From Cyanophora paradoxa CCMP329 (Eukaryota > Plantae > Glaucophyta), in NCBI GenBank assembly GCA_004431415.1, contig QPMI01000005.1, forward strand, positions 806,001 to 870,000: DNA of 64,000 nt, read 5' to 3'. Under the pieces are notes generated by a model that saw only the letters and a list, made by a program, of their open reading frames with translations, had not been told where the DNA came from and did no database searches. This document shows, one piece after another, positions 1 through 64,000 of this stretch (within the stretch, counting starts at the first letter, position 1; each line of letters opens with the position of its first letter). Both the position numbers and the translations under genes were made by a program.

Positions 1-3000
1 TATTAAGCGCCTGCAGTAAGGAAAGCCGCGGCCTCGGGATCGTCGCAGAGGCCTAGGGCTCCGCCCTCGAGCTCGGCCGCCGCCTCCGCCTCGAACTCAT
101 CCGCATCCGCGAGCTCGATCTCGATCTCGCGCGCGTCGTCCTCGACCTGGATTGCCATGGCCAGCTCGCACTCGTCAATCTGCGCATGCGCATCCCCATG
201 CCAGCCCTTGGTAAGAGGATACGTGAACGCCAATACGTATACAAAGATAAGATTTAGAGAGCTCAAGGCTCGATAAAGATCAAATGTGCACGAATTCACA
301 CAAGCTTGAGCACCTGCAGAAGCTCGGAGTCGAGCTCAGTAGCTGCCAGTGGCTTGGAAGCCATGGCCGCGCGCACATGCGTGGGCAAGACAGCGCCTGT
401 AAGAGATGCATGTGTGAGGAAGACTTGAACCCATGTATATACGTATTTGCATGTAAACTGGCCCATGACTCACCGATGACTTCTAGCTCGCCAAAGTTTA
501 AAACTCCGCCGCCGGGTTTCTCGATCCGGACCTTGTCTCCTGAGCGAATTCAAAGTTTGACCAGGGGACCAGCTGCAGCGTCAGAAACGTTTGTGTTTGT
601 TTAAGGCCCGCCGCTGAAGCTCACCGTAAGCGACCCTCACACCGAGGGGAGACTGGGGTACGTGCTTGAACAGGTTCTTGTAGGCGCCATTGGTCCAGAA
701 GCCCCAGGGCTTGTCGAGGGCAGCCGTCGTGAAATCGGGCTTGATCAGCCCCGAATCGTACACCTGCCCATGAAAGTGAGCGCAGGTCGACATTTCCATC
801 AGAATTGCTAGAGGCAATATGAAGCTAGCGCAGAGGCAATGATGATGATATCTTGATTTCGCATTCATATTAGCGCCCATATTTCGCATTCATATTAGCG
901 CACACCTAGATCTACATCTATGTATATATTTGTATCTCTTGATTTGCAGTTGATCCGGAATATTAATCCGCAGGGCCATAAGCACAGCGTTATAGGCTTT
1001 ATCGAGCCGGATGCGTGTACTACGGTACGTGTACGTGCCACTGCCCCGTCGTTGAACACAATGATCTTGAAGTCGTTGAGGCGTGTGCTGTAACCGTCAG
1101 TGCGCTGCACGTGAAAGACGGGTACATCGATCGTCAGGCGTCATTCAGATCCGGATTTTATATTTCGCAATCGTTAGCGCACATTGTAGATGTGGATCTC
1201 CTCGATTAGACAGTCCTTCTGCGAGCCAAGTAGTGTAATTATCTCAATCATAAAATCTTTCATGGTTAAATAAGGATTATAATCGAATGCGTGATCACGA
1301 TAACAGATCTAGACGACGCGCACCTGAAGGTTTACTTCGAGCCAGGTGTTAGAGGCGTCGTTACCGCTGTGGAAGGTGTTGTAGACCTTGCTCCCCGCCA
1401 AAACCCCGTAGTAGTCGCCGTGTAGCCCTTGTCCGTCTGAATTTAATTTCCGAGTGCGAGGATCATGATCAGACGGAGCGTCATGCACGTGTACATGTCT
1501 ATTTTCAAGGCCCTTATCTACCTGTAGCCATGTTTGCGTTGCTCTGTGTTGCAGAATCTATATCCGCGCGCGCGTACGTGCGCATTCGAAGTGAATTCGA
1601 ATTCGAAAAAAAAGAAAGCAAGACAACTAGTACTGATGATATGCATGATCATTAACTCGAATACGAATACGCACAGACGCTGGAAGAGGTGCATTGCTTC
1701 CCCCGTGCAAGGTTGACGCGCTCTGCGCGCGTGCGAATCAAGGGCGCCCGGCGGCGCTCGCCTGGCCATGCATATGGTTAGAGCTGCAGCTTCGGACGTG
1801 GCCGCACCGGAGCCAGCCACTCGCAATTCCGTCATCTGAAGGACCGTCTTCCCTGCGCGCCCGACCGTCAAGCAAACTCTCCGCAGGATTAATATTGTTT
1901 TCTAGCTATATATACGTCTACTGCGTGCGTGTGCGGCAGCTCACCGTCGCCGCCATATCCGGAGTTGTTGGCAATTAGTCTAACCTCGTCTCCTGTGATC
2001 ATAAACGCGCACGAATACGTTGGCAGGTACGCGACCACACGTACGCGTGCAAATGCACGCCATGAATCACGATCGCATGATTAGTATAATATTAATCGGC
2101 GTAACTATTCACGAGACTAGCCAAAAGATCGACCGCATGTGCACCTTCGGCGAACGCGCGGCTTCTTCCCTCGTAGAGATCCCGGATATCGTTTTCGAAA
2201 ACCCACGGCATTTGCTTCCAAGAGTACGCGTTGATGTAACCGGTGCTCAGGTTGGGGCTCGCCAGGCCCACGTTGTCTTGTCTCACCTGCGTAGGGATTG
2301 AGGGATTTAATTTCCGAACATGCAAGAAAGTTGAGATCGAATCCAACCGACATCGCTGCGCACCACATGACCGTCGTCCAGAATCTGAAGCTGGAAGTTC
2401 CTGAGATTCGCTGCCGGTCTCTCATAGTGAGCGTCACGATCAGGAGCAATGGCGCTTCTAGATCTGCCACCCCGGCCCGGCCTGGCCATGGCCAGGAATT
2501 TTCGAACCCATGAAAGATAGGCGTCTAGAAAATATCGCCAGCTCATTCAATGATTAATCAAGCACACGCACACGGAGTATAAGGCATGTGCAGCTGAATC
2601 TCGGAAATGAGGTAGTTTTTCTGCGTATGGAGATATGCATATGGTCGTGCACGTGGAGCTCGTTCGGGCTCGAGCCGGCGCCGGCGCCGGCGCACCTGCA
2701 AGTCCACCGAAACATACAAGGAGTTTGTGGAGCTCGAGGGGCCCTCGACGTGCAGGAAATCGCTGCTCCCGTCGAGCTTGCCGTCTGCGCAATATTTAAA
2801 ATCAGCGCAAGGAACAGCTGCAAAGCTCTTGGCCTCACCGGTCAGGCACTCGGGCCCCTTAGCCATGTAAGAGTTCTGGATAGTCATCGACGATTTGACC
2901 GGCTTCCCATGGGCAATGTTATCGATGTCCTGCACTGAGACGCGGCACCAAGATCATGATCAGCCCGCGATTGCGATCGGCTTCACAATTTCGGTGTGTA

Positions 3001-4400
3001 TATATATTTGTCAAGCCTTAAGCTTGAAGTTTTCAACGCACTGTAGGCCTTCACTTCCGTGAGCCGGACGGGCTCTGCGAGGACGGCGGCGGCCGCGATC
3101 GCGAGATCGGTCACGATCAAGTGTGCATGAATACGTTCGAGATCGAATCGGTTGTGATATGTTCGTGATCGATATCGTAATATATTTCATCGACGCACGG
3201 GTGGAATCTCCTGACCAGACCTCAATCTTATCCACGGCTGCGAATGCGACGCGAGTGTACGTTATATTTAAATTTATGACTTACGCAGCTAAACTTGCTA
3301 GATATAGATGCATAGAGGCCCGCCCGCCCCGGCCCAGCTCACCGGCCGCTCCCGGGATGTCTTGTTTGCAGAACACTTGCTTCAGAAGAGTTCCGGACTC
3401 GGAGCTCCCGGTTGTGCCAGCGGAATTTACGCTGCATCCAAGTAACGAAGCTTGAGCGACCTGAAGGGCAGCACACGCCGTTTGAAAATCGAGAAGCACG
3501 TTTATAAATATTCCTGCAGCTGGAAAGATCTAACTCAGTGACTGGAGAGGCGCACGCTTTTGCCGTCGTTGCTGATCTTCATAGTCAAGGGACTCACAGA
3601 GCCCGGCTCGTCAATCTGCAATATGTATACGTATATCGACGCGGACATCGCGTTCACCGCGGGAGCAGTGAGGCGGATATATACACTATATATAGCTATA
3701 TATAGTTGTGATTTTGCGATCAGTTGGACGCAATTGGTCCAGATCCCGAATTCAAATCCGATGAAAAAAGGCGACGCACGGTGTAGATCTCGACTTTTTC
3801 GACTTTATAATCGCTCTGGCCCCATCGATCGCGGTTAGTACTATGCCTAGTATTAGTCGTTGTGTGTTTACAAGGTTTTACCTTGAGGTCGATATCTAGT
3901 TTGGGCGCAGGATCATCACTGCCGGACTTGCTCTTGAAATAGAGTGCCGTTCTCCCGCTAGAAGTCGCGGGGTCAAACGCCAATGACGCCTCCAGCGTGT
4001 TATCTGGCACACAGCGCAATGTTCGCTTGCAAGTGGCAGCGCAAACCCGCGCACACATGCTAGGCGTGATCATGATACGTAATATGCGCACTAACGGCGA
4101 GGTCGGGCGACCAGATGTAAGTTTGCGAGCTGTTGCTTCCATTGACGGTCCGATTAACAATTTCATCGTCCCTCGTCGATGACGCGGACGCGTCTCGGTA
4201 CGCTGCGACGTTGACCCAAGAGGTCGGGAAGTCGAATCTGTGTACGTACCAGAACAGTAGCGCTCGGGTTAGCGTTTAGCGGCTTCAACAAGGATGGGGT
4301 TGGCCATGGGTCCGCTCACGTCGCCTTGTACGGGCTTTTGGGGGCGATGCTCATCGCGCAAATTGCGGTACGAATCCAATAGCACGCTGCGCATGCACAT
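1..4400 (-). pseudogene. Multi-exon gene, probably disrupted, with two F-type lectin / F5-8 type C-like domains; continues beyond window start
   Basis: Minus-strand exon-like blocks: NIAHGKPVKSS...CADGKLDGSSDFLHVEG...VSVDLQ|gt (2935-2697); LRNFQLQILDDG (~2410-2370); GDYYGVLAGSKVYNTFHSGNDASNTWLEVNLQ|gt (~1435-1324); RTDGYSTRLNDFKIIV (~1105-1058). These follow the N-x-A-x-G-K / DG / H / VDL / R-x-D..RL..F-x-I pattern of FTP/F5-8 domains. Apparent frameshifts (e.g. ~4275) and footprint-filled introns. Exon structure not fully resolved. Confidence 0.42.
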
Positions 4401-4449
4401 CTCATCAAACTGCATGCTCGTCTATATATTCTCTTAATCATGAGGCGAT

Positions 4450-6036
4450 GATTATAAGACAGGCCCCCGGCTGCATGCGGTTGGTAATTATATAAATATA
4501 TTATATAAATAGCCGCCGAGCTCGAGGCGCGGCGGACACATAATCGCGATCGATGCGATGCACCAGCATCGCTGCGAATATGCCGGGCGGGTGTGCACTG
4601 CTTTGCAGCCGACGCTTAAGGTTTGGCGCCGGCCCGGCGGCAGTCGACGGCCGCAGTGCTCTAGATCTAATGCCAGCCGCATGACGCGGCGACATACCGG
4701 CGAATTCGCCGGGCAGCTGCAGGCTTTAACTCTAGATCTTCAGCTCGGCGTGTATATGCGTCGGAATTCGAAGTTTCGACGAACCTTACGTATAGTATAA
4801 ACGTATCCCTGTACGTAGCCTAGTCAGGAAAAGGAATGAACGCCCGCTGCCGGCCGCTCACCCCGCTCGATCGCGAGCGCTGCTGCAATTGCAACCGAGC
4901 CTCGGAGTCGCCGAGTCGAGCTCTCAATTGCAAGTTCAGAGTCTCACCAACGTAGCTCTTGCAATTGCAATCCGATGATCGCAACTTTTCGCAAGTCACT
5001 AAGTGTGCGCTCTTCGCGATCGATTTCAAGCTGATGGCTGCGCCGCTGCGCGTATACGGGACCTATTACCGGTACGTACTACGTATACGTATACGTATTC
5101 GTATACGTACAATGTGACACTGTGACAGCATGCGCAGTGCGCACACGTCTCCGAGGCTCGTACCGTGGCAACCGTGCTAGTAGACTCAGGGCCTGTCTAA
5201 GGCTACAACTTGCCAGCCTGGCAGGTCTTGCATACAACTAGGCTACAAGTAGTACTAGTACGTCCGGGGCCACGGCCCACAGGCTCCACAGAGTCCACAC
5301 TGAGTCCACAGCCGCAGCTGAGCCGCTGAGGACCTGATGACTCAGTGATGAGCCGGCTGGCTCGAGGGCCGTCGAGGCTCGACGCCCGGCGGCCGCTCGA
5401 GCTCAGCCAGAGTCAGCCTGTAGGCTGCAGGGCCAGTGCAGGCCGGCTCAGCCTGGCGCCCCGCCGGCTGAGCAAACTTTGAAATGCGATCGGAGCTCTC
5501 GAGAGGCTCCTTGTAGGTCTCCGGGAAGCCGATCGACGTAATCCCGAGTCCGATCGGGGTTCAAAAATACAACTAGTAGTCTAGTACTAGTACGCAGAAC
5601 CGTTTTTTTGTAAATTACGCTAATTACGCGTTAAATTACGCGACGTACGTCGACAATTTAATATTCAGTGCTAGCTGTAATTATTTTTGCTCTTTCTCCT
5701 TATTAGCCGACTTTACAGTGATCATGAGTCTACACTGAGTCTAGGTAAAGGCCCTGGCCCCTGAGGGCCTGAGGCACGGAGCCGCACGGTACATCCATTT
5801 AATTTGTTTAATCAGGCGAGGTCATTTTTTATTTGTTCTTTTAAAACAAATTAGACTCGAAAATCGGACCAGACTCGCGAGTTGCAGAGGTACTAGTACA
5901 ATGGTACCGTACTGTAACCGTGTGGGCCATACATATACCAGTATATGATTCGGGCCGCCACGTGCACTCCACGTAGTACGTCGATCGGCGAACTTCGGAA
6001 TCCACCGGTACCGCGATCGATGAATATGGAACTTCG
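4450..6036. repeat. Tract saturated with nested X-[C]-X'-[G]-X micro-palindromes
   Basis: ACA-C-TGT-G-ACA 5117-5127, TGA-C-TCA-G-TGA 5338-5348, CTC-C-GAG-G-CTC ~5149, CAG-C-CTG-G-CAG ~5213, GAG-C-CTC-G-GAG ~4897, and (TAC GTA)n runs at 5070-5110. Confidence 0.85.
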
Positions 6037-6051
6037 AATTCCGTGCTGATA

Positions 6052-9000
6052 TTTTTTTTTTTGGTGAATTACCGGCCACAGTCTCTAGACACCAGCACTG
6101 CGGGGGCTGCCCAGGGGGCATAAAGACAAAAAAGCAAAATAACTAAGACAAGAGCACGAAGAAAGATAAGACAAAGAGCCAAAATCGACAATAAAAAAGG
6201 AAAGACACAGAGCTCGAAACAGATCGATAGCGAGAAGAGACGATAAATCGAGCAGATCTAGGGACAGAGGAGAACTGACACGAAGAAGAGCCAGAGCTAG
6301 AGATACCATCAATATCAGAAGGAATTACATCACTAAGAAGCGGGGGACAAAATTGAGAAAGATAAATAACAGGAAGAAGACAAGTAAGAGGAACAACAAG
6401 ACGACATGGAGGCGGAGGCGAAGCAGGACGATGCGAAAGGGCAGAGCTACGGCACGAGGTCGAGGAGGACACAGGAGGCGGAGCAGGCGGATCAAGAGCA
6501 GGCAAAAGGACAGTCAAAGGAATCACTAAAGCCGGCCGGGGTCGAGGCGGGCAATCGAACTGCAAACGACGGCGAACAACAGGTCGAGCACGAGGACTAT
6601 AGCTAGTATTGAAACTAACTCTAGCATCAACACTACGATCAGAATCCGAACCAGACCGAACTAAACTAGAAGACGAAGAAGTACGCCGGCGCCGGCGGGA
6701 TACGATCGCGACCATCGAAGCAGAAGACGAAGGCAAAAGCGGCAGTCCGGTATCAAGAACAAAGGCCGGAGGGTCCGGCCCGGCAAACCGCCGGAGGGAA
6801 GTAGAAGGAGCCGCAGGCTCGGCAAGCCGGCGACGGGTACGTCCTCGAGTCCGGGAGGAGATCGGGGAAGCCGGTCCCGGAGCTGAGGGCCCAGGAGCAG
6901 AGCCAGGAGAAGGTAAGCCCGGCGAGAAATCTGACCCGGAGCCGGAACCCAGCGAACGACGACGACGAAAAGGCCCCCGAGGAGCCACGACGGGGGAGCT
7001 ACCGAGCAAAGTACTGACAGCCGGCGCCGAACACGGCGGCGGAGGTACCCCACAGACAGTGGCAGGCGGAGAGTCCAGGATCGATCGAGAGATCCGCCGA
7101 CGGGAATGCGGCGGGGGCCGACGAGACGGAAGAGGCGAGGAGGGAGCCGAGAAAGGGTCGGAGGCAGGGGAAGGGCCGCGAGCAGGTGACGGGGATCGCT
7201 GCCGGCGCCGAAGAGACGGCAGCGAAGCAGGAGAAAGGTCGGGTGGCGCCGGATCAGATGACACGGAGGTCATGGCCATGGGCGGCGCAGAGAGAGACGA
7301 GCTCGAGGGCGCAAGGGCCCGACGAGGGCGCCGGCGGCGAATCTCACGAGCGCCAGGAAGCGGGAGAGGACCCGCAGATGGGACCCGAGGCGCCGAAGGG
7401 GGAGCAGGGAGCCGGAATGACGGGGAGACCGAAAAGAGGACAGTCTCGCCAACACTCGGAAGCGGGGCAGAGGCTGAGGACCCGGAGCTCGAGGGGGGGA
7501 GGGAGGGCGGAGGAGGAGAGAGAAGGCGGCTATTCGAAGGGTATGGAGAATCGAGAGCGGAGGCGAGGGAGGCCGAAGTGATGGCGAGCTCTGGAGGCGA
7601 GGGGGCCTGCAAGCGGATCCGGGAAAGTGGATGCAGACGCAAAGAGACCGGGGACGTAGAGGCGGGAGGGGCATGCAAAAAGATAGTGCCGCCCAGCGTC
7701 ACAGTTGCAGAAGCGGGGGCAAGAAGGATGGGCTGAAGAGGGGGCTGAACCAGGAGGACGTCAGAAAGAGGGCCTCGCAGGGGCGGAAGTGGAGGAGCAA
7801 GGGGAAGAGGTAAGAAGGGGTATGGAGCTGCAAGATGACCAGGGACCTGCCGGGGAACAGGCAAGTGAAGAGGCCCCGTGACAGCAAGTTGTAAGGAGGG
7901 AGGAGGCAGAGGCGGGGCCAGAGGGCCAAGGAGCACAGGGATCGGGACCGCAGGGAATGGGGGGAAAGGAGCGTCGAGAGGGGCAGCGAGAGCAGGAAGA
8001 GGAATGGGCCCAAGGGTCACTACAGGGGCCAGAGCAGGAGGGGACGGCGCAGGAGGCGGGCGACCACCAGGGATCCCCAACGGGACATTCCCACGAACGG
8101 CAAACTCCGCAGGTTTCCGGAGGACAGAATCGATGTCACGCGAAGAGACGAGGTTGTCAGCACCGCCCGAAGAAGGAGCGCCGGACGAGTCAGAATCAGA
8201 GCTTGAACTAGAACGATGAGAACCGGCACCAGACTCTGAATCATGTGCGTCATCATCCGAGGCAGCCTGATCATCAGCGTCAGCAGCAGCCAAGCGAGCG
8301 CGCCGCTCCTCCAACAAGGCCGAAGCCTGCGGAAGGGTGAACTCGAGGTACGACATATTTCTGTCCCAGGCGGCAACAAGCGCGGCGCGGTTGTAAGCAG
8401 GTGCATCAATGTCAGCCTCCTCAAGATCGCACCGAGCGCGAGCAACCTGTTGGATGGAAAATACGCCAGCAAGGATCGCTCCAAGTGATCGAAGGCAGAA
8501 GGCGGGGTTAACTTTACTGCGTAAAATGGGCCCAGATAAATCCGGAACCGAGAGGATGTGGAAGAGAGAGAGGTCAGGCACTGCGACCTCTTCACGCTCA
8601 TCCGGTGGAAGAGTAGAAGCCCAGAAATTCAGGCGCTCACGAATGAAATCCCAGAACGAACGAGAAAGCGGGCACTCAGAGAAAACGTGCGCGTGAGAGC
8701 GAGCAGATCCGTCATTACAAACCCGACAGAAACGACGGCGGGGCGACTGTTGCTCGCCCAAACGATACAATTTGAATTGCAAACGGTAAAGAGCATCGAT
8801 CCAAAGCATCGGAAAACACTGAAGGACGACAAGATTAGGAAGACGGGACGGAGACAAGGCGCCGGGAAACCCCCACTTAGCATCGGGCATCTGAGCGTGG
8901 CTAGACACATCGCGAAGCCGCTGGACCTCAAGGCAGTAGAAGCGTCGAACAGAGGAGAGGCGGAGAGGGAGCATACGAGCGAAAGTGAACGCAAGATTAT

Positions 9001-10276
9001 CAAGAGAAAGAAAGGCCGAAGGACCTGCGCCAAGAACAAAAAGGCCAGGCAGGGTCCCGCGACGAAGAGAGAGGAAGACAGCGCTGAAGCAAACATGCAG
9101 CGGGAGCAAACGGGACAGAATTGAATTGGAGCTCGAGGATAGGCCCACAGGGTGGGAAGCCGCAGGGCGGCAAGGAACGCGCGGTACGTAGTCCAGCACC
9201 CGTGGAATTATCTGGTTATCGCGAACGGGGAAGGCAACAAAAGTACCACTTGGGCCTCGAAGGAGAGCAAACGAGGCGTCCGGTCCGGACCACCAGAGAT
9301 GCTGAGGCGGCGGTGCAGGGGCCTCGAGAACCTGGCGCCAAGTAGCCGGGAGCGCAGAGCACAGACTAGGGAAAAAGGAGTGGAGGGCGGAGGAGGCAGC
9401 TGCTGGAGCCCGGAACCCCCGGGCAGCACAATCCCAGATATCGCAGACCCGCAGCAAGCCGGACCGTGCACAGCGACTCCAGTCGACCTCGTCGCCGGGA
9501 GTTCTGAACAGAGGATTGAAGAAAAGAGGTTGGGATAACACTTCGGGAGAGTTACGAGGTTGACATACGCCCTGGCGCTGAGCCCACTCGGAGAGAGTCT
9601 GCTTCCAAATAGGAGGCAAGTCAAGTCTGTCAAGTGGGAGGCGGAGCGAGACAAGGCGGGGCCATAGGAAAAAGGTGCCAGCTGAGCGTCCAGTTTGCTC
9701 AAGAGGTACTCCTTCCAAGGAGCCGAACAAGAGGGTCAGCGAGCAAGGCCACCCACTTCATTTTCAGCGATAACGAAAAAGCTCGAATATCCGGGCAGTT
9801 GAGACCACCTTGACGCCACGGCAGAGGAGAAATATACTTCGAAAGCTGCCCGCTCACGCCAGCAAAAGCGCGAAGCTTCTCTTGCCATGTCGAATACTGA
9901 GCATCAGGGGGATCAAGCAAATATAGAGCATAATGTAGGGACCCAATAAATACAGCCCAGGCAAGGAGAACGCCGGAACGCATCGGCATGCGATAAGTCT
10001 TCGCTTGCTGGACACGGATATCAAGAGCAGCGTTCTTTTTCCGCCAGAACCGAGACAGATCGGGCTCTAGTGGAAAGCCCAGGTATTTTCGAATTTTTTC
10101 AGCGGGAGGGAGATCCGTCACCTGAAGACGCCGCCAGGGGCAGTCCTCGGCGCTAGGCCAGGCATGTGCGGGGATATCGCGGAGTGGAAGAAGGCTAGAT
10201 TTCTCGAGATTAATAAGCGCTCCAGAGAGCCGGCAGTATTTATCAAAGCACTCTTTCCAGAAAGGCAATTCGGTAA
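6052..10276 (-). mobile_element. 5'-truncated non-LTR retrotransposon (L1/Tx1-like LINE)
   Basis: T11 tract at 6052-6062 is the poly(A) tail on the minus strand. Exact 15-bp TSD AATTCCGTGCTGATA at 6037-6051 and 10277-10291. RT C-terminal motifs and a CCHC zinc knuckle are encoded inside. Confidence 0.93.
6143..10268 (-). pseudogene. LINE ORF2 remnant: RT C-terminal/thumb region, zf-RVT and a long Pro/Ser-rich tail
   Basis: GALINLEKS, KYLGFPL, GGLNCPDI..KMKW (9699-10268). Continues via PWKEYLL in a second frame, then LPPIWKQ..PLFFNPLF and CRVC-x8-HVFSECP (6143-9730). About two frameshifts near 9630-9730. Confidence 0.85.
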
Positions 10277-10434
10277 AATTCCGTGCTGATAATACTAGAA
10301 TAGTCTTATATCATAGTATATATCCTCTTCCCGGGAGTCCGACGGTCCGAACAATTTCCGAAGTCCGTCTTACTTCAGGGCCAAGTTCATTCTTTCATGG
10401 TTCGAAAAATTCCCGAGTCGACGTCCTGAGTATC

Positions 10435-10790
10435 GATATCTTTCTCACTTCTGTCCTTCGTCGATTTCGTCTGCTGTCACAGGCTGTCGTCAGCTTTTTC
10501 GTGCATGTGTCACAGTGTCTCTCCCCCTATTAAGTAATAAGCTTCAAGGGGCCTCTTGTCTATTCGTTTTAGTTTGGCTCTTCGTCTTGTCTTTCTTCGT
10601 GCCGCGCTCTTGTGACGAGTCTTGTCCTAGTTACTAGTATTTAAATTTTGCTTTTGCTGTATCGATCAGTATCGCCGAGTCGATAACTGTGCCCCCTGGA
10701 CAGCCCCCCCAGTACTAGTGCTGGTCTCTACGTAGTCTAGACTCTAAATTTAGACTGTCGGCTGCCGGCTATTCGAATTCTAATTTATAA
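10435..10790 (+). mobile_element. Old, degenerate copy of the LINE 3' end in opposite orientation, invaded by micro-palindromic insertions
   Basis: Aligns to the reverse complement of ~6060-6370 (tttggctct..gtct..tctttcttcgtg, tgccccctgg.cagccccc.cagt[actagt]gctggt, agactgt..gccgg..attc). Confidence 0.75.
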
Positions 10791-12748
10791 AAGGGCCACT
10801 GACTTGCCGCGCGCGTCAGTTGGGTCCGGGGAAGGGCATGTAACCGCGGCGTATCCGAAGATCTAGATGCAGAGAGCAGGGACTTAAGCATAAGCTTAAG
10901 CTTAAGAAGGCGCACGGTGCACGTGGGCGGGCGAGCCGGCCGCGGACCGGCTCCGAGGCTGGCCATGCCAGGCGAGCTGTCCTCGCGATCGAGGCGAGCT
11001 GTCCTCTAGAGGTAGGTAGGCCTCAGGGCCTAGCTATATAGTGCGCGGGCCCCGGGGGCGGGGGATGGCTTGCAGATTGAACCTTGTATGGACGTGCTCG
11101 ACCTTCTGCGCATGCCCCGCGCGCGGTCGTCGCGCGCGTGAGGCGTGGCGGGTGCACGAGTGCGCATGTGCTGCGGGTGCGTCACGGCGTGGCGCGGAGG
11201 CGCGCGGCGCCTAGGCCTAGGCCTAGGGCCGGGGCTGGCGCGGCCTAGGCCTCCGCGCGCGCGATCTGGGCGCGGGCGCGGGGACGCTGCTCAAGCTCAC
11301 ACTCCGCTCAGAAAGCGGCCGGAGGCCTAGGGTCCGTAAGGGCGCTTGCGCAGCGGGCCAGCTCATGATCAGCGGCTGCAGCAAGCATATGCATGCGCAT
11401 CGCGCGCGCGGGGGGGGGGGGGGGGGGGGTCTGCGTCGCGCGCGCGCGGGCTCTCCGTCGCGCGGCGCGCGCGCCGCGCGGGCGTCGGCTCGTTGCAAGT
11501 GGCATAGCCGGCCAAGTGCGGCCGGCTTGCGGCCGTCTTGTGCAATTGCGTCGGGGCGTGCGCGGTTGGCGCGGCTAGCCGCTGAGCCACAGCAAACTGC
11601 CGCGCGCGCGAGAGGCGTAACCATTGTTGAGCCGAGCCGAGCTGAGGCGCCCGGGGGAGAAATCGGCTGGGGGGGACCGTAAAAAGACTTTTGCAGGGTA
11701 AGTTAACGCACTCTCCAATTTGATTGGCTAGCGCGCGCGGCATCCTCCCACGCGACCGCGTTCGCGCCCGGCCTCGCTCTTGCAGTACGGAGTGTCGCGC
11801 GTGATGCGCGCAACGACCTCGAACTGGTCTGGCCTGTATATCTGCTCCCTGTGCGTCGCTGGACCCATTTTTGTCCCGGGTGTTGGTGCCTGTTCCTGGA
11901 TCACCCTTTGGTCGGACGGGACCGGGAGACATGGTTTCGGGGTCCCCTGAGGATGCGCTTTCAGGGTGTACCGCGCGGCCCCGGTTTTGCGGAGGTCGGG
12001 GAAATGGGATTTGGGGTAGGGTTGGGCCCAAGGGACAGGGACAGGGGAAGTGTTTTACCCTTCCCCAATAACTAGGTTTTCGACTCGCGCCCGCCCCCTG
12101 CTCGTCTCAGGACTGTGATGCGCAAGATCGAAATGGGGTCTAAATCAAGAAAGACGTGCATCGACACTGTGACAGCGCTAGCATCCACTGGGCCAGTTTA
12201 CGATCGCTGACGCTAGGCGTGGGGCTGGACTGCCAGACTTGAATAGCCCGTAGCAGCTCGCAGTGCAGATCTAGAATTCGAACTGCAGCTGAAATTAAAG
12301 CTCTGCGCGCCGTGCCGCCGCCCGCACTGCGGCAGTCTCCGTCCCGCCCTGCGAGCAGCGCCGCCGCCTTCTGCGCATGCTCGCCCCCGCTCCGCAGCGA
12401 CCGTCGGACCTGCGCACACAGATCATGATCAGTGACTCGGTGACAGAGCCGACGTCGGTGTCAGGCGACGTCGGTGACCCGACGGTGAGCATGCATATGC
12501 ATATGACCAGTACTGCGCATGTGCATGTTGGCCTGCTGGCTGCAGCCCTAATTATAAAGGCGGCAGCCGTGACTGCACCATTGCGCGCGACGGCAGGTGC
12601 GCATGCTGCGGCTGGCGCCGCTGTATAAACTTCGTCGACGTCGCTGCACGCTTCGATTTTTTACTTCGGTTCACGCTCCCCCCCCGGGCCCTCTCCCCCA
12701 GAAAGTTATCGCCCCATATACATTGAGAGAATAAGGAGACGAAGACGA

Positions 12749-12780
<32 letters not shown>

Positions 12781-13122
12781 GTCGTGAGCGACTGAGACCG
12801 ACTCGTGGTCGGTCACTGACGGTCAGCCATGGGCAGCTGCAGCGGGTCCGGTCCGGGTCCCTGATCGCGATCGCGAGATGGGGCCCTCGTCAGGGGTCGG
12901 CCTGCCACCGGTGGCCGGCGGGGCGGCTCTGCAGCTCCGCAACCAGATCCGCCGCGCCCTGCGGGGCCCAAGCAAGCAAGCAACCGAAGCTCAGATGCGG
13001 GAGATTTAGACCGGCCCGCCTGAGAGTAAGCCAAAGTTGGACGGGGTTCGACGTTGAGCTTAAACGTAAGGAGGAGGACAAGAGGTCAAATCCGGGACGG
13101 AGGAATTTAGAAGGGAAGCTTC

Positions 13123-16100
13123 TTAAGGGGCCAGGATCCGGACCATGGAGGAGGAGTGGGGCGGGCGCGGGCCCGGGGCCCGGGCCCCGACCTTGGATGC
13201 TAGGGAGCGGGTCCGGGCCCCGGATTTGAAAGAAGTTATAAGCTCACAACGAAGCTTGAAGCTCTAAAGAAGTTTTGAAAGCCTCTAAAGAACCTAGGGC
13301 GGGGCGGGGCCGGCCCGGACCTCATTCTTAAGCTCACAAAGAAGTTGGAAGCCCTTATATATGAAGCTCTAAAGAAAGAAGTTTTGAAAGCTTCTCAAGG
13401 CCAAGGGCCTAGGGCGCGGACCTCAGAGGCGATCGCGAGGGAGCGGAGGGAGCGCCGGAGGGGCAGGCCGGCCGCCCCCGCCCCCGCCTCGGGCCCCGCC
13501 CCCGCGTACACGCCGTCCACACGCTGCGCGGAGAGATAAGGGTCGAGGCCCTAGGAGATAAGGGTAGAGGTCCTAGGGAAGTGGCAGTCATCGTATACGT
13601 AAGAGGCCGCCGCCCCGCCCAGGAGTCCTAAATCCTCTCCCCCACTCCCCCCCTGGGCGAGGGGGGAGTCCCTTTTCTCTCCGGGTACACGCCGTCTACC
13701 CGCTGCCCCCGCCCCGCCCTGCCCGCCCCCGTCAGCTAGCTAGCCTCACCTGAGAAGGCCCCGTCCCCTGCACCCTCCCGGATTCAATCCGCAAGCTGTC
13801 CTACCCCCAGGCCGCCTCCCTCCTTCTCCCCCCATCCCCTGGGGGGTACGGCACGCAGCACGCAGCACTCAGCTAGCCTCACCTGAGAGGGCCCCTCTCC
13901 CGTACCCCGCCGGAGTAGAAGGCACTATCCTATCCCCAGGGTCCTCCCCCCCCTCCTTCGCCCCCTCCCCCCTGGGGGGGTACGGCACGCACGGCGCCAA
14001 GGAGGGTCTCGAGGCGGAGGGAAAGCTCGCGGACCGTCGAGCGCCCGTTCATGCCCACCACGACCCGCGGGGGGTCCAGCGGCCTACGGAAGGAAGAAGC
14101 GGGGGGCGGTCAGGAGGCGAAGAAGATGGATGGATGGAAGATAAGGTGAGAGCATAAGCGAGTTAAGAAGGAAAACGTATTGGGTCGCGGCGTGGCGCGC
14201 GCGCCCTTCCTCTTCCCCTAGAAGTGATTACAGGAAGATAAAAGGGAAGAGGATCAAGACAGTTAGAAGATTATAAGAAATCAGAAGAATGAACGCGCAC
14301 CCTTCCTCCTCTCGTTTCCCTTCTTCCTGCGAGGACGCGGGCCGTGCCGGCGAGCGGCGGGCGGCGGGGGCGAGGCGCAGCTCCACGCGGCACTCGACCC
14401 GCTCCGCGTCCTTAGGAAGAAAAAGAAGAAGAAAAGGAGGGGTAAGCGAGCTTTCAAAAGGGGGGCGAGGGGGCGAGGCGGGGTTACCTCAAAGGCGCGG
14501 GCGAGGGCGCGGGGCGCCAGCACGCGGGGCGTCTGCGGCGGGGGCGGGAGGGGGTGAGGGGGGGGGGGGAAGGTCAGAGGCAGAGGGGGGGGGAAGGACC
14601 CCTTGCTGGGAGCGGCCCCCCCACCCAATTTCGCCTAGCGTGTTAGCCTCTTCGCTCTTATCTCCACTCTCTTCTTAGGCCTAGGCCTCGGATCGGAGGG
14701 CGGGGGCGGGAGCGGGTCTTCTCGGGTCTTGGCTCTTCTCTCAGCTCCGCCTCCTCAGGTCTTAGGATCGGAGGGGGGGGGGGAGTAGGGGGGGTACGCG
14801 CCTGGCCGGCGTCGTTCTCGCGCGTGAAGTCCGCCCCGAAGCGCAGCAGCAGCTGCACCAGCGCCTCCGCCACCTGCCCGCAGAGCTCAGGGCGGCGTAA
14901 CAGGCTTGAGAAAGAAATTTGCTCAGATAGGTCCGGCCAGGCAGGGAGGGGGTTGCCCCCCTCTCCACGCGCCGCTGTTTCCAGCGGCTCGGCCGGACCA
15001 TAGGCGTAACAGGCTTGAGGCTTAGGCGGCTGGAAGCTGGAGTCTACAGTGGAGCAGAATGGCGGTCCGCGCCGAGGCAGCGGGAGCGGCGGGGGGGGGG
15101 GTCGGGAGGAAAGCTTAGGGCGGCTGAGGCGCAAAGCGTGGGCGCGAAGCTAACAGAAGCTAAGCTGAGGAGCGGCTGCGTCGCCGCCTTCGTCCGCCAG
15201 CCCCCGCCCGCCGCGTAGCCTAACGGAAGCCGCCTAAGGCGGCTAGAAGCTAAAAGAAGCCGCCTAAGGCGCCTGATAGAAGCCAATGCGGCTTGAAGCT
15301 AATCTAGAAGCTAAGCTGAGGAGCGGCTACCGAAGCGCCTCCACCGCCTTCGTCCGGCGCCGCCACTCTTAGAGCGGAACAGGCTCGAAGCCAAGGTGGC
15401 TGAGGAGCTAAGCTTGGAGCGTATAGAAGCTGAGCAGAGGAGCGGCCGCCTTCCGCTCAGAGAGAAAGAGAGTCGAGTGGGAGGCAGCGGACGGGGCGGG
15501 TCGGGCGGGGAATGGCGGGAGCGGCGGCGGGCGGGGTGGGGCGGGGCGGAGCGGGACGGGAAGGGGCGGGAAGGGCGGGGCGGGGGGGGGGATGGGGGAG
15601 GGGGGGGCGGAAGGGGGGGGGGGGGCGGGCACCTTTGCCGGCATCTGGACGCTGCAGGCGTAGTGCAGCGCCGTGTTGCCCCCCGCGGCCTGCGCCAGGA
15701 GATGGCTCAGAGGGACAACGAGGTGGAAAGGAGGGGGGAGGGGAGGGGGAGGAGGGCGCGGGGGAGGGGGAGGGGGGAGGAGGGCGCGGGGGAGGGGGAA
15801 GGGGCGGAGGGGGAGGGGGGAGGGGGGAGGGGGAGGGGTGGAGGGGGGAGGGGGAGGGGGGAGGGGGGGGAACGGGCGTAGGAAAAAGCTGTTAGATAGA
15901 AAGCTAGAAGGCTATTAGAGGGCCATTCGATATCACAATCTTGAAGCTACAGACAACGACATTAGATATCGTTGGGATATCTAAAATCGTTGACAACGAA
16001 GCCGGCGCCGGCGTATAGAGAGAGAGAAAGCTATAGAAAGCTGGAAAGCTAGACCTAGCTTCATTTGATGGAGAGCTAGAGACCGATATATAATAGTTTT

Positions 16101-18832
16101 CGAAGCTGCCGGAGGGGGCACCTGGAAGTCGAAGTCGGCGCCGGCGTCGAGGAGGGCCCGAGCGGCGTCTAGGTGACCCCCGATCACCGCCAGCTGGGAG
16201 GGGAGTAAGGGGCGTAAGCAGAAAGCTAAGGCTGGGGGGAAGGGGGGGTACCTGGAGGGCGGACTGGCGGCCCTCCCCCCACGCGTCCGGGTTCGCCTGC
16301 CCGGGTACGTCAGTCCCGTGATTATTCTCGTACCCCTGCAAGGGGTCTGTCCGTTCGAGGAAAGGACGGGATGGCGTACCCCCGCGTCGAGGAGGACGCC
16401 GAGGATCTCGCGGTACCCCTTCTGGGCCGCGATCAGAAGGGCGGTAGCCCCCGACACGAACTGTCGGTCCACCTCCGCTGCGGCGAAAGGTTGGCGAGGG
16501 GGGTACGGGGCAGCCGGGGGGTACGGGTAGGGACCGCCGCGGGACAGGAGGAGACGAACGGTCGAGAGACGACCGTACTCAGCCGCGACGTAAAGCGGCG
16601 TGGCGCCCTGTACCCCCCTCAGCGACGCGGAGGATCCGCGAGGGGGGTACGCTCGCCTCGCGGGTGGCGACGTGGACGGCGCCCGGGGACGCGTCGAGGA
16701 GCACGCGAGCGGCGGCGGCCTCGCCGGCGCGAGCCGCAACGAAGACCGGCGTCTCGCCCACGGCCGACCTGCGCCGATTCCAGAGTCGGGAGGGGAAGGG
16801 GGTACGGGCGGAAGGGGGGCGGGGGTACGCGCACGGCAGGTCCGCCGTGGCGTTCGCCGCGAGGAGCGCCTGCGGGGGGTACAGGTACAGGATAAGGAAA
16901 AGGAGGAGCCGACGGGTACGGGGCGCGCGCCTTGATAAGTTCGGCGAGGCCGGCTCCCGCGGCGATGTGGAGGGCCGCGTACCCCCCCGCCCCCGCGATA
17001 TCCGGGTCCGCCCCCATCTGAGCGTCGCCTCAGATCAGATCAGAACTGATCTGATGCGATCTGATCTGAGCCGGGGGGGGGTACGGCGCACGTCCAGGAG
17101 GAGGCGGACCAACGCCTCATGCCTGTTCTCGACGGCGATCACGAGCGGCGAGGCCCCCGAGCGACCGTACCGCCTGCGGGGGGCGTCGGGGAGGGGTACA
17201 GGAGGGAGGGAGGAGAAGGGGGGTACGCACGCGTCCACGCGGGCGCCGCAGTCCTCCGCCAGTACCCGTACCACGTCGAAGTGGCCCGCCTCCGCCCTAA
17301 GGGGGTACCGGACTCAACGGAAGAGAGCCGGCAAGGGAAGCGGGGGTACGGCGCACGCGTAGTAGATGGCGGTAGCCCCCTCCCCCGAAGGGGCCTCAAC
17401 GTCCGCCCCGTGATCGCAGAGGGCCTGCCAAGGGGTACGTTAGACCGAGGGGAGGGGTACGGGACCCTTGTGGGGGGGGACGCACGATGACGGCGATGAG
17501 GTGTCCACCCTTCGCGGCGACGTGGAGCGGGCGCAATCGCGTGGCGGGGTCCACATAGTCCACCTGGAGGGGTGTACGCGCTCATGATCAAACGCGCGTG
17601 CAAAAAGAGAGAGAAGGCGAAAGGAGGTGCGAACGTAGGCGGCGGGTCGGCTCTTGTCGGGTTGGAGGTACGCCGCAACTCTGCGCACGTCGCCCCGAAC
17701 CGCTGCGGCGAAAAGCTCCGCGCTCGAGCGCGCCTCCTCCCTGGGTAAAGCGTGAGAACTGGGGAAAGGGAGAAAGGAGGGCAGGCGGGTACCGGGTGAG
17801 CTGCTTGGTGCGGTCCTGGGCAGGGCGGGGCGCCCCCACCCCGCCCGGCCCGTTCAAAAGGGCGTCCTCAACGGAAGAAGGCGGCGGTTCCCGCCCCGCC
17901 GCCTCCGCCCGAGCCGCCATCGACCTCGCCCGTACCCGTGCCCGGATCGCCGAGGCGACGTACCCCTCCGGGTCCAGCTCGTGCTCGTCCAGCCGCTCGG
18001 TACCCGGGGCCGCCTCCCCCCACCGGGGTACGTCGTGCGCCCGCCTCCGCTTGCCCCCGGGGCTGCCGTGCGAGCGATTCGGCGAGGAGCGGGACCGGGG
18101 AAAGAGGCGGGGGGAGAAGGGGGGGGGGGTACATTGCCATGTAGACGATGAGGGCCAACGCTCCCAGGGTAAGGAGGACCAGACCCAGGGTTCCGGCGTG
18201 CTTCGAGATACCCCCCCGCCACTGCGCGGGGCGTCGGCGGGGGCGGAGGACGCTTGCGAAGGGGGGGGGGGGGGGGGGGGTACGGGCGCACGCGGGACCG
18301 GGGGGGCTCCCGGTCCGACGCGAGCCGCGCGCGAGCGCGCTGCAGCTGCGCGTGGTGTGCTGAAAGGTTCTCGAGTCGCCTGTCGAGCTGCCGCGCCTTC
18401 GAATCGGACACGAAGCGGCGGCGGACGCCGCCGGCGCCGCCGGCGGAGCGCGCGACAAGCTGCGGAATGAGCTGCCGCAGGCTGAATGACGGGTGCAGGT
18501 TCTCCATCGGGGCGCGGCACGTCGGGCAGAGCGGCGCCCGCCCCGTGTCCCGTTCGAGGTACCGGACGGTACACTGCACGGCGGCGTCAGCGGGCTGCTT
18601 GTGACGGGCGGCGCTCGCTTTTCACTCCGAGAAAGAGAAGCGAACGAGCGGAAAGTGCACCTCGGCACAGTACGCGTGGCCTGCGCACGCGCGGGCTCGT
18701 CACGCACCGCGTGTTCCGCGGCGGGGCGGAGGGCGGACCGCAGACGGACTCCACGGCAGCGTCGAGAACGTCGAGGCATATTGGGCAGTGCATGCTGTCG
18801 AGCGCCATCGGGGCGGCCGCAGGTTCTGCCAT
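13123..18832 (-). CDS. Multi-exon protein: C3HC4 RING finger, one hydrophobic/TM segment, ~9-10 ankyrin repeats, short C-terminal domain; putative E3 ligase
   Basis: Spliced RING: CPIC..VCG|HAYCAE|C..CPTC. Hydrophobic TLGLVLLTLGALALIVYMAI splices in frame to PGGKRRR. Ankyrin exons: ELFAAAVRGD, RPLHVAAKGGH, GASPLVIAVENRH, AALHIAAGAG, GETPVFVAARAG, GATPLYVAAEYGR, GATALLIAAQKGY, GNTALHYAC. The 3'-most exons and the stop are less certain. Confidence 0.8.
13733..13992. repeat. ~130-bp tandem duplication inside an intron of the ankyrin gene, including the splice-donor region
   Basis: Two diverged copies of agctagcctcacctgaga.ggcccc...cccctggggggtacggcacgca (13733-13858 and 13870-13992). Confidence 0.7.
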
Positions 18833-19003
18833 GGAGCGCGTAGCGCGAACCCCGCCGCCCGTCGATTCGCTCCAAGACGCTAGCGCAACGGCCTGGGCGT
18901 GCTCTGACTCGAGCCTCTGAGCCGCCTCGGGCGCGTGCGCGTGCCGCTCCTGGGAAGCTGCGCCCAAGAGAGTCGAACCCCCGGGACGAGGGACGGGCCT
19001 TAT

Positions 19004-19570
19004 GAATTCGGGAACTTAAGCGAAACTTCGGTGATAAGTTCCCGGATTCGGGAACTTAAGAGAAACTTCGGTGTTAAGTTCCCGGATCCGGGAACTTAAG
19101 CGAAACTTCGGTGTTAAGTTCCCGGATTCGGGAACTTAAGCGAAACTCTGGAATTAAGTTCCCGGATCCGGGAACTTAAGCGAAACTTCGGCGTTAAGTT
19201 CCCGGATTCGGGAACTTACGCGAAACTCTGGAATTAAGTTCCCGGATTCGGGAACTTAAGCGAAACTTCGGCGTTAAGTTCCCGGATTCGGGAACTAAAG
19301 CGAAACTCTGGTATTAAGTTCCCGGATTCCGAAGTTCGGGACATCCATAAGTGAATTCGCACACACCGAGACAAATGGCTAAAGCTGTAACTGAGGTGTC
19401 CATCTGTGTCAAGTCGAGAGATAAACCTACGGGACTAAGCCTTTCGGATATCGGACCGGGTGGAGCTCGATTTCCCGGATTCGGGAACTTGAGCGAAACT
19501 TCGGTGTTAAGTTCCCGGATTCGGGAACTTAAGCGAAACTCTGGTGTTAAGTTCCCGGATTCGGGAACTT
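19004..19570. repeat. 40-bp palindromic minisatellite (8 units, ~140-bp interruption, ~2.5 units)
   Basis: Unit GGGAACTTAAGCGAAACT(TCGGTG/CTGGAA)TTAAGTTCCCGGATTC at 40-bp spacing from 19010. Each unit contains the inverted repeat GGGAACTTAA/TTAAGTTCCC. Confidence 0.95.
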
Positions 19571-21567
19571 CGCGCCCTCGCGCCCGGCCCGCCGGGCCCA
19601 CAGCTCCGGGCCCGCGGCCAGGCTCACGGGGGTCCAGGCACCGTCCAGCGCGCGAGCATCATACATATATGCCGCCGCCGCCGCGCCGCGGCGCGCGGCC
19701 CGCCGGGATTCATATGCATCATGGCATATGCATGCGCCTAGGCCTTGCGCATGCACATGGAGCTTCAAGGGGTTTCGAGCCTCGGAGCTTCCGAAGTTCC
19801 ACGGAAACGGCAGACATCGATCGGAGCTCGCGATCGAGCTCGAGCTCGCAGCTGCAGCTGATCATGATCGAAGCATGAGTACATGCTCTGCAGCTGCACT
19901 GCGGCAGCTGATCATGCATATGGGTGCTGCAGCTAATTAAACGGCGATCGCGATCGCCACCATGCGCACTAGTACTGCGGCAGGACCGTCGGACACTCAG
20001 TGACTGTGACATGTTCAGTCGCGGCCGGCCGCGGCGCACGCCTCGAGCTCATGATCGTGATCCTGCAGCTGGAGCGGCGCAGGCGCCCGGCCGTACGCGT
20101 AGTCACACTGAGTACGTCGCGTACGCGTACGCGTATACCTCGTAGGTAACTTAGTAACGAGCGAGGTGCCGCAGTGCGCACGTGCCACGGTGGGCTAGCA
20201 CTGCACGCGTACGCTAGCGCTAGCGCTAGATCTCCCCTCAAGCTCGACCTATACATGTACATGTCTGATCATGATCATGAGCCTGCATTGCATGAGGCCG
20301 CGCCATCTTAACGCCGGCGCTGTTCAACGATTCGATCTTTCTTTCTTTCTCAGCAGCTTTCTTTCTTCACACTAGTACTACACTGTGACAGATCTACGTA
20401 TACTAGTACTTTGCCAAAGCCGGCGCGTTCACGTGCACATGTTCACGCCCTGGGCAAATTTGAAGCTGATCATGAGAAAGCACACATAAACTTGAAAAAT
20501 CGTGAACTTGGAAGCATGGGGCGACGGAGCCGGACCCGGGACTCCGGGATCGTCATTATAACTGATATCGATGCACTGATAAGAGCTCGAGTGTCACGAT
20601 GACATGTGTACCTGCACATGCACATATTCTGTTCGGTACGGCCCGATTAAACTAGGGGGAGCGATTGGCGAGAGACCGAAGCGCTTAACACGAGCTAGTA
20701 CGCATCTTAATGCATATCCAATGCTCAGTCTCTCGCGGACGCGGTACAAAAATTTCCTAGATGAATGGCCATACAAAGGCGACGACGAAAAGGCCAGTTT
20801 CGCGGCGAGCTAGCCGGCTAGCAGTGCGCCCGGCCGGCGTCTTATTGCCCCAGCGTTCGAGTCCCGGGAAGGGCAGTTGGGGGGAGCGGGGGGGCCTGGG
20901 CGGGCCTTGAGCTGCCGGGGCGCAGCGACCTCGAGGTCGCTTTCCGCAGTCCGGGGGATCAGCTCCGAGGCCAACTTTCGCGCGGCGAGCTTCTGGCGGG
21001 AGACCAAAAATGTTTTTCATCTCGGCTGATCTAAAATGCACTTCCTACCTGCCCGGTCTCGCGCCAGTCACTCGCTGTGCTCCGCTTTAATTTCGGCCGG
21101 GACTTTGAACTCGCGGAAAAGGGTCTAGAAAGACGAACTTCGGAAGGCTGGGAAGCAGTGGGAACTGTTTTTAGAAGACGAAGAAAAAACAGCCTTCCCG
21201 GTACCCGGTATCCACTCCGACTCCTCCAGTACCCGGTACTTTAAAATTCGATTCGCTCCCCCGTCGCTCGAGCCGCCGCCGGGCCGGCCAACCGGCGGGG
21301 CCGGGCCGCGCGCGCGGGCCCCGCCGCGGCTCCCGCGGGCGGCGCGGGGTTGCGGGTCCCGGCCGGGGCCGGCCCGGCAGCCGCCGGGCCAGCGGCCGGC
21401 GGCCCGGCGCCGCGCGCGGCGCGCCGCAACCGCCGGGCGCACGGCGGCGGCGCGGCGCGGCCGCGCGGGGGCCGCCAGCCTGGCGCCAGGCCGGGGTCGG
21501 GGTCCGGGGGTACAAGGTAGAAGCTTAAGAGGTACGCGTCACGGCGTGCACGAGCCTGAGCCTACTA

Positions 21568-21829
21568 CCGTAGGGCACTTAAGTACCGCGGGCACTTAAC
21601 TAACGCGGTACCAAATTAACGCGCCAAAAGTTTGTTAAAACGCGGTAATTTGGTGCCGCGGTAATTTGCTGCTGAGAGCTCGCCCCATACAGTACCCCAT
21701 CGAATTACTGCCCCATGCAAGCCTCAAATTTTTAAAACCGCGTTGATTTGGTACCGCGGTATTTCGCTCAGAGGAGTGCCATTTTTGAAACCGCGTTAAT
21801 TAACGCCGCAGTAATTTAGTGCCCGACGG
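21568..21829. mobile_element. MITE, Tc1/mariner (Tc2/pogo-like) type
   Basis: TA on both flanks. TIRs CCGTAGGGCACTTAAGTACCGCGG and (revcomp) CCGTCGGGCACTAAATTACTGCGG. 262 bp, non-coding, internal ccgcggtaattt-like repeats. Confidence 0.8.
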
Positions 21830-23008
21830 TAGGCTACTACTAGCCTAATACGCCACTAATTCGCCACTACTAGTAATACGGTACGAAATCGACGCGGGCA
21901 GTGCGCATGCGCAGTGCGCAGTGCGCACTGGCAGCGGCACTGCGCATGCGCAGCTGCCGCAGTGCAGACTGCAGTGCAGTACTAGTCGAACTTCGAACTT
22001 CGAAGCCTTGAAGCCGCAGCTGCACTGAGCCTGCAGGCTGCGCCGCTGCAGTGCATGCAGTTTGCTGGACTAGCTTTAATTTAGGACTAGCTCCCGGTAC
22101 AGGCCCCGAGTCCCGACTCTCGGCGACTCCCGAGTCCAGAGGGCTACGCGGCCTGCGCCAAATGCAACGTTGACTCGCCGCCAAGTCGCCGAGTTGCCGC
22201 CGAACGCGCAGGGCGAGCTGGAGCGCGGCGAGCTGGATTTGAGGAGCACGCGGCCGCGGGCGAGTCAGCTTTCTTTCTTATATATATTGCTTCGCGCTGT
22301 GTATACGTATCTTCTCAATCATCAGCTGCAGGCTGCAGCTTCACCTAGCGGGCCTGCCTGGCGGCTCCGAGGCTCGCTTTATGATCAACCTTTTTTGTAG
22401 CACTGCCGCAGAGCAGTATCGAAATTGAGCTGGCAGCTGCAGCCTGGTAGCTAAGCCTGAATTCCAGCAGCTCGGTGGCTCCGAGGCTCCAGCCGCGGGC
22501 CCAGCGTGGGATCTGGAGCCGCGGCCGCTAGTTTAGAGTCTTGAGACTCCGGGATCCGGATCCGCGGCCGAAACTTGGGGAGTCCGCGGCCGGCGAACGC
22601 GTCCGACGGTCTGTTGGCTGCACGGCACGAGCTCAAGCCAGGCTCGTTCTCACAGCTTCAATTTGCAGCTTGCGCGTGCCGTACACGCAGCTTGCCCTCT
22701 CTGCAGCTGCCCCCGGCCCAGGCCCGGGGCCCCGCGGCCGGGTGGCCTCCAGCGGAGCTGCGCATGCTCACGTGAATGTTAAGCGTGTATACTTATACGA
22801 ACGCAGCTGCATATATATTCACAGCTGCATGTAGGTGTATGCTCGTAAGCAGCTTTAGTACTGCAGCTGCGGGAGCTTTCCAAAGATGAGGTCTCTATGT
22901 TCCCATAATATTTATGCATTTGGCGGCGCCGGCAGCAGCTGCAGTTCGTTGCATCGGCGACCGATCGCTCGTTCGTATAGACGGGACGGCCGCCGGGGCT
23001 GGATACCG

Positions 23009-26000
23009 ATGGCAAGAGTCCTGGCTGGATATCGATGCCTCATTCTTGTTCTTGCTTCCAGCCTCCTTGACATCTCCAGCACCGTGTCCAATGGTGTGTT
23101 CCATTCAGATTCCATGCAGTGCATACGCATATGCTTTGGGTGCTCCTTCTCTGTATGCTGCCGCTGAGTATGCATCGGCGCAGGTTTCTCGATCGACACC
23201 GGCTTGGCGGATGGGCCCAAGGAGATTCTTTTTGCCGTGCGTGAAGCGCACATGTCATCATTTATTTGTTTTTGATCTTCGAACATCAATTATAATGTCC
23301 ATGGTCTGCAGACCCCTCTGTCTGGGCAGGACATGGGAAATCGAGAGCCTTCCCGCCGGCTTGGCGTTCTGGCCCGCTCGTCCAGCGGGACGATGGTCTA
23401 TTGCGACCTGGACCTGGTCCGTACTTTCACCGCCGGGCTACGCTGACAGATCATCGGATCTAGAGATATCACCGCTCATGTGCATATGTGTGACGCTCGC
23501 ACGTGGGATTGCAGGATCAAGACCGCTGCAGTTTCACTAGACCCTTCTCGTCCGTGAGTGCACTTTCTGTTTACTTGCACAATTGCAACTTGGCAAATTG
23601 CCTTTACCCTAATGCCGCGCTCCCCCCATCGGACGCGACACAGCTGGGGCCACTCGCCGGCTCGTCCCTCGCGCCCATCGAGTTCGCATACACATCGTAC
23701 ACCCCCTTCCCGGGCTGGGTGCGCGCCGTCTAGATCTGTGCAGTCGAAGCCTAACAAGAGCTCATAAACTTCAAATCAGCATCACTCGGACGCTAACATG
23801 CATCTTGCGCCCCTCCGGATCCTTGCCCCCAGGACGTCGACGTCCGCTCCCGGGCTGGCGACGGGAACTTTTACAAGTCGCCAGCCACGTGGGCCGACCA
23901 GACCTTCTCTCGCACCTCGGTCGGCTCGGCGCTTATCGGCGCAGCCGGTGGGAAATACACGACGACGTGTTACGGCAAGCTCTTCACCTTATCTGCTGCA
24001 TTTCGCGCTGATTCTAGCGCTGGAGAAATTGCTCACACGGCCGCGGGGATTACGTCCAGGGTCCTCTCCCCCTGGCTCTTACAGCTCGCACCGGTGGTGC
24101 AACGTCTGGATCGCGCACAACTGGTTCTCTTTCGCGTACTCGGGCTGCTTGCGCTGCTGCAAGGTTCGCATATCTCGGGCAGAGCAAATTCAGCATATGC
24201 GTGCTTATAATCAGTTGCATCTCGCCCGCAGTCCGACGGCTCTTATTACGAGAACGTCGACACGTGGCCCGCCGAAGTCTGCACAGCCGACCCCTGGCGC
24301 TTCATCCAGGTCGGCCGGAACTTTTCAGCGGATGAACGGTCCGTCGCGTGCACGTGTGTGCGCTGCTTTCCCATGAAAACCAATCCTTCTTTGCCTCAGC
24401 TGGCTTTACACGACTTGGGGCCGAGAGATCTACCTCCTGAATGCCGCGACGGCATCCGCCCAATTCGAGTCCTTCGACTGGACGGGCGCCCTTGGTAAGC
24501 AATCCAGCACATTTTTATAATGCCATTGTCTTGGCGCGTAAGTGATCATGAAAAGGTAAAGAATTTGTCGCTAATGGGATATATATTGTGTACGTAGGGA
24601 CGATATTCATGGTTGATGTGTCGGCCAGCAGTTCTACAGGCTCCATGATTCATGTACGCCTCGCATGAACCAGCTTGCAATACACATTGCAAGCACATCG
24701 CTCCGTTATAATTAAATGCTCCACTGCAGCTGATGATTAAACTGATCCGCTCGCAGGCGGAAGCGCTAGGGTATGGCATGCGCAACGATCGTGGGGTAGA
24801 CCTCTCTCTGAAATCGCTCTACACATTCGACACAAACGCGGCCCTCGGCTGCCCCATTTGTTCGCCCAACTGCAGCTGCAGCCCCCGTGAAATATTCGCC
24901 GCAGATCCTAGAGGAGGCTGAAGGTCCGGCGCGCAGGGAATGACGAAGGAGCGAGCGCGGCCATGATGCACGATGTTCAAATGTTTGCTTTTTGGCAGGT
25001 AATACACGCGCATTCATGATTTGTGTCTGTATTGACAATCAGCATCCGAGCGCCTGCTGACCTTCTTTTCTTTTCTTCATCTTAAAGCGAGGGGTGGCGT
25101 ACTTCGCGTCGTACGTGCGGTACCCCGACAACGCCGTCGTGCCCCGCATCCGCCTCTGCCACTTCGGCGGATCCGTCGAGCTTCCCATCGAAGCGAATCT
25201 CGCATCGTTGGCGCCCTTCGGGTACTCGAATGTCGGCTCCGCTATGTACAAGTCCACATCGTTCGTCACAACAACGTTGATTATTTAAATGACCTCTGGT
25301 ATGTCTGATGGTTGTAATTGTGTGCAGGTGGCCCACAAACGCAGAGGCGATCCCGCCGGGCGCCGTCGCGCATGCGATGGCAGCCGACGGCCGCGTGGAG
25401 GCCGGCGGGCCCCTCATCTACCACGCCATCCTCCGCACCCCGTTCTTCCCCACGTCCGCCTGCCCCACCGACCTCAACCGCGGCCTCTCGTGCCCCACGG
25501 ACGTCAAGCACGTCATCGCCCGATGGAAGTTCGCCGTCGACACGGCCTCCCGCACGGCGCAGCTGCTGGGCGCGCCGGCCGTGATCGCCACGCGGACCGT
25601 GCACTGGCGCGACACTTGGGTGCTGCAGAACGAAGTCCCAGGGTCCGCCGGGCCCGGTTTCGGAGTGCGTGGACGTTTCATTGCATGCCGTCGCTCTGCA
25701 TCGTATGCACGTGACGACCAGCTCCTGACGCACACCGCGGCACTGCAAACAGGCACTGGAAGGGAAGTGGGTCGAGGGCCGACGCTACTCGTTCTACGTG
25801 CTGGGCGACGAGGTCGTCCGCTTCGCCCGCCCCGGCGCCTTCGAGTCGGGCATCGGCGGCGTCGAGAGCGGCCGCATCCGCCTCGAGCCGGAGGGCTGGT
25901 CCCCCTCCGTGCAGGGCGGCTGGTACTCGGTCTCCGCGGCGGCGTACAAGAGCGGTTCTCTGTTTATTGTGCGCGAGCACCACACGACGAGCAATACGAG

Positions 26001-29000
26001 GGCGTATCTGTTCGGCCTCTCGGATTTCCAGTCTGGCCCACGGTGGCTGGTTTCGCGCCTTCGCAAATCTGTCTATCGGTCTGATTCTTCGCATCTTATA
26101 AAGGTATTTGACTGTGCTCGGGGCTCTACCCGAGCGAAGTCTAGCATATATTCAAGCAGGCCTAGGCCTGTTGCGACCTTCAGCTGTGCTGATCATTAGC
26201 GACTGCGAGCGCAGGTGGACAACGTGGATGGCACTTCGTTCTCGGGACCTTTCCGCACTGTCATCCCTTCATTTACCTCCGGCATCACGTTCGCGCAAAG
26301 CTCCAGCATGTGTTCCCGCGTGCAGACCCTGATCAAGAATCACGTGCGCAGCGGGGCGCACGTGGTGGGAGATTTCAGTGCGCGACAATACTTCTATGAC
26401 GGTTACACAACGCCCTTCGTCGAGGCCCCTTTCATTGCTTTCTACGCCCGCGAGGTGTGCCGAATCCGATGTTTATCATATAGCTCTCTGGACCGTCACG
26501 ATTAGCACCCCATTAAGCCAATTATGAGCAACACCTTGATGTACATGTACCCCAATTTATTGATAATTAATATTAACGTTGCACCTACAGCCTGCATTCA
26601 TCGTCAAGCTTTACACGGAGTGCCCCGCCGGCACAGTGCGCCCTTCTTTGTATCACACGCATTTGCATGCTCGGATCTTTGCATGGTTGAGCCCCCGCAG
26701 AGCTTCAACATCGCCTCTATCAATGGGAACGTTGCGGGCGACACGTGCCTGCCCCTGCCCCCGGGGCTCTACTCCAACAAAACGGGCCTCATCGGCACCG
26801 AGGAGGCGACCGTGTGCCCGCCCGGGACCTTCTCGACAGGCGGGGCGACCGCGCCCTCCGTCTGCGCTGCGGGCACATATTCTACTGCCGGCGCATCCTC
26901 TTGCTACGGTGCGCCGCTGACCTCAAATTCGTCTCATGATGAGATCCCTCAAATGGGACCTAGCAATCTGAAACATTTACAATTGCAATGTCTGCAGACT
27001 GCCCCCAGAACACCTACTCATCAGCTCCTGGCATGGAGTGCACGCCTTGTGCGTCGAATGCCTTTACGCAGACGTCGAAATGGACGGCTCAGTGCCTCAC
27101 GTGCTCGTGCGTCGCTTCGCTCGTGCACGCAGTTGCAATGCTCTTTACCTTGCAATGAACAGGGCCGGGACATATCTGCCGTATACGGGTGCTTCGGTGT
27201 GCCTTCCGTGTCCAGCTTTCACCTACTCTTCTCGCGGAGCCCTCGAAACATGCCTTCCATGTCAGTTCACACTTTCGTTTAAAATAAGTACAGTCGTGCA
27301 TGCTCACGCGGTTTGAATTTCGTTGAATATTGCAGGCGCCGCTGGCATGGTGCCTTCTGTCGACTCGTCAACCTGCGAGCCCTGGTGAGAGTAGTTACCT
27401 GCACGCGGTGATGCTATTCACTGTGGATCAGTAAAGAGAGCTGAAAGCACGTTTCTTCCATGCATGCGCAGTCCTGCCGGAACATTTCAGCCTGGAAACC
27501 GCACGGCGTGCCGGAGTTGTCCAAGCCTCACGTATTCGCGCGCCGGCGCTTTCGGCTCGTGCACCGATTGTCCCGATGGTTCGCAGAGTTTCGAATGTTC
27601 CGTTGTTGAGCTCGTTGCGGGAAGGGACATTAATTGGATGCGCAGGGTACATAAGTCTGGACGACCGCGAGTCTTGTATGGCATGGTTCGTTACTCTATC
27701 GCCAATCCTTGTCTAGATTTATTCTTGCCCTTCACGCTGCGCAACAATAATCGCCTGATCGGTTCACCTCGAGCTCGTAATCAGTTCTGCGGGCTTTTAT
27801 CGCTCGACAAACATGAGCGACTGCGCGCGGTAAGCTAATGCTCGAGAACTACTTTTCATTTGATCGCAAAAACCGAACTTCTCCGAGGCGCTGCTGTATC
27901 TTGACCATAAAGCGTTGCCTAGATGTCCGATGAACACCATAGCAAGTGCACCGGCACAGTCGTCCTGCATCGACTGCCCCACGGGACAAGTCAGCGCCGC
28001 CGATCAGCAGTCATGCATTCCTTGCCCTGCGGGTTTGTGCATTATACAGTACCTTCTTTCAAGCTCATAATATAGTGTCGACTGCAACTATCCCAAACGA
28101 CGTTTTTCGCGCGCAGGGACGTACCGAAACAGCAGCATGACGTGGTGCCAGCCTGTCCCGCCCGGGGCTATTGCCCCCCTTGGAAGCAGCGCATACTCGG
28201 TCAGCTTTGCATTGAAATATCGATACACATTACTCTGTCTTACAGATCACATCATTCTTCAATCTGATGATTTGGCGCCCCCCCAGATATGCGCTGCCGG
28301 AAAAGTGCCGAACGAGGATCGCTCGGAGTGCCGGGCGTGCGGCAAGGGGAATTTCGAGCAGAATCTGATCTGCAAAGCTTGCGTCGGAAACACATATAAC
28401 CCCTTCGAAGCATCCCAAACATGCCTCGATTGGTGCACGCTCGCTCGCTGCAATCGGGTGTGCCGTTGATATTCGCCGCGCGCACGCGCACAGTCACGGC
28501 GGGTACTTTGCGAGCCCCGACAAGCAAAGCTGTCAAGCGTATGATCGGATTGTCTTTTCTGTTTTCCATTCGCAAGCCGAATACCGCGCTCGCTGCAGCT
28601 GCCTGCCTGGGCGATACCGCATGCAGAACATGACGAACTGCGAAATCTGCCCTCTTCGTGCGTGTACCCGTGACGCCTGCAAATTTCTCGTAACCAATCG
28701 ACTGAAATTCGAGCGCACGCAGAGACGTTCAGTACGGGCGGGGCGGCGGAATGCACTCGCTGCCAGCCTGGGCGGTGAGCGCAGCGTGGCCATGGCTCGT
28801 TGGTCATGCTTCATCGCGATCGGGGCGCTAACATGGAGCACAGGGTTTCCACTGCGGACCGCACGTTTTGCGAGGCGTGCCCGGCGGGGACGTTCGAGAG
28901 CGCCGGGGCCTGCCTGGACTGCCCGCTGAACGAAGTGACCCCGTCGACCGGCGCGACCGCCTGCACCCCCTGCGCCGCTGGCACAGTGGCCTCGCTCGAC

Positions 29001-32000
29001 CGTCAGAACTGCGACGTTCGCGCCCCACCCGCGCAACAGCGCCGCCTCAAGCTCGCTATGTCGCCGACTGGCGGTGCGCAGCCATGCCCGCAGGGGACAG
29101 CGCGACCCGAAAATGCTACCAGCTGCAGGCAGTGCCCTTTTCGGTGCGCACACGTCGCCAATGTGACTTCATGATGGCAGCAATGATGGATGAGCTCTCG
29201 CCTTCGCAGATTCTACACGCCCGCAGCCGGCGCTTCCGTCTGCACAGCATGGTACGCCGAGAAGCGAGATGCTGTTCGAGATGCTGGAATAAATATTCCG
29301 TTCTGGCGCAGCCCGCAAGGAACGGAGAGCTCGGACGATCGCACGGAGTGTCGCCCCTGCACCGCGGTGCGTCTCTGCATCTCTTCCCGTTTCTAGAGCC
29401 TCGCATCCTCTCCACGAATTAAGCGAACAGCCCCGCAGGGCTTCTTCGAGCTCGAGGGGCGCTGCAGGCCCTGCCCCCTCGTGCGCGGTTGTGCTGTCGG
29501 GGCGGACAGCGATGGTCGGGCTCATGGTCGCGTCTGCGCAGGGCACGTTCAGCGGGATGGGGGCGTTCGGGGCGTGCCCCCCGTGCCCCCGCGGGACCAC
29601 GAGCAACGCGGACAGGACGGGCTGCGTGCCCTGCCCCGCCGGCCTCTTCGAGAACGCGACTTTCTGCATCCCGGTATGCCTTGAAAATCGATTGTAAACA
29701 ATTGAATGCCGCCGAATGGAGAGTGAATTCGCGGTCAGTGCCCGTCCGGCTCCATTTCCCTCCCTGGAGACGTGACGTGCACCAAATGCTCCCCGGTGCG
29801 AAGGGCCGCCCCCATTGACGTTTACACGCGTTGCGGCTGGGCGTACGCGCGAGGCTTATGCGCGCTGCCATGGCCAGGGCACGATCTCCAACGACGACAG
29901 AACCCTGTGCATACCCTGCCCGGCCGGCACCTTCCATGGCGAGGGGCAGAACAGCTGTTTCCCCTGCAAGCCGGTGCGAGCTGTTACACAAAGTATTGTC
30001 ACGCAAATCATTTTACACGCGTACACTTCTTTATGCGTGGCCCGTGTAGGGCACCTACGCCCCCGAACGGACATTCCGCGAGTGCCTGCAATGCAGTCCT
30101 GGGCTGTACGCCTCCTCGGACAGGTCCGCCAAGCCCTTCTGCGCTCCTTTCGGCCCCCCGGCTGCGGTGGCTCACGTGTCGCTCTGTTCGAATTCAGCAC
30201 GCGCTGCATCCCGTGCGACGCTGGGCTCCATATGCCCAACGGCTCTGTCGCCTGCGAAAAGGTACGCTTCGCGGCCAGAACTCGCGCCCTGCCGCGGCCG
30301 GCGGCAACGCTCGAACTGGTAGCTTTAGTTCCGTTGACCGATTGAAACGCGCAGTGCCCTCTGAACACATTCGTCGACCTGCCGGGCCGCTCAGGCAGCT
30401 GCACGGAGTGCGCGGGGGGATACGTGTCGGCCTCGGACCGCCGCAGCTGCGTCCCCTGCCGCCCGGTGAGCTCGCGCCGTGGCTTTGCTCTTAAAGCGTC
30501 TACAAATGCCAACGTGCGGACGCGGGGCGGGGCAGGGCCAGTATAGGAACGGGTCCATGCCGGTCTGCTTCGACTGTCCGCTGGGAACCCATTCGCAAGA
30601 CTTCGGCTCCCCCGCCTGCAGCACATGGTGCCCCCGGGCTCTTCGGCGTCGCAAACTCGTACAAAGTTAACGTTCGCCCGTGTGCTCGCACTTGCGCTCG
30701 CGATTGCAGCCCGCCCGGCAAGGTACCGCGCGAAGACCAAGTGGACTGCACCGGTGCGCGCTCTCGATCGATATTCGCACGCAGTTCGATGTCGAAGGAC
30801 TAAGCGTTTGGCGCTTTGGCGCCTGTCGCCCCTCGCAGCGTGCCCCGCGGGCTCTGTGCCCGACCCCAACACCTTCACGTGCAAAATGTGCGAGGCGAAC
30901 GCAGTCGCGCCCTCCGCGGGGCTCGCCCTATGCCAGGTCCGGCCCCGTCCCACCCCACCTCCCGTCTCCCTCTCTACCCCGTTCTGGCCTTCGGCCGGCC
31001 GTTCACGACGTCGACTTTTCATTGCACTCAGATCTGCCCCGCGGGCCAATTCGCGGATGATGCGCGGCGGACCTGCAAGCCCTGCCCAGCGGTGCGACCC
31101 GCGCATGCCTACCCGCCCACTCCTCTCTTCGCGCCGCGCCGCTTGCGACGCGCGTGGGCCACCAGGGCACGCGGATGCCGGAGGGCTCCCTCGCCTGCGA
31201 AAAGTGCGAGGCAAATTCGATCTCGGGGCCGGGCTCTGTCTCCTGCGCCCAATGCGAGGCGGGTTTCATGTCGGACGACGGTCTGGCGTGCGCGGCCTGC
31301 CCGCCCGGCACCTACCGCAACACCTCCATGCTTGGCTGCACGCCGTGGTTCGTCGTTGCATCGAATTCGAACGCATCGCTGAAAGCCCGGAATGTTTTCA
31401 ATGATCTTAAATTCGAAATTCACGCAGCCCGTTGGGGACTTACGCATCGGGCAACGGGAGCGCGGCGTGTCTGCCGTGCCCGCCGCAGACCCTCTGCCCA
31501 GTCGCCACGAGCACGCCGCACTCGGTCGACCTTTCGACGTTTTCGAGCGCCCTGCGCGTCGCCCCGGGGATGGCGGAGTCGGCATCGCGCCGACTCCTGC
31601 GCTCCTTCGGCCGGCCCCGCCGCCGGACCCTTGAGTACGACGAAGACGACGTCGAGCTTAAAGCCGACGCCTTCGAGTACGGGACCAACACGGGGACGAT
31701 CACGCAGCCCGTGGTCAAAACGGAGGAGGAAGTACTCAAGCAGACCAACACGGTGCGGTCTGCCGAGCTCGACGGCTCTCCGAGCTGACTCCTTGTAGCT
31801 CTTCGCGATCATCGGAGCCGGCGCTGTGGGAGGGACCGCCCTCGTGGGCATTGCCGTGTTTCTCTACCTGCGCGTGCTTCCGGCCTCGACGCCCGAATCC
31901 CGCGCTGCCCGCTACCGCCGTCTTCAGCGGCTCCACTTTCTTTTCCGGGGCAAGCAGTCTGCCGAGAGGGCGGGGCGCGATATTTGGGCTGACGGCCCCG

Positions 32001-34259
32001 CGCGCAGAACGAATCGAACAGGACGCGCAGCGCACACAGCTGCAGAAAAGCGGCGATCCCGACAAGAGCAAAGGAATCCAGACAACACCAGCAGCAGCAA
32101 CATCCGCCCGCACCCAGCATTTGAAGGAACCCTGGGCGACCACCAACGGCGCCAATAGCAAGAGCAAGAGCGAGAGCGCTGCAGGCGGAGAGTCGGGCTC
32201 GGACTCGCCCGTGCGGACGATCTCGGGGGCAATCTTCACGCTGCTCGCCATCGTCGCCGTCGGCGTCGCGCTCTGCTTTGTCGTCGTCCAGTTTGCCATC
32301 GCGAATCACAGCATCGTCCAAAGGCGAGACGAGGTTCGAATCGCCGATGCTGGCCTGGCGCTGACTCGCTCTCGCAGCCTGAACCCCGGCGTCTCGCCCA
32401 CGGCTGCCTCCATCGCCGGCACGTTCGCCTTCTCCGCCACCTTCCGCGGCTACCGCGGGGCCTGCGCGACCGACCTCGACGCCTCCGTCGAGGTCACCGG
32501 ATTCTCGGGCGCCCAGAGCCTCTCCACGGCCCCATTCGACGCCGGCGCGTCCTGCAAGTGCGTGCCATCTGCGCGCGCGTCCTCCGCTCATGATCAGTGG
32601 AGCTCTGAGGCTGAATCGGTCGCAGCATGACCTGGACGTGCACTGGCTGCCGCATTGCGTCGGTTTACGGGGCGACCGCCACGCTGCGCCTCTCCTCGCG
32701 GCTCGCCTACGCCGTATCCATCATCTACACAATCAAGGTGCGCTGGGCACGAGCACCGCGTTACAATTGGGAAGGCTACAAGGGTTATGAGACTCGCTGC
32801 AACGCCGCAGGTCCCCGAGTTCGTTACGGCCGAGGGATTCGTCCAGACCGCCCGTGAAGACACGTACGCCCGCCTTGCCCTCCCCCATCCTCCAGGTGCG
32901 TTCGGCGCTGAGATTTAGAGGCGCGCAGGGTCTTCCGAGGGAGCGCCGCCGTGCCCCTCCCCGTGGCCCTCACCCCGATGCACTTCACCTCGAAGGACGA
33001 CGTGAGTGGCTTCACTTCCAAATCAACGAATTACTCTCCGATCAAATGCACTCACCAATTCATTGTCGCCTTTAAGGGACGCCCCCGGTACTTTGCCGCG
33101 TTGTCCCTCGCAGAGGCGGGCGCCGCCGAGCGAGGCCTTGACACATTCGTCCGTGGCCCACCCCTTCCAGCGTCATTGTCGCACCGGCGTCTCTGATCAC
33201 GCCTGTCCCCTGTGCAGGCCCTGTGCTCGCCCACCCGGCCCCTGACGTCGCCCGAGTGCTCCGACGAATCCGTTGCGGCCGTCGCCGCGTTCCGCGTCGC
33301 TGAGGTACGCTGCTCGATTTTCCTGCGGCTGTAAATATACACGCAGTCGAACGGCGCGTCTCGACAGGTGTACGTGCTGGTCGACCGGAAGCTCCGCTCG
33401 ACGGTGCTGGACGCAATTGCCAACGCGGCGAGTCTCGCGGGGGTGGCGCTCGGCGCCGCGGGCCAGGTCCTCGTCGCTTATCTATTCGTCAAGAACTTGC
33501 TCGCGGTGAGCCGAACGAACCCAAATACTCGACGCCGATAAACCGCGGATTCGGCTCACACGCACACGTGCACGTGCACTTTCCCAGCACAAACTTGGGA
33601 TCAGAGGGCACGAGACGGGCGAAGACTTCCTTGCAGCAGCGGACGGCGACGCTGCAGCCGTAGCGAACGCTCACGCCCCGCTGGCCGCCGTCACGATCGG
33701 AGGTTCGCGGAGGCCATCTGTCGATCGGAATCTCCATCCCGTGCCCCGCCGGAGGCGATCCACGGAGCATCTTTGGAACGTCCACACCAGCGGTAATGGC
33801 GATTGCGAAACAGAGGCGGGTCTGCGGAAATCGAAGAGCGGGCGCGAGTCGGCTTCCCCGGTCAGAACCGGGAGGCCTCCCCGGGAAAACCTCCGTATGA
33901 GCCTCGGGCTCCCTCGGCCAGTGGCCGCGGGATCGAATTCTCGCACTGAAAACGCCGCTTTCCCGCGCGATCGGCCCGTGCACGTGGCGCCCGGTGCCCG
34001 CATTGAAAGTCTGGCGCTCCCGCGGCCATGGCCAGTTCCCGCGGGCAGCGCCGTCAGCTCGCGATCGACGCCGGACAGCACGCTCAACGGCAGCCTTTCG
34101 GGCTCGGGGAGATCTGGTCAACCGCCAGGAACGGAAGCGGACGTCGATCGCGACCGCAGGCGCGTGCGCAGCCCGCGGACCCCGCGTTCTCCCCCGATCG
34201 CGACGGCCGATTGCGAGGAGAATTTCGCCGAAAGCGATGTGCGCGTCGTCAGCCTTTGA
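23009..34259 (+). CDS. Very large multi-exon surface protein: signal peptide, many Cys-rich CxxCPxGxY/F repeats (GCC2/GCC3, ephrin-receptor-like/TNFR-like), three hydrophobic segments near the C-terminus
   Basis: MARVLAGYRCLILVLASSLL signal-like start. Many small exons with CPPGTFS, CAAGTYS, CPAGTF, CPLGTHS etc. (26620-31510). Hydrophobic segments LFAIIGAGAVGGTALVGIAVFLYL (~31799), GAIFTLLAIVAVGVALCFVVVQF (~32226) and AIANAASLAGVALGAAGQVLVAYLFV (~33413). Low-complexity tail stops at 34259. Exact 5' exons are uncertain. Confidence 0.75.
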
Positions 34260-34428
34260 AGCTGAAGACATGTACAATTGCGATCGAGCTCGGCGGCGAG
34301 CGTACGCTCGGACGCGTACTCGGTCTTGCTGCACGGCTGGCGAGGCCTGCTGATATTCTTAAAATTCTAGTCTATATTCTAGCCTACAGATCTACAGATA
34401 GCTATGAATTCACCCGCAGCCAGCCGGT

Positions 34429-34628
34429 CTCATTCGCTTCTCGTCTCTTCTCGATCGATATCTGTCTCTGTGTCTGTCCATTTTTATTGTCGTTTTTGGC
34501 TCTTTGTCTTGTCGTTCTCCGTGCTCTTGTCTTAGGTTTTTAGTTTCTTTGTCCCTGTGCCCCCTGGGCACTGCGGCACCCCCCGCAGTGCTGGTGTCGA
34601 GAGACTGGCCGGTAATTCACCAACAAAA
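34429..34628 (+). mobile_element. Very short 5'-truncated copy of the same LINE (3' UTR and degenerate A-tail)
   Basis: Matches revcomp of ~6060-6250 (tcgtctcttctcg...tgccccctgggca...ccgcagtgctggtgtc.agagact..ggccggtaattcaccaacaaaa). Flanked by direct repeat CAGCCGGT at 34421-34428 and 34631-34638. Confidence 0.88.
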
Positions 34629-35149
34629 GTCAGCCGGTTATATGATATTATAAATAATACATATGCATATTGTAAACGTATACGTAGCTCTCCCTAAAGC
34701 CGACAAGGCCACCGACTAGTAAATTATGTATATAAAATGTGTATTCGTAATCTATTATCACTCACGCGTCCCGTGCGGACTTCAAGGCTTCAAACTTGAA
34801 AGAAAGGAGGGCGCCACGCCAGCCCATGACCAGTAGCAGGCGATGAGGAGCCTTCGCGATCGATCTGAACTTGATTTGATTGATCACGACCAGTACTGCC
34901 ACCCGTGATCTAGGCGTGAAAGCTCAGCTTTCTAATTATTAGCTCAATATACCTCTTCCGAAGTACCTCCTTTATATATCATGCGCCCCACGCATGGCGC
35001 GCTCGTACCCTTCAGGGCCTTCTTCGGCCCAGATCAGCGGCGGCCTCGCTTTACCGTGCCCCTCCAGTGCTCTCCGTGCCCTTTACCGTGACTTAGCAAG
35101 ACTTCATTTCTTTCGGCAACACATGAATCGGAGTCACGAGCCTGGATTG

Positions 35150-37595
35150 TCACGGGGCGCCGGGGTCCGGGGGGGCGGGAGGGGGCGCGATCCCCTCCAT
35201 CAGCGCCCTCTCCAGCTCGTCGGCGAGATGCGAGGAGGCGGGTGCCGGGGCCGGCGGAGGGGGGGCAGGGGCTGGGGCGGGATCAGGGGGGTACGAGCTC
35301 GAGGGGGCGCCCGAGAGGGCCCAGAGGGCCGGCAGGGGCACGTGGAGGGGGCGGGGGGCTGCTGGCCTGCGGGAAGGGGATGGGAGCGCGCCGAGGAAGC
35401 CTGGGCCGACGTCGACAGGCCCTGCAGGGCCGGCTGGGGTACGTAGACGCCGCCCGCGGAGGAGGGAAGGGGCGCAGGGCGCGCGGGGGGAGACGCGGCG
35501 GCGGCGGCGGCGGCGGCGGTCCCAGTACCCGACCCCGACCCCGACCCCGCCCCCGTCCCGGGGAGCCGGGCCTCGGCGGCCTCGGCGCGCCTGCGGAGGG
35601 CCTCGGCGCGGTTCACGGCGCTGTCGCGCTGCGCGCTAAGCGTGCTGCACTCGCGCCGCGCCGCGTTCAGGTCCGCCTCGGCCTCCACGAGGCGCCCGTT
35701 GGCCGCCGCCAGCGCCGCCGTCAGCCGCCGGACCTCTGCCTCCCCGGCCGCCCGCTGCTCCCGCTCCGCCTCCAGCTCCGCCCGCGCCCCCTCCAGCTCC
35801 GCCCCGGCGTCCGCGGCCTGCTCAGATCAGATCAGATCAGATCGGATCGGGTCGGATCTGAGCGGAGCGGAGCAGAGCAGGCGCGCCTCCCGCCTCTGCT
35901 CCTCGAGCTCCCGCCTGAGCCGCTCATTCTCCGCCGAGAGCCGCTGGAGCGCCGCCGGCTGCTCGCCCGGGGCCCGCGCCCCGAGCCGCACTAGCTCCGC
36001 CTCACGCTCCCGAGCCTGCGGCGCCGCCTGAGCCGCGCCGAGCTCAGGTGAGCCGGCTCGGGCGGATATCGCGAACCCGCCGCTCGAGCTCTTCGACCCG
36101 CGAACGAAGCTCGCCGGCCTCCGCTCTCGCCGCGTTCGCCTGAGCTCAGATCGATCAGATCAGCTGAGGAACGCGGGTAGGGGGGTACGCTGGCACCTGC
36201 TCGACCAGGCCCCGGAGGGGACCCTTCTCGTCCGACCCCCCGCCGGCCCGGGCCTCCGCCAGCGCCCTCTCGTAGTTCTCCGCAGTCGCCCGCCGCCGCC
36301 GCTCCATGCGCCTGAGCCGCCGCTCGGCCGCCCCCGCCCTCCGCGCCGCCTCCGCCGCCTCGCGCCGGAGCGCGCCCCGGTCGGCGCGGCGCCGCTCGAG
36401 CGCCCGCTCGGCCCGCTGGAGCTCGGCGGGGTCGACCGGCCGCCCATCCCGCTGCGCCTCGGCCATCTGGAGGAGGAGCCGCAGCGTCGCCGCCGGCATG
36501 TCGTCCGCTGGCGCCGCCGCCGGCGCCGACGAGGAGGAGGAGGACGACGATGCGGGGGGCGCCGCCGCCGCCGCCGAGGAGGACGACGAGGAGGGGAGAG
36601 ATGCGGAGGTGCCTTCGCCGCCGTTGCCGTTGCGCCGCGCGTCCGCCGGCGGCGGGGCGGCACCGGCGGCGGCGGGTCGTCGGGCTCGGGCCCGCCCACT
36701 GTTCCGCCCCGCCCCGCCCTCCTCCGCCGCGCCCGCCCCGTCCGCTGCGCCCGCGTCCTCCATCTCCTGCTCCTCGTAAGGCGGGTGACCGTTCCCCTCG
36801 CCTCCTTCCGCGTACCCCTCCGCCTCTCCCTCGTCTGGAGCGATGTCATGCGGGCGCGGGGCGCGGCGCGGCGCGCGCCGTGGCGCGGGCGGCGGCGCAC
36901 CGGTCTCGGTGGCGGGCTCATGCGACTCCTGCTTGATCCCGTCGTCCGCGGATCGGGGAGGCGATGAGCCCGCGCCCGTGCTCAGGCTCCGGTCGTCGTC
37001 GGGGGCCCGCCGCCTGCGCTTCCGGCCGGGCGCGCCCGCTCTGCTCGAGCGCGACCCGCCCTGTTGTCCCGCGTAGTCCGGTTTCGACTCCCGCTGAAGC
37101 CGATCGCGAAGCGCGATCTGGGGACCGGCCATCGGGCAGCCGCTCTCCAAGTCGTTTTCCTGAAGGTCCTCTGTGCGCGCCGCGGCCGCGGCCGACCGGT
37201 GAGGAGCGCGGGGGGAGGGGGGCGCGCGGCCGACATCGGCTTGAATCGCAGAGTCGCGCACTGAATTTCTTGCCGCTAGCCGCTCTCTTCCTGGTCTTTC
37301 TATACTCGGTCCTGGCGTCGTCAACCATGAAGCCGGTCTGGCGGCGGACGCGGAAGTGAGCGTTCGCACGGCGCGCACAGTGAAGGCCGGCGGAGCGCAC
37401 TTCTCTGAGACAAGCGCATAGAAGAGGATCGTCGCGCCACTTGGTCGCGTAGTCCTCGTCGTCTTCGAAGTTCTCGCCCGGATAGAGGGCCTTGATCAAC
37501 TCCTTGGCGGGTAGGCGCTCGGAAGCGTCGTCCAGGTTCTCCCAGCGGTTCCAGTCGAGTTCAAGTGGATTCACGGCGCCCGCATGGTCGCCCAT
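35150..37595 (-). CDS. Uncharacterised multi-exon protein: globular N-terminus, low-complexity middle, coiled-coil C-terminal half
   Basis: Exon 1 MGDHAGAVNPLELDWNRWENLDD...CACLRE|gt. Ala/Glu/Arg coiled-coil blocks (AELQRAERALERRR, EAEADLNAARRECSTLSAQRD). No recognisable family. Confidence 0.55.
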
Positions 37596-37802
37596 CGCTG
37601 CCTCGCGGCGTGCGGACCGCCGCCGCGCCTACGCTACTCGTTTGCAACGGGCGAGTTGGGTGCGGCTGTGCTCGATGCGGGTATCTGCTGCGGTTGCGCC
37701 GCGGTCAAATTCAGACGGGGACAGCAATTCTTTGTAGGGGGTACAAGCGGCCCAGCCTTCCCGCCGAGCGAGGCAGCGCGCGTGAGCCAGCATCACGAGG
37801 CG
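37596..37802. promoter_or_regulatory. Probable bidirectional promoter (~200 bp)
   Basis: Divergent ATGs at 37595 (-) and 37803 (+). Confidence 0.5.
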
Positions 37803-40800
37803 ATGGCGGCGGCGCCGAACCAGCGGGAGTTTGCGCCGCTCGCGCCGGCGGGGCACGAGTACGGCTGGCGCGACGACCACGCCCACAACGACGCGATGAT
37901 GCAGCAGCTGCACCCACGCTCGTCTCCCGCGTCGATGAACCTGCAGCTCCTGCAACCGGAGCTGGGCGCCGGCACCTACGGACGCGTGTTTAGGGCAGTC
38001 GGCGAGGACGGGAACGTCGTGTGCGTGAAGCAGGTTCCACTGCGTGACCTGCCCGACGCAGCGCGACGCGAAGCGCTGAACGAGTGCCGAGTGAGCGTGG
38101 CGCCGCGCCCGCAGCCGCAACGTCGCCGGCCCCGCTCACTGGCCCCCGCGGCGCAGGTCATGGCGTCGCTCTCGCATCCGAACATCGTCCGGTGCGCTCC
38201 CGCGAGCCGCCCGCTCCCCGCGTCGCGCCGCCCGATCCAGCCCGCCTCGCCGCTTCGGGCGCGCAGATACATCACCTCGTGGCTCGACGACCAGGTCCTC
38301 AACATCGTCACGGAGTACTGCCCGCACGGCGACCTCTCTCAGCTCATCCGCGGCCGCACGTCGTACCTCCCCGAGGAATCGATCTGGTCGCTGCTCGTCC
38401 AGATCGCCTCGGGACTCGGCTACCTCCACGACCGCCGCATCATCCACCGCGGCGCGCCCGCTCTCCTCTGCTGATCTCCGACCTCCGCTCCGCTCCGCTC
38501 CTCCGCTTACATTCTGCTTCGATCAAATCAGATTTGAAGCCCAGTAACATCTTCTTGGGGCCGGGCGAGGCGGTCCGAATCGGGGACTTCGGCCTCGGGC
38601 GCGCCCTCTCCGGCGCCACGCTCGCCCGCACGCAGACGGGTACGCCCCTCTACATGTCCCCCGAGGTGCACGAGGCTGCCTAGGCGCCCCTACTTCCTTC
38701 GTGACTCGCCCGGCCGGCCGGCCCCCCGCAGCTCTGCGAGGAGAAGCCCTACAACGAGAAGGTCAGACAAAATCTCAAGCTTAGCCTTAAGGCAACCTAG
38801 ATCTCAAGCTCAATCCAAGGATACAAGCCTAACCTTAGCTTGGCTCACCCGAAACCAATCGCTTATCTCTTCTGATCGCTTATCTCTCTTTCAGAGCGAC
38901 ATCTGGGCGCTGGGCGCGCTCATGTACGAGCTGGCCGCCCTCCAGCCGCCCTTCGTCGCATCCAACCAGATCGCCCTCGCCCGGTTCCCCCCCTGAACTC
39001 CCTCCCCCCCTTACGAGATCGAATTCTGAGGGGACCGGTCCGTCCGCCAGGCGAATCGTGGGGGAGCCCCCCGCGCCGCTGCCGCGCTGCTACAGGTACC
39101 CCCTCGCCCCCGCCCCTCCCTTTCATCCGCCCCTACCCCCCTTCTTCTCAAACCCCGTACCCCCCTCCAGCGTGGAGCTTACTTTCCTGATCTTCTGGTG
39201 CCTCGAGAAGGACATGGACCGACGCCCCAGGTTCGCTGGAGAGAAAGGGAGGGGAGGGGGGTACCGTACCTCGCGCTAGGTCCCCCTCTGGCGCGAGCCC
39301 AGAGCTCAGGCTCCGCCCGCCCTCTGCGCTCTCCTCCCCTCTTCCTCCCCCTCCCCCGCCCCTGATCGCCCCGTCGGTGGCTTGCACTGGGTTCCTCTCC
39401 CCGCTAGCGCGATCCCAGAGCCCTGCTCCCGTCCCTAACCTCCCCCCCCCCCCCCCCCCCCCCTCCCCCGCAGCGTGCAGGACGTGACGCAGTTCTCGGC
39501 GGTTCGGCTCCGCGTGGAGCGCGCCGCCTGGGCCGACCGCGAGCGCTCCCTGCTCCAGGCGAGCACCCCGCTCTTCAAGAAACGCGCCGAGAGAGCTCTT
39601 GGAGCCCCAGAGATTCTCTGACGGCGGCCGCTTAGAGATCTCTTAGAGATTGCTGGCTTTTGAGCTTCACGCTCGCCCCAAGCCCGTGTAGGGCTCTTAG
39701 AGACCGCGCTTAGAAAGCTCTTGGAGCTCCAGAGACTCTCTAAGAGCTCCCGTTAGCTTAGAGCTCCTAAGGCCCCCCTTGAGGCCCCTAGAGATCGTTG
39801 AAGCTATAGGCGAGCCGGCCGGCCCTGAGGGCTTAGAGCTTCTTAGCTGCGCTCAGCTTATGGGCCTTCGTCCGCCTCGGGGCTCACCCAGCGCGCCAGG
39901 CGGCTGAGGAGGCGGGCCGGCGGGCGGCGGAGCAGCAGAGGGGCGCCGCGGCCGCCGCGCAGCGCCTCCAGAGCGACGCGGCGTCCATCCGCGACCAGCT
40001 GGCCGCGGTGCGCGCTCACCTGAGCCGAGAGGAAGGCTCGCCTGAACTCACCTGAGCGGGCGGCAGGCGGCCGACGAGGCGGCGGCGCTGCGGAGGCGCG
40101 CGCGGGAGGCGGAGGACGCTGCGGGGCGCGCCTCGGCGCGGGCGGCGGCGGCCGAGCGCGGGGCGGACGCGCTGCGCGCCGCGCTAGCGGAGCGGGACGC
40201 CGAGTGCGAGCGGATGGCGTCGGAGCTCGCGCGGGCGATCCAGGCCGCCGCGCAGGTACGCTCCTCTCCCTCCCTTGCCTCTCTTGTCCTGCCCGTCTCA
40301 GATGATCATGAACAGGCCTCCCGCGAGAACGACCGGATGCGGGAGCAGCTCCAGGAGTTCAGGTGAGCTCTCTCGGCCCGGGCCGCCCGGGCCGAGCTCA
40401 GGCGTACCCCTGCGGCAGGGCGCGGGAGGCTGTTCTGCTTGAGTACAAGCGCCGGGTGACGGGGCAGACCTCCGTCTCGAGCCCCGCGCGGGCGGCCCTC
40501 GCCGCGGCCCTCGCCGGCGGCGGCGGCGGCGCCGGCGCAGGGCCGTCGCCCCCCAAGGCCCTCCTCGCCCACCTTCAGGTGCGCGGGGGCGTCGCGTGGC
40601 TGTGTCTTGGTCGCTCATGTAAAGGGGGGTACGCGATCGTTCTCAGGAGGGGAGCCCGCCGCCCATCCGCGCTTCGTTCGCGGCGGCGATCGCGGCGGCC
40701 TTGAAGGATCTCGAGGGTACCCCGGCTCCGGCCCCCCCGGGGGGCCCCGAGGCCAGCCCGCAGGAGCGGAGGGGCGCCGGCGGCCGCCCGTCCGCCGAGC

Positions 40801-43724
40801 CCGCTGTACCCCCCTCCTCCGCCGCGGTGGCGGCGGGCCGCCCCGAGAGCCCGGCGCCCTTCTCCCCCCCCTCCGCCCAACTCTCGCCCCTCGCCCCCGG
40901 TGCGCTCTTCTCCCCTTCCCCCCTTCCCGTTGATCTTCTACCCCCCCCCCTGACGTTTCTTCCCCCCAGTCTCCTCCGCCGAATCGTCGGGCCGGGCAGG
41001 GCGGCACCACCCCCCGACCGTCCTCTCCGCCCCCCGCTCGGGCGCCCCGCCCCCGGAGAACGTTCCCGAGGCGGGTTCGGATCCCGCCGCGGACGCAAAG
41101 GACACCGGTCGCCCCGCCTCGCCCCCGCGCGCCGGTGCGCCCAGTTATTCTCTCTTCTTATTTCTCTACCCCCGCTTGACGCCGCCTTCAGCGGCCGTCG
41201 CTCGCGCGTTGGACTTCTCGGGCGCGGGTTCGAATCAGGCCGGGCCCGCTTCCGTCCCGGCCCCCGTGGACCCCCCGCCCCCCGAGCGATCCGCCTCTCC
41301 CGCCGGCCTTGCCGCCGCCAGGTCCGATACCGGTACCCCCCTGCAGTAAACCTCACCTGAGCGGCGCCTCAGCCCCTGCAGCGACGAGGACGGGGACGAG
41401 GCCGACGGGGGGTACGGCGTGCCGGCCCCGGCGCCCGCAGCCTCCGATAGCCCCGTCCGCCGTACCGCCCGGCGCGTCTTCTCCCCCCTCGTGACGACCC
41501 TCCGCGACTCTACCCCGGCGCCGCTTCTCCCCCCCTCGACCGCGCCCGTTCCCCCTTCCGCCGCGGCCGCGGCGCCCCCGGCGCCGGCACGGGACTCCAG
41601 CCCGCCCCTCAGCCGGCCCCAGACCGCCCTCTTCCGGGTACGCAGTGCGTTTTCTCCGTTTCTACCCCTCCCGTCAGACGCGCTTCCGCAGGTGTACTCC
41701 CCCACTCGGTACTCGGTGGACGGGGGGTACGCGGAAGCGGGGGGGGACGAGGAGGAGCGGCCGAGGACCTCTCCCCCGCAGGCCACGGCCCCCCCGCCCC
41801 GCCCGGCCTCAACTTCTCCCCCCGACAACCGGACGCCCGTCCGGCCCCCGCGCTTCGAAGGCATACCCCCCGCGGCACCCTTCTTTCTTTCCTTCCCCTG
41901 ACGCCGTACTCCGCAGTGGAATCCTCGCCCTCCCGTACCCCTCCCCAGGCGCCCCCCGCCCCCGGCTCGAGTCTCGACGCGTACTATTTCGGGCTCTGCA
42001 GGCGCGCTTCGGTATCCGTCCCGCCCGATCCCACCGTCGCTCACGGCGACCGCGCAGCGCCCCGCGCGCCGCCGAGCTTGGACCCTTTACCCCCCTCTTC
42101 TTCTGGCGCCGCCACGGAGCCGCCGACTCCCCCGCCGCAACTGTGGTAAGCCCCCTCCCTCCCCTCCGCGGCCCTCTGTACCCCCGTACGATCCCGTACC
42201 CCCCAGCGCATGGAGCTGGGCCCTGCGTGGGAGAACCGCGGGCAGCACCAGCTCGCGTACCCCGTCTCCGCCTTCCTCATCGTCTACAAGGTGCCGCGTA
42301 CCCCTCTGTCCCTCCCTCTTCGCCCCCCCCCCCCCCCCCCCCCCCCTCCTCTTTCTCACCCTTCCCACAGCCGAACCCCGCGCTGGCTGAGCCGCCTGGG
42401 ATCAAGGCCCTCCGAGTGCGTCGGCGCGGGCTCGACGCGTTCGAGCGGATCGCGCGCGTGGTGCGTGGGGGGGTACAGGCCCTCCTTCCCTTCGTTCGCT
42501 TGTTTGACTTCGTTCGCTTGATAGGACGTCAAGAGGCTGGAGCCGTCCCCCGGCTGCCGTCACGCCTCCTGGGCCCGCCGACGCTACGCGGAGGTCGTCC
42601 TACCCCCCAGCCCGGGTGCGGCCTCCGCCAGGGTACACCGTCCGAACGCCCGGACCGACCCGTACCCCCGCAGGTCCCATCGGGGGTGCCCAGGACTTCG
42701 TTCTCGAGTTCGACGCAACGAACCCTGTCGATGAGGTCCGGAAAGACGTAACCCCCTCTGCAATTGCGTATCCGTTTTGAACACGGGTACAGGTGGCGGT
42801 GCTGAGGCACGATGCGAGATTCCTCGCGCTGGCGGCGGGGCCCCCTACCCCCCCGACGGCGGCCGACTCGTACCCCGCACCTGCCCCCGCTCCTGCCCCC
42901 GCTCCCGCGCCTGTTTCCGGGACCCCGAGTACGCGTTCGACTCTGCTCCGCTTCCGTTTAGTGATCTGAGTGCCCTCTGCAGGCCCTGGAACGCCCGGTA
43001 CCCCCCTGGAGCACCAGCACCCGAGCCGGGGAAACGGCTCCTACGCGGCGCTGCGGCGGTCCCTCGAGAAGTACCCCCCCTCGCCCCACATCGTGCGCGC
43101 CGCCACGTACCCCCTTTCTTCGACCTTTTGTCGCCGTTCAAACGTGAGCAGGACCCCACGACGGGACTGCACGTCCTAACGCGTACCCCGGGGGCCCTCG
43201 GCCCTCCCCTGCGCGTCCCGGCCGTTTCCAGCCCCGAGGGCACCCAGTACCCCCCGGAGGCGACCCCAAGGGGGTCGAGCGAGGGCCCCCTGAGCCCCGA
43301 GCAGATCGCCGCACTCGTCGCCCGCGGTCCGTCCCTGTACCCTCCTCCCCCTCCTCTTCGCCCCCCTAATGCCCCTGCCAGCCCGCAGCTCCGTTACTTC
43401 GTCCGTCTCGGGCGTACCCCCCCAGTCCCCCGGCGAGCGGTACTGAAGCTTGTGCTTCGTTCTGTACCCGTGACCCAGACCTGTAAAAGATGTAGCCCCC
43501 TGACGATGGGGGTAAAGTGTCGTAGTGTTAATGGGAATCCGCCCGAGCTGGGCCGCCGGGCTGGTTTCATTGATGGCCCAATGGTCGGCCTGCGGCGGAG
43601 TCTCGTCAGGCTCAGCCCGCCTGAGGAGCTCATCAAGTCAGCTCCGGCTATGAGTCATCGCGTCACTCAAGAGTCATTGGCTTGGGTGATCATGAATCAT
43701 CCGATGATCAGCTTCAGATGTTAG
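37803..43724 (+). CDS. NIMA-related (NEK family) Ser/Thr kinase with coiled-coil, Pro-rich region and a C-terminal domain
   Basis: Spliced motifs LGAGTYGRV, VCVKQV, HPNIVRY, HR|DLKPSNIFL, IGDFGLGR, GTPLYMSPE|LCEEKPYNEK|SDIWALG, CLEKDMDRRP. Coiled-coil exons ~39900-40360. The 3' end is approximate. Confidence 0.88.
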
Positions 43725-44336
43725 CCGGCCCTGCGCATGATTCGGAATTCATCAACTTTCGTCTCATTCTCGCGGCTCAGCGGCGATGACTGGCATCCGA
43801 CGAGAGGTCACACTATGACAATGATCATCGGATCATGATCACGTCACCCGTACTGGCTTCAGAGTTTGATCGCGAGATCATGATCATGAGTCATCGGCTC
43901 AGCGGTTCCGTTCTGGCGCCTCACTTGGGGCACGCACTGGCAGCTGCCAGCTGTCAATATCCAATGATTTTTCATTTGATGTTGATCATCATCGCGGTCT
44001 CTCCCTCGCGAGTCGTTAGGCCCGCCCTCGCCTTCACTCCCGCCTCATGAGCACTCCGGACGACCAGCGGCTCAGCGACTTTAATCTGAGCCGCAGACTC
44101 TGAGAGCTGCTGGTCGCCCCGGCCCGGAGTGCCCATGAGGCGGGAGTGAGGCCAGCGGCCGAGCGGCTCGGCTTCCAACACGATGCGCGACGCCCCCAGA
44201 ACCGCGCCCCAGCCCATCTACCGCCTGGAGCCCGTAGTGCGGGGCCCGAAGGCGGGGACATCTATCTATCTCGCTTCAAACACACGTAACTTAGTAACAA
44301 CCGATGATGATCCGGCCCGCCTATCTATCTATCTCT

Positions 44337-45360
44337 TTATCGCCTGGAGACCTTCATGCGCGGCTGCGCCGCCCGCGCCTCCCGCCGCTCCATCTTCCGC
44401 CGCTTCTTCTCATCCATCTCCTCCTGAGAGAGACGGAGATGAGAAGGAGAGAAAAGTTGAGAGAGGTCGAGAATTTGATGCTGATGAGTTCAAGGCGTAC
44501 CGGCTCCTCCTGCTTGGCGAACCACCAGGGGTAGATAATGTAGACCCAAGCCTTGTACAGCGCGAAGGCCGGGATCTTTCGGTACCCCAAGGTTAGATGT
44601 CGGGATACACGGAAGCGCGAGCCGGCGGGGTTACGGCCGCGAACCACGAGGTAGACGAGCCAGAACCAGTCGGAGATCATCGTACCCGCCTGCACGAAGA
44701 GTGTAATGTAAAGGACGTCGAAATAATACCTGCGGGGCGGGGCGGGGCGGGGCGGGGCGGGCGGCCGTCAGCGGCAGAGGCGCGGCGCTGGCGCGGCGCG
44801 GCAAGCGTCGCGGCCTCGGGGGTACGCACTCGACGATGCCCTTCGAGTCCAGGTCCTGACCGGCGTCGTCGATCTGGCCCTTTTCGTCCAGATCGACGCG
44901 CGCGAAGCTGGAGAGGTCGGAGTAGATCTTGTAGTAGACGAACGAGGTCACCGCGAAGCCGATCCAGTGCCACGTGCCGAAGGTCCCGAAGTGGAACAGA
45001 ATGCGGTAGAGCACGAACGCGGCCTGCGGTGCGCGGGGAGCGTCGGCGGGATGGAAACGGGCGCCGCGGGCGGGCGGGCGGGCGCCGTGGGAGGCGGCAG
45101 GACGGTAGCAGGCGCTAGCTATGGCCGCGGAGGCGAGCGGCGCGACCGTCGGTGGCGGGCGCGAGGACCCAGCGCACATTGACGCCGGCAATGTACTTGA
45201 GGTGCTGCTGGAGCTTCTTCTTGTTGCGCTCCGCGACCTTCTTCTGCGACTGGTTCGCCTGCGCGCGCGGGGCCTCCCGTCAGCGCCCTGTGCGCCGCCC
45301 GGCAGGCTCGCTGTTCGAGGCGGGCGCGACCCTCCGAGCCGCTCCAACCGCCTCCACCAT
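44337..45360 (-). CDS. TMEM208: TMEM208 / SND2 family ER membrane protein
   Basis: Spliced protein M|ANQSQKKVAERNKKKLQQHLKYIAGVN|AAFVLYRILFH...DAGQDLDSKGIVE|YYFDVLYITLFVQ..SDWFWLVYLV|IPAFALYKAW...|EEMDEKKRRKMERRE...RR*. This is the typical SND2/TMEM208 pattern. Confidence 0.9.
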
Positions 45361-45558
45361 CGCAGCTAGCCGACCCACGGCGCTGCGCGAGAGGCTGGCG
45401 GGGCGGCGCGAACCATTTTTTCGCTTCCCGGGTACTGCGAAATTCAAAAGAGAGCGCCGCCAGCTCGAAGCCGAAGGGCACAGCCAGAGCGGATTCTCGC
45501 ACAGATTGGCGGCCCGACGTTACAGGAGGCTTAGCTAGCGCACAGCGGGCCGACAGAG
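45361..45558. promoter_or_regulatory. Probable bidirectional promoter between TMEM208 and IFT56
   Basis: Divergent start codons 198 bp apart. Confidence 0.55.
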
Positions 45559-48766
<3,208 letters not shown>

Positions 48767-49636
48767 CGCCTTTCGGGATTCCCCGGCCGCGCGGCCCGCG
48801 CCCCCCCTTCCCTCACCCTCCCGCCTCCCTTCCCCCGCTACCCCCGCCTCCCGAGCTCTGTGCATTCCATTCCATTCCGGTCTGCTTCTTTGCCTGGCAC
48901 ACCTGCAGAGCGAAGAGAGCTTGCACAGTACTCGTGTTGCACAGAGCATGATGCGCAAATGATGAGACTGCAGCTGAGCACGTTACCCGAATTCGAAATT
49001 CCCGAATTCGACGCGGTCGACGTCGACGTCGACCGTACGCGTCGACGTCCCCGGGGCCCGCGCCGCCCGGGCCCCGGGCCCGCCGGGCCGGAGTCGACGT
49101 CCGCGCGCGGAATCGCCGGGCCCGGGCCGTGTAAGCCCGTGTATATATATACCGTACATGTACAACGGTAGACTCTGAGACTCCGCAGTACGTACTACGG
49201 TAAGACTTCGTGATCATCGCGATTCAATGATTCGCGATCGCCGCGGATCCGAGCTCGAGATTCCCCCAAGTTCCGCCGGCCCGGCGGGCCGAGTTGCAAA
49301 CTTGCAATTGGCGAGTCACTGAGTTGGCGATCGCCGGTCCACTGTCCGACGCCAACTCGGAGGGGGGTACGGGAGAACGCCGTGGTAGAACTTCGGAACT
49401 CAAGTTGGCCTTCCGCGGCGCCGCAATTTGCCAAAAAAGTTCATCATGATCAAGTTGGGCCGCCGCGCCGGCTGTAAGTCTGCCATGCAGGCCTAGGCCT
49501 AGGCTGCAGCTGTGACTCTCAGTGTCACAGTGTCGATCACAGACTGTGAAGTCTGTGAGTCACTGATGCCTGATGACTCAGTGTCAGAGAGTCAGTGATG
49601 CCATGATGAGTCAGCGGATTCACTGACTCAGCGCAA

Positions 49637-49899
49637 CCGTAGATCTAGAACACTTAAGTAATGCGCGCACTTAATTAATGCGCCCCCGAATTAATGCGTT
49701 TTCCGGCAGCAAAACGCATTAATTCGGGGGCGCATTAATATCGAAACGTTAAGAAACTGCATTATGTACCCCCCAACCGCGGCCAAAAAGCTTCAAAACG
49801 CATTAATTCGGGGGCGCATTATTAGCCACACTAGGGGCCGGTCCGGGTCCAAAAACGCATTAATATCGGGCGCATTAATTAAGTACTAGTGTTCTACGG
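49637..49899. mobile_element. MITE related to the 21568 element (different subfamily)
   Basis: After removing one 6-bp insertion from each end, the TIRs read CCGTAGAACACTTAAGTAATGCGC and CCGTAGAACACTTAATTAATGCGC. TA on the right flank. Internal aaaacgcattaattcgggggcgcatta repeats. Confidence 0.82.
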
Positions 49900-50024
49900 T
49901 AGCGCGCCGGCGCCGGCCGCGGGCGCCGCCAGCGCGCCCCGGCGGCCGGCGGCGGGGCCCGGGCCCTGGCCCCACCGTGGCACGCCGGCCCCGCGCCGGG
50001 CCCATTAAATTACGCCGGCCGGCG

Positions 50025-50120
50025 CGTAGGGCACTAAATTACTACTGCGGCTACTACTACTGCCGCACTGCGGCAGCCTGGCAGTGCGGCGTTAATTAAC
50101 GCGGTTTCGAAAATGCGGCA
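50025..50120 (-). mobile_element. Terminal fragment of the 21568-type MITE, expanded by nested insertions
   Basis: cgtagggcactaaattact...tgcggcgttaattaacgcggtttcgaaaatg matches the revcomp of 21777-21829. Confidence 0.78.
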
Positions 50121-50638
50121 TGCGCACTGCTGCCACTGCGGCATGATCATGATCAGCGGCCGCGGCTTCTCGCGCCGGCGGGATATCGATCAGCCGCCAT
50201 CAGGCTGTCATCAGCGAGCATGCGCGCTGCGGCAGCACTGCGGCAGCTAGCGCTGTATGCGCAAGTCGCAGCGCAACACACGAGCTCCTTGCGGCCGCGG
50301 CCGGCTTCCGAGTTCCTCGCTATGGCCATGATCGGGTCGTCGCTATAGCTAGCGCTAGCGCTGGGCACACACGTAAAGCTACGCATGCGGATCGGGACCA
50401 CATGCATATGTATATATGTGCGCCTAGCCTAGTAGCTGTACTAGTATACGTATAGGCCTGCAGCCGTGCAGCTGCAGCTGCGCATTAGCATGCAGGCCAG
50501 TTGCAAGGCGTGACGGGTCCCCGCTGCCGCGGCTGCGAAATTTTAAAGGCGGAAGACGCGTACGCGTACGCAAGCCTTAGCACGCGGCGAGGCGCGTCCC
50601 GATCCGGATCCCCCTCGACCGCGATCGCGAGCACACAC

Positions 50639-53600
50639 ATGTACACAAGTGCACATCGATGGGCGCTGGCGCTGCTGGCGGTGCTCGCGGCGGCGCTGGC
50701 GGCGATCGCGGCGGGGCAGCAGGCGGCGCTCTTCGCGACACCCGCGTCGCAGCAATTCGACGATGGAAGCGGCGAGGCTACCTACGCTCCGAACACCCAC
50801 AAGTCCTGGTGCGCATAGTGGCATCGTGCCATATATGCAAGATGCATCACATCATGATTATTAAATATTATAAAACTTTTTCAATGGCGTGCGCAGGCTC
50901 ATCACGGCGCCCGAGGCCCAAGTCGTCGCCCTCCGCTTTACTTCGTTCGACACGCGCTGGGGAGACTATGTGAGGGTTCGCGCACTTGAACCGCTCCCCG
51001 GTCCCCTATGCATATGGACAGCTTTCACGAGCGGGCCTCGTCGCAGGCATACGATGGAAGCAGCACATCTGCACCGCGGCTCAGCGAACTCAGCGGGTGG
51101 CTCTATCCGCCTATCCTTGTGGCGTCTACGGGGCGCACAATGCTCGTCACCTTCGACTCCGACGACTCAAGCTCGTATGGCGGGCGGGGCTTCGCCGCCA
51201 ATTACACGGCCGGAACCCCCGGTACTGTTTCCCGCAGCATACTGGAAGTAGTGCTGTTTCCCTGCAAACACTCCCTGTAACATTGACGTATCCACGTGCG
51301 CGTTCGCCGCAGTTGATTTCAACCTAAATGCGTCCAGCGTGGAGCAGTCCTTCGAAGATGGGAGCGGGGTAGCTGACTACGCTGCGAATACCCACTTTTC
51401 CTGGTACACAACCACCTGCGCGCACCCTATAAATTAAAGGTCGATGTCCTGCACCTGACGAATGGGGCTACGCCTTCTCCTCAGGCTCATCAGGGCACCC
51501 GAGGGCAGCGTGGTCGTCCTCCGATTCACCGCGTTCGACACTGAGGCGGGCTACGATGTCGTCCGGGTTCAAATCCGCGTCGCGCTACCCATTATTCAAT
51601 TCATAGATATATACTATATATACTAGATATACGTATACTAGATATATCCGCGTCGCGCTACACATTAGCAATGCCGCAGGGCTGCACAACTTCAATATTT
51701 TTATGTAAGCTTAACGCGCGCCGCAGGTGCATGACGGGAACAGTACCTCCGCGCCGCAACTCCTCAGCCTCAGTGGGCAACCAAATTATTTGATCTGGCC
51801 ATGGAGAGCGTCGACGGGGGGCGCGATGTTCGTCTCGTTCTACTCCGATTGGAAATTGCATCGCCCGGGATTCAACGCTTTTTATTCGGCCGGTGCCCGC
51901 CCTAGAATGCACTGTGCAGCTGCGTTCCGGATCCCGTCCGCACTCTTCTCATTCGCGCCGCAGCTTTTTACGTAGAGGGGCGTCTGCGCATCGCCCTGGA
52001 TGCGAGCAGGACGGAGCAGCTTTTTGACGACGGAAGCGGCACGGATACCTTCTATCAAAACACGAGCAGGCTTATCACAGCCCACGAGGGCGAGATCGTC
52101 ATCCTCCGCTTTCATATTACTCCAAAGGGAGACTATGCCAGGGTTCGTGCATGCGATCTATGTCCCGGCCGTGGCCAGCCGAACGGGAAAGCACAAGTGA
52201 GCGCCGGTGCAGGCATACGATGGAAACAGCACATCTGCGCCGCTGCTCTTCCAGTTCAAAGAGAACCTGAGCTACTTAGAACTCACGTATTTGTATGGCT
52301 CTACGGGCCGCACAATGCTCGTCGTCGTAGATTCCGGATCCAATCGCGGCACCTCGGGATTGGGATTTGCCGCGTTTTACAGGAGCTCGGCTGCAGCTGG
52401 TGCTTAAAGCGTGTTCCAAGCGCACTTAACCTGTCTTAATTAACCTATCCCCGCAGTTCCCGTTTTGGAGGGGCGGCTGCGGTTTTATCTTGATGCGACC
52501 CCCGCGACCCAGCAGTTTGATGACGGAAGCGGCGAGGCTAACTATGCTCCGAACTCCCACAAGTCCTGGTGCGCAGCGCGACCTCAAATACCTAGTCTAC
52601 AATTGCCGCGCTTGGTGTGCACTGGCCTTACATTGTTAAGAGGCGTCCCTGCCGCACTGTTGCCTGCAGTCGATCATTTATATTTCTGTTATCGTGAGCT
52701 GATACTGCTGGCCGTGAACGTGCTCCGGATCCTCAGGCTCATCAGGGCACCCGAGGGCAGCGTGGTCGTCCTCCGATTCACCGCGTTTGACACTGAGGCG
52801 AACTACGACGTCGTCCGGGTTCGAATCCGCATCGCGCTTCTCAATATTCATAGATATGTAGTATAATTTATAAGCTTGAGACGCGCCGCAGGTGCATGAC
52901 GGGAACAGCACCTCCGCGCCTTTACTTGTAAGCCTTAGTGGTCATCCGGGCGTGCCGTTGGGGCTTGCTTCGGAGGGGCGCGAGATGCTCGTCACCTTCG
53001 ACTGCGGTAGCACTACCAACCGCGCAGGATTTAACGTGTCATACTACGCCGGTACTCAGCTCAGCTGCAGGCGCACTCCGGATGTACCGTATCAAATCCG
53101 GCGCAGTTTCGCTTCAGCACCTGTTGCTCAATGCAACGAGCATGGAGCAGTCCTTCGACGACGGGAGCGGGGTAGCTGACTACGATGCGTACATCCGGAA
53201 GTCCTGGTGCATGTTTTTTCTTCCTTTCTTCCACCCTTCTTCCCTCCTTCCTTCAAAGCTTTTCTCCCTTCTGCCTTCCCCCTAGGCCTCCCCGTCCCCC
53301 TCTTCATCCCCAGACGTCTCGTACTACGTATTTATCCATGACGGGGCAGGCTTATCACGGCGCCCGAGGGCCAAGTCGTCACCCTCCGCTTTACCTCGGT
53401 CGACATGCGCTGGGGAGACTATGTGAGGGTTCGCGCACCCGAACCGCGCCCCGCCGCCCGGCCCCTATAGCTTTTGTGAGCAAGCCCTATTGCAGGCATA
53501 CGATGGAAGCAGCAGTGCGGCTGTGCGCATTTTTGAGCTCAGCGGGCAGCACAGCTCGCAGTTTGCATTTGCATCTACTGGCCGGGTGATGTTTGTGGAG

Positions 53601-56600
53601 TACGCGTCTGATGGCTTCTTCAGTCCCGCCGGCTTCTCCGCCTCTTACTCTGCCGGTACCCGTCCCGCGTGGCGCCAATCTAGAGAGATCTATATTTTCC
53701 TGACGCCAGGATCAGTGCGACGTCAGGCGCCGGAGATCGCGGCGGCGGTGCCAGTGGTGGGTTCTTTCTCCCTTTCCGTTGCCGTCCTCTTGTTGTTTTC
53801 GTCGGATATGCCACTCGTCTCGGCAACTGTTTCCTGCTACAATTCTACCTCCATTTATATATCGGGCTCCGCCACTGCCGCCGTCTCGGGCAGCAATGCA
53901 ACTATTCATGTACCACTCTCCGCTGCCTCTTTCAGAGTCCGTTTCGATCTTCTCGCCGTCAACTGCTCCGCCTACTGGGCATCAGCCAATGACGTCCGCT
54001 CACCGCTGTCTGCTTCTTGCCGATCGCCTCTACTCGGTGCTCACGATCGCCCTCACTGCAGTACGCGTGCTTACGTGATCTCACTCACACTCGTTTGCAC
54101 GTCGACAGTCGAGATGGCGACGCCGTTCGTGACATCTATGGCCCAGAACTTCCTCGGTAGCATCACGGCCACTGTGACGTACAATTTTTCAGATGGCGAG
54201 CAGCCCGCTGCCTCCTTTGAGGTGCACTGCGCTTGTCAGTGATACGTACCTCCTGAGGCCTCTAGCGAGGCGTGCCTTCAGCTAAAATTATCACTACGGC
54301 TGCTTCGGCAGGTTGTGTGCGGAAATTCGGCAGCAGGCTCGTATAGGGCGAGCACGGTGGCGGCTGTGACGGGTACTCTACAAACAGCGACTGTGCGGGT
54401 CGTCGTTCCCGCCATGGCGGAGGGGTACAACCTCTCCTGCTCCGCGACGGCGCGCGCCGCCATCGGCGCCCTTTCGCACCCCTCGGCCGAAGTATCCGTC
54501 TCCGTCGCGGGCGGCCTCGTCACGCAGCCGTACCGGGGCTCTGGTAAGCTCCCGCTAATATATAGAACATCGCTCTCGATATCTGCCTGATTTCGACATT
54601 TATGCACGCTATAATATTTATGTGCCCGGCATTAATCTCGATCGATCTCGATAAGTTTAACTCGCCCCGCAGTGGCATTTTTTCGCAGCGATAGCACTTG
54701 TTCCGCACAGACTCGAGCTCTGCCAAGGGGCTGCATTACGCTGCCTGCGATGTCCATTGGCTCTCCACTCACCATTGAATTCAGGTATGCCGCACTATAA
54801 AAACGCACCAGCCGCGGTATTTGTCCTAAGGCATTTACGTCTAGGTTTCTTCTTCAGGAAAGCACCGCACAGTATTACGAGAAACATTTTTCATTCCTTC
54901 AATTTGATTCTTGTAGAATTGCCATTCGCGACCTTCCGACTCTGGCATGGCCGTTCGCGCGCAATGGCAGACGACTCTATCTCTTTTGCGATATACATGA
55001 TGATGTAACGAGACAATGGCTGTATGATTTTCAAGCCATTTTTCCGTTCCAACTTCAGGTGCTCGCTATGAGTTTCAAGCCGTTTTCCCTATTGCTGACC
55101 CATTAATGCTCGCTCGCTGCCTATCCCATCTCGCACCTTTCTTATTCAACGCTCTGCTCCCCCTCGCGGAAGGTGAACGCATGGGTGCATTTTGTGTTCA
55201 GCGTGGGCCCCGGAGAGCAGCCAACTTGCCGTGCCTACTTCAACGGCGCTCTCTACCGCGCTTTTGCCTGTCGGCGGGTGCACGGGAGCCAGCCTGGCAG
55301 TGCTGCATGCACGCTCTGCCCTGATTGTGAGCTTGCGAGACAGATCCAGAAGAAATCTAGACTCACATACGTGAAAACCACAGTCGGTGGTCTCAGACCC
55401 TACTACGCATACAACGATCAGGAAGACCTTTGCATGGTTTCCCTCTCCGGTTTGCGCTCAGCAACTTGGCATTTGTTGCGAATGCGTGCAATTCATTTTA
55501 GTTCAGACGTGCGCCTGTGGTCTGTGGAGCGGAGCGCGGAGGAGATCGCCGCCTCGTACGAGTACCGCCCCGTCTCCACCTACGGCCTTGAGCTCTACCT
55601 GCCCCTCGCCTCCGGCCTGGTTATCTGCCTCTTAGCTTCATGGTTTGTTCGGTTTTTTAAACAAATGCTGCTCTCAGGAGGACGAGTCCGGGCGGGGACG
55701 GCATGGTGTACTCGAGCCCGCAAACGGAGCCCTCACATTCGTCGCCCGGCCTGACACCGTCCGTCCTGCACATACCCCACCGGCCTGACGCCGTCCGCTA
55801 TAGATCTTGTTGGCTGCTCGGAAATAAACGTCTTTGCAGGAGCTTTTGAACTCCAGCTTTGCGCTGCCCGTCGATCCGCCAGCACCGGGCCCCATGCTGC
55901 GCGTTGACCGTCAGCACAACATCTCTGGCATCGTCCTCTCGGGCCGCGCGACGCAAGTGCGCCGCGCCTTCAATTACCCTGCACATGCTCCCAGCCGCGG
56001 CTCCCCCGTGTCGAAGTTCATGCACGCACTCACAATCGTGAACACGCTCAGGGGATCTCGCTCAATGAGTCCCTTTACCTACTGGGCGGCGGTTACCCTT
56101 ATTTCGGTAGTGGTGACGAATATTTTGTGGAGCTACAGACTCCCTTCGCCAAGCTCAATATTGCTTCTGGTGCACATTATACAATTAATATTAATATCCG
56201 TATAGTACAGAACAGCCCGCATGCGCAGACCCTATTCGCTGGGATGCGATTGATCATGACTCAATCAGCTGGACACGGAATCCAAACTTATTCATATATC
56301 CAGTTTTCGCGACGGACAGCGTGCAATACGTGTGGGTTTTCGGGAATTTTCAGACACATACGTATACAGAGATTCAGCGAATCGGTCAGCTCGCTTTGCT
56401 AAGGTCAACGCGACATATTTAATAATCATAATGTTATTTCGCGCAGATCTCATTTCGGGCATTCACACGATACTACCAAATTTAGACGGACCTTCCCGCG
56501 TCGGCAATATCGCGGTGTACTTTCGGGGTTTTGTGTATACCTGTTGGGGTTATGATACCCGCACTTCCATCTATGGTGTGTTGCTATTCTTCCAATTTCA

Positions 56601-59600
56601 CTTTTCATGTCTGGTGGTGATTGCCCTCGTGGGCAAACGCGTCTCGATTTTCAGCCCCCTCGGATCTTATCCGCTTTAATATCGTGAACAACACATGGGA
56701 GTATAACGGCACTCCGCAAGGACTGCCGACGAACCCTCCGCCTCGTCGGAACCCTTCCCACGGCCTTATTGGCAGTCGTTGGTACATTTACGGGTGCGCA
56801 TCAGACCTCCGTGCCTCGTTTGCAAAGATACCTTACGCTACACGCCTTTCACAGCGGATACGGATATCAACCGGGCGCATTAATCTCTGATATGTGGTAA
56901 AACTCTTTCGAGTTTAAATCTCTACCCAAATAAAAGGGCTATTGATCTCACAAATTCGAGCATTTCTTGTTTTTATTGTGTTTACGTTCACTCTCTTCTG
57001 CACTTGCACTCAGGTTCATCGACTTGGCTGTTGATTCGCTGAAGTGGGTACAGGTCAGCCTCCCTGCCAACCAACTCCAACTAATAACTCGATTTAAATC
57101 ATGGTGAGTGTTATATGCTGGTCTTCGAGTCTAGTTTTACTTAAGCCAGTGCCTGACCTGTTTCGTTTGCGCAGGAGCTGGGTCAGCACTGTTGCTCCTT
57201 CACCTTTGTGCTAGCGCTCTGCTAACCAAGAATGTTTGAACCAGATCCAGGGAGAATCCTTGGTTTGCAGTACTCTTATTCCGCCATTTGGAATTGACCG
57301 ACGTGCAATCTTGTTCTCCAGGTGATTGGGTCGGGTCTGGATACCACGATCGGCGACTCAACAGATGCATCTGATGGGGTGCTTTTCTCACAAGTAGATG
57401 CGTTTGTCTTCTCGGACCGTGCGCTTTCGAACTCGTTACCGCGGTGTGCATGCGCGGCATAGACCGGACTGCAGGCTGCCAGAGGTGGACGGAGCTCGCT
57501 ATCGAGGGCGAGTTCCCCGACCTTCACTGTGCGCTATGTCCACCTTTGCACTCCTGCGCCCTTCAAGGCTTGTAGCACTCGTCAAGAGCTGGCCATGGGT
57601 CGGGCACAGGGGCGGCGAGTGCCTACATCCCGCGGTTGGGCAAAGCGGTGATTGCGATGGGCGCTACAGCCGGCCCTGTGTATCACAACAGCGTCTACTA
57701 CGCATCCGTCGACCGTAGCGCCACCCCACCAGCCTCGCGCCAGTCTAGATCTCCACTTACGAGATCGAATTCTACAGTTACGGGCTACCTGGATGCATCC
57801 TGCCGCCTCGTGCCCTCGCCTCCTCTCCTTGTCAACGCGACCCTCCTCTGGAGCCCCGTCGACGGCAGCGTGCAGGTCGCGCTTTCTTGCATTTTCTTAT
57901 ATGTCATCGAAGACCTTTAAATGTTCAGTTGCTTTCAGACCGTAGTGCGGGCTACATTCCGAGCCGAGCAGGATGTGCGACGCATCGAAGTCACTTGCAA
58001 CTCCACTGCTGGACTTGGTCTTGCTGCCGCATTCTTCAACGTCACTGCTGCTGACGCCGCTGGGATCGATCTGCGAGTACAAGTACCCGCTTTCGCTGCA
58101 GCCAGCCCAGCTTTCCTCTGCACCGCAGTCACAACTTCCTCCGAGGGCGCCGTCTCGCGTCCCTCAAAGGCTATTCTCACCACGTACCCACCGCTGACGG
58201 CACCTTTGCTGCGGGCAGCCCGCCTGGGCTCGACAGTAGTGTATTTGTCTTTACTGCTCCCAAGCAAGCCCGGAGCGCCCCGCGCCACAACCGCCAACGC
58301 CACTTGCGTGCCTGCCGAAGAGGCTGCCAACGATATTCGTGGCGACTCCATCCAATGGAAAGTGAGGAATGCTTCGGTGCCTCGCGACGTGGCGTCAATG
58401 ACAATTCCTGTGACCGGACTCCTTCCGGGATCGTCGTACATCTGCCTCGCCGCCCTAGCCAACGCGATTGGGCTCTCGCCCATAGCCTCCATCTACATCA
58501 ACACCGGCATACTTGTCGTTCCTCCGGAAATCATCGCAGCCGAAAACATCACCGATAAATGTGAGACCGCTCTTATATATTCGTTATTGAGGACACAGCT
58601 AATGGATTGCGCGCGTTTACGCAGCGTTTGTTTTACGCTTCTTGATGCCACTCGGATGGGAGCATGCGGGCGTGCCAATTGCTTATGTCCAGGCGAGCCA
58701 CCGGCGGCAACCGCGCTCAATCGGGCACAGCCAGCCGCAGCCCGGCCAGTTCGGGGATTGGAAGCCACGCGTGAACGTGACGGATTTCGGGGCGACATTG
58801 CTGGAAGATGCGCACCTGGATCCGGGAACTGTGTACGAATACTTGCTGTTGGCATACGCAAACGGCACCACCTCCGTTCAATCGAACGTGTGGCGCGTCG
58901 TCACTTGTCCATCGCCTCCGGTGCTGCGCGATCGAGCTCTGTCGGTTTCTGTCAACGCCGCGAGCCTCGGGATCGACCCGCCCTCGGACGGGTCCGCGAC
59001 GGTCGCGGTGCGCGTGCTACTCACAAGGCAGCTCTTCGCGATGGGATCGACGACAGAGCTCGTCGCTGGGGAGGGAAGCCCACCGGCTTTGGACGCAAGT
59101 CTTCAGTTCACAGATACTGGTGTCAAGCCAGGGCGGACGTACACATACACTGCGATGTACGCTCTGGAGACGGGCTACAAGTCTCGTCCGAGCTCCCCTG
59201 TCACAGTGCACACACCGCCGAGCGCTCCACAGCTGTCGATTATCGAGGGGACGTCATCGTTTGCCAGGCTCCGCATCGGATGCCCTGCTGACGCAGCGGA
59301 GCAGTACATTCGGAAGGTGGAGCTCTTCCGTGACGGAAAACTGATCGCCCAGATACCAGCGTGCAGCGAGTCTGGCCCTTCGGTCGATTATGTGGACTAC
59401 GTTGGCATGGACCGGGCCAGGGCGGGGAGCATCGCCTACACCGCGACGTTTCTCGGCGACCACGGCACGGTTTCGCCGTTGTCCGTTGCACTTGACGTCG
59501 AACTTCCGCTGAAGCCGCCCCCGACACCGGCGCCCACCCCGTTCATCGAGCCGTGCACTTTCGCAGCAACATTATCGCTGCCCGCCCAAGTCAACGGCAC

Positions 59601-62600
59601 CACAACCGGCCGGCTCTCGTTCCTCTCGGGCCTGACTAATTTCAAGGACTTGGATTCCAATTCCAGTGAAGCTTGGTTCCGCTTTGTTCCACTGCGATCG
59701 GGGTGCGGCGCCGTCTGTGCACGCTTCTATCGTACACTTATTGTTTTTAATCATGCGGGGCTCTGGACCCTGCAGCAAACTTGTTATCTCCACCTGCTCG
59801 CCGTCGACTTCGTTTGACACGGTAGTGGGGCTCCTCGCGGCTTCCGTCTGTCCTTTGGCATCCGCAGAAAAAGCTCTGATCGCCGCAAATGGTGCGAAAC
59901 CATAATCGATATCAGAACAAAGTCAACAGCTAATACGTTGCGCGAAGATGACGCTGCACCGGGACTGTGCCCAGAGAACGATGTCCTAGGCCTGAAACTG
60001 TCGGTGCTTTCTGCATCGGTTTCTAATGGAACCCTTCTTTATATCGTTGTAAAAGGTCATTTTATTCAATCTTTGTCTCCTTGTATATGGCCGAATCGAC
60101 TCGGAGCTCGGCAGGATACGAGGGAAAGCAGCAGGGCGCTTTCCGTTTGTACGTCAAATTTGAAGATCCCCCACCGACGCCCGTCCCTTCGCCCACGCCT
60201 TCTCCGCTGCCGGCGCCGAACACTACACTGGTCCCCTGCTCCAACGCTTCCCGCATCGGAGCCCAGGCATCGATCGCTCAGAGGACTGGCCCGGCTTACC
60301 TTGCACGTAATGACAGCGGAATGGGAGAGGCCTGGTTCAGCTTCGTTCCTCCTTATAACGGGTTCGATTACTCTGATACAAGGTCGTCCGCCTTTTCTAT
60401 TCTGATTTCGACGTGCCTGCAGGCTGCTGATACTTTCGACGTGCTCATCGGTTACGAATTTCAGCTCCTCGATCCTGCTCCTGAATGCTGCTGCGTGCCC
60501 CGTCTCGTCATTTTCAAACTCTTCCATCGTGGCCAGTGCAGGTATGCACCTTCAGCTTAATCCATATTCGAGTTTATATGCCTTCGGCACTAGCGCTGAG
60601 GCGAGTCGGAAGTTTTTTGACTCGGAACGCAGACGACGCTCCAGGCTGCGCTCTGAATTTGCGCGGTGCGACCTTGAAGGTCCCCGTGTTCGCTGGGGTG
60701 CAGTACTACGCCGTCGTGACAGGTTCGATTGAGGGCATGCCTTTGACTTCGCTCGTTTCGATTTCTGACTCCGCAATGTATGTACCTACAGGCCCCAACT
60801 CCGAGAACAGGATGTTCGAGCTCGAGGTGGCGCTAGTGCCTCTCGCCCCGCAGAGCGATCCCCAGAGAACGCTTTTTCTGGAATACGGGCCTGGCAGGCG
60901 CGTTACGGCTTTGTCGTGGGGTCGTCGCATTGGCCCAATCGCGAGTATGAGCTTGGCCGGCGCTGCGGACGGCGTGATTGCGACCGGAACAAGCGACGGC
61001 ACGGCCCAGCTGTGGAATCCAGTTTCTGGCTCTCTTGTCTCGCAGATACGCGCGCACTCGGAAAAGGTCAGCGCGGTAGACATATCTGCGGACGGAGCTC
61101 TCCTTGTCTCTGCGAGCTCCGATGCTTCGATGCGTCTGTGGTTCATTTCGTCGCGGCTAAGGATCGGCGAGCTGATGCATAAACGAGCAGTAAATACTGC
61201 TGTGTTTTGGCAGTCGCATCTCATCGCCTCCGCCAGCGACGATGGCAGCATTGTTGTCAGAGCTGCCGAGACTGGGAACATTGAGTGGCAGAGGACTGCA
61301 GCCCACGACGGCTCTTCGATCCTCGCACTTGCGTTATCGGCCAACGGCACGCTGCTCCTGTCTGGCTGCGACGGTGGCAGAGTCAGAATCTTCAACATTT
61401 CCGCGAAATCGAGCGGCTCAAAGGCGAAGAAGCTCGGGGATCTGAGCTCGCCAATTCAATCTGTCGCTTTGTCCGGGGACGGCCTTCTGGCGGCGGCGGC
61501 GGTGGCGCCGACGAGGAGGGGATTCACACAGCTAGAAGAGCCGCTTGTCCGAATCTGGCGGGTCACAGATGGGACACAGATGCAAGCCATCACAGGGCAC
61601 GCGGCAGGAGTAACTGCTATTGTCTTTACTTCAGACAGCCGTCAGCTCTTCACATCTAGCATCGACGGTCTTGTGCGGGCGTTCGCGTCCACGACCGGAC
61701 AGCTCATCGCCGTGTACAGAAGCACCACTCGCATGGCGCCCGTCGAGTTTCTTGCTTTGTCGCCCGATGGACGCCACTTGGTGTCTTGGAGCGATCGAGC
61801 GGCTCATGTGTTTGGTATAAATCGGACCGCTTCCGACGCCGTTGCGCCCCTTCCGATAGAAGTATGGAAATTCGAAGGTGCTAAGAATTCACATCATTCT
61901 GGATAATGAGCGCTTCGTCTAACAGCTCCGTCGACGTCGTGCAGATGCATTTGCCGCTGTTCAGAGCGATCGCGAATCTTCAACGCCGTCTTTTGTTAGC
62001 CTGGACCTGTCATTCACGAGCGCGCGGTCTAGCATCGGTTTTCCTCCGCCCGACGCGGCTGCAGTCTCAAGCAGCAGTTGGAAGATCACGGCACCGAAAG
62101 GCTCGATAGTCGTGTTCAATTTCTCGAGCCTGTCGATAACGGAAGGCTTTGACACTGTATCGGCTCGTTCTCTTTTATCCTTGGTCTCTTTACAAAATCG
62201 CTCCAGTACTGAGCATTGCGAGCAGATATACAATGGAATCGATGAAACACGAGAACGGCTGCTGCAATTTAGCGGAGATCTTACGATGCTGAAAGCTCAG
62301 CTTGGCGCCACGGAAGTGTACAGCTCTCACTTGACGAGCGCTCTGCACGTCGTATTCGAAGCTGGGTCTGGTCAAATCGAAGAGGAAAACAGCATGAAGT
62401 CGAGGTTTAATGCCGTAGCGTATTTCAGTGCGTTCGGTATCTCAGTTAAAATCTTCTCTTGCATTTCACATTCTGATTCCACTCGCTTTACGCAGTTCCG
62501 GTTGCGCGCGTGCGTTTGCAGAGAGAAGAAACCACGATTCTTGAATGTCGGCATCCGATACTCTCGGACACGTTGCCCGCAACTGCTTGGTGCGTTTTAC

Positions 62601-64000
62601 GTTCCAAACGTGTTTTGCGCAGACGAACAATCGTCTGATTCGCCCAACTCACAGGTTAGTGTCGACAGTGCTTGGACATCGCATTCGAATTGATACGATG
62701 AATTCTTCCCTCGACAACGCTGGCGACCTGCTGACGGTGCCGTTCGAGTCGTCGAAGGGTATTAATATTACCATTTACATAAGCCTCGCTTCTGCATTAC
62801 AGGTGTACGAAGGAGAGACAATCCGGCGCGAGATGACTCTCCGTGTGCTGGAAGGCACTTCTGCATCGGAGGCAGACTTCTTTCAATCCCGCATCTCAGT
62901 TGCAAGCTCCTCGAATTTACTGCTGCTCACTCTGCGGCCTTCGCGATCGAACTCGAGCGCCATTTTCGAAGTACAGTCAGGCATGCGCACAAATCGCTCA
63001 CCGTAATTTGTTTGGTCTACAGCTATTAAGTGAACTCTGGGCGCAGTTGCAGAGCCGACCGAGCCGATTTCCCTCACCAACGCTTCTACTCGTGTTCGAA
63101 TCCAACGCGAAGTCAGTACTTCGTCGCGCGCGGGAAAGAAATGGTGGAGTGTTTCACGCTGCTTTGGCGACTTCATGCTTTGCATAACAGTATCCTTGAT
63201 CAGGTTGATTACAGCTCCAGAGGGCTGCTTCGCAGAGCTCGAAATTGTGAGCCTCACTGCAGTCCAGCCAGTTTCTCTTTCGGTCTGTGCTCCGTAACTC
63301 GCCTTCATTTTTTGAACGCAAATATTTTGATTCATGTTGAATACACAGATCTTCGATGGCACTGACGCAACCGCTCCCGTCATTCTGCAATTCAGCGGGA
63401 CTACCGAGCAATTGCTGGATCTTCGCTCTTCGTTGGTGCTTCGAAGCTCTGCAGGCGGCTCAAAGGCTCTGTTCGTTGTCTTCCAAGTGGAAGGCACTGG
63501 CGAGGCCGATCTGTCAGGGGCGTCTTTACTCGATTGCTGGGCGCAGTACGGTAAGGAATCGATAAACAAATCATTACCGCAGTTCGTGTAGATATCTCTT
63601 AAACCGCATGCAATTACCCCTCGCAGTCACGATCCTCAGAGCGAGCGAGACGGAGAAAACTTTGGGGGAAAGACAAGTTTACGATGTTGCGCGCAAGTGG
63701 TGCGCCCTAGAAAGCTGGCGGCCTCTCTAGTGGCCAGAGTTCCATGAAGTAAGCGCTTCTTTCCGCAGGGAGATTGTTACGTCGCCGGGCGGCCAAATTG
63801 TCCTCAAGTTCGTCAACGCAACGGCAGTTTGGAATGAGAACATTCTTGAGGTTTAATTTCTTTCCTGGATTGTTTTCACATCGATATTACCAGCATTGTG
63901 TTGAGACAGGCAGTCGCAGGTGGTGGACGACTACGGAGTGCTCCTTCGCTCCAGCGGCAATATAACAGCTTCAGATCGACCACAGCCTTTAATCTCGCGC
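50639..64000 (+). CDS. Giant secreted/surface mosaic protein: signal peptide, 5 CUB domains, FN3-like, LamG-like, Kelch-like, FN3, WD40 propeller and further CUB-like domains; truncated by window end
   Basis: WALALLAVLAAALAAIAAG signal. CUB repeats FDDGSG..Y..N..W|LITAPEG..V.LRFT.FDTE..YD.V|YDG.S.SAP..LSG..STG..MLV.F.SD..GF.A.Y (50.7-53.7 kb). WVHFVF..YFNG..DVRLWSVERS (LamG-like). PPPRR..IGSRWYIYGG (Kelch-like). GLLPGSSY, LDPGTVYEY, GVKPGRTYTY (FN3). GTSDGTAQLWN, SASSDASMRLW, GHAAGVTAIVF (WD40). May be more than one gene. Confidence 0.72.

Follow-up and report, generated by a model that had tools for sequence, protein, structure and literature searches.

What has made the spacers between genes so rich in short palindromes at this locus of the glaucophyte Cyanophora paradoxa? 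The genome of this alga measures 99.9 Mb, is probably haploid and has a mean intron length of 86 bp (PMC6704402), and the paper describing it makes no mention of palindromes. A first-pass annotation, made from the sequence alone, had proposed a single grammar in which a 3-mer X is expanded around its reverse complement X', and had read the resulting motifs as hairpin-type excision footprints of a transposon. We report here a mutational signature that is real, dense and unusually uniform, and that most likely represents the scars of two families of transposons with 3-bp target-site duplications (TSDs), one of them CACTA-like. To the original proposal, our analysis adds the near-absence of one predicted class, an unequal distribution of the two others between introns and spacers, and a test of the flanking bases directed at template switching and at a Transib geometry.

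The window, i.e. the whole stretch of 64,000 nt analysed on contig QPMI01000005.1, has a GC content of 61% and many short introns. From our reading of gene structure, gene 1 occupies positions 1-4350 on the minus strand, while a 5'-truncated LINE, recognized by a weak zf-RVT profile match combined with our own reading, spans 6052-10276. The same reading places in the window a RING/ankyrin-like gene, a Cys-repeat gene, a NEK-like kinase gene and a small membrane-protein gene; IFT56 and a CUB/WD40 (CUB-repeat) gene are likewise among its genes. The intergenic set comprised seven blocks totalling 10,609 bp, whose limits were drawn by eye from gene structure and from which the LINE body, a satellite, one high-copy repeat and two very short promoters (with 0-1 events) were left out. 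Hereafter, +6 designates X-X'-X and +8 designates X-C-X'-G-X.

The eight 11-mers given as examples in the first-pass annotation are all exact, with X being ACT (3533-3543), ACA (5117-5127), TGA (5338-5348), CCA (12185-12195), GTG (20182-20192), AAG (22003-22013), GAT (43823-43833) and AGA (49170-49180). Over the whole window, X-X'-X occurs 366 times versus 28 in shuffled sequence and X-C-X'-G-X 74 times versus 4.4, with counts peaking at an X of three bases. Against an order-2 Markov background, the seven intergenic blocks contain 196 +6 motifs (8.5 expected) and 66 +8 motifs (0.8 expected, an approximately 80-fold excess). Both the predicted identity of the two spacer bases and the predicted length of X hold in these blocks: the pair (C,G) is found 66 times, compared with 8 for (G,C), 3 for (A,T) and 3 for (T,A), and counts fall close to zero at longer X, to 3 and 2 at four bases and none at five. 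The excess at two bases overlaps in part with the three-base motifs, and falls after collapse of the latter yet does not vanish. Triplet use is near-flat, nearly all triplets being taken by both +6 and +8, whose spectra are indistinguishable (chi-square p=0.36). In long exons, the motifs remain at background level (1 versus 1.5). Other eukaryotes, sampled over 242 kb around IFT56 in a comparison that began from one exon, display only a ~2-fold enrichment without the C/G order (16 versus 18); for IFT56 itself, the nearest relative, a transcript of 935 bp, is devoid of motifs and too short to judge, and a search for genomic DNA of a close relative found none.

In GC-rich DNA with low-complexity runs and block limits set by eye, such motifs might be ascribed to chance, to selected regulatory sequences or to faulty assembly. 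Short-read contigs from four runs, covering 19515-20657 and 21804-23700, are identical to the window with zero differences, and the motifs, which the first-pass annotation had wished to see confirmed in reads, are thus not an assembly artefact. This exact match, the 80-fold excess over nearly all triplets, and the polarised and nested insertions described below together refute this explanation, to which we assign almost no credence.

Repeated sequences provide the direction of change. Relative to cleaner copies, 14 events (7 of +6 and 7 of +8) could be polarised as insertions, both outer copies of X being retained as expected of a TSD, in agreement with the insertional nature initially claimed. 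For 12 of them, located in the window (5 of +6, 7 of +8), rule-based collapse improved the alignment to the cleaner copy. One unit of a 40-bp satellite carries a +8 with X=TTC (19327-19337, plus strand), and a LINE 3' copy on the minus strand carries a +8 with X=TGC (34568-34578) that is missing from the young copy near 6100. Four events lie between 10508 and 10719 in an old LINE 3' copy on the minus strand, namely two +8 (10508-10518 and 10672-10682) and two +6 (10640-10648 and 10711-10719). This old copy also holds additional insertions that the grammar does not parse. On the plus strand, a MITE bears one +6 in each terminal inverted repeat (TIR; 49641-49649 and 49882-49890), a MITE fragment contains three nested +8 (50061-50087) whose collapse restores the MITE TIR sequence exactly, and a duplicated intron, of weaker alignment, contains a +6 with X=ATG (51008-51016). 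The remaining two events, both +6 (X=CCA at 21777 and X=TCG at 22119), are the only 6-bp insertions in the list of paralogous copies from the rest of the genome. The 12 events of the window come from fixed-grammar tests, which took over from an unrestricted greedy collapse whose output was noisy. Among control grammars, C-first +7, (G,C), four-base X and reversed-but-not-complemented X' gave zero polarised events, G-first +7 gave one and two-base X gave four weaker fits. A triplet X becomes X-X'-X or X-C-X'-G-X, whatever its sequence, and successive events nest.

How much of the spacer DNA arose in this way? Iterative collapse of the intergenic blocks yielded 164 +6 and 70 +8 events (3-12 events in Markov controls), i.e. 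~22 per kb of spacer, including 16 that become visible only once an inner event is collapsed. Removal of both motifs takes out 1,544 bp, or 14.6% of spacer DNA (5-31% by block), so that the initial description of spacers "built from" "saturating" footprints was overstated for perfect motifs. Beneath them, one-mismatch +8 motifs still exceed expectation after collapse (61 versus 13; 35 versus 12 for a G/C control), pointing to an older layer of scars. G-first +7 and (G,C) motifs left after collapse also exceed background, most of those inspected looking like overlaps, and some longer palindromes and direct duplications persist. The densest block (19600-20627; 14 +8 and 33 +6; 31% of its length) has divergent genes on either side. 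Other scar-rich blocks are the spacer upstream of the minus-strand gene 1 (4400-6050; 11 +8 and 23 +6; 14.5%), the one including the old LINE 3' copy (10290-12700; 13 +8 and 39 +6), the block at 21080-23000 (8 +8 and 21 +6) and the spacer between IFT56 and the CUB-repeat gene (48770-50655; 17 +8 and 40 +6; 20%). On these few data, scars occupy 13-31% of spacers adjoining gene starts versus 5% and 9% of the two convergent spacers (34340-35150 and 43500-44400, respectively).

The grammar initially proposed also included a +7 class (X-C-X'-X or X-X'-G-X), with each flank hairpinned with or without the terminal C of the element. The hairpin geometry reproduces both main classes, but independent retention of C at the two ends would make +7 dominant, with ~214 motifs expected from the 164:70 ratio, whereas 33 are seen. 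The opposite orientation (X-G-X'-X or X-X'-C-X) is found 47 times, about half of the +7 motifs of either orientation are overlaps of other classes, and, for triplets containing A/T, 11 C-first/G-last versus 16 opposite motifs are left after collapse. The rule "C first, G last" hence stands for +8 only, and +7 can be no more than a minor class. In location, too, the two main classes differ, with +6:+8 ratios of 94:8 in gene bodies and 164:70 in spacers (Fisher p ~2e-5, background-subtracted); the former ratio derives from three gene bodies, in which the motifs are mostly intronic by eye. In the LINE ORF, 11 +6 motifs are found (1.2 expected) and no +8, an absence that the reading frame would require. 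The paucity of +7 and the differing distribution of +6 and +8 make two processes likelier than one optional C, and it is more likely that the two classes come from two element families, or two transposases, with different targeting. A single transposase that cuts its two ends jointly, both at the border or both one base further in, would also yield +6 or +8 and rarely +7; it would fit the identical 3-bp length, the indistinguishable triplet spectra and the presence of both classes in the same blocks, but the marked difference between gene bodies and spacers would demand extra selection against intronic +8, and we consider it unlikely.

The bases flanking the +8 sites discriminate between further sources. 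Short-range template switching during replication, or fold-back repair of the polymerase theta type, is a known maker of reverse-complement repeats (PMC8794818), could formally generate X-X'-X, and might account for the longer palindromes and direct duplications left after collapse. The template-switch mutations described by Loytynoja and Goldman share with our motifs the short reverse-complement repeats, but are variable in length and fully templated from nearby DNA. Template switching leaves the fixed length of 3 bp unexplained, as well as the lack of signal in other eukaryotes, and for +8 would need a C before and a G after the site, which is the case for just 12/66. As neither base was templated by the flanks, template switching is largely refuted for +8, and as a general explanation we rate it very improbable. 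The same count excludes a 5-bp TSD of the C-NNN-G type with a hAT offset, which would also give +8. The TSD of Transib is 5 bp, and its geometry is therefore rejected on this count as well. The near-flat triplet use excludes TWA-specific elements, and PIF/Harbinger elements (TWA target, mostly precise excision) were rejected on TAA/TTA accounting for 1/164 of +6 and 2/70 of +8. In searches with the geometry of hAT footprints, no match was obtained for TSDs of 6-9 bp, and matches for 4-5 bp vanished after collapse.

The fixed 3-bp length, the flat target use and the non-templated C/G fit a C...G-ended element with a 3-bp TSD, and we hold it probable that cut-and-paste DNA transposons duplicating any 3-bp target left the motifs behind on excision, with two families or transposases involved and the +8 family being CACTA/CMC-like. 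Insertion would yield X-element-X. At excision, the transposase would nick the top strand at each end and the flank would be sealed into a hairpin, as for hAT, MULE, Transib and RAG, for which flanking hairpins are established (PMC5499845). A nick at the border would produce a hairpin X|X' without apex, leading to +6, whereas a nick one base inside an element starting with C would leave this C as the unpaired tip, leading to +8. A host nuclease would then cut each hairpin on the 3' side, immediately beyond X', and the 3' overhangs ending in X' and X would anneal over exactly 3 bp, with repair by end joining, through fill-in and ligation, giving +6 or +8. The +8 source would be a C...G-ended, CACTA/CMC-like family, mostly intergenic, and the +6 source a border-cutting family whose scars also lie in introns and within a LINE ORF. 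The deduction of C...G ends depends on the assumed 3' opening, as a 5' opening combined with an element starting with G would give the same letters.

The closest known systems match in part. In hAT elements (Ac/Ds, Tam3, Ascot-1), inverted copies of the flanks are likewise found at empty sites, joined by microhomology (PMC5873905, PMC4561436), and Ac/Ds excision gives P-nucleotide joints guided by microhomology (PMC5873905). However, hAT palindromes are heterogeneous, have the complement of the flanking base at their centre and come with an 8-bp TSD, whereas the scars of the window have no apex or a fixed C, a 3-bp unit and two dominant products. This near-binary outcome counts against our proposal, given that experimental hAT footprints comprise 28 types among 128 clones (PMC5873905). 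RAG-made V(D)J coding joints, Transib and the MULE Muta1 also involve a flank hairpin, which Artemis or another host nuclease opens (PMC5499845), but Muta1 sites are >90% precise. In Tc1/mariner and Stowaway elements, terminal bases of the element stay at the donor site (PMC4561436), but without an inverted TSD copy and at a TA target. CACTA elements have CACTA ends and a 3-bp TSD (PMC3193017); putative C...G ends, 3-bp TSDs and excision footprints bring the +8 scars close to the CACTA/En-Spm (CMC) group (PMC3193017; bioRxiv 10.1101/342816), and the scars indicate a 3-bp TSD with little target preference, a CACTA/CMC trait. We infer the CACTA identity of the +8 element from +8 scars in which just its first base can be read (C...G). 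In the literature searched, we found neither a stereotyped X-C-X'-G-X or X-X'-X footprint reported for CACTA (the comparison of CACTA footprints at the sequence level being incomplete), nor biochemical proof of flanking hairpins for CACTA, nor a paper describing this motif signature.

Is the source element present in the window? A C...G element with a 3-bp TSD, as sought from the first-pass annotation onwards, was not found there: a scan for TIRs with 3-bp TSDs returned low-complexity noise only, a CACTR search revealed no evident paired ends, and Pfam scans of selected ORFs found no transposase. Neither a TnpD-type transposase (Transposase_21) nor subterminal repeats, both typical of CACTA/CMC, turned up in the window. 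Four short-read runs, apparently of one strain, showed neither the polymorphic +6/+7/+8 alleles that had been anticipated nor, over 18900-23700, an element-occupied allele opposite a scar allele. The MITE of the window (21566-21831 and 49639-49891), apparently TA-flanked, was rejected as a source; its pattern is absent from the metagenome and viral contigs searched. A homologue search with the LINE ORF gave no match, and looking up exact proteins likewise returned none.

The lack of a visible element in the window, the ~22 events per kb of spacer with their extreme uniformity, and the re-hits of the same triplet by +8 (11/66 versus ~3 expected) would also suit a host or virus-derived enzyme that scars DNA without any inserted element, be it a domesticated transposase or a nuclease/ligase whose cuts are staggered by 3 nt and which adds an untemplated C before hairpinning. 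Such an enzyme must duplicate X, make a hairpin and add C specifically, all of which ordinary transposition covers, and a search for a candidate gave none; we find it unlikely. Equally unlikely is its extension to an element-free hairpin mutator writing +6 and +8 into open chromatin near gene starts and forming a main source of the non-coding DNA of the alga. The domesticated transposase evoked at first has nothing in its support, nor does the pace of scarring need one. Returning to excision by transposons, nearly every hop in a haploid, mostly clonal alga would become a fixed scar, without a homologue to restore the site; as a rough estimate, 100 active copies, at a rate of one hop each per 10^5 generations, would account for several 10^5 scars over a few 10^8 generations in such a lineage.

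Normally, no trace remains from which cut-and-paste hops could be counted. In this alga every one of them seems to be marked, and a genome for which little repeat expansion has been described would then hold a parseable, datable map of past transposition, possibly amounting to 10^5 events or more by extrapolation if the window is typical. [quoted passage not shown] Such scars are likewise relevant to sequence alignment, motif discovery and estimates of indel rates in this model glaucophyte.

The minus strand of the window carries a 5'-truncated non-LTR retroelement (6037-10291), bounded by a 15-bp target-site duplication (6037-6051 and 10277-10291), with a weak zf-RVT match; its C-terminal extension is long and rich in Pro and Ser. 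It immediately adjoins a 3' copy of the same family that is older, and a third copy (34349-34632) adjoins the same GCTGATA motif, a hint of site preference. Copies of a MITE family occupy 21566-21831 and 49639-49891, with a fragment at 50018-50112. Its ends are CCGTAG...CTACGG and it appears to be flanked by TA, which is Tc2/pogo-like; depth indicates many copies across the genome.

The very high-copy, LTR-like repeat at 20628-21079, which begins TGTTCGG and reaches a summed contig depth of up to ~10^5 versus ~90, contains no scars (short insertions at a 3-bp site X, of the form X-X'-X, +6, or X-C-X'-G-X, +8, where X' is the reverse complement of X) and is therefore probably young. A short repeat at ~22100-22140 (depth >2,000) bears a +6 scar in one paralog. 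Just upstream of the RING/ankyrin-like gene lies a satellite of partly palindromic 40-bp units (18990-19570), and related sequence is high-copy at ~19385-19540.

One unrelated metagenome locus, L035 (Ga0257106_1010171), yielded nine X-C-X'-G-X motifs versus six of the control form X-G-X'-C-X, probably reflecting GC low complexity.

Some genes in 13500-18300 and 39000-43500 have GTACCCC or poly-C-rich introns with few scars, whereas the scar-bearing introns of the minus-strand gene at 1-4350, the Cys-repeat gene and the CUB gene are AT-richer. The head-to-head promoters at 37500-37800 and 45400-45559 are very short and hold 0-1 scars, which suggests purifying selection or a lack of targeting there.

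Follow-up and report, generated by a model that had tools for sequence, protein, structure and literature searches.

The locus considered here is the recognisable end of a MITE, about 55 bp long when its insertions are left out, within a window of 64 kb (64,000 nucleotides, GC content 61%) of the Cyanophora paradoxa CCMP329 assembly; all positions are those of the window. The fragment matches one end of an intact copy that lies elsewhere in the window. As a short non-coding sequence with inverted ends and TA on both sides, this copy has the features of a Stowaway-like (Tc1/mariner-type) MITE, and the read depth over the end common to both copies is several-fold above single copy. All comparisons of the MITE within the window are made with this one intact reference copy. 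Local alignment downstream of 50115 detected nothing convincing of the remaining MITE, and only the end of about 55 bp is recognisable at 50025-50115. The features that carry the argument are collected in Table 1.

Table 1. Positions of the MITE copies, scars, and associated segments in the 64-kb window (X, duplicated triplet; rc(X), its reverse complement)
Feature	Position	Strand	Details
Intact reference MITE, 262 bp	21568..21829	-	Terminal inverted repeats starting CCGTAGGGCAC / CCGTCGGGCAC; TA at 21566-67 and 21830-31
MITE terminal fragment, ~55 bp without insertions	50025..50115	+	Matches the reverse complement of 21780-21830
9-bp duplication	50040..50060	.	First copy (TACTGCGGC) with TAC expanded to 2 copies, then TAC x3 opening the second copy; 18 extra nt, unexplained by the C/G grammar
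Outer scar, X=TGC	X 50061-63, C 50064, G 50084, X 50085-87	.	Ancestral GGC at 50088-90; the stack 50061..50090 consists of three 8-nt insertions
Inner scar, X=GCA, intact	50065..50075	.	Target is the rc(X) arm made by the outer TGC event
Inner scar, X=CAG, intact	50074..50084	.	Target extends from the rc(X) arm of the outer scar over its centre G
Second triple stack	19984..20011	.	X=GAC and X=ACT scars in or on an older X=ACA scar; the ACT target spans the junction from the ACA event
Scar X=GCA in one dispersed-repeat copy	34568..34578, in copy 34438-34628	.	Copy 6056-6246 is without exactly these 8 nt
GC-rich palindromic segment, 124 bp	49903..50026	.	First base C, last base G; bounded by TAG at 49900-02 and 50027-29; splits the outermost MITE end

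Domain-bearing ORFs are located at 60485-61906, 37584-38474, 15981-16739, and 44631-45347 (WD40, protein kinase, ankyrin, and TMEM208); they appear to be ordinary host genes, avoided by the scars described below. For the WD40 ORF, an exact look-up gave no match, and the only homologues retrieved were distant WD40 proteins of bacterial type. Several exon-sized blocks of 40-124 bp occur in the same order in 50735-51755 and 52209-53453 with 87-93% identity, which suggests tandemly duplicated paralogous genes. An apparent short intron at 50803-50897 carries the near-palindromic heptamer GTGCGCA at both ends (noticed by eye only), and these ends could pair. The region 6000-10000 is strongly purine-skewed (AT skew up to 0.55, GC skew 0.28) and contains a 1195-aa ORF on the minus strand with no Pfam match; its left edge is a dispersed repeat in common with 34438-34628 (82% identity). 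A largely palindromic 40-bp unit forms an array at 19006-19329 (8.1 copies) and 19472-19570 (2.5 copies), with 89-94% matches.

The central part of the MITE fragment, 50061-50090, reads as stated in the original prediction, according to which three footprints nested inside one another collapse exactly to the ancestral MITE sequence. A mechanical rule, by which every X-C-rc(X)-G-X 11-mer is reduced to X (where X is a triplet), was run on 50025-50115. Three times it cuts out 8 nt, and what is left is TGCGGC, the six bases of the intact MITE copy, followed by the 14 nt of 50091-50104; the resulting 20 bases are identical to the reverse complement of 21791-21810. The threefold collapse is thereby exact, and the rule, together with the six ancestral bases, fixes each of the 24 inserted ones. 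The arrangement of the layers differs from the predicted one: the footprints are indeed stacked, with two of them inside the outer TGC scar, but the inner two overlap by 2 nt and do not form concentric shells with the outer one. The outer X corresponds to a single TGC in the intact copy. Because both inner targets use bases that the TGC event created, the outer event took place first, and this part of the order is secure; the GCA and CAG events, which had also been assigned an order, can be exchanged (a path count gives two valid orders with the same sequence). Stacking of this kind builds long palindromes, as is directly readable in 50061-50090, where 50062-50071 pairs with 50081-50090 in a 10-bp stem (-13.9 kcal/mol as single-stranded DNA, z-score -3.9).

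The stack does not account for the whole locus, as 18 nt beyond the reference MITE are still present after the three collapses. The plain repeats act-act and tac-tac-tac, which had been predicted to lie alongside, are found at 50041-50060. In a breadth-first path search over collapse operations leading from the locus to the reference MITE, the latter is unreachable by 3-bp rules alone; a path exists only when the permitted steps include, in addition to three 3-bp duplications, a 9-bp tandem duplication (unit TACTGCGGC). The return to the ancestral MITE is exact for the stretch of six bases, while for the full locus it also requires the three 3-bp duplications and the 9-bp one, which was absent from the earlier account. 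The 9-bp duplication is older than the stack, since the stack sits in its second copy only, and the course of events would have been the 9-bp tandem duplication, then the TGC event, and then the GCA and CAG events in either order.

Independent reads support the long form of the locus. A 987-nt contig of a 2012 run (X19) spans 49997-50983 with 0 differences and 0 gaps, so 50061-50090 is not an assembly artefact. Four runs compared over 48800-51800 gave identical contigs and none of them contains an allele with fewer scars; all 20 runs containing the stretch look like one strain, so that they show neither occupied nor empty alleles.

The X-C-rc(X)-G-X grammar of the locus is present across the 64-kb window far beyond chance. 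With a 3-nt unit it has 74 perfect matches, compared with 3.2 in order-2 Markov simulations performed in 2-kb blocks. The same pattern with other pairs of centre letters gives at most 12 matches (10-12 for CC, GC, and GG), and swapping the centre order to G..C reduces the number to 10; longer units give 3 C..G matches at k=4 and 0 at k=5. The 74 matches comprise 44 different triplets, with no target-triplet preference detectable relative to the triplet background of the tracts around them (chi-square 33.3, 31 df), and the positions flanking the scars exhibit a mild G/C excess only. A spacer-less class, X-rc(X)-X, accounts for 338 non-trivial matches at 273 loci, compared with about 42 in simulations, and is co-located with the C/G class (r=0.81 per 2-kb bin). 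The enrichment is 25-fold for the C..G form and 8.7-fold for the spacer-less form; for variants with a single spacer, be it C or G, it amounts to 2-3.6 fold. Only 3 of the 74 C..G matches fall within ORFs of at least 220 aa, though such ORFs cover 36.5% of the window. Variants of the C..G form with one violation (115, compared with 87 for swapped centres and 61 in simulations) are only modestly above the controls; therefore, most of the recognisable scars are little mutated. Iterative collapse of both classes removes 378 events with 2,426 inserted bases, equal to 3.8% of the window and concentrated in roughly 15-22 kb of non-coding tracts.

The nesting at 50061-50090 had been taken to indicate repeated re-targeting of the same few bases. 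Whole-window collapse of the C/G class proceeds in three rounds of 72, 3, and 1 events and reveals three multi-hit sites: the locus itself and the second triple stack, with three events each, and the GC-rich site 49273-49287 with two. Their number was compared with forward simulations in which as many scars as were removed are put back at random positions of the collapsed sequence. A uniform distribution over the 64 kb is rejected, but this is only another expression of the regional clustering. When placement is limited to footprint-rich intervals (7-21 kb), 1.6-4.5 multi-hit sites of the C/G class are expected and three are observed, whereas two or more C/G triple stacks, of which two are observed, arise in 0.5-5% of the simulated runs (P 0.005-0.05). 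Taken together, the two classes form 9 triples and 27 doubles. The tightest null predicts 33 multi-hit sites, in line with the 36 observed, and 3.9 triples compared with the 9 observed (P about 0.02), a count possibly inflated among spacer-less triples by slippage of 6-nt palindromic units. Looser nulls give a stronger excess for the two classes together. Stacking is mostly what the extreme local density of scars predicts, with a modest excess of deep stacks that constitutes weak evidence for preferential re-targeting.

Of the predicted re-targeting, the modest excess of triple stacks is what stands, while the count of multi-hit sites follows local density and the triplets exhibit no preference. 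A stronger version, in which the transposase or the local chromatin prefers the palindromes of earlier scars, so that scars seed scars in a self-reinforcing manner, is rather unlikely. The two C/G triple stacks within 64 kb, the surplus of triples in both classes under the tightest null, and about seven insertion events within a 9-base ancestral stretch at the 50061-50090 locus point towards it. However, sites hit at least twice are no more numerous than expected, the targets are free of triplet preference with flanks only mildly G/C-rich, slippage could account for some of the spacer-less triples, and the nesting statistics come from a single window.

The arrangement at 50061-50090 is probably best explained by three successive X -> X-C-rc(X)-G-X insertions in the MITE end, which most likely represent excision scars of a cut-and-paste DNA transposon with a 3-bp duplication of any sequence and 5'-C...G-3' ends, and whose stacking stems mainly from density, with at most weak extra re-hitting. 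Such a transposon would retain its 3-bp target duplication on both sides and leave a terminal base with each flank. The triplet of any sequence on either side of the scars may be ascribed to the element because a 3-bp target duplication would leave it, and the constant left-hand C and right-hand G because an element with 5'-C...G-3' ends would leave its terminal bases; both letters thus presumably derive from the element ends.

The chemistry of excision might involve hairpins on the flanks. Each flank would be sealed as a hairpin consisting of the duplicated triplet and the terminal C of the element, and host nucleases would open the hairpins off-centre, giving X-C-rc(X) at the left end and rc(X)-G-X at the right end. 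The palindromic overhangs would then anneal on their common 3-nt rc(X) and, after trimming of the flaps, form exactly X-C-rc(X)-G-X; as the overhangs would be complementary only over rc(X), the same 11-mer would result whatever the opening point. Excision without the end base of the element would produce X-rc(X)-X, and opening of the hairpin at its tip would produce X-X, a plain retained duplication. Two facts are left unexplained by this simple model: the enrichment of single-spacer variants with either letter, and the 9-bp duplication. None of the scar sites within the window contains a visible donor element, the 20 longest ORFs of the window include no transposase domain, and an inverted-repeat scan for a source element with a 3-bp duplication gave mostly chance pairs.

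Hairpins on the flanks, their opening by the host, and end joining that leaves footprints are known from hAT, Transib, RAG1, and a MULE (PMC5499845). Like the footprints of hAT, Transib, and MULE elements and the P nucleotides of V(D)J recombination, the scars have palindromic flank copies enclosed by two target duplications that were kept: each of the 74 matches begins and ends with X (by construction), and the bases between the two X include rc(X), the reverse complement of the adjacent flank, in a P-nucleotide-like manner. In contrast to those footprints, which are heterogeneous and accompanied by 5-9 bp duplications, the scars have one exact 3-nt-unit form with fixed C and G, occur at dozens of sites per 64 kb, and are stacked on themselves.

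CACTA elements produce 3-bp duplications of variable sequence and start with CACT, their ends being CACT...AGTG (PMC4423477, Table 1). The element deduced from the scars resembles the CACTA / En-Spm elements (CMC superfamily) in its 3-bp variable duplication and in ends that begin with C and finish with G. The 44 triplets and the chi-square value given above are indicative of a 3-bp duplication with no sequence preference, as in this superfamily, whereas only the terminal C and G of its ends can be deduced from the scars. The inverted-repeat scan of the window found no CACTA...TAGTG ends with a duplication, the same 20 ORFs contain no CMC transposase domain, and no description of an X-C-rc(X)-G-X scar for CACTA elements was found in the literature searched.

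Canonical Tc1/mariner footprints keep a few terminal bases of the element between two copies of the target duplication, which is TA in every case. They are similar to the scars in having element bases between the duplications and in being partly palindromic due to the inverted-repeat ends; however, the palindrome originates there from the element and here from the variable target triplet. Polymerase-theta templated insertions, on the other hand, are short inverted copies of the flanks at repaired breaks, variable in length and template position and with no fixed C/G letters. The scars share with them the short inverted copies of flanking sequence but have a fixed insert of 8 nt with C and G in a fixed order (74 compared with 10 swapped).

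The latter comparison bears on an origin independent of transposons, in which a nuclease producing 3-nt staggered breaks, or snap-back synthesis of the polymerase-theta type, would generate the palindromic insertions. Fill-in and snap-back at a 3-nt staggered break could in principle give X-X and X-rc(X)-X, and the window exhibits no donor element. Yet the constant C..G would need a fixed external source, such as element ends, and end-joining templated insertions vary in length, whereas the unit here is strictly 3 nt; such an origin is improbable. Hairpin-type excision footprints as such are known; the single exact form, density, fixed C/G letters, and stacking of the present scars are undescribed in the literature found by a full-text search, which included papers on CACTA or rice footprints, with most subscription journals outside its reach.

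The direction of change at the MITE end can be read from other copies. Contigs of two other runs begin exactly at 50085/50086, where the locus rejoins the sequence common to other copies, and loose ends at this point show the left-hand context that the MITE end has in its short form. Occurrence in the intact copy and in read contigs of other copies supports the short form as the ancestral one. An unrelated dispersed repeat in the window has one copy with and one copy without a GCA scar (Table 1), so the 8-nt units were inserted into sequence that was already there. An ancestral long form, with the short form at 21568 derived by deletion, is extremely improbable, even with one intact comparison copy only in the window, as it needs three precise nested deletions, while read contigs of other copies join the short-form left context straight to 50085, 74 instances of the 8-nt unit occur in unrelated contexts, and the two repeat copies differ by its presence or absence.

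The 124-bp GC-rich segment at the outer edge of the locus is a candidate for a small element that has not been excised, with a 3-bp target duplication, or else for an old stack of scars. Taking out 49903-50026 together with one TAG restores a continuous MITE terminus, and position 49904 is a breakpoint of seven read contigs. The right part of the segment is similar to the MITE end, so that a simple insertion does not account for the full complexity of the region; a search for relatives of the segment in the window gave matches to GC-rich low-complexity DNA only. Both MITE copies adjoin a GC-rich palindromic tract, 21269-21510 in one case and 49903-50026 in the other, and the two tracts are about 70% identical to each other. 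These tracts may be old scar stacks.

A second MITE family is represented on the far side of this segment, at 49637-49899; its inverted ends begin with CCGTAGAACAC, and TA flanks it on the right. Contig depths over it add up to about 60-120 times single copy in each of four runs and, therefore, the family has on the order of 100 copies. The ends of this MITE carry two spacer-less scars (AGA-TCT-AGA at 49641-49649 and AGT-ACT-AGT at 49882-49890), and it adjoins the 50025-50115 fragment through the near-palindromic 7-mer TAC-G-GTA, which both have in common.

As a rule, excision footprints are scarce, untidy, and difficult to identify, whereas the exact form of the present scars is common enough to be counted. 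Counts of scars could serve to quantify former transposon traffic even at places from which every element has disappeared, and stacks offer a relative clock among scars. The scar form predicts the end structure of the responsible element, which is a testable prediction, and would imply a repair pathway of unusual fidelity, combining hairpin opening with joining at a 3-nt microhomology. The stack at 50061-50090 is the clearest demonstration that scars become later targets, although alone it does not prove preferential re-targeting. It is possible, though doubtful, that iterated excision scars constitute a DNA-generating process, with intergenic tracts, including GC-rich blocks like 49903-50026, built largely of stacked scars and not of inherited sequence. 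Each scar would then add 6-8 bases of palindrome, with an obligatory C and G in the C/G class, and would itself be hit again, and stacks such as 50061-50090 would be readable layer by layer, the oldest being the outermost.
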